DNA of 64,000 nt from Neoconidiobolus thromboides FSU 785 (lineage: Eukaryota; Fungi; Entomophthoromycota). The stretch spans positions 53,038-117,037 of the forward strand of contig MU626310.1 of the NCBI GenBank assembly GCA_025603075.1, read 5' to 3'. The first letter of the stretch is position 1; every line of letters starts with the position of its first letter. The notes beneath the pieces were generated by a model. It worked only from the letters and a program-made list of their open reading frames with translations, had not been told where the DNA came from and searched no databases. Position numbers and translations under genes: made by a program. This document shows positions 1 to 64,000 of the stretch, piece after piece.

Positions 1-931
1 TTATAAAAAGGGACATAAAAATCAAAAATCATTTTATAAATAACTAAAGTTTAAAGAGTAATTTCTATCTAATATATATATATTACATACTAAGCTATTA
101 TATCGTGCCTTTTATTTTAAATTTTTGGAAAGTATTTAAATATAGGATCTATAAACTGCTGTATAATTTTAATTTTTGGTTAAAAAGCTTGGCAAGATTT
201 TTTATAATCCCTGTTGTTTCAATATTAATAACATAGCCAGTATATAATATATTAATTTAGAATAAATAATATTTTTACATTTATGTTGATTTTTTTAGTT
301 TTTATTTCTTAATAATTTTTTTAATCAAGTTTTAAAGATGTTGCTTTGAGCTATAGCCACTCTGTAAGTCGATTGTGTAATAAATCTAAGCATTTTTTTT
401 GGAATAAAACTTTTTTGGCCTACTAATTTACTTATTTACTTATTTATACGCTTTAGTAGTAAAGTGCCATATAAGTTGCACTAATCTGTAATTGAAATGT
501 TCCCCATAGTGCTATTTTATTAGTATAATAAATCAGAAAAGGCTTTTTGCTTTCGAATTAAAATCAACACAAACAAGACGAATATGAAAGTTAGTGAAAA
601 TCAATTAAAAGTAATGTGTATTTTATGTAATAGAAGATCTAAAACGCTTTATATTAATGTTTAAATAAATACTATATTTCTATTCAAAGTATACCGTTCT
701 ATCAAAAGTATATACATTAATTGTAAATAGTTAAATAATTCTTGAAATCTATCTTTAACAATTCAATTGAAACTAAAAATTTTAATGTTTAAAATGGTAG
801 TTGCATGTCAAAATAAATCAAAATTAAAAAAATTATGCATATTAATCCTATAAACGTTAACAATTTCCAATAGCTAAACTTATCTCAGTACATTCAATAC
901 AATCATAAATCAAAAATAATTCTTCTAATCT

Positions 932-2204
932 TTACAAGAAATAATTATTAGAAGCAGAGCGATTAGGCACCGTACGTTCATTATCGGGCACAGCTTGGAA
1001 AATCATAAAAGAAGAATCATCCACTTTTTCGTTTTCACTTATTTTCATAATAGATGCTACATTCCCACATCGATAACAGTAGTTTGGTGCTGACCATACA
1101 GTGACTAAATTTTTATCATCAAACATAAATTTATATCCTTCTTGAACAAGTTGATGGGCTCGTGCTATAAGTTCAAGTCCATTAACATGATTGAACTTTT
1201 AAATCGTAAGTATTTTATTTTTTAAATTTTACTATTCATTTACTTCATTCGTAACTTGACCTCCAAATAGCCATCCCGCACCTCTTGGTGATACTGCCCA
1301 ACTAGAAACATGGTCTGGATCTGACCACATTAAGTCTTTTAAAATATTAATATAGTTCGTTATTCTTTAATAATTATTATTACCACAAAAAGCGCCATCA
1401 TGAGGAATTTCTTGGCAACGTTGAATAGTTCGAATTTGATCTAAAGTTCGAATATGTGGTGATAACCCGCCATGGACGCATAAAATTCTTCCATCAACAA
1501 TCTATTATTTTATTTAGTTTACTCATTTTTGTTTAAAATAGTAATATACCGCTGCTAAACCCAAATAATCAAAAACTTGACAACAAGCTTTCCATACATT
1601 TGCATTTCCATACTTATTATGACATTCCTCTAAGAACAATTAGGTATTTATTCTTCTTCTTAAAAATTTATTTACCATAGAATCCATAAACCTGAGTTAT
1701 TTGTCTACTTTCATGATTTCCTCTCAAAAGTGTAATTTTTGAAGGATAGCTATACAAAGTATGAATATCAAAAAACCAACAAAAAATAGTAAGCTTACCG
1801 TGCTTTTAAAGCCATCAATAAACTAAAAGTCTCTAAACTGTAGTACCCTCTATCAACAAAATCTCCCTATTTTAAAAATTCAATTAAATTCCAAATTAAA
1901 TCAAAAAGTTTACCATAAAGATATAATTAGTATCTGGGACTTCACCACCAACTTTAAAAAGCTTCAAAAGGTCATAAAACTGACCATGAATATCACCACA
2001 AACAGTCACAGGTGAGGATACAGGCTGAACATTACTTTCTTCCATTAACAGTTCTTTTACCTATAAATTACTCCTAGCTTAGCGCCTATTCTTAAAAAGT
2101 TTCTTGTTTTTATAATTTACCATCTCACATAGTTTTTTCATCTCGTTTTCTGACAAATATTGACATTTTCTTAAAGTTTCAATCCATTGATCGGGCCCAG
2201 CCAT
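932..2204 (-). CDS. SIT4: PP6/Sit4-type Ser/Thr protein phosphatase catalytic subunit, multi-exon
   Basis: Exons read [77 protein letters not shown] and [18 protein letters not shown], ending YFL. The N-terminus matches Sit4/Ppe1 rather than PP2A. Confidence 0.9.
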
Positions 2205-2299
2205 AGTTATTCTATTATATATTTGTTTTTTAAATTAACTAGGGTTGATTATTATATGCAGTCTAACTAAAATGCTCTTTATTTTTTTAAATTTCAACT

Positions 2300-2470
2300 G
2301 TAACTTCATAAAAAAATCTAAGCCAATCATCACCTCAATTTCTTGGTCCAATTAAGCTTATACTTTAAGATCAAAAGCTTAATCATTGTGGCTAAAAACA
2401 GAAAATAAACCGCCAATCAAAATAAAGCTAGTGGTGAATAATTAAGTCGATTAATTGGCAGTAGAAGCAC
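2300..2470. promoter_or_regulatory. Divergent promoter with four CCAAT boxes
   Basis: CCAAT at 2323, 2348 and 2413 and ATTGG at 2454, between the divergent SIT4 and ZRG17-like start codons. Confidence 0.4.
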
Positions 2471-2540
2471 TAATATTTTCCCTAGTATTCCAAATTTGGT
2501 CAATTCAACTTTTTATTTCGAAGTGAGAAGCTATAATACT

Positions 2541-4386
2541 ATGACTCAAGAAAGTTTCAACAGTTCAACAAAGACAAAAAATAAATCGAATTATGACGAT
2601 GATTCAATGATGTATTATCCAAAGAATACAAAGAGTTTATCTAATGCCTCATCTCGTTCAAACTCTTCATTTAGAAATAAGTAACTTAATATAAACGAAT
2701 ACTTTAATTCCTATTAATTAGAATCAAATAGTAAAAATGGGCTGGAAACAAAAAATCATGAAAATATGGCAAAATTAAATAGCGAAGGCCATTTAAATAA
2801 TCATAAACATAATGGTATTTCACATAATCACTCCCTTGGAGCTTCATTAAACACTCATAATGAGCACAATGGTGACAACGATCATAGTCACAACCACAGC
2901 CATAGCCATAATGTTCATAACCATACCCATGATCATAGTCACGACCATAGTCATGATCACGATCACAATCATAATCATGACCATAGTCACGAACATAATC
3001 ACAATCATGACCATAGTCACGGACATGGTCATAAACATGACCACAGTCACGATCATGGCCATGATCATTCAGAGAATGGGCATATTTTAGATTCCTTTGA
3101 TGGACAGATATTAAATTTACCAAGTTTTAATGAAGCGTTTCGAGATAAATTAAGTTTTTACCAACTTATAATGCGAATTGGCTCCCACCAATCTAACCAC
3201 TGCAAAAGATTACTTCAGTTTACTATACTCCAAACATTATTGGGTTTCTTTATTCTTACTTCGTCAATTTTTGTGGAAAGTTTAGGTAAATTGTTTTTTA
3301 TTTAAAGTTACAACAGCTATATTTTTCAAAGCTCTTGCTGGTATTGGCTATGTGACTATCTTTGATAGCTTAGGACTTGCAAACTCACTTTTAGCAAAGC
3401 TAACGGTCGAGCCTAGTATTAGTGATAGCTCGAACGTATATCCTTATGGGTAAGTCATTATTTTTTCTATTTTCGCTTTCTCTTATATATGACTAGTTTA
3501 AAGCGATTTGAAATTGTGGTTAATTTTGTTACTGTAATTTACGGACTATTTGCATCCATAAATATGATCAAGGAAGGACTTGAGACCTTACTTTTGGGAG
3601 AGTTTGACCATTCTATTAACCCAAGCACTTTGTTCCTGGGTTATGGGTAATTTTCTTGTTTATTCATAAGTTTATTTTTTTTATTTACTTCATAGCTATT
3701 ACCTTTGTATCCCTATTATTATTAATATTTTCGTATATCTTGCTACAATGTTTCCTTATAGAACACATGGTTTTTTTGCTCAACGTAAATTTAATACACT
3801 TATAAACCAATATTTTATCAATATTTATAGTTCGATTCCAAAAAAACAAATCAACCTCGATTAAGCATTTGAAGTCCATCAACTCCTTTATAGTTTCGTC
3901 GTTATTTTTTTCAATGTGTAGTCTTTGTCTTTTAACCAATAACACTTTTGGGTAAAGCAATTTCTTTATTGTATAGCACTCATTAATTCAATTCATAGAT
4001 TTCATCCAGAATTTTTTGATTCAATGATCTCACTTATGCAGGCCATAGTGCTTTTATATCTTACCACTCCCCTTTCAATAAGAATCTCAATGATTCTGAT
4101 GCATACCTTACCTTCCTTTTTACAGTCGCCAGTAAAAAAGGCTTTGAATGATGTAATTTAGTAATGTTCTTTATTAGTTCCTTATTAAATTTTTTAGGTT
4201 ACTTCATTACCCTTTATTGACCGTTATGACAACTTACACATATGGCAAAATGGGTATGGGGAGTTTATGGGTACCGTTCAAATCTTTGCACATGCTAATG
4301 TTAATTTGAATGAAATTGATCCACTGCTATTGAGTTCCCCATTTAAAGGAGTTATTGACCAGTTTAGCATTGAGCTCACGCAGTAA
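2541..4386 (+). CDS. ZRG17: CDF-family zinc transporter, Zrg17/ZnT6-like, with His-rich N-terminus; multi-exon
   Basis: ATG at 2541; intron 2681-2731 restores the frame into the His-rich ORF. Later exons give ESLALAGIGYVTIFDSLG, YPYG-LKRFEIVVNF, hydrophobic helices, ILMHTLP and YDNLHIWQNGYGEFMGT (CDF C-terminal domain). Stop at 4384-4386. Confidence 0.75.
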
Positions 4387-5762
4387 GCTTTTGGTCTTTA
4401 TACTAATATAAGTATGTTACATTTGGTTTTATTCTGAGAATTAAAATATGAGATGATAAATGCATTAAATATTTCATAATAGGATTAATTTTTTAGTTGA
4501 TGTTTTTGATATAAATTTAATGTAATGTCATTATCAGATTAAATGATATGAAATAACCTATAATAAAATATAAAAGTATGTTTCGTAGCTTCAAAATTAT
4601 CATTTTTTTTGTGATAACTTATCTTTACATTTTAAGCTTTTTATTCAAGTTTTAAAAATCAAATTATTTTTATGAATTTAAAATGTCACTATTAGTTATA
4701 CTGTATTATTTTCTTTATTTGAAATAAAAGTAGTATTATATATATATTCGTAAAACCATCAATAATAATATAAACACTTCATACATGTATTCTTTGTAGA
4801 TATAATAATGCAATTTATAAAATAGTAATGATTTATATATTTGGTATTGATTTAATTAAAAAGATCTTGATCAAATTAAATAAAGTAGCTATTTATAGGT
4901 ATCGTAAAGGATTATATTTATCTTTGAAAGAAAGCCACACTTTTAAACCTTATTAAAAATTAGTTTATAATTGTAGAATAATTGTTTTTCCAAAATATTA
5001 CAAGAGATTTAAAGAAATCTTGTAAAGTTCCTTTTAAAGCTTGTTCTTAATATACCTTAAGCAACCTCAACTCTGCTTTAAAAAAAATAGTCATTTTCTA
5101 ATTTAACATTTTAGCCTAAAGGATACATTAAATAATGAATATAATTAGCTAATAAGCGCAATATTGTTTTTATTGTTAAATAGTAAAATATTGAGTGTAT
5201 AAACTGTACTGAAATCTCCTTCATTAAAACAAATATAGGACATAAGTGAAATAGACTAAGAGTTCTATTTTATTTAAGATTTATAATTCGACTTGATAAT
5301 TTAAATATAATGAAATATATTTTATTATACTAAATCGGAGCAATTAAAAAATTCGTTGTTGTGTAACAAGGGTCAGGAACGGATGTTTGATTTGATGAAT
5401 CAAAACTATTATCAAATAATTTATACCTGACTTCCATATCTTTGGGATCTTTTAAATTAAATTTTATCTGATAACTTTAAATTTATTATAATTAAATTAG
5501 TGAATGGTTAAATTAGCCAAACAATCACTAATTGGGGTAATGGGATGGATTAACTATGATCTCATTTTACTAAATAAAGACAAAGTCTATCTAAATTAAA
5601 ACTTCTAGATTCAAGCACAATTTTTACGACTATGCTTATAAAAAGATCAAATTGAAATCATTCTCTCTTACTCCTATTTACCCCACTTAGACTCTATTAT
5701 TGGCTATCAACTTTAACTCAAGATAGTCATAAAACCCAATGCCCTATTAGTCAATTTAAACT

Positions 5763-7292
5763 ATGCCAAAAGAAACTTTCAGCAATTATTATAAAATTGA
5801 CTCCCCTATTGAACAAGACAGCAGCTCAATGAGTGATAACAATAACGAACACGAACACGAACCAAAGCCTTCCAGATTTCAATTTATGAAACGTAAAGGC
5901 TCTACGGATTCTGGTAACAGTAAGAACGAAAAAGGAAACGAAGTTAAAGAAGAAGGGAGAGGGAGAAAGAATTCAATCTACAACATGATAAGACGCAAAA
6001 GTTCAGTGGATAGAGAAGCTGCATCTCAGGCTGTAGATAGGTTAACGGTACCAGAAGTAATCATTTCAGAATCAGTAGAATTTGATGAGGACCCAGAAGC
6101 AGATGTTTGTTTCCCATTGGATCAAGATGAGAGGGGAATCGATTTAACCAGTCTAGAGAAAATATTATCCGGTGATACTTCTTACTCCCCTTTTTTATTT
6201 GATACTTTTGAGTCAGGAGCAAAAAATTATGATCCTTCAATTAAGCAGGAAGTAGATGATGAAAAGAGGTTTATTTTTTATTCTAAAATGACTGGCATTA
6301 TTTCAGTAGCTAATTTTTGGGAATTTGGAGGTTTAGGCGTCTCGATGGTTGATGCTATTAAACAAGGCGATTTTTGGTTGGATGTTACCTCACCCACTGA
6401 AGCAGAAATGAAGGTTATCTCACGTATCTTTCGTATCCATCCATTGACAGTAGAAGATATTTTAACTGAAGAAATTCGTGAAAAGTGCGAATTATTTAAG
6501 CAGTATTATTTTGTTTGTTTTAGAGCTTATGAGCAAAACTCAGATTCCCCTAACTACCTTGATCCGTTAAATGTTTATAATGTAGTTTTCAAAGAAGGGA
6601 TTATTACTTTCCATTCAAAACCGATGTATCATGTCAACTCTGTTTTAAAACGTATTTCTCAACTTAAAGATTTTATTAATGTTACTTCCGATTGGATCAA
6701 CTATGCAATTATCGATGATATTACCGATTCTTTCGCTCCCATGATGAGACATATTGAGTTAGAAGTAGATACGATTGACGAATTAGTTTTGATTTTACAA
6801 GAGAATGAACAATCAGATATGTTAAGGCGAATTGGGCATGCGCGTAAACGAGTGACTATGCTATTAAGGTTATTAACAACCAAACCTGATGTCATTAAAG
6901 CCTTAATTATGCGATGTGATGAGCGTATCCGACACACTAATGGTTCAGATATTAAATTATACTTGGGGGATATTCAAGATCATTTAGTCACTATGGTTCA
7001 AAATTCATTACATTATGAAAAAGTATTGGCTAGAGCGCATTCCAATTATTTGGCACAGATTTCAATTGAACTTACTCAAGTGTCCAATCGTACCAATGAT
7101 GTCGTGGCTAAACTTACAGCTATTGCATCTATTCTTTTGCCTATGAATGTAGTCACTGGTTTGTGGGGTATGAATGTACATGTGCCTGGTCAGGATGACG
7201 AATCATACTATTGGTTCTTTGGGATATTGGTTTTCATGTTCGCCCTTGCTTTCGGGTTTTATCTATTAGTTAAACGTTCTGGTCTCCTTTAA
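5763..7292 (+). CDS. ALR1: CorA-family Mg2+ transporter (Alr1/Mnr2-like), intronless
   Basis: 509-aa ORF with FWLDV, IHPLTVEDI and GLWGMNV (GMN motif) plus two C-terminal TM helices. Confidence 0.85.
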   Translation: MPKETFSNYYKIDSPIEQDSSSMSDNNNEHEHEPKPSRFQFMKRKGSTDSGNSKNEKGNEVKEEGRGRKNSIYNMIRRKSSVDREAASQAVDRLTVPEVIISESVEFDEDPEADVCFPLDQDERGIDLTSLEKILSGDTSYSPFLFDTFESGAKNYDPSIKQEVDDEKRFIFYSKMTGIISVANFWEFGGLGVSMVDAIKQGDFWLDVTSPTEAEMKVISRIFRIHPLTVEDILTEEIREKCELFKQYYFVCFRAYEQNSDSPNYLDPLNVYNVVFKEGIITFHSKPMYHVNSVLKRISQLKDFINVTSDWINYAIIDDITDSFAPMMRHIELEVDTIDELVLILQENEQSDMLRRIGHARKRVTMLLRLLTTKPDVIKALIMRCDERIRHTNGSDIKLYLGDIQDHLVTMVQNSLHYEKVLARAHSNYLAQISIELTQVSNRTNDVVAKLTAIASILLPMNVVTGLWGMNVHVPGQDDESYYWFFGILVFMFALAFGFYLLVKRSGLL

Positions 7293-7541
7293 AATATTCG
7301 ATTTGAAGTTCATAATAAAAATAGCTCTAATATATTTAATTTTAAATGTGGATTATTTTAGTTTTGAACTAATTTTATTGTTCTTAGTTTTTAAATAAAT
7401 TAGCAAAAAAGAAATAAACTTTCAAAATAATACCCAATTAAACTTAAATAAACGTTTATAATAATATAAAATGAAACATTGATACAGCCCCTAATAAGTC
7501 ATAATACAAGCTTAATGGCTTTCATACTTATTTAAATTACC

Positions 7542-9043
7542 TTAAAAGTATATTCTTTTAACCTCTGTAATAGAAGAATCATTAGGACAATAAGGGCATT
7601 TAAAGGTAGTTTTTAACTTTGCGATTTTATGCAATGCTCCTTGAGAGATGACATGACCACATGTCATCATCATTGGTGGATTATCGTCTGAGGCTTGTAC
7701 TTTATCAACTGGACATATAAAAATGGAATGAAATCTCCAGCTTTCTAATAGTTCAGCAACTGCCTTATAAAATTTAAGCTTTTAGACTTTTAAACTTACA
7801 AATCAAAAAGTCAGGTTACCTGTAGCTCATCGATCTCGGACCAACCCGTTGTTTTCTTTGTATATTTCAACATTTTAATCATTTTTGGGTAAGCAATTGT
7901 TCCAACCGTAATACTACAAATGTTAGACTACTATTTTATAAATAAATTAACTTACGTTATGTACAACGGAGACTCATGAGAAATCCCTAACACTGAACAA
8001 AAATCTCTAGTGAACATATACTCAATATCTGGCCATTGGTTGGTATTAGCAAACTCATAATAGGGAGACTCTTTAAGCTGTGGGGAAAAAGATAACATAC
8101 CCATAAGTTTTTGTATCTCTATAAAAAATAATTAAATAAAATTCTCGTTTTTAAACATTCTAAATTTGTACCATTAAAATGGGTGTTGGTGAATGTAGCA
8201 AAGTTTTCTTGTCCATACATCATAGCTTCCATAAAGTTACCCGCTTGATATAACATGGTAAAATTTACTCGATGTAAGCAAAATTCTAAATTGCTGCCTT
8301 TTCGATCCAAAAACTCCCTATTATTTTTAGCCCATCTATGTATAACGTCATTAATTCTTAAACTAAAAGCAGGGCAAAAATATATACTCTATTGCTGGAT
8401 TCAAATTCCTCTGACGTATCTGATCAAGCACGGTATGTAACCCATTGAACTTACTCTTTAAAGCAGAGGGATACATAATTTTAGCTTCCTAAAAAACATT
8501 ATATCTAAATATAAAATAACATCATTTTGATAAAAAAGTACGTGAGAAAATATTCTAGCAGCTTCAAAATACCCTTGACGTATAAAATATTCTGATATCA
8601 GTTCCAGTACTAGGTTCTCCTTTCCTTCATATCCTTCCTCCGTAATAATTTGGTTAAAATCTAACATGAATTTCTATTTGAATGGTTAATCCCTTTTACC
8701 ATAAATATATTAAACTAATTACACTATTATATTCTTTATACAGCTTATTCACATTCGTATTTGCATCTTTACCACTATGCATCACGGCATCAGCAGCACT
8801 AGAAAGAATCTTAATATCACTTTCATTGAAATTGACTACTTCTATATAATTTTTTAGCTTTGGATTTTATATTTTATTTTCTCTCCTACCTCCTTGGCTG
8901 ATGGCATTTCTATCACGAGTCAACTTTTCTAAGATCAGGTCAAGGCTTTCAATAGAGTTTTGAAATAGTTTATCATTTTTGTTGCTCGTTTCTTCAATAC
9001 TTGTTGTATCTAGTAATATCTTAGATTGACTTTTGGAATTCAT
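7542..9043 (-). CDS. RMD5: GID/CTLH E3 ligase subunit Rmd5/RMND5, multi-exon
   Basis: LisH/CTLH-like exons (LISEYFIRQGYFEAARIF, LEFCLHR) and a degenerate RING: FHSIFICPVDK, PPMMMTCGHVIS, FKCPYCP. Confidence 0.85.
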
Positions 9044-9709
9044 CTCTTAGCTGAGGATGAGATAATAATATTTGAAATTGCTTGAACTTTGTTGAAAAGT
9101 TAAAATTTTATAATGAGGTGAGATTTAACCTCATTGGTTAAAATTTGGATTAGGAATACATGACTATAAAATAAAAGGCATTATTTAATCTAAAATAGAA
9201 ATTGGTTTTTAAATAGTTTTATACACTTTTAATACAATTATCTACATACAATAGTGCCGCTTTTTATTTGATAAATAGTGGAAGTTTATTTAAATAATAA
9301 TAAAGTAAAGTCTAGTTACGATGTTATTTTTAAGGTTCACTGTTGTTTAGAATAAAACTACTTTCATATTAACTAGAATAAATTTTATTTACTCAATGTC
9401 CTAATATTAGATATACGATTATATGGCATTTTCATTATACAAAATAAATTTTTGACTACAACGTAATAAAAAACCACAAAAGCAAACAAAATTCAAAACA
9501 AAAAAGCGAAAATTGTATTAAGACCGTAAAGACATAGAAAAAAGCTAAATATATATTTATAAAAATTAGGCTTTAAGGTTGAAATAGGTCTTGGGAGGCG
9601 AGAAAGAATAGAAAATGAAGAAACTTGACTTATTAAATATTTCAAATCAAATTTCAAATAATCATTATAATAAAAATGGTTATATTTTAAAATGTTAGCA
9701 TGGCACAAC

Positions 9710-11792
9710 TTACTCAGACTGACGGAATTTAAGCAAAGGTGCAAGCTGAGATACTGGAATACTTTTTTTAAGGAAGTCATGCTAAAAAAAGGTATTAAAA
9801 ATAACTACTTATTAAACAAGTTTAACTTACAGTTAATAACATAGGCGCAGTAGCACGTGAATTGACATCAACACACAAACAAACGGCTAAAAAGGATTTC
9901 AACTCATCACTTAGAAGCTCTGGATGTTTGAGGGTTGGTGTACCATTAGTAGCAATAAGGTATAATGCTTTAAGTGGTTCTTCATCTAAATAAGGTGGCT
10001 CATTCTCAATCATTTCTATGGCCATAATACCTAACGACCAGATATCAACTTTTGGACCGTATTCTTTTTGCTTAACAACTTCCGGTGCCATCCAATATGG
10101 GGTTCCTACCATTGTAGCACGCTTGGAATGAGACTCCGACAATCTTGCACAAAAACCAAAATCAGCTATAAACTTGTTAGTATATCATATCCTTTTATTA
10201 CAATAAAACCTTACTAATTTTAACATTTCCATGGATATCAAGTAAAACGTTATCTGATTTGATATCACGATGGATGATATTACGACTATGTAGATGTTCA
10301 AGACCTTTACAAGTCTATGAATGATTAATAAAAATCTATTATAAAAACTACAAAAATTACTTCAAGGCAAATTGTAGCTATTTGCTTCTCAGTCATTGCA
10401 TTAGCTTCTATGACATCAGTCAAAGCACCACCTTCCATGAAGTCCATCACCACCCAAAGATCATTCCTTCCAACTAAAAAGGAATCCAAATAATTCACAA
10501 TGTTTGGATGTTGACTCTCTTTCATGACCAATATTTCATTAACAATCAATTCTTTCCTAGGTTGATTAGATAAGTCCATCTCCTTAATGGCTACTTTTAA
10601 GTTGGAAATATTGTTGCGTGCTACATACACAGATCCAGAAGCACTAAAATTCGTTAAAATTTTAATCTAATAATGTTTATGTTTTACCCTTGTCCCACTT
10701 TCTTGATCTTGGTATAAATAGTATTGGGGTCCTTCTTGGAAACAATTGTTTTCAATTTTTCCATAAGCTGAGGCTCGCTTAAAGTAGATAAACGTTGTTC
10801 AGGAGCTTTAGGTGGTTTAGGCTTTGAACCAGAGCCATTTAAGTTGGCTAATGCCAGAGCATGTGGATCAGCTGCAGTTGGAGCATTATGCTATTTGAAG
10901 TTAGAAAATGAGCTATTTAAATAAAAAAACCGATTTACATTATTGTTTACGTTAACTTTAGGCCTCTATATAAAAGATTAATAAAACATAAATTAGGTGA
11001 AATTAAATTACATCAATAAAAAGACTGGACATGCGTTTTGTGACCTCCCCTTCTTCTTTAACGTGGCTTGGAATTTCTGGGGCGGGCCTTTGGGGAACAA
11101 AATCAGACTTTTGAGAATCTGGAATAAGACCGGCCCACTTAGTATCATAAATATTGTTTTTGTTTTGTTCAGTGTAAAACTCAAGAACATCTAAAACGGC
11201 TTGTGGATTTTTGCTATAATCCTCTTTTGTAATTGCTGAGTTTGATAAAAGTTTCGCCCACTCACTTGGAAGTCCCTAAAAAGCTTGAATTTTTTAACTT
11301 ATATTGTATAAACTTAATTTACCGAAAACATTCCACTGGTTGGATCAAAATCAACATGAATTTGATGTACAAAGTCTGTGGGCTTGGATACTCCCATCTC
11401 AGGTGATTTCTAATGTTATTTTAATATTATGCTTACATAAAATAGTAAAATAAAATACCGAGTAAATAGCATCAATCCAAGAATATAATTCATCATCATT
11501 TTTACACATCATGTAATAACTTTTATCTTTTGTAATAATTTCAAAACAGTATGGTTTCAAGTCAGTTCTATTAACAGCGGTGACTTCTTTTAAAAATACT
11601 ATAGCATATGCAAGGCTGGTTTGCTGTAAGCAGATTAGCTCAATATGTTATTTTAAGTAGTGAAAATTTTACTTCATTTCTATGAAAAGAAAGGGTCAAC
11701 TCTCTTAAACAAATATACCGCTTAGACCAAATCCAGGACCTCAACCCTTCTTCCTTAACATTAACGTACCCACTTTTAATTACTTCAGTCAT
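9710..11792 (-). CDS. CLA4: PAK kinase with PH and CRIB domains (Cla4-like), multi-exon
   Basis: N-terminal PH domain ([21 protein letters not shown]), CRIB ([16 protein letters not shown]) and kinase motifs [45 protein letters not shown]. Confidence 0.9.
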
Positions 11793-13063
11793 TTATTAAT
11801 TCAACTCTATTAGGCTTTATAAATACAAATAAGGATTAGTGAAAGTATACAATAAAACTGGCTTTTTTTATCGAGATGTTATTCTGTCTAATATTATCAA
11901 TTTGATTTCATACCTATTAAAGCACAAGCTATATTGTTTTTAAAATTTTAAATTTATTAAAACTAGTTTAATTCGACACTTAATTAACAATTCTTTTTAC
12001 AGTTTGTAAAAGCTGGCTAGCGAATCAAGGATTAACTAATCTCTATTGATTGGACACTCATGTCAGAATCTTCACTAAGAACATGGGATATTTCGAAGGT
12101 GATTGGTCAAGATTTAACATTAACGGTATTTTTATTTATTTTGTTCGAAGACATTAATAAATAGAACAAAAAAATCAATATAAACTTCAAAAGTAGAAAT
12201 TACATTTTAATAATAGCTGAAGTCATGAAATGTCTGAAATTAAATTAAAACGACAAATGAAAAGAAAAGAATGGTTGTTTGAAATGATTTCATCGAGTGA
12301 CAAAAGTATTAAGATTTTTATCAAAAATACTTTATTGATTATTTTAGCATTATAGAATACTATTTATTGATCGTCAGATGGAGTCGTTTATTATTCTGCT
12401 AGGATGATATAATTCTAGTTTTTACAGTTGATTGATATACAGTTACTTCAAAATGCAATTTTAGTTTACTAGGCATTTGTTCTGAGATCGGCCTATTTTA
12501 AAATGAAAACTTACTTTCGCTAATATTTAACTCAAGCTGCCTTACACCAAAAAGTAGCTAAGAGCTTCTTGTTCTTTCAAAGTCAAACGAATAATGTCGA
12601 ATCTACATTGATTTACATAAGTTAGTCTAACAGTTCAGTTCAATTTTTATCAACTTTAGGTTTTGGCAAAATTATGAGTTAAGCATAGAATGCTGTAAAA
12701 TTAATTGCCTTTTTTTGATTAAAATTATTCATATAGAAATGTTTTATCTAATATTTATAAAGGCGACAAAAAGTTTTGAGAAAGTATTAATAACTTTTTA
12801 TAAAAAAAGTAGAGTTAATATACTTTTAAAAAGTTTTAGGAAATTTTTTTTGTATCAAATAATATAAAATTTAATACTTAAAGCTTGGTTGTTTTATATG
12901 AATTGGAAAAATTTTGAAATTAAAGTTTATAATAATCTATAAAAAAAAATGTAAAATATCTAAATAAATTATTTGATAAAATATAAAATTATGTTATATA
13001 ATACGTAAATGTAAAACAATATAAAAAAAGTGACAAAAGAGTTTTTATTTTTTTCAAGTATTA

Positions 13064-13164
13064 GAGGGATGTTTTTTTGCGTTTAAGGATTTTACTAACA
13101 AATTTTCCGCTCAAATAGTGCTTAAAAGATGGAAAGAGTAATCAAGCCAAAAAAAACACCCCCA
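13064..13164 (+). mobile_element. MITE-like ~100 bp element, copy 1
   Basis: GAGGGATGTTTTTTT...TTTACTAACAAATTTTCCGCTCAAATAGTGCTT...AAAAAAACACCCCCA; imperfect TIRs. Confidence 0.75.
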
Positions 13165-13292
13165 TTATTTAAATAAAAAAAATTATTAATAAAATTTTCA
13201 AGTAAAAAAGTATGAAGTTTTGAATTAAATTAAATCAAATTATATAGATCTATATAAAAAAAGGCTTATAAATTATAAAAAATAATATTATA

Positions 13293-13392
13293 AAGGGATG
13301 TTTCTTTTGATTCCATCACTTTTTCTATTTTTTAAGCGCTATTTGAGTGAAAAAATTGTTAGTGAATTCTTAAACAAAAAAAGGAATCCCTA
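13293..13392 (-). mobile_element. MITE-like copy 2
   Basis: Reverse-orientation copy with core TTAAGCGCTATTTGAGTGAAAAA. Confidence 0.7.
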
Positions 13393-13411
13393 CATGTTTA
13401 CTTTTATTATT

Positions 13412-13511
13412 TGAGGATGTATTTTTGTGTTTAAGAATTTTACTAACAAATTTTCCGCTTAAATAGCGCTTAAAAAATGAAAAAAATAACGAAGTCAAAA
13501 AAACACTCCCA
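13412..13511 (+). mobile_element. MITE-like copy 3
   Basis: Full length; both internal CpG sites intact. Confidence 0.75.
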
Positions 13512-13689
13512 TTTTGTATAATTTATTAATAGTAAAAATTGTTTTTTATTTATTTTTTATAATTTATATGATAGTTATATCCCATGCTTATAAATTAAAG
13601 TTTGTTTTAATTATATAGCTTAGAACATACAAGTACCAGCTTCATTCAAGATTACAATGCTACATAAATAATTGTTCTTATTTAAAATA

Positions 13690-13784
13690 GGGGGCTGTTT
13701 TTTTTAGTTTCATTGTTTTTCCGTTTTTTAAGTGCTATTTGAGTATAAAGATTGTAGTAAAATTCTTAAAAAAACACATCCCCA
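13690..13784 (-). mobile_element. MITE-like copy 4
   Basis: TA|GGGGGCTG...CATCCCCA|TA. Confidence 0.75.
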
Positions 13785-13897
13785 TATGACGTTTCACTAT
13801 ATAATTAAAACTTAAACTTTACTCATATTTCTAATTTTTATTATAAAGTGTTTTTCTATCTTTTTCAACTGTATTAAATAGTATTTTAATAAAAGTA

Positions 13898-14228
13898 TTT
13901 ATATTTATATTTATATTTATATTTATATTTATATTTACATTTATATTTATATTTATATTTATATTTATATTTATATTTATATTTATATTTATATTTATAT
14001 TTATATTTATATTTATATTTATATTTATATTTANNNNNNNNNNNNNNNNNNNNNNNNNNNNNNNNNNNNNNNNNNNNNNNNNNNNNNNNNNNNNNNNNNN
14101 NNNNNNNNNNNNNNNNNNNNNNNNNNNNNNNNNTTTATATTTATATTTATATTTATATTTATATTTATATTTATATTTATATTTATATTTATATTTATAT
14201 TTATATTTATATTTATATTTATATTTAT
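13898..14228. repeat. (ATATTT)n microsatellite spanning the assembly gap
   Basis: Near-perfect hexamer repeat on both sides of 100 Ns. Confidence 0.95.
14034..14133. other. Assembly gap (100 N)
   Basis: Run of exactly 100 N. Confidence 1.
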
Positions 14229-14597
14229 TTATATTTTTATTTATTTATATTTTTATTTTTATTTTTTTATTTTTATCTTTATTTTTAGTATAAATATAAT
14301 TTTATATTTTACTAGATAACTTTTATTATATTATGTATACTTAACAAATCATTATGAAGCTTTTTTAATTTTCAGCTCTTACAACTAATATAAGGCAAAT
14401 AAGCTTTAAACACTAAATTTCATGTTTAAAATAGATTAAATTTAGCAAAAATATTAAAATTTAAATGCGTAATTTTTTAAGACTGAAAATGAAATAATGA
14501 TATGAAATTTAAGCTATTAAATTAGCAAAAAAATTATTTACTAAATTGAATTGTTCTAGTATTAATATAAAAAAGAGTATAAATAAATGTATAAATA

Positions 14598-14680
14598 TGA
14601 GGCTGTTTTTTGACTTCACTTCTTCCACTTTTTAAGCGCTATTTGAAAGGAAAGTAAATTTTTGAATTTTTTTAAATACT
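14598..14680 (-). mobile_element. MITE-like copy 5 (degenerate)
   Basis: TGAGGCTGTTTTTTGACTTCAC...TTAAGCGCTATTTG; the other end is decayed. Confidence 0.6.
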
Positions 14681-14954
14681 AAATGAAAAAACATTACCAT
14701 AGAGGAGTAATTTGAATTAAGCAAAAAGCAGCTAATTTTATAGTACTTCCTTGTACTCGATTTGCAATCTTTACTAAAAACCTAAATTGCACAAAATATT
14801 GAACCAAGCTTTTAAACTAACTCAAATAAAAAAGTATTAAAACATAAATGCCAACAATATATCAATTTATTTATTTACTTACATCTTATTGAGAATATTA
14901 ATTTATTTCATTATTAGTCTTAATTTATAAAATAAATACTAACAGAACTCTATA

Positions 14955-15054
14955 TAGAGATGCTTTTTTGGCTTCATCGCTTTTTCCATCTTTTAAACGC
15001 TGTTTGAGTGGAAAAAGTGTTATCAGAAATTTTAAACAAAAGAACACATCCTCG
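14955..15054 (-). mobile_element. MITE-like copy 6
   Basis: TA|TAGAGATG...CATCCTCG|TA. Confidence 0.7.
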
Positions 15055-15479
15055 TATGTTTATACCTAATATTAAATTCTATAATTATATTAGTGGGATC
15101 TCTGGGTCTATCTGGATTAAACATGAGTGATACATAAAATTAATAGCAGATAAATTCAATAAACTTAATAATATTATATGGTGGAATTACTCAATAAATA
15201 AATCAATAGGTATAAAAATATTTATAATAACCCATTACTATCTTTAAACTAATATTTTAATTTTTGAATTATACTTAAAACAACAACACTTCATAATAAT
15301 TCTAAATTTTAGTCTATCAAACGGGATAAAACAGCCACGTCTAACCAGAGTAAAAAAAACAATCCGAATTCTTTTAAATTTTTATTCAAAATAATACTGA
15401 AAGTAACTCACAAAACATCAGGCCCTATAAATATAACATAAAACCTCACTTAATATAAAATTCAACTTCACTTTTTCAT

Positions 15480-15901
15480 TTAGTGGGCCTTTTCAACAAT
15501 TCTTTGAACTAAATCCTCCAAGGTATTTAACTCATAAATTTCTTCATTAGTAACTTGAATTTGAAATTCATTATTAATATCTTGGACTATTGCTTTCATA
15601 TCTGAACCATCTAAACCAAAATCAATTAATTGAGAGTCAAGGTTAAGCTAAGAAAAATAAACTATTAGTTCAACTTAATCAAAATATCAAGCAAAGAATA
15701 GTGATAATTGTTAATACTTACAAGATCTTCGGGAACTAGTTTATTTTTTAAGATAGTATTAAGTCGAAGTTGTATGGAATTTGTAGTATTTGTTTTGACA
15801 CTGGTGGCCATAAATTTTGACTTATTAAATCGATTGAGAAAAAGAGGAGCCCTTTTTTTAAATAACTGAGACACTTTAATAACTTTGAAAACTTTCAACA
15901 T
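15480..15901 (-). CDS. Mitochondrial acyl-carrier-protein-like protein with non-canonical GLDGSD motif
   Basis: Basic presequence-like N-terminus; phase-0 intron 15648-15721. Exon 2 reads LNLDSQLIDFGLDGSDMKAIVQDINNEFQIQVTNEEIYELNTLEDLVQRIVEKAH*, which follows the ACP pattern (DLGLDSLD...IEEEFGIEI.D.....I.TV.D). Confidence 0.7.
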
Positions 15902-16685
15902 AATATTTTTGAAAAAAAAATTATTATCTTGTATTTGTTGTCTTTATATATTTTTTGAAACTCAACTAAGTTTTGAAATATTTGAAACTATTGTGCTTTC
16001 CTCAATACCAGCTTATCAACCAATTTCAAGTATTCTAATTTTTATTGGTATGCTTTAAAATTCAAATGGAATAATATTAAGCTTAGGTTTGAAATACCTA
16101 TACAAATTCTTGTTAGCTGTCTTGATTTTTTAGTCACAAGTTTTGATAACTTGAATTAATATAAAAAATTAAAGTGGACTTATTTTTAGATATAGAAAAT
16201 ACTAGGATATAGTTAAAATTAAATGAGCTTTACTGATAGTACTTTAATAATCAGATGCTTTATTGATTTTCATAATATTGTTGAATGTTATTAAAAACGA
16301 TACACTCTGAATAGAGTGGAATCTATTTTAATCAATACATTATCAATAAAAACTTGATTTTTAAGAATAGTATTTCATATAGCAAATACAATCATGATCA
16401 TAAATATTGGTGTAGAATTCTGTTCACTGTTACTAAAAAATAGGTTCGTTTGGATAATGAAACTTTGTATTTGCATTTTATTTAAAATAACAGTACTTTA
16501 TTTTAAAAATCTAGAGTGAATTTATCAGATAAATTTTAAGATCTTAACTGCAAACGTAGATTATTAATCAAAAAATAGATTTAGTGTTTAAAAAACGATT
16601 TTTTAGTCACAGTAAACATAATTTTATACCAATTTTATCATAATTTATTATTTTTTATAACATTAATGAAGGGGAATTTATACTT

Positions 16686-16786
16686 TGGAGGTGTTTTTTT
16701 TGACTCTCATCACTTTTTCCATCTTTTAAGCACCATTTAAGCGAAAAAACTGTTAGTAAATTCTTAAACACAAAAACACATCCCCA
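16686..16786 (-). mobile_element. MITE-like copy 7
   Basis: TGGAGGTGTTTTTTTT...AAAAACACATCCCCA. Confidence 0.75.
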
Positions 16787-17080
16787 TTTAATATCATATG
16801 GTTTTAGTAAAAATAGTGAATTTTATATAATAAACAAAATAAAATGAAATAAATAGGAAACCGTTTGATAAAATATCTTAACAATATGTATTGATAAAAG
16901 TTAAGTAAAAGTATAAAGGATAATTATCAACTTTATTGAATCATGTTTATAATGTATGCTACATAAAAATGATTTTATAATAACATGGTAATAGATATCT
17001 AAACTAATATCAATTTATCATTTTAAAGCAACAAAGGATCTCTAGTCATTAACTTATAATTGATATAAACTCATAAGCTT

Positions 17081-18016
17081 TTAGCCCTTTAAAAATCCTT
17101 TAATTCTTTCAAACGGATTAGCTAATATTTCACAAGATTGAGCTTTTGGTAATAAATATTTGTCAAAACAACATTGAAATTGATTTGTGTTATAGCATTG
17201 ATTTTCATTACAAATTTTATTTCCCTTTTCACACAATATTTGATTAACACAATCATATAAATTATTATCATAAGTTCCCTGTTTACATTCATGTTTTTCT
17301 ACATTTACTTTCACTTCAGTAACTAAATTACGAAAGGGAGTATATGGCTTAAATCGAATACTGCTTCCTTTTTCATTATATTCTTGATCACTTAGTACTT
17401 CCACATCAAAACAAGATGTATATTCTTCCCCTTTACCATTATTATCTCGATCAAAATGCCAGACCCAAATTAATTGATAAACTCCTATAGATAAATTCAT
17501 TGGTATGGTATAATTACCAATACAAGGTTTAGGTCCAATTCGATTAAAATAAGTAATATCACTACATTCCCCATCATCAAAAGGTGCTTTTATTAAAGGT
17601 TCGATACCAAACAAATCTTTTCTTTTTAAATACTGAGAACCATCATTTAAATCCCCTAGATATGATTTGCGATTTAAATAAACTGAATAAATATTAGGAT
17701 GAGGTTTAAAATCAGGAGGTAATCGATCTAAATTAACATGCCCATTTTCAAAATAATCAAAATATAAAGTTTGTCCCGACTTTACTTTAGCCATAGGGTA
17801 CTCTGGTTTATAATAAGGCACAGATTGATATTTAGGATCACACAATGGTACTTCAGGACTTCGATCAAGTATTTTATATGTAGATAATAAATCATAATGT
17901 CCTTGAAAATTCCTTATATATCCTCCACAAGAGCCATCCGTTCTTCGGTCTGTACAATCAAGCCAAGAATGTGTGAGGACATTTTTTATTAATAATATTA
18001 AATACAAACTTTTCAT
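17081..18016 (-). CDS. Secreted LPMO-like (His-brace) protein with C-terminal Cys-rich CBM52-like module
   Basis: Signal peptide MKSLYLILLIKNVLT followed by HSW; also ENGHV, FDDGEC, YTIP...GVYQLIWVW, EEYTSCFDVEV, and the tail YDCVNQILCEKGNKICNENQCYNTNQFQCC. Intronless. Confidence 0.65.
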   Translation of the reverse strand: MKSLYLILLIKNVLTHSWLDCTDRRTDGSCGGYIRNFQGHYDLLSTYKILDRSPEVPLCDPKYQSVPYYKPEYPMAKVKSGQTLYFDYFENGHVNLDRLPPDFKPHPNIYSVYLNRKSYLGDLNDGSQYLKRKDLFGIEPLIKAPFDDGECSDITYFNRIGPKPCIGNYTIPMNLSIGVYQLIWVWHFDRDNNGKGEEYTSCFDVEVLSDQEYNEKGSSIRFKPYTPFRNLVTEVKVNVEKHECKQGTYDNNLYDCVNQILCEKGNKICNENQCYNTNQFQCCFDKYLLPKAQSCEILANPFERIKGFLKG

Positions 18017-18486
18017 TTAAATAAAGTAAAGTAAAAGAAAGAAAAAATAACAAGATATATATAATATCAACAGTTAATAAATTACATCAATTAAATTATC
18101 ATAATATTAACAGGTTACTTAGCTCATCAACAGTTTTATTTTATTATCGATTATTTAGTGGTAGTTAAATTATCAAATCTTATCTATTATTATTAAATTG
18201 GCTTGTTGATATTTTTTACAACGTATTTTTAAATTAAACGTATTTTTAAAAATTTCAAGATTAATAGTCTAATTATAGTAAATAATTATTCTAGTGCAAC
18301 TTCAAATTGAACCAATAAGCTTCGTTCAGTTCATTAGCCAATAAAAAGTAGAAATTCTAAATAAGACCAATGGAATAAGGGATCAATTCTATCTTTCTAT
18401 CCCAAAAAAATTGAATTATTTTAAAAATACAATAACAACTTTGAGCTTTGTTTTAAAACAACACTACAATAGAAAATCATATCATC

Positions 18487-19577
18487 ATGTTATTCCAACT
18501 TCAAAGACAGTTGAAATCAGCTTCCATTATCAATTATACTAAATTTATTCGTTCAAGCTATTCTATTAAACCCGATATCAAATTGATCTCTAAAATTCGT
18601 CAAGAAACTGAAGTTAGTATTACTAAAGCCAAAGAATCCTTAATAGCTACCAATAATGATTTAAAGGCTGCATTACAATGGTTAGAGAAGGATTTGATTT
18701 CATCTGGGGCTAAAAAAGCAGCTAAACTAGCGGATAGAGTAGCCAGTGAAGGGTTAATCGGGGTTGCTGTACAAGAGAAAGAAAACAAAATTGTTGCAGC
18801 AATGGCAGAGGTAAGTGAAATTGAATCAATATTAATTTTCTATTAACTTTTTAATATAAATTTAATTAGGTATGTTGTGAAACAGATTTTGTTACTCGTT
18901 CCCCTATGTTCCATCAATTGGTTACTTCGATTTCAGAAACTATAGTTCAAAATCAACTTCTTGAAACCAATTTTAACACTGTTAAAAAATTAAGCCTTGC
19001 TGAGGATACAGTTAAACAACTTTCAGTCAATAATGGAGAAAGTAACGTGAATGAATTGATATCTGAAAATATAGCTAAGTTAGGTGAGAATTTAATATTA
19101 AGAAGAAGTTTAGTTAGTCAATTTGAAATTGAAAATCAAGATAAAGTGTTGGTTGCTACTCATGCTCATAATGGTATTGGTAATAATGGTAAAATTGGAG
19201 GGTATATAGTGATTCGAGTTAAAGGAGATGTGAAGGATCAAGTCAAATTAGATAAAATTAATAAACAATTGGCTAGACACGTAGTGGGTTTAAATCCATT
19301 GTATTTATCTTCAAATGAAGAAGCTGTTATATTAAAGAAGGATTCAATGACTGCTGAAGAATACCAGCAATATTTAAATGAAAATGTATTATTAAATCAA
19401 AACTTTTTATTTAGTAATGGTACTGTTTTAGAATTTCTAAAGAGTATTGAAAAAGAATTGAATATAAAATTAGAAATCTTAACTTATTCTAGATTAATGG
19501 CAGGTGAAGGAGTTGAAAAAGTTGAAACTGTTGATTTTAGAGACGAAGTCATGAAACAAGTGGAAAAATTTAATTAG
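18487..19577 (+). CDS. TSF1: Mitochondrial translation elongation factor Ts
   Basis: IKLISKIRQETEVSITKAKESL (UBA-like), RVASEGLIGV, CCETDFVTR across intron 18811-18869, KLGENLILRR and QLARHVVGLNP. Confidence 0.9.
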
Positions 19578-19711
19578 ATATTTTCAGAATAGAAAATTAA
19601 ATAAATAAAAAAATAATATTTTATATTTTAATAGCTTATTATTTTTATTCAATTTATTTAAATTATTTTTTTACCTTTATTTTTATTTTTATTTTTATTT
19701 TTATTTAATTA

Positions 19712-21450
19712 TTAAACTTATTTTGTTCACTCTTTTCTTTTAATAAACTAATCATTTTATCCGCTGTTGACCAAACATTTCTATTAGCTAAAAAAAGCAG
19801 TCAATAAACTTAAAAATCAAAAAAAAAAAACTTACCGTTATATAATTCCAAAAATCCATCAGTTAATTTGGTAAATAATTTAATAAACGATAATACTATT
19901 TCATCTACTTTTTCTTCCTTTACTAATCTTTTGACTTTTAATAATCTTTCCATTTCCCTTTCAATTTGTAATTGTATATTGGAATTACATCGTTGTTTGG
20001 CTTCTAGATATAATTGATATTCATTATGAATTTGATTTAATAAACATTTGTCTATAAAAAATTCAATTAATATTGGTTGAACTACTTGTTCAATCATTTC
20101 TTTATAAACTTCTAATGGAAATCGTGTAATTAATTGAGAGGTTAATTCTAACGCAAACCATCGTCTATCTACCACTGGATCTTTTAATAATGAGGGGAGA
20201 TAATCCTGCATTACAACTAAATTAATATTAAATAGTTTATTAATATATATTTATTGTTATTATTATTATATTTACTTGTTGAAGGTACGTATTTAAATAT
20301 TGGCTCCAATAAATCCGAGTTATACATTTGTTTATGGATTAATGGTATTAATTTAGGATCTTGAATAAATAATTGATGAACGTAAATTAATGCTAATTTT
20401 CTTATTATATTTATATTTTCTATTATAACAAAAAAATTAATATTAAATATTATGTGTTTATAATGTTACTTACTTTGATTATCTTCATGAAAATTTTCAT
20501 CACAAATATCTAGTAAAAATTGAATAATTGAGCTATTTGATAATCTAATAGTGTCTTCTAATTTAGCTTGTACTATTTTAGGCTAAAAATAAAGATAAAA
20601 ATTAATCAATATCATTTTACTCTTACAAAATAATAATAACAATAAACAAACTTACCACAATTTCAAATTGATTTCCAATTTTGATTGTATTTCTAGCAAT
20701 TGTTTGTATTCTTTTTAATTTTAAATGAGTAGCCATCCGTACTCCTTCATAAACCTAATAGAACATTTAATATTGAATTATACAATATTAATATTATTCT
20801 AATTTACCTTTAAAGTAATCTTAAATAATAATGGAATTTTTAACATTTTTGGATTTAATACAAATAATGCCGGTGTAGCTTCAATTAAAGCTGGTAATGT
20901 AAACATTCTATTATATTATTTTAATATCTATAAATTATAAAATAATGTTAAACTTTTACCTTACAGAATCACAAGCGAAATCTTTATTTGAAGCATAACT
21001 AACTGTTAATGGCCATAAACTTTCAGGTATATATTCATTAATTAATATCCATAGATTATAAAATAACATTAAACTTTCTTCATCAATACTAAATAAAACA
21101 AATCATATTAACCTTTTTATTTTCATAATTTTTATAATAAACAAATTTTACCTTTCATAAGAAAAAAATATTGGAAACATATTAACAATTTCTTGAGTTA
21201 ATGAAATAATAATATCTAAATTAAAGCTACTTATATAATGTAATGTAAGTTTTAACAAAATTGTATCTTTTCTACATTCTTGTAATAAAATCTTAATTAC
21301 TGTATTAAGTGATAAATTATCCAATGGTTGTTGTATTAATTGTTTAATTTGAGTTAAGTAAGGTATAGATATTTGAGAACTAATTCTAAAATATTGATAT
21401 TAATATGAATATATGAATATACAAAAATATAGTTATCAATATTGATAACA

Positions 21451-21481
<31 letters not shown>

Positions 21482-24400
21482 CTTACAATGGTAATTGATA
21501 AGTTTCTTCTTTTATCATAGTAAAATATTGAGGAAAGGCTTCTTTTGCTAATTCATTAATTTCCAATTTGAATTCTTTTAGTTCTTTTGTAATTAAACTT
21601 TCATTAGCATAATTAACAATATTTTTAATACCAATTTGATCCATAAAATCATCTGAATATTTTACTAATAAAAAAATATCAATAAGGTGATAATAGTAAT
21701 AATAAAATATGATAATAACAATACGATGATGGAATATAATAAAATATAATCAACTTACAATTGGATACTAACTCTGGATTACTATCACAACATCTTAATA
21801 ATTTAGCATTAAATAATAAAAGATAATAAAAAAATAGTATATTTTTGGATGATATACTACTTAAACAATTTGTAATTCTAGGTTTCAAATATTCTGTTAA
21901 TAACTCTTCATCAATTTTTTTTACTTTTCTTCCCATGGCAGTAAATAATCTAATTGCAAAAACAAAAGTTATTATTATTATATTAATACATTAATATTGC
22001 ATTATTGCCATTATTTATATAAATTTTACTTACAAACTAACATAAGCTTTAATTAAATTTGGTAACTTAAAATGAATCGGATGATGATTAATATTGATGA
22101 TTAATTCACTTATCCAATTTTTGATATCTTTTTCATAATTTATAAATTCTTTTAAAGAAATGGCTTTTAACCCAAATTCTAAATAATTTCCTAACTTATA
22201 TAAGATTTCTTCACTAGTTAAATCCTTTGTCTATATATAATAATAAGTATTATTATTTATTATTTATTATCATTATTAAAAAAATACTTACAATAAACTT
22301 ATAATTCCTTGAATTCAGTTCTGTTAACCTTGAATATAATATAAAATTATTTAATTTTTCTGAATAATTAAACATAAAATGCATCGTAGTTAAAGCTTCT
22401 TTATCTAAAATATTTAATCATTAGTTTCTATTCATTATGAATTTTTCCATTTTTTATTCTTAACTTACCTAAAATAACTGGAAATCCTACTACATTTGAA
22501 ATATAAGCTCGAATTGCAAGTTCATAATTTTCTTTTAAACTAGGATCACAATTATTATGCTCTCTTACTGCAATTATTAAATTAACTATGCCTTCAAAAT
22601 GATAATCGCAGATCCATTCTAATAACGTTTTAACAATTCTCTATATATAAAATAATATTTAGATATAATTACAATACTTAATAATTATTATAGATTATAT
22701 TTACCTTGTTATGTTTATTTATATTGAAAAATAAAAATATAAAACATAATACTAAATCATAATAACTAAAAAATAAACAATATTAACATTAATAATTTAT
22801 AATACGATAAGGAAATAATTAACTTACCGCATAGATATAGTTTGATTTAAATTTTCTAAGTTTAATAAAGCAAAGTAAGTATCTAATGTATCTGGTAATT
22901 GATATTTAAAATTCTTTTTAGCTTGTATTAAACAATACAATATAGGTATCAATTGAGATTGATTATTAAATACCTAATATTCAATTAAAATAAACTATCG
23001 CCATTATTAATTATTATATAATCGCTTACATCTCGATTACTTAATATATCTCTTAACAATTTTTCAAATTTCCTTAAAAATTCTAATATGTTTTAAAAAA
23101 TAAATATTAATAAATATTGGCATTTTTACATTAATTATTAAAATTACCTAATGTTTGTCTTAAGATTGGTTCTTCAATATTAGGATCTTTCATTGGTATA
23201 TTTTGTAAAGGTTTGAATAACAAGCATACATGTTCTATCTATTTAATAAAATATACAAAATTGATATTAATTAATTATTAGGTTATAATAAGCTGATCAA
23301 TAAACTAAAATATTACCCTTTTAGAAATTTCAATCTTATCGTCATCAATTGAATTTAGTAATAAATTAGGTGGAAATTCCCAGTCCATAATAATATGTTG
23401 ATATTGATTAAAATTATTAGGAAAATTTAATTTCAATCGATTTAATAAATGACTAAGACAAAATAAAGATAATAATTAAATACAATTTAATTAATTGTAA
23501 AATGTAATATAATAAAAATTACTCTAAATCTTCTCTTTTTTCTTCCATTAAATTGCTTTTGAAATGTTCTAAACTAACATTCAATAACTATAAAATGAAT
23601 TAGCTTAAATTTGTAAGTTGCAATTAACTACTTTCAATTACCTTTTCCATCAACCTTGAATTATATGTAACAAAATGAATCAACAATGGAACTCTAATAG
23701 GCACCAAATATGATAAACTAAATGTAATTAAATCCTAAATCACAATTACTAGTTTTAATAATCATCATAACTTCATCCCCCGTCTTTCCTTTTTCTGCTT
23801 ACCTTGGTATCAAAACCAAACTGTTGGTTAAAAGACATAATAAAAGCAAAGGTACTAGTCATGAAATTAAAAGATTCGGTCAACGTATCAAAACTTTGAC
23901 CAATAGCATTGACAGCTTCTAATATATTTGGTTTGGCTATCTTTGATAACCCTTTAGAATTTTGAATGTCAATGTATAAAAATAATAATTTTAAACAAGC
24001 ACTAAAAGGGAATAAAAGGTTAGTGAGTTTGAGAGTTAATGGATGGGATATGAATTATTACGCTACTTTGGCTAAGGGCCCAATTTGTTTTACATGATTT
24101 GGGAACTAAAGGATAGGATTTATTTGGATTAAGATTTAATAATTAAGAAAATAAGAAATTACGTCTGATGAATAATTCCAATAAATAAAACTGGGTTTTT
24201 TAACATCTGCAATTACTGTCTTCCAATCGATATTACTTAAATAATTCCATACTCGAAACTAAATTTATAATTATTAAAATCAATATTCAATTTTGTATTT
24301 AGTTTCGCTTTTTTATTAGTACTTACGTTAACATTTTCATTTGCATAAGTCTCTTTTTCTTCAGAAGTTAACACATCTGTCATTGTTCGATAAAAAAACT

Positions 24401-24557
24401 CAATGTTCTAATGGAAATTGTTTTGATTAGTTAGACTATGCTCTTTTTTTTATGAATTTAAATTGATCCCAGTATCACTTACTGGAAAATTCAACATCTC
24501 AGGTTCAATACCATATAAAAATTCTAATTGCATATCTTCTAATGTAGCTGGTGCCAT
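19712..24557 (-). CDS. Hypothetical large multi-exon helical protein
   Basis: In-frame exon chain separated by many short GT-AG introns: MAPATLEDMQLEFLYGIEPEMLNFP / NIEFFYRTMTDVL / FRVWNYLSNIDWKT / ACLKLLFLYIDIQ ... VDRRWFALELTSQLITRFP ... KEKSEQNKV*. Family not recognised. Confidence 0.6.
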
Positions 24558-25181
24558 ATTTCGTATTCGTTGGGTTAGAATTAAAAATGAGAAATGAAGT
24601 TTTGAATTTTTAGTTTTAGTTGATTTTAAAAAAATGAAATTGATGGTATTGCGTAAGATGAAAAATGCTACTCAATGTTTTATATTAACTGTGACATTTA
24701 TTAGCCAAAATGTAAAAAAATGAGGTAGTTAATGTGAAATAGCCCAGGTAGATTTTTGGAAAAAGGAATTCCAACTATTAAAATTTAATTGTACAGCAAT
24801 TACTGTTTATTTAGTAAATAAAGCTTTACCTAAAATTCTTTAAAAAAGTACTATATTAGAAAGGGACATAATATAATTAAATTGCTAAAATTGAATGAAA
24901 ATTCCTGTCACAACGAAAATTGAGCAATTTAGCATGTATAATATTAATAGTGAAAGTTGTAGTATATGAACAAACACATATTCTTGTAAAATTTTATAAA
25001 AAAATATCCGCTGTTGACTTTATACATAGATTTGGCCTTATGATCATTTTAAATAAATAAACTGAAAAAATTAAAGCTCTTTATTTAAAAATTTAATATA
25101 GCTTATTCAAATAATAGCCAAATTATTTCAATATTAAAATTACGTTAATAGATTACTAAGTCAAGAACCAGCTACATAGGG

Positions 25182-25344
25182 GATTAGCCCCAAAGCTATA
25201 GTTGACCATCCTTATATAATGTAAACAATACAATAGCAGTCTTCATATATCATTATAACTATTTACTCTCTGACTATTTACTAATTTAATTATTACTAAT
25301 TTAAGTAGCATTGATATTTTTGTAAAACAAGCTTAGGGCTAATC
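25182..25344. repeat. Second TIR-bounded element (~163 bp)
   Basis: GATTAGCCCCAAAGC ... GCTTAGGGCTAATC inverted ends; the left ~50 bp resembles 63758-63810. Confidence 0.4.
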
Positions 25345-25715
25345 TTTTAATTTTTTATCTTCTATAAACTTTACAACTTTAATTAGAATTTTATTATGTT
25401 TTATTGGTTTATCAAATACTGGATAGCAATATAATTTATTATTATGTTTAATGAGATATAAGTACTTTTTAATCCTTTATTTTTATTACTTGTTTCATAT
25501 TTTTGTTTTTTATATTTTTTAAAAACTGTATCTATTTTTCAATAGCTAATTTATCAATTTTATTGTATTTATAAAAATTAACTAATTAGTAATTTTTATT
25601 ATATAGGATTTTTAAATTTTTTATCAATTGTATTCTTTTTATAATACCTAATGAAAAAAATTAAAGTTCATTTTTAAATTATTATTTTATAAATTATTAA
25701 AATATTTGCTATATA

Positions 25716-25808
25716 TGGGGATTTTTTTTTTAGTTTCATTACTTTTTCCATCTTTTGAGCACTATTTTGGCGGAAAAATTATTAGCGAAATCCTTAAACA
25801 AAAGAATA
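25716..25808 (-). mobile_element. MITE-like copy 8 (truncated)
   Basis: Abuts copy 9; one TIR is missing. Confidence 0.7.
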
Positions 25809-25810
25809 TA

Positions 25811-25892
25811 TGGGGATATATTTTTTTATTTAAGAATTTTACTAACGATCTTTCCACTCAAACAACGCTTAAGAAATGGAAGAAGTAATGAA
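25811..25892 (+). mobile_element. MITE-like copy 9 (truncated)
   Basis: TA|TGGGGATA...GAAGTAATGAA, then directly into copy 10. Confidence 0.7.
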
Positions 25893-25893
25893 A

Positions 25894-25994
25894 TGGGAGT
25901 GTTTTTTTTGACTTCATTATTTTTTCCATTTTTTAAGCACTATTTAGGCGGAAAATTTGTTAGTAAAATTCTTAAACACAAAAATACATCCCCA
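25894..25994 (-). mobile_element. MITE-like copy 10
   Basis: TGGGAGTG...CATCCCCA, full length. Confidence 0.75.
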
Positions 25995-26477
25995 AATCAT
26001 AAAAAATATCCTCATATCCTCACATATTATCTGGTTAATATTTATTATTTTTGTTAAATTTTGATAATTAAATTATTAAACAAATATTATATAATAGCTT
26101 TAGCTTGCTTGTTTTTTTATGTTTTTAATAGTAAATTATAAGATCAATGTTTCCTTATTATCAATTGTTTCTAGATAAACATATTGATTTTTACTTATAT
26201 CAAATCCAAAAAATTCATATTTATTAAAAAAGTACCCTAAAGCTATGACTGATAATAATTCTACTCTTTCTTTTTTTCTAAATATTAACTTTATATATTA
26301 TTTAATTAAATTTATTATTACTATTGTTAAAATATTATAAACTCGGATTGTGTTAAATAACTATCAAATTTATATGAATAAATTATAATATTTATGTTGT
26401 ATACTTTTTTTACTATAGTAAGATTTTTAAAAGTTTTATTTCAAAGTTTATAAAAACCTACATTTTATTTTAGTAAA

Positions 26478-26575
26478 AGGGGATGTGTTTTTTCGTTTAA
26501 GAATTTTGCTAACAATCTTTCCACTCAAATAGCGCTTAAAAATAGAAAAAGTAATGAAGACAAAAAAATATCCCA
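26478..26575 (+). mobile_element. MITE-like copy 11
   Basis: GGGGATGTG...AAAAATATCCCA. Confidence 0.75.
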
Positions 26576-26647
26576 AAAAAATAAAAATAATCAAAACAAG
26601 CTTTTCGAGTTTGTTTCTTCAATTCAGCTTTTTAATTTAATTAACTA

Positions 26648-26745
26648 TATAGATGTACTTTTTTAGCTTTATCACTTTTTTTATTTTTTAAGCACTATTT
26701 GAATAAAAAAGCTATTAGTAAATTTTTTTAAAAAATACATCTTTA
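26648..26745 (-). mobile_element. MITE-like copy 12 (degenerate)
   Basis: TATAGATG...CATCTTTA; shares one TA with copy 13. Confidence 0.6.
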
Positions 26746-26747
26746 TA

Positions 26748-26843
26748 TGGGGCTGTTTTTTTTGGTTTGATTATTCTTCCATTTAAGCGCTATTTGAGTG
26801 GAAAGATTATAGTAAAATTCTTAAACAAAAAAATACATCCCCA
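26748..26843 (-). mobile_element. MITE-like copy 13
   Basis: TA|TGGGGCTG...CATCCCCA|TA. Confidence 0.75.
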
Positions 26844-27326
26844 TATATTAAAAATTTATAATCTTAAAACCTTAAATTTTGGATTAATTTTCAACTAAAT
26901 TTTAGAACTAGTTTAAACGTCCCCATATTTCTAAAATTCAATATTTAGAAAGTTATAAAATATCAGTATTTTTTATTTTAAAGTTTTTATTTTTATTTTT
27001 GAATTAAATTACCTATTATTACCTAATCTAAATGAATATAGATATTATAAAACTATTAAAAAAAATTATTATGAGTATAAAAGTCATTATCTTTAGAACT
27101 AATTCAAACTTAATAGCTTTAAATAATTTAGTAAATTAGTGCAAAATTATAAAAAGTAATTTTATGGCTTATATTTTAGTTATTTAAATACTATCCTTCT
27201 TTATTTTTATATTAAAACTTCTATTTTTTATTTTACTTTTTATCATATTTGTATTTATTGTTTTGTATAATTTATTAACAAGTATTTTGCGTTTATGATA
27301 TTTTGTATGGCTCATTTTTTATTATA

Positions 27327-27392
27327 TGGAGATGTGTCTTTTATTTAAGAATTTTACTTAGAAAAAGTGATGAAGCCAAAAAAACATCCCCA
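27327..27392 (+). mobile_element. MITE-like copy 14 (internally deleted, 66 bp)
   Basis: Both TIRs and both TA flanks retained; the central ~35 bp is absent. Confidence 0.7.
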
Positions 27393-29004
27393 TATATCTA
27401 TGCTATTTATGTTATTTACGTCATTTATATTATTACTATTATTGTAATTTTATACTGTCAAATAACTTTTTTTAACATCACATATATTTAGAAATTAATT
27501 TACAGCACTTATAGTTTAAAATTATTTTTAAATATTATAAGTAAGTTTTATGTATTAGTTTTTTGTTAATCAAAATTTATAATAAACTTTATTTATATAA
27601 TTTAAATTAAATTAAGTTCAGAAAATTTAAAATTTAAAATTTACTTGTTTTATATTAACTATAAAAAACTAAAAGTTTATAAAAAAGTTTATTAAAAAAA
27701 TACACAAAACATAAAAAAAGTTATTTGATGAGTATGAAATTATACTAATAATAATAAACAAAAGTTTTAATATAAAAATAAAGCAAGATAATATTTAAAT
27801 AACTAAAATACAAACCATAAAATTACCTTTTATGCTTTTATAATATTTATATTTATTTAGATAAGCTAATAATAAGCAATTTAATATAAAAGTAAATATT
27901 AATATTTTATAATATAACAAGTAATAATTTAAATATTTTTTTAATCAGGTTTTAAATTTAATTTTTTAACTTATAAATTTCAGAAGTTTTCAAATATTTT
28001 TAAAAGACAAGAAATTCCTTGAAACTTTTGGTTTAATATATATCATAAATACAGGCAATTTTTTAGCTTGTTCAAATCTAACCAATTAAAAGCTAAAGCA
28101 GCTTTACAAAAATCTAAATCATCTTATACAAATCTGAAAGTGACTTTGGAATTCTACACATCAAGTCAAACAAAAATTTGGTAAAAATGTAAAAATATTG
28201 ACTTGTAAAACTTCAATTAATTGTATATAGTTTTATATACCTTGTCCTTAGAAATGCTAATAGTAGCTAAATGCTATCAAAGCTCAAACTCCGAACTCCC
28301 TAGGATATTAAAGGTATTCCAAGAGATGCTATTGTAGGTGGATAAAATTTAAGATAATTGACAATCGATTAGTTTATACAATGAATATTTAAATAGTAAA
28401 AATCTGGGATTTCAATAGCATTTACTGCTTAGCTATTAGCTGTTTTAAGTTAATGCCATTATTTATGCTTGTTGTTTTGAAATAAAACTTCTATCTAGCT
28501 TGATTTTAATTCATTCTTTAAAAAATTAGTATAGATACAATTGTTACTTTCATATTCTCTTTTTAACAGGAGCAATATATACTATTAAATTTGATATATT
28601 CTAAAAATTAAATTTGTTTAAAATTCGTTACTGATAATTTTCATAATGAGTCTAAGTTATCCCCTTTAACTTTTTAATGAAAATGTTTTGATAATTAGTT
28701 TCTTTACGTCATTCTTAACAAGTTAATTTCTATAACAATCGAACAGTATTTATAAAACATTAATATTAAAATATCAAAATTCAAGATTTGAAATGAAAAA
28801 AATGAATTAATACTTAAGATTTGTAATAAAAATGAGTAAAATAAATACAAAAGGGAGAAAATAAGTGCAAGTTATAATGACCTAATGATTTGATTGATGA
28901 AGGTGGTGATTAGATTAATGATTATCTCGCATAAATTTATAGGAAGCAAAAAGTATAAATACAAGTTAAAAACTAATATTTACTTTAAAAAATATATTTA
29001 AAAA

Positions 29005-30546
29005 ATGATTGAAAAGACGCAAAATTCACACGTACTTACTAGCTCCCATGGTATTCCAGTTCAAGATGATCAAAACTCTTTCACTGCTGGTAGAGATGGT
29101 GGTATTTTGATCCAAGACTTCCATTTGATTGATAAACTTGCTCACTTTAACCGTGAAAGGGTTCCAGAACGTGTGGTCCATGCCAAAGGTGCTGGTGCCC
29201 ATGGTTACTTTGAAGTTACTAAAGATATCTCGCATTTAACCAAGGCAAAGTTCTTAAGTCAAGTAGGTAAACGTACACCAGTATTCACACGTTTTTCCAC
29301 GGTTGGTGGTGAGAAGGGCTCTGCCGATTGTGTCCGTGATCCACGTGGATTTGCAGTTAAATTTTATACCGAAGAAGGTAACTTTGATTATGTAGGTAAC
29401 AATACACCAGTATTTTTTATCAGAGATACTATCAAGTTTCCTGATTTTATTCATACCCAAAAACGTAACCCACAAACCAACCTCAAAGATAAAGATATGT
29501 TTTGGGATTTCTTATCGTTGACTCCAGAATCTATTCATCAGGTTACTATCTTGTTTTCAAATCGTGGTACTCCTGATGGCTTCAGATTTATGAATGGATA
29601 TTATGGTCATACCCTTAAGTTAGTTAACGATAAGGGTGAATGCCATTTTGTTAAATTCCATTTTAAATCCGATCAAGGTATTAAGAACCTCAAGGATGAA
29701 GAGGCAGTTAAGATAGCTGGTGAAAATCCAGATTATGGAACTGAAGACTTATTTGAAGCCATCAAAAAAGGTGAACATCCAAGCTGGACATTAAAAATGC
29801 AAGTTATGACTTTAGAACAAGCTTCAACTTATCGTTTCAACCCATTTGACATCACTAAGGTATGGCCTCATTCAGACTTTCCTTTACAAGAGGTTGGTCG
29901 TATGGTACTTGACAAAAACCCAGAAAATTTCTTTGCCGAAACGGAGCAAGTTGCTTTTTCCCCTGCTAATATGCCACCTGGTATTGAACCTTCTCCAGAT
30001 AAGATGTTACAAGGTCGTTTATTCGCTTATGCAGATGCTCATCGTTATCGTATTGGTGCTAACTACACCCAACTTCCAATTAATTGCCCGTATAAAGCTA
30101 AGGTTAACACTTATCAAAGAGATGGTTCTATGACCTTCGATAGCAACGGAGGTAATCGACCCAACTTTTATCCAAATTCATTTGATGGACCAAAACCACT
30201 TAATACTCAATTGAGTCAAGATAAGGTAACTCAAGAAATTACAAGCAATTCTTTATCTTCTGGAAATATCAATCAACCAGATAATGGTAACTTTAACCGT
30301 GAAGGTGGCAATAAGCAAAATGTACACGCACGCTATGCTCAGCCATTGACCGATGATGACTATGTACAAGCTGGTAATTTATACAAAAAGTTAGAGAAGG
30401 AAGAACAAGATGATCTTATTAAAAACATTGCTGGCCATCTTTCTGGTGCTAAAAAAGAAATTCAAAATAGAATGGTAGAACACTTTAGTAAAGCAGATAA
30501 GGAGTATGGTAGTCGAGTACAAAAAGCTCTTACCCAACAAGCTTAA
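29005..30546 (+). CDS. Monofunctional heme catalase (small subunit), intronless
   Basis: [17 protein letters not shown] (distal His), [29 protein letters not shown] and [12 protein letters not shown] (proximal Tyr). Confidence 0.97.
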
Positions 30547-30771
30547 ATATTATTTATGTAATTCAAAATAAACCTATTTTTATTTAATTTTGCGACTTTT
30601 AAATGTGCTTTATATACTTGTTATAAGTAAATAATTTACAAATTCAGGGATTAAATTTATTTACATACAAATGAAAGTATCCTTTTCACTATTTTGTCCG
30701 TTCTTTTATGTAACTTGAAATTTAAAAAAAAATTAAATACTAAAGCAAAAATATACTCAAACAATATAACT

Positions 30772-32406
30772 TTAAGTACTTTTATTTGGCTTTATAGCAT
30801 TAAATACTATACAGTTATAAGAGTGCACTAACATTGAATCCAAACTAGATGTATATGGTACTTCCACTCTTTTTTCATCCTAAATAATTATCAGTAGTGG
30901 TACTAATGAGAGTGCTTTAATATTACATGAATCTCAAATCCAACTGCCAAAATAAACAACCGGAGTTCTTCATAAGTTAATTCAATTGAATGCTCACTAC
31001 TTATCTCTTCAAAATGATACAATAAAGGGCCTGGTAAAAAAATAGTATATTAAATAGCTTAGTCATTTACTCTATCGTTTACCTATGTTTATCCAAATCC
31101 CTCCTGGTTTTAATAAATTAAAGATGATCTGTATATAATCTAATACATTCTTGGCTGTATCTATAAAAAAACAGGTGACTACTGAATTCCAAGATTCTAA
31201 TAATAGTATTAAAAAGTTAAAAAACTAGATTAGCAGTTTATAATAAACCTACCAAGTTGTTCTTCTTTTGTATACACTTCCACAAAATCACCAGCTGCCA
31301 TTGAAAAGTCGACATTTGGCAAAAGTCCGTGAGGTAAAATGTCAGGTACTTTGATCCCTTTAATTAAATCCTCGATACTCAAATGGTTGGAAAAATTCGT
31401 TACATAAGGATATAAATCATAACACTCTATTTGATGGGACCTATGATTTAAATAGAAATAAACTTTTACTTTACTATGAGTAATAGCTTACTTGTTAAGC
31501 ATAAATGAAGATGCCAATAACTAATCAGAAATAAAAATACCAGAATAAGCTAGATAAACTTCCAATTACAATTAAATTACCATAAAATAAGAAAACTCAT
31601 TCCCTTTAAATTAATAAAAAATGTCAAATCTTTATAACCTAATTACTATATTTTTCTAACCTTGTACACTGAAGCCTAAAAAAGTAAATTAGCTATATCA
31701 CTCTAGTATTATCAATTTCAGCTTACCCAATGTAGCAATTTCATACGCCAATCTGCCTAAACCTGCTCCTGGTACCAATACTTTTAATTTATGTCTTTTT
31801 TCGTTAGAGTAATCTTTAAAATGAGCTTCTAAACAATCCTTGATTGGCTCGTATGTTAATTTTCTTTCAATTTCTCCCTATTTGATTTACACATTTGTTA
31901 AAATAAATATTAAGAAACTTTAATTCACTTACAAGCTTTGACCAGTCTCTAACAATCATTTTTATTGTAATACTCACCCTATCCATATTTTCTATTGTTG
32001 GTGAATAGCCTCCATTTATCTTAATAATACATTAATCAACATTCTAAAATTTTAAAAATCATATTTTTTTAAAAAGAACGCTTACTTCTTTAATATCACT
32101 ATGAAATTCGTTTTGAAATATGTGATGGTCTTCAGTGATTAAATTCAAAAATCCTGCATTCAACTTAATACCTTGGGCTACTTTTTGAATTTTATAATTA
32201 TATATATCAGAAATCGTTTCTTTTTGTAAACTATCTGTAACCAGGTTTTCAAAATCTTGCTTCTTTTTTAATAGGTTGTGAAGGTAATGATGACCATAAT
32301 GCTGAAAGCTTTGAATCACTTCATTAAAATGTTGAGATTCTAAGTTGCTTTCTATATCTTCTTCGGTTACTTCTTGGCTAGATGTGTTATGTGCAACCTC
32401 TTCCAT
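30772..32406 (-). CDS. Carnosine N-methyltransferase (N2227/CARNMT1-like), multi-exon
   Basis: [62 protein letters not shown]. Confidence 0.9.
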
Positions 32407-33270
32407 TTAAAGTAAAAATGTGGCTAATGAGTTTAAATTTTGAGGTTTTATAGGGGGCTGGATTCTGTTTTTAAAATTAAGTTGAAAATAAGGATTTAAA
32501 AAAATGACAAAATAACAATAATTTTATTATTATAAAATGATATTCACTTTTAAATGATTTAATAAATGTATGCAATCAGAAGTTTTAAATAGGTTCTGCT
32601 CATCTTAATACTGCTATGAAAACCATCTTACTTAAATAAAACAATTTTAGGCACTTATAGTTTAAATTTCTAATCTAATAGTTTAATAATTTGATAATTT
32701 AATAATTTAATAGTCCAAGATTTTTAGAATTTTAATCAATGTATGCTTACGTTCTTATTTTCTATAAAACTAAAATAAATTATTAAATAGTTTAATATAA
32801 AAATGAAAAATCGATGATTTTCCTATTAATATTAATATCAATAGTGTTAAATTAACATAAAACTATCTCAGTTTTAGTGTGAGGTAATATTTGAATATAA
32901 AGTTGATATTAATAATTTAATTATCAATAGATTTAAAAGTGGAAATTATGCTTAGAATATAAAAATATGACGAAATTCAAATTTAAATTTCATAAAATGA
33001 CCTCAAATTATTTAAGCCACCTTCTAAAAAAAGTAAACAGCTACCAAACATGACCAAGTTATCTCCAAGTTTCTATTTTTTTAAACCATAGCCTAAAAAT
33101 GGTCCTTATTTGATTGGTAACTCAGATCCAATTTCCACAAATCATTAACTTAAACTTTGGAGTCCAAAACTATATCGTCCAATAACTGTGACTATTGTAT
33201 TTTAAACCCGCTATTCAACAAAGGCCAAAGCTTGCTTAAAAAAATACTATCAGTTTATTTTTTGAAATAA

Positions 33271-35602
33271 ATGTCAAGTCAGGAAATGCTAAGCAGTGAT
33301 TTACCTACCCAAGTGAAACCTATGGCCCCTACTGGGCCAACCTCTATTTTTCAATTATGTAATAACATTATTCAACGTCTTAAATGTATCCCAGATATTG
33401 AAGAATATCTTAACATTGCAAAAGAACAATTAGAACAAGATGACGCTTATAACCCCATTATGGGAATTGATCCAGTTAATTTACTTTGGAAAACGTTTCG
33501 TCAAGGCAGTCCGTTAACTAAAATGTATAATTTCTTATGCCCGGATAACCCACAGAGTATTTATCCACCCAGTGCAGAAGTGACAACAAATGCATCAAAA
33601 GCATTGGTTTACAGATTTTTGTTGAATTGTAAAGAAACACTTGATCTTAAAGAAGATGATTGTTTTACTATAACGGATCTTTTTAAAGACGATACTAACG
33701 CCTTTATCAAAGTAAGCTATCAATTATAGTGGTTTTAAATATTTTAATGGTTTTTTTTAGGTACTTAAAACAGCGTCTTTACTTTTGGATCGCATTGAAG
33801 AGAACAAATTGATTGATACATCGCATTTAAATTTAAATGGAAATAAAGTAGACGCTTCGGATAATCGTGGTAAAGTAATTAGAGAAATGTTAGAAACGGA
33901 ACGCAAATATATTCAAGATTTGGAAAAGCTACAAGTAAGACTTCAATATAGTTTGATGGGCTCAAAGTTTAATTTTGTTAGGAATATATGGTTGAGTGCC
34001 AAAATTCAAAAGTGATATCACCAGAAACAATAAGATATTTATTTGCTAATTTGCATAGCCTTTTGGATTTTCAACGCAGATTTTTAATTGGTGTTGAGTG
34101 TAATGCTATCTTAGCTCCCGCCGAACAACGTGTTGGTGGTTTGTTTCAAACAATGGTAAATTACCTTTATAACTATTTCATGATTTATTAAATAGCTTTA
34201 GGAAGAAGCTTTTTCAGTTTATGAACCCTTTTGTGCCAACTATGGTCATGCCTCAGACCTTGCTGTTAGAGAAGCACCTAATTTAATGGTAACAAAATTA
34301 CATATTTAAAGTATTTTTTGATTAAATATTTAGCCATTGGCCCATATCGTCGAACCCACTTATGAGCTACCTTCTTTACTTATTAAACCTATCCAAAGAA
34401 TTTGTAAATATCCATTATTGCTAAGAGAACTTATTAGATATACTTCTGAAGAAGAATATCCATATTTTCAAGAATTGAAGCTTGGTATGGAAGCAATTGA
34501 AAGAGTAGCAGCAAAAGTAAATGAGATGAGGAGAAAAGAAGAGAATGCTAATTTGACTGTTGATCTTAAACATCGAGTAGTAAACTGGGACCAGCTATCC
34601 ATTGAGGATTTTGGAGAACTTTTACAAAATGATAAATTTATGGTGGTTGGTAAAGATCAAAAAGAGAGAGAGATGTATATATTTATGTTTGAAGAGATAA
34701 TTTTATGTTGCAAGGAATTAAGTTCAACATCTAAAAAAGCAAAGCAGTTGAGTAAGAAGGTAACTGGACCACCACTTGAATTGAGAGGTGAGATTCCAAT
34801 GGAAAGCTTAGCAAAGGTAGCAGAAAGAACAATTGAAGGTGAGATTTTTCTTAGATTATATTGGCGTTCAGAAGGTATGCAAATTTTAATACTTAAATGC
34901 CGTAATGAGGAACAGGTGAGATTATGGAAACCTTTGCTAGATCAACTCATTGCCAAAAACAAAGCGAGTAGTCCAAATAAAAATGATAGCAAAGGTCACC
35001 TTAATTCAATATCAGCAGATGACAATCAAGTGAACAAATTACAGCATGCCCCATTGCCAGCAATCCCGAAATCAATGAGGGATGAGCTTTCTCCTAACAA
35101 CTCATTTCGTAACAGAAGTGCTAGTAGCCCAAATATCCATGCTGTACGTAGCCCTAATGGTAATTGGGAGCCTACACAAACAAACGGACACTCACCTAGA
35201 ACTAGCAATGGTAATGGTGCAAGCCATAACGTTAGTATGAATGGCTACATCCCCCATGGCAACAATGTTAGGCCGATGTCTTCTCTTAATAGAACAGCGA
35301 GCCAAACGAAAGTTAAGATCAATTACTTAGATGATGTATTTATCATTATGGTACCTAGTTCGATTGATTTTGAGGAGCTTTCCGATAAAGTAGAAAGAAA
35401 ATTAAGGCTCTGTGGAGGCAGAAGAGGTAATAAGATGGAAGATCTTTCATCTGGATTTAGAATGCGTTACCGCGATGAAGATAATGATTTTATTACAATC
35501 AATTCGGATGATGATGTACAGATGGCATTTGAATCGGTTAAAGGGATTACACCAGGAGGAAGTGTGATTTCAATGTCAGCGATAAATTTATATGTTGATT
35601 AA
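33271..35602 (+). CDS. CDC24: Cdc42 GEF Cdc24/Scd1 (CH-DH-PH-PB1), multi-exon
   Basis: LWKTFRQGSPL (CH), EMLETERKYIQDLE and LLIKPIQRICKYPLLL (DH), a PH region, and the C-terminal PB1 motif YRDEDNDFITINSDDDV. Confidence 0.92.
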
Positions 35603-36286
35603 TTTGAGGTTACTAACTAATCTCAAAACATTTATTTTAAACAATTATATTAATACGTTCACCTAATGCTATCTGATAAGTAAGATTCACAAAAAATGTT
35701 TTATTCCTTATTCCTTATTCTGAAAATTTTCTAACTTCAATTATTTTAATATGCTCCACAATTTCTTTAATATATAAAAAAGATTAAAAACTATTATTCA
35801 TGATAAATTAACAACTTTAAAAGAATAAAATAACACGTTTAATTTTAATTATGAGCTTAGATAGATAGTAGTTTACCATTTGATGTTATTTAGATTGTAT
35901 ATTATTTGTTGTTTTGACAACCACATGTTATTTAGTTTAGTTTGATGGTATTTTTGTTTATTAAAAGTATCAGAAGTTACATGCTATTCTTTATATAGTA
36001 AATTCATTTAAAGGTGTGAATATAAGCTTTTTGGTTTAAGATAATGGTAATTTAGTTATATGAAGATTGATTTTTTAAAGTAGAAACTTAATAGTACCTT
36101 CATCAAATTAGATGTAGTTCTAACAGTAACGATAAGTACTTAAAGTATACATAATATTAACTTTTAAAAGTGATTAATAATTGGTTTCATATATAAATTA
36201 AAAAATAGTAGCTATAAACTCATACAATACAAAACAAAAATTTTGATCTAGTATCCAGATCAACCTAGCTTTTAGATCTGGGGTTT

Positions 36287-36340
36287 AAAGTATAGGTTGA
36301 CCCGAAATCAAAGTATAGGTTGACCCGAAATCAAAGTATA
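36287..36340. repeat. 23-bp direct repeat, about 2.3 copies
   Basis: AAAGTATAGGTTGACCCGAAATC twice, plus AAAGTATA. Confidence 0.9.
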
Positions 36341-36640
36341 TATACGATGGTATAGAAAATTTTGAAATTAAAAGTAAAGTAAAAATTGCAACATAATTTA
36401 TTAATGAATAATACTATAATTTTAGAACAGTAATTAGATATTTGAAAATACGTTCAAATTCAGTTAAACTTTTGTTTACAAAGCGTAAAGATGATTTGAT
36501 CAATAATATAACAGGTACCATGTAATTACATACTTAAGGTTAAGATCACTTAACAAAATTAATAGCTTACTTAGCTTAAGGGACCATTTAAATCATCTAT
36601 GTGCCATAAATAAGAATTAATACAAGCTATACGCTTTAAC

Positions 36641-38041
36641 TTAATGAATGTGTCCATGTTGACTAGCTTCTTTAGCAACCTTGGCAAACAATTTAACTTG
36701 GTCTGCAACATCTTTGAGTAATCTTACCATCTCAAAGTTACCCCCAGTAAATGTGATAGAGTGGTGTTCCAACTCATTATCATAGCAGAACTTCTTGATG
36801 TGAACTAAAAGCTTACGGAAATGAGGTCTTGGTACACGTGGGAAAAGATGATGGAGTGCTTGGAAATGTAAACCACCATGAAACCAATCCATATATTCAG
36901 GGCATTCAATATCGATTGAGGTACGAAGTTGACGATAGATAAAGAAATCATCATCACCTACGGATTCAATTGGCATGAAAGAATGACTTAGAAGAAGTTG
37001 AAGGTGCAAAATAGCTTGTGGACAATGGGTAATTAAAACAAAGACAATACGTGTAGTCCAATCTGGGAAAGTTGAGAGTAAAGCAGGATACCAAATAAAA
37101 AAGGAGCCAGTTAAAGCAAGTTCAAGTCTAGGCATTGGTGAAGGACGAGTAAGTAGATGATTGATACCTTGGAAATACAAATTAAATCTTGCGAACATGA
37201 GAATAATATAGAAAGTATAATGTTGGATAGAGATCATAAATTTAGCAGCTTCATCAAAGGTCATTTCTCTTCCATAGTAATAAGAGTAAAGTGAATTAAA
37301 ATATTTGGTTGAATAAGCAAAAAAAGGCATATGCTGAAGATCTGGATCATGTTCTGGATCATTAGTGATAATGTGGTGAATATTGTGGTTGTGTTTCCAC
37401 CATCCTACACTGGTTCCACTACAAAAGTTACTGAAAAGAACAGCAACAACATAATCAAATTTGGCATCAAAAGTAGCATAACGATGAGCAAGATCATGGA
37501 CCAAGAAAGCACCTTGCTGCCACATTAAAGTTAATAATAAACCTGAAACAACAAAATTGAGGATATGGCGGGGACCATATAAAGCAAGAGCGATAGAAGT
37601 TGTAAAAAGTAAAATACACTTTAAACTTTCCAATATATAAAAACGATGATTTGGTTCATAGATACCATCAGCAATCAAAGTTTCTTCAAGTTCACGATAA
37701 GCTTTAGATAACTCCTTTTTACGCTTAACTTCCTTTTCCTTAATAGGGTCAATAAGCTCTAAAGGGTTTTCTCTAAAGTCACCGATATAATAATGTGGAA
37801 GTTTAGTTTCTAAGATAGATTTATGATGCATAGCAATCATAACTTCAGTCACATCAGTTCCAGCAGAAGTCTTAATAAGATGATCTCCCCCTGGATGAAA
37901 TTTCATAAATTTTGTAACATCATATACCTTTTCATCAAATATTAAAGTAACCACTCCTTTTTTTGTTAAACGTCTAACAGCTTCCTTATCAAAGGTTGGG
38001 GTGGTTGTAGTTATCTCTGGAATTACTTGTGGTGGTGCCAT
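36641..38041 (-). CDS. SLD1: Cytochrome b5-fused front-end desaturase, most like sphingolipid delta-8 desaturase; intronless
   Basis: HPGG; His boxes HDLAH, HNIHH and QALHH. The context WWKHNHNIHHIITNDPEHDPD-QHMPFFA and GGLHFQALHHLFPR is typical of fungal SLDs. Confidence 0.75.
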   Translation of the reverse strand: MAPPQVIPEITTTTPTFDKEAVRRLTKKGVVTLIFDEKVYDVTKFMKFHPGGDHLIKTSAGTDVTEVMIAMHHKSILETKLPHYYIGDFRENPLELIDPIKEKEVKRKKELSKAYRELEETLIADGIYEPNHRFYILESLKCILLFTTSIALALYGPRHILNFVVSGLLLTLMWQQGAFLVHDLAHRYATFDAKFDYVVAVLFSNFCSGTSVGWWKHNHNIHHIITNDPEHDPDLQHMPFFAYSTKYFNSLYSYYYGREMTFDEAAKFMISIQHYTFYIILMFARFNLYFQGINHLLTRPSPMPRLELALTGSFFIWYPALLSTFPDWTTRIVFVLITHCPQAILHLQLLLSHSFMPIESVGDDDFFIYRQLRTSIDIECPEYMDWFHGGLHFQALHHLFPRVPRPHFRKLLVHIKKFCYDNELEHHSITFTGGNFEMVRLLKDVADQVKLFAKVAKEASQHGHIH

Positions 38042-40494
38042 AATTTATATTTAAATAAGTATTAAATTCAAAAAAGACAAATTAAGTTAGTAAAATAGAC
38101 AAGTAGAGAAGGATATTAAAAACAACTAAATAATAAATTGTTTAGTTGAAGTAAAATAAAATTCGAAAAGTAATATTAAGTCTTTTATATAGTTTTTCTA
38201 CTAAATTTTTTAACTTATTTTAAAATTTTGTTTTTTCACTATAAATGGCTATCCACATTTAAGTTGAGTGTTTCCTATTAGGAATAAATTAAGTGTGAGT
38301 CTAGAAACAATTAATCCACTAAATGTGTAAAGGTTGTACAGTTTGATTGGTTTGGCGTTCCAGATATAGATTTTTATGCAATTAAAAGAGGGAGAAAAAA
38401 AAATAAGCCGGAGATATGTTTCAATTGATTGGCCTTCCTTTCAAATTCCATTTTTAACCTTGATCTTTCGATTTTACTTTTTAAAGTTCCTGGCATGAAA
38501 TTTATTCTTAGCACCTAAATATAAATTGTATTATTAAAAAATTTATTAACTTTATGTAGAATTAATAAATGTTATAACTTAACATAAAAAATATATTAAA
38601 TGTAATTAATGACATCCACTTAAAATTAACATAGATTTTATAAGTGCAATTTTTGAAACATATCAATGCCAGAAGTGACGATATTATAAATGTATCTACA
38701 CACATTTCTTATATACTTGGCATGTTTAAAGCTGGTTTCATTTTTAAAATTATCATTGTCATTAACCCGTGATTTTGGTAAAATCGAAAACTTTAGTAGC
38801 ATATTATAAAAACGTTTTGTAACTGTAGCTCGAATGATAATTTAGCCAAGTATTGTTCATCTTTATTATTGACAAAGAATTAAATATAGGAAATGACCTA
38901 GTAAATTTATACAGAATTTGAAACATTTTAACTTAGTTTATCTCCACCGCTTTGTTTTCAAATGTAAATCATTGTTTCTTACTCCAGCTTCTGCCTAGCT
39001 TTAATAGCTTGAATAAATAACTTGAATTACAATAAAATTCTCAAAGAGTATTCGTTTTAAGCATATTCGTCTCTGTATGATATAAAATTCAAGGATACTA
39101 TCAAAAGTATAGCAGCTTCTTATATTTATTAAAATAATGATAAAATCTAATATATGGTTTGTCATTTTAATTTTTTATTCTATATGATCTGATTAATTTC
39201 GTAATAAAAGCCAAACTGTTCTAAAGAATAAATGGTTACCTCCAGTTCTTAGAAAGCAATTCCATTTTTTCTCCTCACTTTTTAATAAAAGGTTCTTAGA
39301 ATTACAACCTTTATTATTGGTTCTATTGAAATTATACTGGCTTCAAGTAGACTCAGTTTTGAATTTAATTTGACAAGCTTTTTGTTGTAATAATGGAATT
39401 AATTAATGCTTGAAACTATAAATAGTTCTGTAAAGTTGAATATTCATGACAACAACATCCTAGGTCATAATTATAACCCGTGTAGTTCTCATATTAATTT
39501 CCCGACAATCTATTGGCCTAAACCAATGTATATTTTTAGTAGGATTAAACATTCGCACTTTAAAGGAGAATTCATACTTTTATTAATAAAAATAAAAGAT
39601 AGTATAACGTAAAAGTTAATTTAGGAAGGTTGTTAATGTATTATACTTGTTTGTTCACTTTCCGTTTATTGAATTAAAATAAGTGGATAAAAAATACCCA
39701 ACTTATCTACTTTAAGCCCAAAAATAAAGGTTCTAAAAAATTCTATTAATTTTAAAATTGGCCGATTAGAAAAAGTGATTGCTTAGATAATTTAAGGAGT
39801 TGTAAAGAACAAAGTACTTAATTATTCCCTGAAAAGATTCAAATTTATGAAAGAGCATAAATTTTTATTATAATTTATATGAAATGTGGATTTTTCGGTT
39901 CGAAAAAATGCATATTTAGAACTTTAGAACTCTAAAAAGACGTTTAATAACTGTATTATTATAAAAATCATTAAGAGGTGCTAAATAGTTGCGATGTATT
40001 TGAGAAGATTAAGTTATACGATTTAAAAGTATGTTTTTATTTTTATCAACTGATTCATCCCTTGATATTTAATTTATATTTGAACTATTCAATTTTGCCT
40101 ATCCTGAAAGAGTTTTTTATTGAAATTTTTCAAAGCGGAACAAATTTGACTTAAATTAAAAATAAGTTATGTATACACTCTCATCTTGATAAAATGCCTT
40201 CAAAGATATTATTAAAAAAATATTAATTTTTAATGAATTTTCACCTTAAAAGGCTGTTTATTAAACTGACTTTGAATTTGCACACATAAAACATTCACTT
40301 TATAATTAAATCAATAGCATCCCCTTTATTAAAACATTTATTAAAAACAACCTATTCATAAAAAAATGTCTTTTTAAACAGGTTATTATATTAAAATATT
40401 GTTTTAAAATATTTGATTTCAAAACTTTAATAACAGATTATATTAGACTGTAGTTCTTGATTCTTAAGTGATTTTAAATCCCTTAGTAGTTTTA

Positions 40495-40588
40495 TGTGGA
40501 CGTTTTTTTGGTTTCGTTACTTTTTCCATTTCTTAAGCGCTGTTTGAGTGGAAAAACTACCACTAAAATTCAAAAAAATACATTCCCA
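40495..40588 (-). mobile_element. MITE-like copy 15
   Basis: TA|TGTGGACG...CATTCCCA|TA. Confidence 0.7.
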
Positions 40589-41236
40589 TATGCTATTAAG
40601 ATTTGTAGTAAAAAATGTCGAGTATAAAGATTGAAAATGTTTATAAATAGAATACCGTTATGATGGATGAAAGTATCTTTATTAATATAACTAACACTAT
40701 TTAATAAATTAACTTTGTTTTTATTCTTGAAAAACAATTAAGAATACTTTTTACATTAGATTAAAAGTATTCTTATTTCAATTTTTATCTATTTTAATAA
40801 CAATACAAAAATATAATTTGGATAAACTTAAACCCTAGGCTCAATGTTTTCCCAATTTTTGTATATCACTAAAGTATAATTACGAATAAGCAATATGAAA
40901 ATGAAAGGGTTGTTTTCAGTGTTTAAAAGATCAATAAAACAACTAAAAATTATTCTAGAAAACTGATTCAGATTTAATAAAATATAAATTTATTTTTTTC
41001 TTTATATCCTGTTGACTACTTGTCTTTTGATAATTTCTAGAAATATATACGTTGAAGCTTAGTTTATTGATTTAAAAAAAAAGTGATTTCAATTAATTGT
41101 CAATATTGTTCTAGATTTCAAAAACTATAAAGTAAAGCTTATAATTTTAATCCTTAAATTTATGAAAAGCAATAGTAAGTATAGTATAATTAAACATTTA
41201 ACGTATGTTTTTCAAATTTAGAATTTAAACAATATA

Positions 41237-41334
41237 CGGGGGTGTTTTTTTTGACTTCACTTTTTCCATTCTTTAAGCACTATCTGAGTGGAAAAATTGT
41301 TAATAAAATTCTTAAACAAAAAAATACATCCCCA
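41237..41334 (-). mobile_element. MITE-like copy 16
   Basis: TA|CGGGGGTG...CATCCCCA|TA. Confidence 0.75.
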
Positions 41335-41671
41335 TATAATAACAACTTTTGCTTTCATTGTTAATAAGGTATAAATATTACAAAACAAATATCATTTTTA
41401 AGTAGTGTAATGCTATTGCATTTTATAAATTAAACAGTCATATAATTGAGAATTTTTCTACTTAATATTAATAACAATGTTCAAAAACAGGAAAAATAAG
41501 CAGAATAAAAACGCCTGTTAGCCTTATTAAATAGTACCTTTTATTTGGCTTGATAAGCAAGGTAAAATATAATTTTAAGCATAAATCAATGAAGCGATGT
41601 CTATTTTGAAAGCAAAAAACAAAAGTACATTTAGTGGAAAAGCTTGACTTGAAAAAAATATGCTAAAAATC

Positions 41672-44600
41672 CTATTCTATGTCATCTTCCATAAAAGTAG
41701 ACTCCGATTCATAGTCATCTTCTTCTGTTTCTTCTTCGTTCTCATCATAATCCACCTTTTTCCTACATTTCTTTAAATCTAACTCGAACTCATCAATGAT
41801 TACTTTGCCTTCAGTTTTTTGCCATGTTTGGTGTCTAGCCTATTAAAAATTAATATCTAATTATGACATTATATCAAATAAAACTACCTTAGTAACAATA
41901 TCTGTCAAATGCTTATAGAATGTATTGTCCAAAACTTTATCTTGATATAAGGGAAAATGTTCAACAAGCTTTTTAAATGTCTTTTCAGATTTATACGGTA
42001 TCAGTGTTAGACAATAGCCGAGGTCACACCACTGTCCCTTGTCCTCCAAATGCCTAAGTCTTTGACATAATTTATCAACTACGTTTTCGCATTGTCTATC
42101 TTTATCCTAAAACAAAACATAAATATTCATATAAACTAGACACCTAAAATGAAGCTACTTTAATAAAATCAAACAAAAACCTCATGATGCTTCTAAAATC
42201 TTCTTTTGATAAGTTGCTTCTACCTTCAGGTTTTGTTAAATGAGATAAAATGTCTGGAAGATTGTTATAAATTGCATTGTCCTTTGTCGCTAACTCAGTA
42301 AAAAATAACTTTGATAAATTTGATATTCTAATATCCTTATCCACGATACATTTCGCCATTTCTCCAATCTGTCCTTTTACTTTAACCATTCCATTAAGTA
42401 TAAGGTGCGTTAATACCATTAATGAATTTTTTTTGACTGATGGTTCATTGTCCTTTAATCTTTTATACATATACTCCATATTTTCTCCCATCAATGAATT
42501 GAAGCATGTAGCTATGTCTCCTAATGCAATCATTATATTACTACGGACAATAGGGTCACTACTATTCTCAAGAATAGCTAAAAGAAGTGTAAGGTGGTTA
42601 TCACAAAACTCGGAGCTGATACACATGAGTTTTGCTAAAGATAAAGTCGAAACAATTTGTAGCATTTTATCCTAAAAATAATTAGAGTATATCGAAATAA
42701 AGAGGAACTACTTACGTCATAAACCTTATTATTTGAGCATATATTTACTATCATATCACCATATAATCTAAGTAAGCTTAAAGAATCAAATAGTAGCCCC
42801 CTTTCCCTTACCCTATGAAAAAACTCTGTAAGCTCATCTTCAACCGTAGAAGCTACGTTTTCTAAATCCATCTCACTTTGATCAGCTAATTATGGTTTAA
42901 TCAAAGCAAATAAAAATATATCTGAAATTTACCCTTTTGGTTACTTTTTATATGCTTTTGTTCAATTTCTACTTCTTCTAAAAATACTATCTGCTTGATA
43001 GCAATGTGCCCTACTAAAAATATTAACTGAGATAAAGGCCATGGATCCGATTTATTTTCTTTATCTTCCATAGCTATTGATCGCTTTATTTCAAGTGTTT
43101 TATTTTTGACAATTGATTGACATAATTTATCTGGACGTTGAGCCAAATCGTACATTGTATTTATAACCTGTTCTGCCATATCAAACCTAATAAATACATA
43201 TATTAACATTAGAAAATAAGCAATATTTTAATATACCAATGATAATCCTCCGTCTTTATTTCTAATAAATCTTTAAGTTTCTCAAAAATAGATTCTGTGA
43301 TAGCCAGCCTTTTATTTACTGCAACAACGCCTAAGCATATTGATTTAAATTTTACACTTTATTCTTAATTATTATCATTTACCTTTAACTTTCTTCCCTT
43401 TTGCTCCACCAATGCATTGTAACGCTATGCAGCTGTATTTAGCAACTATGAAATCATCCTAAGATTGTTAAATGAGAAATTAATATGGTAAATAATAGCT
43501 ACTTTTCCAATATCACCAAGTCCTATTTTTATTAATAAATCGACTCTCTCTTTGATAACTTCATGATTAGCTTTCCCAATCATGCTTAACAAAATGATAG
43601 CTCCTCTCCTTAATGTTATTGGTTGATCGGTTTTGCTATATGCTATGTAAATCATTTAATAATAAAGTTTAAACCCTATGAAAAAACATTACAATAAATC
43701 AACCAAAGCTTTTCAATCAAATCTGAAGAAAAGCGCCCGTCGATTGTTAAAAGACGAACCAATTCCTCTAAAGAAACCAAATCAGCCATCTTTGCACTTT
43801 GAGTTAAGCTAAGTAATATAAAGCAGGTTATAAAATAATAGCATATCAAATAATAAAAATTACTCTATCAAATTCTTAGCTATTAAATTGATCCTTTCTC
43901 TTTCATTAGATGCTGTAGGTACAGTAAAATAAAGGTTATAAAAATTCTCTTTAACTTTTGCTATTGTCCCCTTATTTTCATCCGAATTTTCTTTAGTCCA
44001 AACTAAATGAATCATATTTCTAATTCCTTCCTAAATAAAACCTTAGGAATTGTATATATTAATAAGCAATAAGACTTACTTCTGCTTCTTTAAGCTTATA
44101 ATGATATGCTTCAACAAAAAAATCCATTGCATCAATGGCTTCTAATTTATGAGTGGAAGCTAAAAGTTGTGATAGTGAGCTAAAACTACCCATCAGTTGT
44201 TTCACAAAAAATACGGCATCTTCATAGTAGCGCTGTTTCATTTTTAGTTGTAAGAATTTATTGGTCATTTCTGGGTTACCATTATCTAGCATTTCCATCT
44301 CAGTTGAGTCATTCCCTTCAAATTTTTCTTCTTCAGTAGAGTCTTCGTTTCTTATTTTAAATTGTATTTGATTACTCATATTATGATCATTCTTATAAAA
44401 TCATAAAATCATAAAATTATTATTTATAAACTGTAAACTATGATTACCTCTTCTTTATGTTCATTATGTGAATTCAAATCTTGAGGTAGCTCTTCTCCTT
44501 TAGCCATAAGTAAACTCATATTTTGAGCAACCTTTTGCAACTCCTAACCATATAGTTATTAGTCATGGTTATTTGTTATTCAATTTTACTAATACTTGTA

Positions 44601-46313
44601 ATTCTTCCATGATTCCATTATATTTCCTTTCTAATAACTCGTATGAGAGCGAACCACCATCAATTAAAAATGGATGTGATTTCATAAATTTAGTAAGGGT
44701 TTTGATAGCATTCTTTCGGACAATAACGCTTTTATCTTCTAATCTTCCAATAGTTAAATGAATAAGGCGTGGTCTTCTTTTAGGAAATTTTGCCTTTAAT
44801 CTAAGAAATGGGACTCTGGTTAGCTAAAATTAAAGATGGGACTAGCTTATTTTACTCTGTTATTCTCCCACAAACTTGTAAAACTTTACTTCGAACAAGA
44901 TAATGGTTGTCTTTGAATCTCTCTTCTAAAATATCAAAATAACGATCAACCATTGATTCATTATTCTCTCCTCTACCCTCTTTTTCAATCTCGTTCACCA
45001 TTTCAATAATTAGAATCCCTACAACTTCAATGATGGCAGATCGTATATGATAGCACTATTTTTTGTTTAATAGTTCACTTTATAAACAAAAGTACTTTAC
45101 CTCACTGTCAAGCTGTTTAATTAAAATGCCAATGTATTTATTTACAGTTTTAGGACAAAGTTCGCAAAATCTGACCAAAAACGAAGAATATGATTTTGGC
45201 CCATATTTATCCTTGATTGTGAATTCTTTTTTTGACATATCGCTATATTATAGAATCCTGTAAGTTCGTTTTACTTTCTTTCAAAAAAATGAATACCTTA
45301 AAACTTCTTCAGCTAATCTAGTATAGTCATATTCATTCACCATCATTTCAAGTAACTCAGCTATAGGATCATGTAAATTTTCAAAATATTGTAAAGTTTG
45401 GGAAACAAAGGTTTGTGTTGTTAAATTATGATTGTAATCTTTTGCACATATCGCTATTATATGATAGGATTTAATGCGTGTTGTCTGATTCTTTAAGTTG
45501 TCAGTTGACTGCAAAATTGAAAACATACTTTTTACAAACCCCCTAAAAATAGTTTGTTTATTAATATAAAAACAAAAACATATATCTTTACCTTGTGATC
45601 GTTTCAACTTGATAATTGGAAGAAAATACTTTTTTTAAAGGTAACGTTGCAATCTTATAGACGATCTCAAACAATCTACCTTGTTTTCTCAACCAATCCC
45701 AAGAGTGAGACTGTTGACGTTGGTTCCTATTTCCTCTAGAATTCTATTTATCAGTACTTTTAGAGTCGTGATTTATTTGTACTCGATTACTTACCATTGC
45801 TTTGGTACTTTTTTCAGTTTCTTGTTTTGATTCAGCATAATTGATTATAATATATAATAAAAACGAATATAGGTTTAACGCTGTCAATTCTTCTTTTTGA
45901 ACTAAAACTCCGTTTTTTAAACTATCTTCAATCGATTTTATTAAGTCCTGTGCTCCTAAAAATATTAATTCAAATTAATTATTCATAACTCGATTTTTAA
46001 ATTTTTTTACCAGACAATATCATATCAAAAGCACGATCCATAATTGCTGGAGATACAATCAATAAATTCCTAAAGTTGATTTAGCGATGTCCTTTAATTT
46101 AATTTAATTTTACTTTATGATACTACGTAATCCATCGAATATCTTAGAGCTGGCTATTTTTAAATAATCTGAACTTAACTTGTCAGTTGCTTTATTTATA
46201 AACTCCAATAACTCTTGCTTAGATGAGTTTTCAATGTCAATCTCTTCCTCAATCACCATGCTCTTCTCATCAAATTTGATTAGCTCATCTCCCAAATTGA
46301 AATCTGTATACAT
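41672..46313 (-). CDS. YCS4: Condensin I HEAT subunit Ycs4/Cnd1/NCAPD2, multi-exon
   Basis: LAKLMCISSEFC, DPIVRSNIMIALGD, LTHLILNGMVKVKGQIGEMAKC, FFTELATKDNAIYNNLPD; acidic C-terminus. Confidence 0.92.
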
Positions 46314-46804
46314 CGTTTATTTTTATAAATGAAAGAAAGTAATTTTGTTGCTTTTAATCCTCCCTGAAATATAAACCAATCAAATATAAACTCTTTGTAT
46401 GAACCGAAATAAAGCTGCTTTTCAGTCTTGAAAATAAAATTAACATTATTTGAGATAATGTGAATTTTTATAGTAAATATATTTTAAATTTTATTATTGG
46501 TTTAAGCCGTAAATAGGTACAAGGAAGGTACTATTCTAATTAAAATGAATTATTTATTTCAAGGAGATTTATATATTGATAAAAGTAATAAATGTTTATC
46601 TATGTATGGATCTCAGACTTAAAAATTATTTACATTAAATTTCAATCTTCAAAGCTCTGTTTTATATTTCATAATCAAATAAATGAGGCAATAAGAAATA
46701 AACCACTTATTTATATTAAAAACTTTTATTTAAAAAAATAAAAAGTAAAATGGCTACATTTAATTGAAGAGTTTGATTCACACCTTCTTTATCACAAATT
46801 AAGT

Positions 46805-48343
46805 TTAAGCTGCTGGTTCAACTTCTTTTGGAACCTCGTTTTCTTTTCCATTTTCTACATTTAAGCCATGTTTAGCTTTAAGTTCTTCAATCTTTTCTTG
46901 AGCTCTCTTTCTCTTTTCGATTGATGCCTTTTCTTGATTAAGTTTGAAGAACTCAATCTTCTTTTGTATAGCAGTTAAAAGATCTGGAACTCCAGTAGAG
47001 GAAGTTGGGATAGGAAGTTTAAGGGATGAAAGGGCGTCCATGATTGATAATGGGATGGTAAATGCAGCAGGTTTTGAGCTGGCTTTTGAGCTAGGCTTCT
47101 TTGAGCTCTTTTTGACTTTGTTTCCCATGAAAAAGACATCATCACGGTCTGACTTCTTAACTAAAGCGGTACCTTGAGGTTGATTGGAAGCATCGACTTG
47201 TCTAGCAGTGCTTACGTTTTGTGGTTCAGCCTTTGGAGATTCAGCTTTACCATTGGTCTCAGATGAGCCTAATATACGGTGGAAATAAGATAATAAAGTT
47301 CCACATTGGGCAATTTCGGTTTCAAAAGCAGGCAACTCTGCAAGAGCAAGTTCTTCTTTAATAAGTTCTTCAATCCTTTCTTTTTCTTCTTGTTGTCTAC
47401 GAGCTTCATTGACCTCTTGGCGTCTTTTAGTTTCTTCTCTCTTCCAATTATAAAATTCATCATTTGCTTTTTTATGATTTCCAATGATTTCGCGACGTTT
47501 TTCATATTGCTCATCAATTTTTTTGCGAATCTCGTCTCTTTTTTCAAAGAGTTTGCTCTTTTTGGTCCATTCTTCATTGTTTGAAAGATTGAGTTCGTCT
47601 AATTTAGCCTTGATTTCATCGTATTCAGCATTAATGGCTTTGGATTTGGCTTCATCAATCCCAGATCTAATAGCATCTAATTTTTGACGATCTTCTTCAA
47701 GAGAATCTTCTATATCCATGATAATATCAAAAGATTTCTTACTTTTTTTAAGTTGGGATATTTCAGACAAGATTTTCTTTTCTTCGATGACCTTCAACTT
47801 CCCACTCTCAACCTTTCTCTCTTGTTTTCTTTAAAAAATATAAGCACCTAATAAAACAACACAGATAAATGACTTACGATATATATTCTTCAAGCTCAGC
47901 CAAGGATCTAAAGCTATTCTTAGATTGTAAAGCTTTTAAGTCACTAATCTAAATAAAAGATTAGTATTTTTTTAAATAAACAATATGTTTCTTACTTTCT
48001 TCTTAATAGAATTTTGCAAAAGGTTAATGTCCTCTTGCTTTGATTGACGAGCTTTCTTTAAGGAAGCTTGTTGGTCTCTAAGATTAGAAAGGTTTTTACG
48101 TAATTCAGTACGAGGATCGTCACTTTTTCCTTTTCCTTTATCGAATGCATTGATTTCTTTACTTACTAACTCCTTTAATAAAGTTTAAATACAATAAAAA
48201 TGGAAAAGTGAAACTATTACCAATTTTTCCTTTATTTTGGCTATTTCTTTATCTGTCTGGTCCAGACTATTTTTATAAGTGGCTTGGTCTGGTTTTTGAG
48301 GTGCTTTAGGGGCTTTAGCCTTAGGAGTTTGAACTGTTGTCAT
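46805..48343 (-). CDS. BFR1: Bfr1-like coiled-coil protein, multi-exon
   Basis: KPDQATYKNSL N-terminus, long coiled coil, EEKKILSEISQL, ELPAFETEIAQC and LIEFFKLNQ-type C-terminal pattern. Confidence 0.65.
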
Positions 48344-48939
48344 TTTATCGAATTTTAAAGTGAGTGAAGGACTTTTTCTTGGGATAGTTTGGTAATAAAT
48401 AGTTAAATATTTTGTGTGGTCATTTGATTCGCTACTCTTGTAACCAATTAAAGGTTACTAAATTTAGTAGCAAATAAAAAATTAAAGAATTTTAATAAAT
48501 TTGTGAATTTAACCATTTAATGTAATTAGTTGCCACTTGGAGTTTATATTTATTCAATGTTGAATAGTTACTTTTAGACAAATGCTTACGGTTTTAAATA
48601 TTATAATATGTAAGGGTATTGTTAATTAAATCTTGTTTTTTTTACAGGAAAATTCAAAATAACCGTTTTAGTTTTGAACAATTAGGAGTTGGCGTCTTCT
48701 CAGTAAAGTTTTATTTTAAATTAAAGTAAAAATTAACTATATTTTAAATATAACATTCTTGTTTCTGTACAAATATTTACTTCACAAACATATGCTAAAA
48801 TAAAGCAATTAACTATAAAAAGCTTTTAGATGTTATAAACAATAATTGTTTAATTTAAAGTCGCGATGACTTTATCTCAATCGAAACTTCTAGTTAATTT
48901 TCTAAAGTTTTATTTTAGGCTCACATTTATAATACCAAA

Positions 48940-49029
48940 TGAGGATGTTTTTTTCGGTTTCATTATCTTTCTATTTTGAGCACTATTTGAGCGGAAAGTT
49001 TAACAAAAATTTTAAAAAATACATCCCCA
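48940..49029 (-). mobile_element. MITE-like copy 17
   Basis: TGAGGATG...ACATCCCCA. Confidence 0.7.
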
Positions 49030-49526
49030 AATCATAATTTTCATTTTTCTTCAAACCTATTTTAAATGTTTTCCCCAAAATATATATCATTTTACTGTAT
49101 TAGCGCATTATTTGTTTAAATATAAATATAAGCATAGATTATTAGAAATTATTGGACCACTTTAAAAATATATAGTTTTAAAATCAATATGCTTATGTAA
49201 CGTTTTGTAGTTGTTTATTTCGTACTTTAGAATATAAATATGTTTTCATTTATGTTTTCAGGTTCAAATAAGACAAAATTCAAATTATTACTTTCTATAA
49301 TCAAATTTTCATATAGAACTAGATTTAAAGTATTTTGTTTATAGTTATGATTGTGAATGAGTTCAATTGAATCTCTGTACTTATGATTCAGTTTATTAGA
49401 AAGTTCGAAATTTTTTAAATGTAACCTTCTGATAGCGAATAAAAAGCATTTAGCTTATTAAAGTGTTCCTGTTCTTATAAATTTAAAGACTATAAAAATT
49501 AAAAAATTAGAATTAACACTTCAAAA

Positions 49527-50890
49527 ATGGTTTTTACAAATTTTACAAAACCAGTATACTTGGTGACTTTGTTTAAAGGAATCCAGATTTTTCGGTTATA
49601 TTAGAATTAGTTGGAACTGATGGTGAAATTAATAATAATGTATATTATGTCTCTGGTGGAACCCTTCAATCAAACTTTGAAGAGGAAGATCAATAGATCA
49701 CTAAAAAGGATTTGAATAGTGAAATTTATTATTTAAATACCAAAGGAACAATACAGTTAAATGACAGTCAAAATGCAAATTCGGAATTTGCCCCATTTGA
49801 ACATCATCTTCTAAATACTCTGTTTTCTCATAACACTATTAAAATTGAGAATGATTCAGAAAAGCCTTTAATCATAGACGGATTATTGATATCACTTGAG
49901 GATAGCGTAAAGATTTTTAATACCAAGGCTAATACTTGGAAAGCAGGTTGAAATCACAGCCAATTTATCAAAAATTTATACTAAATCAAATGATTCTCAA
50001 CTAAATTATGAGTTTATTAGAGTAAGCTTAACTCAAAATGATTTGAACTTAAATGAGTTAGTTTTATATGGAGGAAAGTACTATCCTACTAAAAGAAATG
50101 GATGTAAACTAAAGTGGTTTTTATTCCAAAGTAATGATTTGTAATATTAGTAATTGTAAATTGAGAATGGTTGGAGGACATGGTGAACATTAGATTAGTG
50201 GTCATAATGCAGTTATACACAATAGTAGTTTAGTGATATTTAGCAGCAAAGATAACCTCTTTCATAAATCTACTAAATTTAATATTGTTCCAAGTTTTAG
50301 CATTAAAGACAAACAGTGGTATGATTAAATAACAGCCGAGGAGTTTCCAGCTATAAGCTATGTACTTGTTTAACATTTAAATCACTAGTGCTACTCAATA
50401 CATAAACGAGATTTAAAACTTTTTTAAACCAATATACTGACAGTTTACTTCACATTTTAAATTTAAATACTTTTATTTATGAAGAGCATTCCGTTTCTAG
50501 ATTAACTAATGCTTGTTTTGATTATTTAGAATATCATGTCAAATATTTATTGTGTAATTTTAGGGCATACTTAGAGTACTGCTCAAAACTTAAATAGCTG
50601 GTTTAAATCATTTAATCTTAATATACAGATTGCCTCCAAAGAAGAAATGTAAGATCCAAAAACAAAAATCAAATATCTGTTATTGTTGGTGATTCAATTC
50701 GTGGGCTTTTAGTGCCTATTTTGTTGATTGTTTTGATACATTATATATATAAGAAATTTGTAAAATATCGTATTATAAAAAAACATCTTTACCTATTTCA
50801 GAGCCAACTAATGATATTGTAGGGATGCTTATTAATAACCAAAGTTTTCATTTGGGCATGATAGCCTTGAATTCAATGATACGAATTAAA
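49527..50890 (+). pseudogene. Decayed kelch-repeat, single-TM protein gene (copy A)
   Basis: Homologous along its length to 51771-53205 (YYVSGG, LVLYGGKYYP, KIFNTKANTWK, SGHNAVIHN); many stops and frameshifts. Confidence 0.65.
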
Positions 50891-50988
50891 TCGACGTTAC
50901 TAAAGGCATATATCTTTATGATTATTTTAAAAAATAACATCTCTAGCTCTTCTTTCTCCTTTAGGCTTACCAGTAGACCTTCAATATA

Positions 50989-51083
50989 TAGGGATGTATT
51001 TTTTATTTAGGAACCTTACTAACAATTTTTCCGCTCAAACAGCACTTAAATGGAAAAAGTAATGAAGTTAAAAAACATCCTCA
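50989..51083 (+). mobile_element. MITE-like copy 18
   Basis: TA|TAGGGATG...CATCCTCA|TA. Confidence 0.75.
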
Positions 51084-51087
51084 TATA

Positions 51088-51186
51088 TATATGTGTTTTT
51101 TTGGCTTCATCACTTTTTCTATCTTTTAAGCACTATTTGAGTGGAAAAATTGTTAGCAAAATTCTTGAATATAAAGTATACCTTCA
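51088..51186 (-). mobile_element. MITE-like copy 19
   Basis: Inverted partner of copy 18, separated by a short TA run; the terminal G-run is lost. Confidence 0.7.
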
Positions 51187-51226
51187 TATATTATAATAGT
51201 TTTATTGAAAAAAATAAGTCATAAAA

Positions 51227-51326
51227 TGGGAGTGTTTTTTTTGACTTCATTATTTTTTCCATTTTTTAAGCGCTATTTAAGTGGGAAATTTGTTAGTAAA
51301 ATTCTTAAACATAAAAATACATCCCA
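51227..51326 (-). mobile_element. MITE-like copy 20
   Basis: TGGGAGTG...CATCCCA; very similar to copies 3 and 10. Confidence 0.75.
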
Positions 51327-51770
51327 AATATTAAAAAGTTGAATTTTAACTTCACTGATTTTTTGTCTTATAGCATTTGGACTAAGTTTTAATGTTACTA
51401 TATCTATAGTTACATTTATAAGTGAATTCTCAATGCTCACAATGTAACTATTATTTAAATCATCTGTTAATATCTAAATAAAAATATTTGTAATGCTAAT
51501 TATTTTCAGTTGTAATGTCTCTATATTGGGATTCCTACTTACAGGTGGGGTTGTCCTACCTTTAAGGTTCATAATAAGGCCTTACTGGTGATAATTAATT
51601 ACCAAGTTCTAAATAAAGTAATGCGATATTCATCATAGAATCTTTAGTGCTATATAGATCCAAGAATTATTTTGTTTTTTTAGTAATAAAAATGGTTTTT
51701 AAATCATAAAGTAACAATTGAAAGTATAAAAGCAATATGAAAACAATAATATTAGAATTAACTTTATAAA

Positions 51771-53205
51771 ATGGCCTTTATGAGGTTTATAGAATTAATG
51801 TTCTTATTGATAATGATTTTAAAAGCTTCAAATGGCTCAGATGCATCAGCATTAGTTATAGGTAATGGTGGAAAATTGATGATAGTATCTATGTGTTTGG
51901 TGGATTTTTCATATCAGATCTTAAGGCTGAAAGCAATAAAAGAGAAATTTATGAAGAAGACTTGAATAGTGGGGTTTATAAATTAGATCTCAAAGATGGG
52001 ATAGAGTCAAATGATAATCAAATGATAGTCAAATGATAGTCAAAAAGCAAACTGGGAGTTCGACCTATTTAAAATCATGCGTTAAACACATTGTTTTATC
52101 ATAGTACCATTAGATTCTCTAGTAACTCTGAAATTTTTTTAATGATAGAGGGGATATTTACATCGCTTGAAGAGTTCGTAAAGATATTTGATACTAAAAC
52201 TAAAACCTGGAAAGTAGGTTTTAACGGAAGTCAATTTTTTAAAAATCTAAACTTTACAAAGTCAAGCAATTATACAATAAATTATGGATCTAGTGAAGCA
52301 AGATTAGTCTAGAATGATTTAAATCTAGATGAGTTAGTTATATTTGGTGGACAGTACTATCCCGCTAAAAGATCAAATGGAATCAAAACTGGGTATTGTC
52401 CTGGATTGATAATTTATAATATCAAAAATGATGAATGGAAAACTGTTGGAGAAAAGAGTGGACATTTAATTAGTGGTCACAATTCAGTTGTACATAATGG
52501 GAATTTAATAATATTTGGAAGTATAGATAGGCTCTATGACAGCTATATTGAATTCAATAATATTCCAAGCTTTGATATCAAAAATGAGAAATGGTACAAT
52601 CAAACTACAGTATAAGAATTTCCAAAATAACTTATGGCTCTAGTTTAAAAAAAGTTGATAGCTTGTTTATATACTAGGAGGTGCCAATATTGGAAACAAA
52701 AACGAAGTACAATTTATGGATAGTTCACTCTATGTTTTAAATTTAGATAATCTCAATTGGGAAAAACATTATGTCTCAGGGTTAATTATTTCTCCTTCAG
52801 GTTATTTGGAGTATTATAACGATCATTTGTTGTATAGTTTTGGGTTCCGTAGAGAAGTTTACTCAAAAATGCAAATAATCAATTTAAACAATTATACATT
52901 AGTAAATCAGATACCTTCAGTAGAAGAAATAGAAATTTTAAAGCCAAAAGTCAAGTACCTGTTATTGTTGGTGTCTCAGTTGGTGGTTTCTTAATTGGTG
53001 GATTTATTGAGGTTGTTTTATTATTTATATTATTACAACTTTTGTACAAGAAATCCCAAAGGTATTATATTCTGAAAAAAATACCTTTGGGGATATTCCT
53101 GAGCCAACTCATAATATGGTTTTTGTTGTCAAGGATTCTAATTTTTCACTTAAAAATGATAACACTGAATTTAATACTACGGTAAAAATTGAATCAAAGC
53201 CATAG
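51771..53205 (+). pseudogene. Decayed signal peptide + kelch propeller + TM gene (copy B)
   Basis: Signal-like start; kelch motifs IYVFGG, LVIFGG, LIIFGS, YNIKNDEWK, FDIKNEKW; TM-like VIVGVSVGGFLIGG; in-frame stops and frameshifts. Confidence 0.7.
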
Positions 53206-54043
53206 AATATTATATTAGTATTGTTAGTTTTTTTACTGGAATGTTTTCTTCTCACAGCTATTTTTTACTTTTCGAGCTTATTGAACAACTTATTAATGGA
53301 ACAAATGATAAAGAATTATTTACTCCAATTTTTGAAAGTTTATATAATTGAAGTTAACAGATTAAACATTATCATCAATAGTTTATCTTTTATATCATAA
53401 TTGTGAGTAATAGTTTTATAACTTTTAACTATAGTGAATCATTTTAATCTTTCAAATGAATTGTGTAAAGTTTGGTGATTTGTAATAATATCATATTTAT
53501 TTTATGATAGAATTGTTGTTAAATTAGCCTATATTAACACGGATTATTAAAATAAAGTAAATTAGACTAATTTAAAAAGAATGTAATTAAATCAAGTTTA
53601 TTGAGTGTCATATATGTAATAATTTATCAAATTTCTATAATTTTTTATCAATTCTATTAATTCTAAACTATACCTCTTGCATTTCTATTGCGACCTAAAT
53701 AACCTCTCATTTAAGAATAAATTTGCGAAAATCATACCCAACTTTATAGGCCAAGCTCGAAAAACCAGATATGCAAACAATTGACTCTAAAAGCCACTGC
53801 AAATTAAATCGTAGTACAATTGTAGTGACCGTATTTAGTCACTATTAACAAAACAATGCCAACCAAAATTCACACCATGCAACGATCCAAATATAGAATC
53901 CACTTACTTAATCAATAGTTAGTTCTTAATTACCCAATCAGAGCATGTTTTAGTGTTCATTTTTATGGTACACTTTACCTAATGCAGGGGAGTTGCTATA
54001 AAATTAAATTACAAACTCAACAATAATTTTTTTCATATTCAGA

Positions 54044-54844
54044 ATGGGCTTTATAAAATTAAAGAAATTTTTTGGTAACAAGAATAACAAATTAGATGGC
54101 GATACAACGATAATAGGTCGTTCAAAATCCTTAAGATTAGTAAGGTCTCATCAAACAGAACAAATTATTGAAAACAATACTATTATATACGCCGAACCTT
54201 CACCCAGTAGTGTGCCACCATCTCCAGCAGCACCCAGTTTCAATCAAAAGCTTACTCGAGAGGAACGTGGTAGTTTTGTAAAGGCAGTGAATACAGTTAA
54301 GAAATTGAGTCATAGTAATAGTGAAGCTGCATTCAGTGCTTTTTTCCCAGAAAACGTGTGCCAAAAAAGAGCTATCTTTATGTTGGTTCACTTAAAAAAG
54401 CAAGTATTTTGTCCACTTTTAAACTCTAAAAGCCCGAATTTAATTGCACCTCTATTAGCGACTATCGGAGACCGATTGTTTACTTTGTTTTATATTATTA
54501 AGGTACTTAAGCCAGGAGAAGTTAGGTCAACAGCAATGGCGGAAGCTCAAAATTTAGTCAAAGCTTCCGGGCTAAATCCTCAAATATGTGGAACGAGAGA
54601 AACAGCATTTGCAGTCTACTTTGCTTTACAAACTATAAATAATAGTTTTTTTATGGATGACGAATTAAAAGGAAAAGTGTTAGAAAAAAGTAATGAGTGT
54701 TTAAAAAGTTGTATTGAAAAAGAGTTAAAGTTATCCGAAAGCGAAAAGGAATCTATGTATGTATTTCAACAAGTTATGTCTGGCTTTCATTTTACTACCC
54801 CTAAGCTGTTATTAGACGAGTATTCCGAAAAAGCTCAAAATTAA
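54044..54844 (+). CDS. Hypothetical 266-aa protein, intronless
   Basis: Long open frame in AT-rich DNA with a good A-rich ATG context. No family recognised with confidence. Confidence 0.7.
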   Translation: MGFIKLKKFFGNKNNKLDGDTTIIGRSKSLRLVRSHQTEQIIENNTIIYAEPSPSSVPPSPAAPSFNQKLTREERGSFVKAVNTVKKLSHSNSEAAFSAFFPENVCQKRAIFMLVHLKKQVFCPLLNSKSPNLIAPLLATIGDRLFTLFYIIKVLKPGEVRSTAMAEAQNLVKASGLNPQICGTRETAFAVYFALQTINNSFFMDDELKGKVLEKSNECLKSCIEKELKLSESEKESMYVFQQVMSGFHFTTPKLLLDEYSEKAQN

Positions 54845-55117
54845 GTTACTCTTCTAGTTATCCTTCTTTATTTACTAACCTTAAAATTCATTTATATACA
54901 CAATAGTTTTATCTTATGTTCAAAGTATTTTAACTGTTTTAATCATTTTAACTTCTTTTATTCCCTAGGAAGCTGTTTAATATTTAGTAAAAGTTGCTTT
55001 AATCTGATAATTATATTTACAAGTTTTCTATCTTTTAATTTAAAAAATTAAATACAAAAATCATCATAATACATATTATGTAATAATTTAGACTGCTTTT
55101 AATAAAAATAGTAGCAG

Positions 55118-57391
<2,274 letters not shown>

Positions 57392-57934
57392 GCTTTTTTT
57401 ATATTACTCTGTCAAGCTTTTAACTAAAATTATGACATCACATTTCGGCTATAGCAGCCTTTTGGTTATAAAAATTATTTTGTATTAATAATTATTATTG
57501 AGAGCTAAGCTTGCTTATATTATATCTTTTTCTTAGCTGTTAGGCTTTTAAGAATATAATATTATATTAATCATTCATATATATATAGTTTTTACCTATC
57601 AAATATATATTATTAAAGTATTACTTTGTGCTTGATTATCATTAATTTTTATAGGGTAACTTTAACTTTTTAAGAAAATTAATATTGTAATAGTAATCTA
57701 TGAAAGGTGTAAAATAATCAAATATCGTGTATAATTTATTCCAAGTATTTTTTTAAGGTAAGGTAAGGGTATTATAAATTATGGTTTACTATACTAGTTT
57801 TACTAAAACTTTAATTTGTTGATACAACGTAACTTTAAGGGAACAATTAGGAGTTTAAACTAGAGCCAATTATATTTTTAAAAATAATATAAAAAAACCA
57901 AAAAAACCTAAATTGCAATTTTCAATAAAATTAC

Positions 57935-59445
57935 ATGGATTTATTTACAAGTTTAGTAAGCGATAGTCTCATATCAGTATTTGGGGGATGTTTGCCTAGT
58001 TCTCTAATTATCAATGTAAACAACAAAAGTTTCCGTGTTTTAAAATTATTAGGCGAAGGGTAATGCTTTTACTATTTAAATTTTAACATATCAGATAAGG
58101 CTACTTTATTATTGATTTACAATAAAGTAACAATAGCTAAAAATACAACTTATAGTGGGTTCAGTACCGTGTATTTAGTAAGGGATATGGAAAGTGGTAA
58201 TTTATATGCAGTCAAAAAGATATTCTGTGCCAAAAGTGATCCAGAAGCTTTTCAGGTAGCTTTTAGAGAAGTAGAAATTAACAAGTTATTTGTACACAAT
58301 AATATTGCTAAAGTTTTGGTAATTACAGGTTCAATTAGTATTTATAATCAGATATTAATTGAATATTTAGGATGTGTGTGTTGACAATCAAGAAGACGGT
58401 AGTAGAATAGTGTATATCTTCTTTGATTATTATCAAGTAAACATACTAGTATTTAAGAGACAAACCTAATTAATAAAACAACGATAGAATGGAAGCTTAC
58501 AAGATCTTATTGAAAATAATACAAAAAATAACACCAATTTAGACGAAAAAAAGATTATAGAATATTTCTTACCAATATGTGATGCAATAAAGCAGATGCA
58601 TAGCTATCAGCTTCCTATTATTCCAAATAGTAACTCACCTCAAGACGAGCTTAATTCCACTATGGACGTCAGTGTGTTGATTCAATCTAGTGAGGAATCT
58701 TCGAACAAAAAAGATACTTTTATACCATATGCTCATAGGGATATCAAGCCTGGGTAAGTTTATAAATATTAGTAATAGGTTTTAGACATAGTAAATGATA
58801 TTTAGAAATATAATGCTAAATAATAAGAACCAACCAATTTTAATGGATTTTGGCTCAGCTGAAAAAGCGCGTATCTCTTGTAAAACAAGACAACAAGCAT
58901 TAGCAGAACAAGTAATTAAAATATTTGCATTTTGACTGTTTTTAATTGTTGATAGGAAAAAGCAGCCAAATATTCCACTATGACATACAGAGCACCAGAA
59001 TTGTTTGATGTCGAAGTAGGTCAACAAATTGATGAAAGCGTTGACATTTGGGTTAGTTTTACTATTTACAATGAAGTCAAAAATACTGATTAAAGGTTTA
59101 TAGTCGTTAGGTTGCTTGTTATATGCACTAGCCTACGGTTATTCGCCCTTTGATTTTAGTGCTACAGAAGCTGGAGGTTCAACAGCTATTGCGGTGATGA
59201 ATGGGAAATACACCATTCCTGCTGGAAACAAGTAAATTTTGATATAACTATTTGCTATAATTTCCAACTCATTTGGTTTAGATATTCTGATGAGTTTGTA
59301 AAATTGATTAGTTATTTATTAAATACGGAGAATAAAAGTCGAGCAAATATCAATGAAGTAATCAGACTAATAACGATATAGCATGTAATTTATTTTGGAT
59401 TTTTAGGTTATTGAAAAGGTTCAAGCTCATCTTTCTAGACTTTAA
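57935..59445 (+). CDS. ENV7: NAK-family kinase Env7/STK16, multi-exon
   Basis: FRVLKLLGEG-GFSTVYLV, YAVKKI, YAHRDIKPG, LMDFGSA, TMTYRAPELFDV, VDIWSLGCLLYALAYGYSPF. Confidence 0.88.
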
Positions 59446-59677
59446 TATATTATTTAATTTTGTTCATTACTCTCATTTTATATTTCATGTTATTTTATTT
59501 TTTATTTTAGATTTTGATAAAAATTTATTAAATAAATCAGTATATTAAATTTTATTGTAAAAATGAACAATAGTAGTTAAAAGAATACAAAGAAGGTTAA
59601 AGCTATAAAATATCAATAAAGTATTAAACTTCACACTTAATAATTAATAGGAATAACATTGAGTTAGTCGATCCCAC

Positions 59678-60874
59678 TTAAAAAAAACTATGACGGTTTC
59701 TATTTTTCGCTATATCTGCTTCCATTTCTTCTTTAGTTTTAACACGAACTGAAGCGTTATTGTGAGTAGCCACTAATCTTTCTAAAGCCATTGGAGGTTC
59801 TACTAATAAATGAGGAGAGATCGTAAATGAAGCTAGTAAATCTCTAGTACTTATTGTATTACTTAAGGGGATATATTCCACTTGTTTTTGATTATTATCT
59901 AGATTTAAATGAAGGTCTAGCAAAGTAGTACCATTTTGATCTATTATTTGCTCTTTCATTCGGTTTAAACTCTGTTGATATGCTGTTACATTATATCGAC
60001 TTAACCTTAATTTTTTACTATCTCTTTTTTCAATACAATTGGTAATGATGTTTTGTAAATATGTTTCTAATCCATGTAAAATTACTTCGGATACTCCTTC
60101 CTCAGCCCCGCCACTTAAACCATTCTCCAATGCCATTGCATTCGCTTTTAATTGTAATCCTTCTGAAGTTGGAAAAGCTTTACTTTCTATACATAATGGC
60201 ATATCTACTCCTGAGTGATATTCTCCTGGGTCTATTTTAATTACATACATTAGCAAAGAATCCTAAAATTATTGAAAAATGGGTTACTCTCAGCTGTCAA
60301 AGGTAAAATAGTTGGAAAGTAAGGTGCATTAGTTTCGTGCTCATTTTCAGTAGATAAAGACTAAAAAATAAAGTTATACTTCAATATCAATAAATAAAGG
60401 AACTACTTAATTTACCTGTTTCAGTTTAACTCTTTCTCTCCAACTCCTTCCTAAATTTTTTATTATCTCTTTTAATTCCAATTGACTTATTTTTTCCAAC
60501 TCTTCCTTTGTTGGTCTCTTACGCTTTGATAAAGTTAAACTATTAGTCAGCCCTTCTTTTAATTGGTTTTGACTATTAGATAATGTTATGCTTTCGGACT
60601 GACTAGTAGCTTTAATACAACTTATTATAAATGAGTTATGTAGCTTTGCTGATCAAAAGTAATCAATACATATATATAAATCAGTTAAAACTTTACCTTT
60701 ATTTTTTGGTAAGATTTGTTTGATGCTAAAATAATAAGCGTTTAGATTTATTTTACCAGTTAGATATTCTGTCGTTCTTTTCCAATATACATCTTTATTA
60801 TTTTTTAATACTGCATCTAGTTTTGTTTTGTATTTAGCTATCTGCTCTCGGTATTCATGCAATTTATTCTCCAT
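59678..60874 (-). CDS. HFI1: SAGA subunit Ada1/Hfi1/TADA1-like, multi-exon
   Basis: YW...YLTGKI and LHNSFIISCI in the N-terminal region; histone-fold region PLCIESKAFP...AMALENGL...GLETYLQNII. Confidence 0.75.
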
Positions 60875-61419
60875 TTTAAATTTCTTTGTTAAAAGTGGCT
60901 TTAAAAAATGATTCAATCAATTTACTATAAAAAATTGTAAGTGATAATTTCGTTTTTCTGTGCATCAATTCTTAGCTGAAATTTTAAAAAAGGAATGTAA
61001 AATAGCAAAATTAACAATAACATGCAAAGTAAATTTCTGAAAATGAATTTATTATAGCTTAATTTTACAACTTTGATTCTTTAGATAAGTAAAACAATCC
61101 ATTAATTTTCACTACGGTACACTAAGTCATTGTATGCCCGTACTATAAAAATGAATAAAATTAAAGTAAATAAATTATGATGTAAATACCTTGTAAAGTG
61201 CATATGCCTCTGCATGGGCTTTTATCAATCGAGGCAACAGGTATTAGGGTATTTCTCTGAGTTATTCCGCTCAAATACAGAAATAGGGTATCTACTAATA
61301 AATAAAAATAAACAATTACTTATATAATTATAGTTATTTATGCTCCAGATGAGCAATGACTAATTCATTATAAAGATAAGCTAAGTTTATGTTCACATCA
61401 TTAATTAGAGTGAAGTTAC

Positions 61420-61717
61420 CCTTTCAGCGTTATATATAGTGATATGTTTATCTTTTGATGAGGAAACAACAACACTACTTGGATGGAGCGCCCATCTAGC
61501 TTTATTGACACTTTTACTATGAGCATCGAAAGTTATAGTAGGATTATTACAAGACAAATGTCTAAAAAGGAGAAATTGATCCATTATATTGCCCTAGTTC
61601 CACTTGTAGATAAGCTTCTTAATCCCGAACTTTAATAGAATCGTCATCTAATCCAGTAGTCAAAGTATGCTCTAAATATGGATTGACATCAATGTTGTTT
61701 ATACTCCCTGATGTCAT
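61420..61717 (-). pseudogene. WD40 gene fragment (RBBP4/GRWD1-like) with an in-frame stop
   Basis: SINNIDVNPYLEHTLTTGLDDDSIKVRD* followed by PTITFDAHSKSVNKARWALHPSSVVVSSSKDKHITIYN. No upstream WD exons seen. Confidence 0.5.
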
Positions 61718-64000
61718 TTTTTCATACTAAATAATTTTATTAATTAAATGTAGTTTAGCTTTTGTTAATTTACTGTTTGAATCTTGTCAGCTCTTGGATT
61801 TCAATAAATAATTTGAGATTTGCTAGTTACCCCATAAAAATTTTCATTTTTATCACTTGATTTAACGTCTTCTATTAAGTTGGTACTGCTTTAATATTAA
61901 GCAAACATGTTTATTTGATCCCATTTTCTATACGTTTTTAGTTAGATGTAATCACTTTATTTATTGCTACTTTCTTGATTTGAATTTGTGCTATAGATTA
62001 TAATTATAGGTCTATTTCTATACAATCCTTGGCATGTTATCAACTTAATCTTACTAATAGTGTATTGAAATTTATTTATTTTTAACAAAAATACCATCAC
62101 CTTTTGTAAAAAACAAACCTCGAGTTAATTGAGCATTTGGACCATAAAAACTATAACGATTTAATATATAAGGCTATAAAATGGATATATAAACTAATAC
62201 CTAGTAATCAGTGGAGTATCTCGATTGAATCTTTTAATTTTATTAATTTTAATAACATTATCTGAGTTTTCAGTAAATGAAATAAACTCTTTTAAACTAT
62301 TTAAAAATACTATTTGATATTAAAGTACACTAACAAAGATTAATTTATCAAGTCACGGTGATGTCTACTTCTACTTCATAGCTTTTTCTTGAATTGAATT
62401 TCTAAAATCATGTTAATATTGTCAAAAACAAAAATAAAGATAAAAGCAAAATATCAATACCTTATTATCTATCCCTGCTGTCATTTCTCTTCCTGTAACC
62501 GCTTTAATATAGTATAGCCGTTTTTATCATATGCCATTTTATTTGAATCGATTGCAAATAGATTCAAACTGCTTTCTTTTAGTTAATCTAATTTGGTATT
62601 AAAATTAATAGCTGAGCCAAAATAAATTCTATTTTGTTTTAATATAATGAATTATTAATTGCTTAAATATAACTAAGATGCATCCTTATAGTCATTATAA
62701 TGTCCTTTAAACTTATCTTTAGCTTTATCTTTATCCAGCCAGTTAATAAAGAACTGATGACTATTTCTACCTTTGTATTCCACATTGCAAATATGTAGGT
62801 AACCATAAGGTAAGTGATAACTTTCAATCCAGGATTTATATTCTATCTATTTGTTATTATCAGCGTTAAAAATTATTCGACAACTCACTTCTTCCTGATC
62901 TACATTATATAATACATCTTCATCCTACAATATTAAATAAATATTTTGCCTCTACTCTCCTTTTTTATTAGTACCAATGAAGTGTTGTCATATCCTTTAG
63001 CCATTTAGTTTTAAAGTTTAGCTTTAAATAATAGATTATTTTGTATTTCTTGAATATTATTAATGGCTTACGTTTTAAATTCATAATGTAAACATACCAT
63101 TCTATAGTTTGTATTGACGAAATTCAATATTTGTGGATGAGTCAAAATAATAAAAGATGGATTTTTTTGATTTCATTAATTTTTATAATGATTGAACTTC
63201 ACTTTGGTTTCAGTTGATCTGATATAATCTCTATCACCGCATTTTTAAATAAGCTTTATTTTATGACTTGGTTGTAATTATTGTGTGTATTGGATATTAG
63301 ACTAAAAAAAGTGATGGTAAGTGATGTATAGGGACAAACTTGGCTGACTTGATTCCAGCTTATAGAATGCCGAAAAACTCTGACTCTAGGTAGTTTGTTG
63401 TCTATATACCACTTACGAACAGTAATTCAATAATATACTTCATTATATATTAATAAGAAATTTCACATTATAAAACTATGCATTATATTTATACTATAGG
63501 TTAGCGGAATTTTTATTAAACTTAATAGAAATTCCTGGATTAGTAAAGCTTTTACTAATGTAGCCTATATATTGATATTAATTAAAGTTGTAGTATGTAA
63601 ATAAATACATATAAAATTTTATTAAGAAAATTTTATTATTGACTGCTTTATAACTAACATTGCAAATTTACCATCAAATAAATAAATAACTTTAATGTTA
63701 TAATTATAGTATTAATATATTACTAAGTTAATATATAGTTGAATGGGAGGGAGTAACTAGCCCCAAAACTGTAAGTAATCATCATTATGTAATATAAACA
63801 ATATAACAATGGTTTTTATTTATCACTTTAATTAGTAATAACTTAAGTAATATCAACATTTAGTAATTTATTTTTATTATTTAGTAAAATACTTATTCAC
63901 TTAACAAATATTAAAAATACTTTTAATATCTTATATTTTTGATTTTTATATCTTGAAAAAATTATATTTATTTTATTACTATTAGTAATTAAATTGTTAA

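Follow-up and report, generated by a model that had tools for sequence, protein, structure and literature searches.

An abundant MITE family in Neoconidiobolus thromboides FSU 785, very probably derived from a Sola2-superfamily transposon

The Sola2 superfamily has already been published, with 4-bp target-site duplications of the types AWWT, ATAT, AAAT and ATTT (PMC3627910), and the family described here is a further member. The closest known elements are those of dictyostelids, DFa-1/2/3 of C. fasciculata and PPa-1/4/5 of Polysphondylium pallidum (Bao & Jurka 2013, PMC3627910). Sola2-class MITE families have been catalogued in insects (iMITEdb, PMC5199201), and a broad survey of 2017 found Sola2 nearly absent from fungi, with one case in all fungi (PMC5751038). 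The repeats studied here come from Neoconidiobolus thromboides FSU 785 and very probably constitute a MITE family of high copy number, made up of non-coding deletion derivatives of a ~2.36-kb Sola2-superfamily transposon. Like the dictyostelid elements, they duplicate 4-bp AT-only targets from the same spectrum (AWWT; ATAT, AAAT, ATTT) and have short imperfect terminal inverted repeats (TIRs) beginning with G, and the transposases are homologous in all three catalytic blocks. Unlike them, the N. thromboides element lives in a zoopagomycete fungus, measures ~2.4 kb rather than 10-15 kb, has no Fanzor gene, has the termini GGGGNTGT instead of GAGC/GAAT, and appears to have given rise to thousands of copies of a ~99-bp MITE. 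The insect Sola2 MITEs, too, are short, non-autonomous and bounded by TIRs, and were assigned to Sola2 from features of their duplications and TIRs (PMC5199201); the host kingdom differs, and the N. thromboides link adds an autonomous partner and transposase homology. Stowaway/Tc1-mariner MITEs are of similar size, fold back, target AT-rich sites and likewise reach high copy numbers near genes, but they duplicate TA, whereas the duplication in N. thromboides is 4 bp and the partner is a Sola2 element (DDD, no Pfam domain).

We searched the window (the whole 64-kb stretch of DNA analysed) with an nhmmer profile built from it. The search recovered 20 copies of a 97-99-bp repeat in the same four AT-rich non-coding clusters as an earlier note on this DNA, which had reported 20 copies of ~100 bp. 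The terminal motif matched 27 times against 5.25 expected, a count reached in none of 100 shuffles. The consensus of 79 full-length copies was 99 bp long and equalled the previous consensus without its outer T and A; the element reads GGGGATGT...ACACCCCC and ends in GGGG...CCCC, not TGGGG...CCCCA. Its TIRs (5' end GGGGATGTATTTTT against the reverse complement of the 3' end, GGGGGTGTTTTTTTT) extend over ~15 bp with 2 mismatches. The earlier note had suggested a genome-wide count, and a 21-base core of the element gave 5,444 matches in the genome against 12 for the reversed control; 200 kb of unselected genome samples held 69 copies. We infer a total of ~5,400-8,500 copies, which would amount to 2-3% of the 24.6-Mb genome. 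The family thus has the features of a MITE, being short (<~800 bp), non-coding and high in copy number. Sampled copies were 5-29% diverged from the consensus, so the family looks old; because of this divergence, and because all readable transposases are broken, it also looks largely extinct. The DNA surrounding the window copies was 14-26% GC, and none of them overlapped an open frame of at least 90 codons except one spurious frame made by three abutting copies. The previous description of all copies as intergenic therefore holds, as judged by open frames and GC content only. A tendency of plus-strand copies to be followed by an inverted partner was considered and rejected on 57 neighbouring pairs (-+ 18, +- 16, -- 14, ++ 9). 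When the literature was searched for MITEs in Entomophthoromycotina, the only papers retrieved concerned arachnid mites.

The target-site duplication of the MITE is 4 bp, mostly ATAT, and not TA. Identical 4-mers flanked 58 of 92 copies, against a mean of 31 and a maximum of 41 in 2,000 shuffles; an earlier, smaller set had given 28 of 45. ATAT was the most frequent, followed by ATTT, AAAT and TTAT, all AT-only targets, and the non-palindromic duplications ATTT (9 copies), AAAT (5) and TTAT (3) were repeated on both sides. The window copies are given here as coordinates, strand and nhmmer start. Exact ATAT/ATAT duplications flank copy 13 (26749-26842, -, 26745), copy 14 (27328-27391, +, 27323), which has an internal deletion (64 bp), and copy 18 (50989-51082, +, 50985). 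ATTT/ATTT flanks copy 3 (13413-13510, +, 13408), copy 10 (25895-25993, -, 25891) and the 88-bp copy 17 (48938-49033, -, 48938), and AAAA/AAAA flanks copy 11 (26479-26575, +, 26477), in which A, not T, precedes GGGG. One mismatch separates the flanks of copy 4 (13691-13783, -, 13687; ATAT/CTAT), copy 6 (14952-15058, -, 14952; ATAC/ATAT), copy 7 (16687-16785, -, 16685; AAAT/AAAG), copy 15 (40493-40592, -, 40493; ATAT/ATAA) and copy 16 (41238-41333, -, 41234; ATAT/GTAT), and the divergent copy 5 (14599-14698, -, 14596) lies between CTAT and ATAT. Copy 1 (13065-13163, +, 13062) has ATTA/ATTA if a one-base 5' indel is allowed, and copy 20 (51228-51326, -, 51225) has ATTT/ATTT if its first G is counted as lost. 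Degenerate ends were found in copy 2 (13290-13396, -, 13290; flanks TGTA/TTTA), at both ends of copy 12 (26657-26741, -, 26657) and at both ends of copy 19 (51095-51175, -, 51095), which abuts copy 18 across (AT)n. Copy 8 (25713-25818, -, 25713) is truncated where copy 9 joins it, and copy 9 (25807-25893, +, 25807), preceded by ATAT, has its 3' end truncated by the abutting copy 10. An assembly gap at 14034-14133, with a (TTTATA)n microsatellite on both sides, touches no copy: its nearest neighbours are one copy ending at 13788 and one beginning at 14596, and the MITE finding is therefore unaffected.

Two MITE copies were 98% identical and had unrelated flanks, indicating that they arose by transposition and not by segmental duplication. 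This mobility bears on the idea that the repeats are structured small-RNA genes or selected regulatory hairpins, instead of or besides selfish MITEs. The consensus folded as one long imperfect hairpin with an MFE of -17 kcal/mol, which agrees with the earlier description of a fold-back MITE with TIRs and, together with the intergenic position of every copy and covariation measures marginally above shuffles (16-32 of 500 as high), could be read in favour of such genes. However, the fold z-score was only -1.8, and RNAalifold predicted 0 pairs in the alignment. Pair-breaking changes outnumbered compensatory ones about tenfold (286 vs 26), and paired cells made up 87.2% of the alignment vs 86.8% in shuffles. 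The marginal excess over shuffles is what related subfamilies would give without structural constraint. There is no convincing covariation behind the hairpin; scans of the window found no Rfam match at the gathering score and no tRNA, and the target duplications and unrelated flanks show mobility. We consider a selected RNA function very unlikely; the fold-back would be a by-product of TIR and subterminal symmetry.

Among ORF-bearing elements, for which a search with the same TIRs had been proposed, we found a ~2.36-kb Sola2-type partner with GGGGNTGT ends as in the MITE, subterminal similarity and ATAT duplications, present as >150 mostly broken fragments. Its ends are GGGGCTGTCC...CAGACAACCCC, with ATAT/ATAT duplications at L002, L004 and L009. 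The MITE and the partner aligned at both ends, with ~35-50 bp of subterminal sequence in common per end, and the last 46 bp (3') of the partner matched MITE 3' ends with blastn E-values down to 1.6e-8. The window itself had been thought to hold no autonomous transposase, but a decayed copy with transposase remnants lies on the minus strand at ~25084-26924 (~25.08-26.92 kb), and MITE copies 8-13 are inserted within it. Its 5' end, ATAT|GGGGACGT, is at 26924, and its 3' boundary was looked for and not located. This copy gave tblastn matches at 25291-25473 (E=5e-12) and 26112-26276 (E=2e-7), and blastn aligned it to the 2.36-kb element at ~62-64% identity (E=1e-44). A fuller partner copy than this remnant is found outside the window, 4.7 kb upstream.

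The transposase encoded by the autonomous element has a D..D..D core (DFKQN; W-D-G-HF[RK]S; HGKSIVDGHFG). Bao et al. in 2009 reportedly described Sola transposases as DDD. The transposase HMM profile matched DFA_08389 of Cavenderia (Dictyostelium) fasciculata with E=3.5e-41, and pairwise BLASTP gave 31% identity over 237 aa (E=7e-25), spanning all three catalytic blocks. The three motif strings published for the Sola2_DFa-2 transposase all occur in DFA_08389; the reference protein was recognised among the matches by six motif strings of 10-11 residues each. In a 10-sequence alignment, D209 and D251 were invariant, and the first D (DFKQN/DFKEN block) was present in most sequences; L003 has N there, one sequence is without the region, and the alignment of P0007 starts only shortly upstream of the block. 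By sequence homology the transposase is assigned to Sola2, with Sola2 proteins as the reference sequences compared. Neither Pfam, even at E<=1, nor a PDB sequence search gave a match to the transposase. Word-indexed protein searches, whose length window probably excludes the dictyostelid transposases, returned only this genome, Smittium and metagenomes; an index-free profile search found the dictyostelid proteins. Relatives were identified in Conidiobolus coronatus, Smittium angustum and Furculomyces boomerangus, and Sola2 transposases are thus found in several Zoopagomycota, against the near-absence from fungi recorded in the survey (PMC5751038).

It is slightly less likely still than a selected RNA function that the MITEs were cross-mobilised by another transposon with 4-bp duplications (piggyBac-like or another Sola group) and resemble Sola2 by coincidence. 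This idea draws on TIR positions 9-16, where the MITE does not match the autonomous copies sampled; given this difference, a parent subfamily closer to the MITE may exist outside our sample. Against coincidence, the similarity extends over ~35-50 bp at both ends and is significant by blastn at the 3' end, the targets are AWWT, not TTAA, and the MITE and the autonomous copies have one duplication spectrum. In addition, the transposase matches no Pfam family and hence no piggyBac domain.

The earlier note had pointed to TA duplication as known for Tc1/mariner/pogo-derived MITEs, though without recognising the TGGGG terminus; on this model the repeats would be a Stowaway-like MITE with TGGGG...CCCCA ends, moved by such a transposase. 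TA/TA does stand beside T-GGGG...CCCC-A in 23 of 45 copies, and ATAT sites are formally compatible with TA duplication. ATAT targets alone cannot tell TA from ATAT, and the 4-bp conclusion rests on the non-palindromic duplications (~20% of copies) and two empty sites. In those sites, ATAT[MITE]ATAT at L003:4355 corresponds to a single ATAC in a sister transposon copy, and AAAT[MITE]AAAT at L003:5694 to a single AAAT in L001. ATTT, AAAT and AAAA copies have matching 4-mers without TA, and the TTAT copies also have matching 4-mers on both sides. Where the duplication is TTAT/TTAT or AAAA/AAAA, the bases previously taken as termini are not T...A but vary together with the flank; the T of TGGGG, and likewise the terminal A, belong to the target site. 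Exact 2-bp repeats in that register were no commoner than in shuffles, and the element with the same termini encodes a Sola2, not a Tc1/mariner, transposase. These results leave a Tc1/mariner origin highly improbable, more so than cross-mobilisation. The AT-only 4-bp spectrum (ATAT, ATTT, AAAT, TTAT) accounts for both the "TA" and the "TT" subsets of copies. Least credible of all is a Helentron/HINE origin of the "TT-flanked" copies by insertion at TT without duplication: TT adjoins the previously drawn boundaries in some copies, but these are flanked by exact ATTT/ATTT duplications and share their TIRs with all other copies, the family termini are inverted, and no Rep/Hel partner was seen.

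For a Sola2-derived MITE family, the transposase would bind the TIRs common to both elements and cut and paste the short ones in trans. The ~5,400-8,500 copies could have accumulated in several bursts with different master copies (subfamilies) as their source. A preference for AT-rich targets and selection against coding insertions would leave AT-rich intergenic nests, in which MITEs often sit within each other or within dead autonomous copies. All transposase copies readable end to end are broken, and since the best candidate (C11, L002) holds an assembly gap, trans-mobilisation by this exact element is proposed rather than demonstrated.

The Sola2 MITE family brings no new kind of biology. 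It makes up ~2-3% of the genome and marks most AT-rich intergenic regions, and should therefore be masked and annotated; it also helps in interpreting further results on this genome, for example genes described as "preceded by a MITE". As a partner-linked example from the little-studied Sola2 group, it is of use for transposon classification. A bolder reading is unlikely, though not as remote as the alternatives above: Sola2 would be long-standing and widespread in Zoopagomycota, and N. thromboides would perhaps keep an intact copy (gap-interrupted, contig C11) and with it a live Sola2-plus-MITE system. If so, this would be the first experimentally tractable live system of this kind in a fungus, and the ~5,400-8,500 insertions may feed regulatory or small-RNA-generating sequences into intergenic regions.

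The nearest language-model atlas clusters to the transposase were Pfam DUF7869 (PF25273) proteins of arthropods and nematodes, with scores of 0.95-0.96. Our literature search found no paper mentioning DUF7869. The N. thromboides transposase, unlike DUF7869 proteins, misses the Pfam model even at E<=1. A close Smittium relative gave a sub-threshold DUF7869 match (E=5.6e-4), and we regard the DUF7869-Sola2 relation as a lead only.

The terminal motif of the hairpin repeat matched the window 27 times against 5.25 expected, and repeat finding recovered the same family, which bears out its existence as proposed in the earlier note. An nhmmer profile made from the window located 20 copies of this miniature element (MITE) in four clusters (13.06-16.79, 25.71-27.40, 40.49-41.34 and 48.94-51.33 kb). 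An assembly gap at 14034-14133, with (TTTATA)n on either side, is irrelevant to the finding, because the copy before it stops at 13788 and the next one starts at 14596. We then turned to the whole assembly of N. thromboides FSU 785 (24.6 Mb, 799 contigs), in which the window is G000:C53:53038-117037. Searching with a single MITE copy yielded 3,455 first-look candidates, and a 21-base MITE core, allowing up to 3 mismatches, gave 2,728 forward and 2,716 reverse matches, compared with 12 for a reversed-pattern control. Twenty 10-kb genome samples, picked without regard to MITE hits, contained 69 copies. From these results, the total is estimated at ~5,400-8,500 copies, amounting to 2-3% of the genome.

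We aligned 79 full-length copies from the window and the retrieved loci, which gave a 99-bp consensus, GGGGATGT...ACACCCCC. The copies differed from it by 5-29% (mean 12%). Per site, G/C-to-A/T transitions (C>T and G>A) occurred at about three times the rate of the opposite changes (A>G and T>C), which is consistent with a marked mutation bias from GC to AT, with deamination or with a RIP-like process. At least four subfamilies were visible, with pairwise divergence of 7-10% within each, a pattern that fits several old amplification bursts.

To define the element boundaries, we compared the flanks of oriented MITE copies. The four bases 5' of GGGG recurred directly 3' of CCCC. Of 45 copies, 28 had identical 4-mers on both sides, and in a larger set the figure was 58 of 92; over 2,000 shuffles of the flank partners the number averaged 31 and never exceeded 41. 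Direct repeats of 3 or 5 bases were rare in the same register. The duplications were ATAT (39), ATTT (9), AAAT (5), TTAT (3) and GTAT (1). The earlier note had read some copies as TA-flanked, suggesting a TA target duplication, and others as TT-flanked; the former proved to be 4-bp ATAT sites and the latter 4-bp ATTT sites. The terminal T and A it had assigned to the element belong to the target, since they vary with the opposite flank in TTAT/TTAT and AAAA/AAAA copies. ATAT sites alone cannot separate a TA from an ATAT duplication, and it is the non-palindromic sites that decide in favour of 4 bp. Two empty sites were available from paralogous copies of the autonomous partner element within this one genome: sister copies read ...ATTATACAATATT... 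where the copy at locus L003 has ATAT[MITE]ATAT, and the copy at locus L001 reads ...TTGTTAAATGTTAAG... where L003 has AAAT[MITE]AAAT. The closest MITE pair in the sample was 98% identical, with ATAT duplications on both members and unrelated flanks, which demonstrates transposition rather than segmental duplication.

To define the autonomous element, we searched the genome with the ORF of an element just upstream of the window, which detected over 150 transposase fragments, almost all of them truncated or interrupted by stops, and retrieved eight further loci. The element is ~2.36 kb long, runs from GGGGCTGTCC to CAGACAACCCC and has an imperfect ~22-bp TIR. The copies L002:3994-6348 (G000:C11:75994-78348), L004 and L009 were each flanked by ATAT/ATAT, and L001:2111-5195 (contig C53:45210-48294) by ATAC/ATAT. 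Its 3' 46 bp matched MITE 3' ends by blastn (E down to 1.6e-8), and the two aligned past the terminal octamer both at one end (GTTTCAGAATTTACT vs GTTTAAGAATTTTACT) and at the other (AAAATAATGAAAC vs AAAGTAATGAAGTC), so that, as judged from these alignments, the link between them is direct. No intact transposase was seen among the retrieved copies, in which the longest frame was 415 codons (L003). A 562-codon frame in L002 crosses an assembly gap (L002:5256-5744; G000:C11, ~77256-77744); it was the only transposase frame otherwise open from ATG to stop. MITEs had inserted repeatedly into autonomous elements. The same ATAT site in the transposase ORF, after ...NHDSAY, held a MITE in two copies (L001:3985-4082 and L007:4613-4711), reflecting either a hotspot or propagation of a MITE-bearing copy itself.

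The transposase matched no Pfam family or PDB chain; surveys have noted the absence of Pfam domains from transposases of the Sola type (PMC5751038). Dictyostelid Sola2 elements have 4-bp AWWT duplications (ATAT, AAAT, ATTT) according to Bao and Jurka, who printed the Sola2_DFa-2 and Sola2_PPa-1 transposases in Additional file 3 (PMC3627910). By eye, the fungal transposase shared every conserved block of these two. A transposase profile gave 2,971 matches at E<=1e-3 among 1.84 billion representative proteins, and W-D-G-HF and K-VDGHF were invariant in the alignment of the fungal ORF with database relatives. One match, DFA_08389 of Cavenderia fasciculata (profile E=3.5e-41), carried three published Sola2_DFa-2 motif strings and, by pairwise BLASTP, showed 31% identity to the fungal ORF over 237 residues (E=7e-25), spanning all three catalytic blocks. 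Together with the flank analysis, these comparisons indicate that the MITE is Sola2-derived with 4-bp AWWT duplications, Sola2 being assigned by the dictyostelid references. A 2017 fungal survey listed only one Sola2 case in fungi (PMC5751038). The closest named relatives were all from Zoopagomycota (Smittium angustum, Furculomyces boomerangus and Conidiobolus coronatus), and the fragments in N. thromboides FSU 785 were annotated as K502DRAFT hypothetical proteins in a protein search. A language-model atlas placed the transposase near DUF7869 proteins of arthropods and nematodes, and one Smittium relative had a sub-threshold DUF7869 match; this possible connection is only a lead. In a 1,136-aa metagenomic protein (P0129), a core related to that of the Sola2-type transposase is fused to a C-terminal UCH (ubiquitin carboxyl-terminal hydrolase) domain (Pfam E=1e-24).

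The window had been thought to lack an autonomous transposase, but a decayed Sola2-type copy occupies 25084-26924 on the minus strand (~62-64% nucleotide identity to the 2.36-kb element, E=1e-44). Its 5' end lies at 26924, reading ATAT followed by GGGGACGT, and tblastn detected minus-strand transposase remnants at 26112-26276 (E=2e-7) and 25291-25473 (E=5e-12); its 3' boundary was sought and could not be fixed. Six of the 20 MITE copies lie inside it. A triple at 25713-25998 consists of nested or abutting MITE copies with truncated junctions. A possible second TIR family at 25182-25344 falls inside the 3' part of the decayed copy.

MITE copies were strongly clustered, with 55% of neighbour gaps at or below 500 bp against 16% under Poisson, and 10% of neighbours abutted. 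Neighbour orientation was unbiased, which refutes an 'inverted partner' rule. The copies avoided open frames; given the target 4-mer positions, the chance of all 20 lying outside was ~0.01.

The consensus folded into one long imperfect hairpin (-17 kcal/mol) with a z-score of only -1.8, and individual copies had a mean z of -1.5. RNAalifold predicted no conserved base pairs in the MITE alignment, and along the consensus fold 286 changes broke pairs against 26 that were compensatory. A pair-count tool scored 87.2% of cells as paired versus 86.8% in shuffles. Covariation measures were only marginally high (16-32 of 500 shuffles), which subfamily relatedness alone can produce. The fold is therefore best seen as inherited from TIR and subterminal symmetry and not as a selected RNA structure.

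GC content was ~26% overall and 14-26% in repeat-bearing stretches. Long bacterial-style ORFs are few in the window; their products are typical of fungi and include a catalase, a Cdc24-like exchange factor and a cytochrome-b5 desaturase. An ORF at 2766-3305 on the plus strand contains a long histidine-rich (H-X)n tract (HNHSHSHNVHNHTHDHSHDH...).

Follow-up and report, generated by a model that had tools for sequence, protein, structure and literature searches.

Does the minus-strand gene at positions 17081–18016 of the window, the 64-kb stretch of Neoconidiobolus thromboides FSU 785 DNA analysed here, encode a secreted copper oxidase of the lytic polysaccharide monooxygenase (LPMO) kind, and on which polymer might such a protein act? 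With each of the LPMO families AA14 to AA17, the range of substrates and biological roles known for copper oxidases has become wider. A sequence-only reading of this locus had described the product as a histidine-brace protein fused to a CBM52-like module, and had named, as a possible match, DUF7492, a domain that is catalogued so far only as a DUF without an assigned function. The motifs quoted in that reading (HSW, ENGHV, FDDG-C, YTIP, and EEYTSCFDV) are all present in the minus-strand open reading frame, where MKSLYLILLIKNVLT is directly followed by HSW; the strand had been left unnamed in that reading.

The gene, its surroundings and its family

The open reading frame is uninterrupted and intronless, and represents a complete DUF7492 gene of 311 codons with its stop codon at 17081–17083, the end coordinate including this stop. 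The deposited gene call (GCA_025603075.1, contig MU626310.1) is identical to the 311-aa product, which is alignable end to end with the orthologues of Entomophthora muscae and Conidiobolus coronatus. The closest proteins, all named 'hypothetical', belong to E. muscae (51% identity, 97% coverage), C. coronatus (~50% identity), and N. thromboides (45% identity), and a tblastn search within the 64-kb window revealed no paralogues of the 311-aa protein. The window is AT-rich (GC 17–33% in 2-kb windows, mostly 20–32%), and an INTS2-like gene, the mitochondrial EF-Ts gene, and an acyl carrier protein gene are the deposited neighbours on the contig. With regard to expression, the sole trace found over the 2,101 nt compared was an identical 186-nt contig (17431–17616) lying inside the gene, at a depth of 6 in one public run of uncertain type, in which the neighbouring EF-Ts gene reached ~330 and intergenic DNA ~3.

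Two further features of the surroundings were also observed. The mitochondrial EF-Ts gene (18487–19577, plus strand) is interrupted by a short intron, with the open reading frame at 18487–18846 encoding the N-terminal UBA-like domain (PF25025, E 6e-5) and that at 18906–19577 encoding the EF_TS core (PF00889, E 8e-14); the public EF-Ts model looks N-terminally truncated, since the deposited call comprises only the 223-aa second part. Close to this gene, position 18427 marks the start of a run X1 contig, whose loose end there is adapter-like. On the other side, positions 16686–16790 form a short high-copy repeat to which dozens of run X1 contigs align partly before continuing into unrelated sequence, with a summed depth of up to ~5,800, and this repeat is probably a MITE-like element.

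The suggested family name proved correct, as Pfam DUF7492 (PF24320) matched residues 15–216 with 57.3 bits against a gathering cutoff of 27 (E 1.8e-15), and all conserved DUF7492 positions are found in the 311-aa protein. An exhaustive search of 1.84 billion representatives with a profile built from the first homologues recovered 881 representative clusters (50% identity) up to E 1e-3, 71 of them reaching E ≤ 1e-30, indicating, together with the Pfam E value, that the motif pattern is far beyond chance. The 311-aa protein passes the same gathering cutoff as the other members of the Pfam family but differs from them as a divergent member, given its 57 bits compared with the 144–308 bits of Dikarya members, and falls into a tail-bearing subgroup from Zoopagomycota. 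Family members were found in fungi (Zoopagomycota, Taphrinomycotina, Lipomyces, and Pezizomycotina) and in oomycetes, so that DUF7492 spans fungi and stramenopiles. They include proteins of Syncephalis, Saitoella, Taphrina, Lipomyces, Bisporella, Rhizina, and Agyrium, as well as those of the oomycetes Pythium insidiosum and Lagenidium giganteum, and the named members are labelled solely 'hypothetical' or 'DUF7492 domain-containing'. The oomycete proteins (the P0029–P0046 group) display a distinct H-[ST]-W-I-D-C-[IFL]-D-T motif. A literature search for 'DUF7492', with subscription journals outside its coverage, found no paper naming the family; searches with the accessions of the C. coronatus orthologues returned nothing, a search on Entomophthorales and LPMOs returned nothing on DUF7492, one on AA19–21 returned nothing relevant, and the signal-strapping paper dealt with bacterial families only.

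Secretion, fold and the putative copper site

Residues 1–15 (17972–18016, minus strand) constitute a predicted signal peptide, as evidenced by a hydrophobic core with a Kyte–Doolittle 8-residue maximum of 2.76 and by a family census, and cleavage is predicted between T15 and H16, with V at position −3 and T at position −1. The census, carried out in silico, covered the 105 members that begin with Met and whose prepeptide, ahead of the H-x-W motif, is hydrophobic, and His directly followed a canonical (−3, −1) signal-peptidase site in all of them. Residue −1 was A in 64 members, G in 24, S in 13, T in 2, and C in 2, and residue −3 was small or aliphatic throughout (V, A, I, S, T, C, or G; 105/105); position +2 was S or T and position +3 was W in 102/105, and the median prepeptide length was 21. 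The site of the 311-aa protein stands at the rarer end of this distribution, with its T at −1 (2/105) and its short prepeptide of 15 aa. The predicted site fits the classical signal-peptidase rule, suggesting that His16 (codon at 17969–17971, minus strand) is residue 1 of the mature secreted protein, in line with the earlier proposal of cleavage after VLT. This residue, 94% conserved and aligned in the model with His1 of LPMOs, is the proposed first ligand of the brace.

The LPMO-like domain, putatively catalytic, comprises residues 16–210 (17387–17971, minus strand), as delimited by PF24320, the structural model, and the Foldseek and VIA comparisons. The AlphaFold2 model, built on a 130-sequence family alignment (A2), had a mean pLDDT of 87.7 and a pTM of 0.74, with values mostly above 90 in this domain. 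In the Foldseek search against the PDB, the best 50 matches were all LPMOs (AA10, AA9, AA11, and AA16), and the 50 matches listed by VIA-align were likewise all LPMOs (Z 9–11, 137–156 residues aligned, rmsd 2.8–3.7), each starting at residue 1 of the model, matched to mature residue 1 or to the known first His. These results, together with the profile match to AA11 described below, substantiate the LPMO-like fold that had been suspected from the letters. Among the VIA matches, AA15 5msz reached Z 11.0 (151 residues aligned, rmsd 3.0) and the AA11 enzyme AoAA11 (4mah) Z 9.8 (137 residues aligned, rmsd 2.9; AA11 range Z 9.4–9.8), and AA10, AA9, and AA13 gave similar values. The best structural matches came from AA15 and AA10 (TdAA15A 5msz, CBP21 2bem, and CelS2 4oy7), with Z 10–11 over ~145–150 residues and rmsd ~3.0–3.4. 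The copper site of TdAA15A consists of His1, His91, and Tyr184 (PMC5823890), a spacing nearly equal to that of His1, His78, and Tyr184 in the mature 311-aa protein, although AA15 and AA10 show no significant sequence similarity to the 311-aa protein itself. As all AA families tie structurally (Z 9–11), the fold is uninformative on the substrate. Neighbours in the ESM Atlas, compared by features and shape, comprised DUF7492 clusters, Mucoromycota 'lytic polysaccharide monooxygenase' clusters, LPMO_10 clusters, and one BIM1-like cluster.

At the sequence level, the closest link is to AA11. The family profile matched the AA11 sequences 9exj (E 2.2e-9), 4mah (E 9.1e-9), and 7p3u (E 1.5e-6) in the PDB, with weak matches to AA9, and the AA11 alignment is restricted to the C-terminal half (profile positions 149–238); similarity to AA11 over the whole module was not found, the N-terminal half of the family giving no sequence alignment. 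The single 311-aa sequence, compared with AA11, reached merely E 0.03 for 9exj (residues 162–209). It yielded no match to the Pfam models of AA9 (PF03443) and LPMO_10/AA10 (PF03067) even at E ≤ 10, whereas 6 of the 130 relatives matched AA9 (best E 9.4e-8) and 2 of the 130 matched LPMO_10 (best E 5.4e-4) at E ≤ 0.01. DUF7492 is thus linked to AA9, AA10, and AA11, yet the 311-aa protein matches no such model, indicating that it is related to these families without being a member of them. It shares with AA11 (AoAA11 4mah/4mai, AfAA11B 9exj, and 7p3u) secretion in fungi, a mature His1 (predicted here), the LPMO beta sandwich, and homology in the C-terminal half, where G-x-Y-x-L-x-W-x-W and E-x-Y-x-x-C are aligned, including the axial Tyr140. 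It differs from AA11 in another set of disulfides, in the CBM52-like tail, and in the motifs H-S/T-W-x-D-C, N-G-H, and F-D-D-G-x-C, which are specific to DUF7492. AA17 was also considered because of the occurrence of the family in oomycetes, but neither the PDB sequence search nor the list of fold matches contained an AA17 chain, so that an assignment of DUF7492 to AA17 has no support; AA18 is the bacterial CelOCE, which is unrelated to DUF7492.

The residues of the putative copper site are strongly conserved in the family. In the A2 alignment, His16 was conserved at 94%, His93 at 98% (128 members aligned at this position), Tyr199 at 93%, and Glu197 at 71%, and Trp184 (96%), Trp186 (98%), and Pro172 (100%), as well as N91 and G92 beside His93, were likewise conserved. 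The proposed second His of the brace, His93 in E-N-G-H-V (codon at 17738–17740, minus strand), is placed behind a beta strand, a position shared with other LPMOs. The strand E197-E-Y199-T-S-C202-F-D-V205 (17402–17428, minus strand), which had been read from the letters as the carrier of the axial Tyr, indeed aligned with the Tyr140 strand of AoAA11, with E197, Y199, and C202 placed on E138, Y140, and C143 (4mah; profile E 9.1e-9), suggesting that Glu197 may act in the second sphere and Tyr199 as the axial residue. The copper site of AoAA11 itself consists of His1, His60, and Tyr140 (PMC5094447). Further motifs were located at residues 146–151 (FDDGEC) and 168–186 (NYTIP...G-V-Y-Q-L-I-W-V-W). 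Moreover, the cysteines C21–C30, C59–C202, and C151–C165 are gained or lost in pairs across the family, and this paired co-occurrence speaks for an extracellular domain that contains three disulfides. The copper-brace geometry of His16 and His93 is putative.

The cysteine-rich tail

The LPMO-like domain is followed by a linker (residues 211–243; 17288–17386, minus strand) with low pLDDT at mature residues 215–221 and a length that varies among orthologues, by an eight-Cys CBM52-like module (residues 244–295; 17132–17287, minus strand) recognised from PF10645 scores, tail BLASTP, and the model, and by a C-terminal extension of low pLDDT (residues 296–311, beginning E-I-L-A-N-P-F-E-R-I-K; 17084–17131, minus strand), which was defined in the orthologue alignment. 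In this extension, a stretch A-N-P-[FY]-[EK]-R-[IL] past the last Cys is present in three entomophthoralean orthologues and absent from Syncephalis. The cysteines of the module occupy positions 244, 256, 262, 269, 274, 282, 283, and 295. The Cys-rich tail that had been noted from the letters is therefore present with its eight Cys, but the spacing quoted for it was one residue too short, the true pattern being L-C-x-x-G-x-x-x-C.

The likeness of this tail to CBM52, also proposed at the outset, holds at the level of the family and falls short for the tail taken by itself. PF10645 (Carb_bind, i.e., CBM52) scored 9.4–11.9 bits on the tail of the 311-aa protein, under the cutoff of 25, whereas the orthologous tails reached 36.4 bits in Syncephalis plumigaleata (E 6e-9, passing the cutoff), 22.5 in E. 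muscae, and 12.7 in the C. coronatus cluster, with matches spanning nearly the whole 49-position profile. In a tail-to-tail BLASTP comparison with Syncephalis (E 3e-7), 8/8 Cys were in register. Considering the low score of the tail itself and this alignment, the term 'CBM52-like' is justified by transitive homology rather than by the tail of the 311-aa protein alone. In the model, the tail consists of three disulfide-pinned beta hairpins, with a core pLDDT of 80–90. No relative of the tail profile was found by sequence among solved structures (fibrillin EGF, E 1.9), Foldseek with the tail gave no match at E ≤ 0.001, and the best result of a wide VIA search was granulin at Z 2.8, there being no solved CBM52 structure for comparison; two protein-database searches with the tail came back blank, to which little weight is given owing to length and word limits. 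CBM52 binds beta-1,3-glucan and localises Eng1 of Schizosaccharomyces pombe to the septum (PMC6980582). As in Eng1 and other fungal glucan-binding proteins, a small Cys-rich C-terminal module sits here on a secreted, wall-directed protein (as predicted), but it is joined to an LPMO-like domain instead of GH81. Glucan binding by the 311-aa protein's own tail is putative.

Among the best 150 family representatives, the CBM52-like tail is restricted to Zoopagomycota proteins, and other members carry a Ser/Thr/Pro-rich linker together with a hydrophobic end, a different Cys-rich module, or CBM96. The latter (PF24517, best E 2e-24) replaces the CBM52-like tail in P0018, P0102, and one further member of A2, and the other Cys-rich C-terminal modules are of at least two types, one in P0012, P0023, and P0087 and another in P0024, P0025, P0026, and P0091. 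The fusions with CBM52-like modules or CBM96 argue for a carbohydrate-directed role of the family.

What the protein may do

The best explanation overall, with a probability of roughly 0.7, is that the gene encodes a secreted, disulfide-bonded two-module protein composed of an LPMO-like and a CBM52-like module, and the 311-aa protein is probably a histidine-brace copper protein of the LPMO superfamily. In such a protein, signal peptidase would cleave between T15 and H16, making His16 the first mature residue. One copper ion would then be held by His16, through its amino group and its side chain, and by the side chain of His93; Tyr199 would take the axial position and Glu197 would belong to the second sphere, an arrangement known from AA11 and AA9 LPMOs. 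With the copper reduced to Cu(I), H2O2 or O2 would be used to oxidise a glycosidic carbon in an insoluble polysaccharide, and the eight-Cys tail, as a divergent relative of CBM52, would tether the enzyme to a fungal wall that contains beta-1,3-glucan, which could be the wall of the organism itself or of a neighbouring fungus. That the 311-aa protein cleaves a polysaccharide at all, its candidate activity, has slightly less than an even chance. Beta-1,3-glucan and chitin are the obvious substrate candidates by prediction; that the bond cleaved is that of beta-1,3-glucan is doubtful, and we know of no report of an LPMO family that cleaves it. Copper binding and catalysis are inferences, no experimental study of a DUF7492 protein having been found.

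Two features of the family, its conserved arrangement of Tyr and Glu and its fusions with CBMs, speak for catalysis, whereas the GPI-like tails of many relatives and the presence of the family in non-degrading yeasts speak for a role in the wall or in copper handling. The latter evidence could be accommodated by a non-catalytic LPMO-like copper protein of the X325/Bim1 kind, which would capture copper or hand it over at the wall with the tail as an anchor. The 311-aa protein shares the LPMO-like fold and an N-terminal His (predicted here) with X325/Bim1, a BIM1-like cluster occurs among its structural neighbours (TM 0.67–0.71, normalised by the smaller protein), and many DUF7492 members combine Ser/Thr/Pro-rich linkers with the kind of hydrophobic C-terminus that GPI-anchored wall proteins typically have. 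In addition, the family is found in Lipomyces, Taphrina, and Saitoella, yeasts that are not biomass degraders, and a His brace is no guarantee of polysaccharide oxidation (PMC13353379). However, the axial Tyr and second-sphere Glu of DUF7492 are arranged as in catalytic families and aligned with those of catalytic AA11 enzymes, the 311-aa protein has no match to Pfam BIM1-like (PF20238) and ends in the hydrophilic ...ERIKGFLKG instead of a hydrophobic GPI-type terminus, and it carries a CBM-like module in a family with CBM52-like and CBM96 fusions, whereas X325 proteins are described as devoid of CBMs (PMC13353379). A purely copper-handling role for the 311-aa protein is accordingly considered unlikely.

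An AA11-like, chitin-active LPMO, with its tail on the beta-1,3-glucan of wall or septum and its attack directed at neighbouring chitin or at that of insect cuticle, deserves somewhat more credence while still being improbable. The nearest sequence relatives (9exj, 4mah, and 7p3u) are chitin-active AA11 enzymes, the best structural matches include chitin-active AA15 and AA10, and close orthologues occur in insect pathogens or saprobes (Entomophthora and Conidiobolus) and in a mycoparasite (Syncephalis); however, the likeness to AA11 by sequence concerns the C-terminal half only, the structural tie of all AA families (Z 9–11) carries no substrate information, and no chitin-binding module is present in the 311-aa protein. 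The protein might instead bind no metal and serve the wall as a structural or adhesive component that has retained an immunoglobulin-like beta sandwich, a fold that is common, but the near-invariant +1 His, second His, and Tyr across fungi and oomycetes are hard to explain without a metal site, and all listed structural matches are LPMOs rather than generic Ig-like domains, making this very improbable. The two-module, LPMO-like and CBM52-like protein is preferred over all of these. The boldest extension of it, according to which DUF7492 would be a new auxiliary-activity family of true LPMOs whose Zoopagomycota branch, targeted by the CBM52-like module, cleaves wall beta-1,3-glucan oxidatively, is a long shot.

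In summary, DUF7492 is best called an LPMO-like family that is still unclassified and has a distinctive N-terminal motif, and its CBM52-like fusion a previously undescribed one; the 311-aa protein is a promising candidate member of a new LPMO family. The family is large (881 clusters), includes proteins of insect, plant, and animal pathogens, and shows, at the sequence level, every hallmark of a histidine brace, and the CBM52-like fusion provides a concrete substrate hypothesis, namely beta-1,3-glucan walls. If inactive, the 311-aa protein would be a further LPMO-like copper protein with a non-degradative role; if active, it would mean that fungal walls can also be remodelled or attacked oxidatively.
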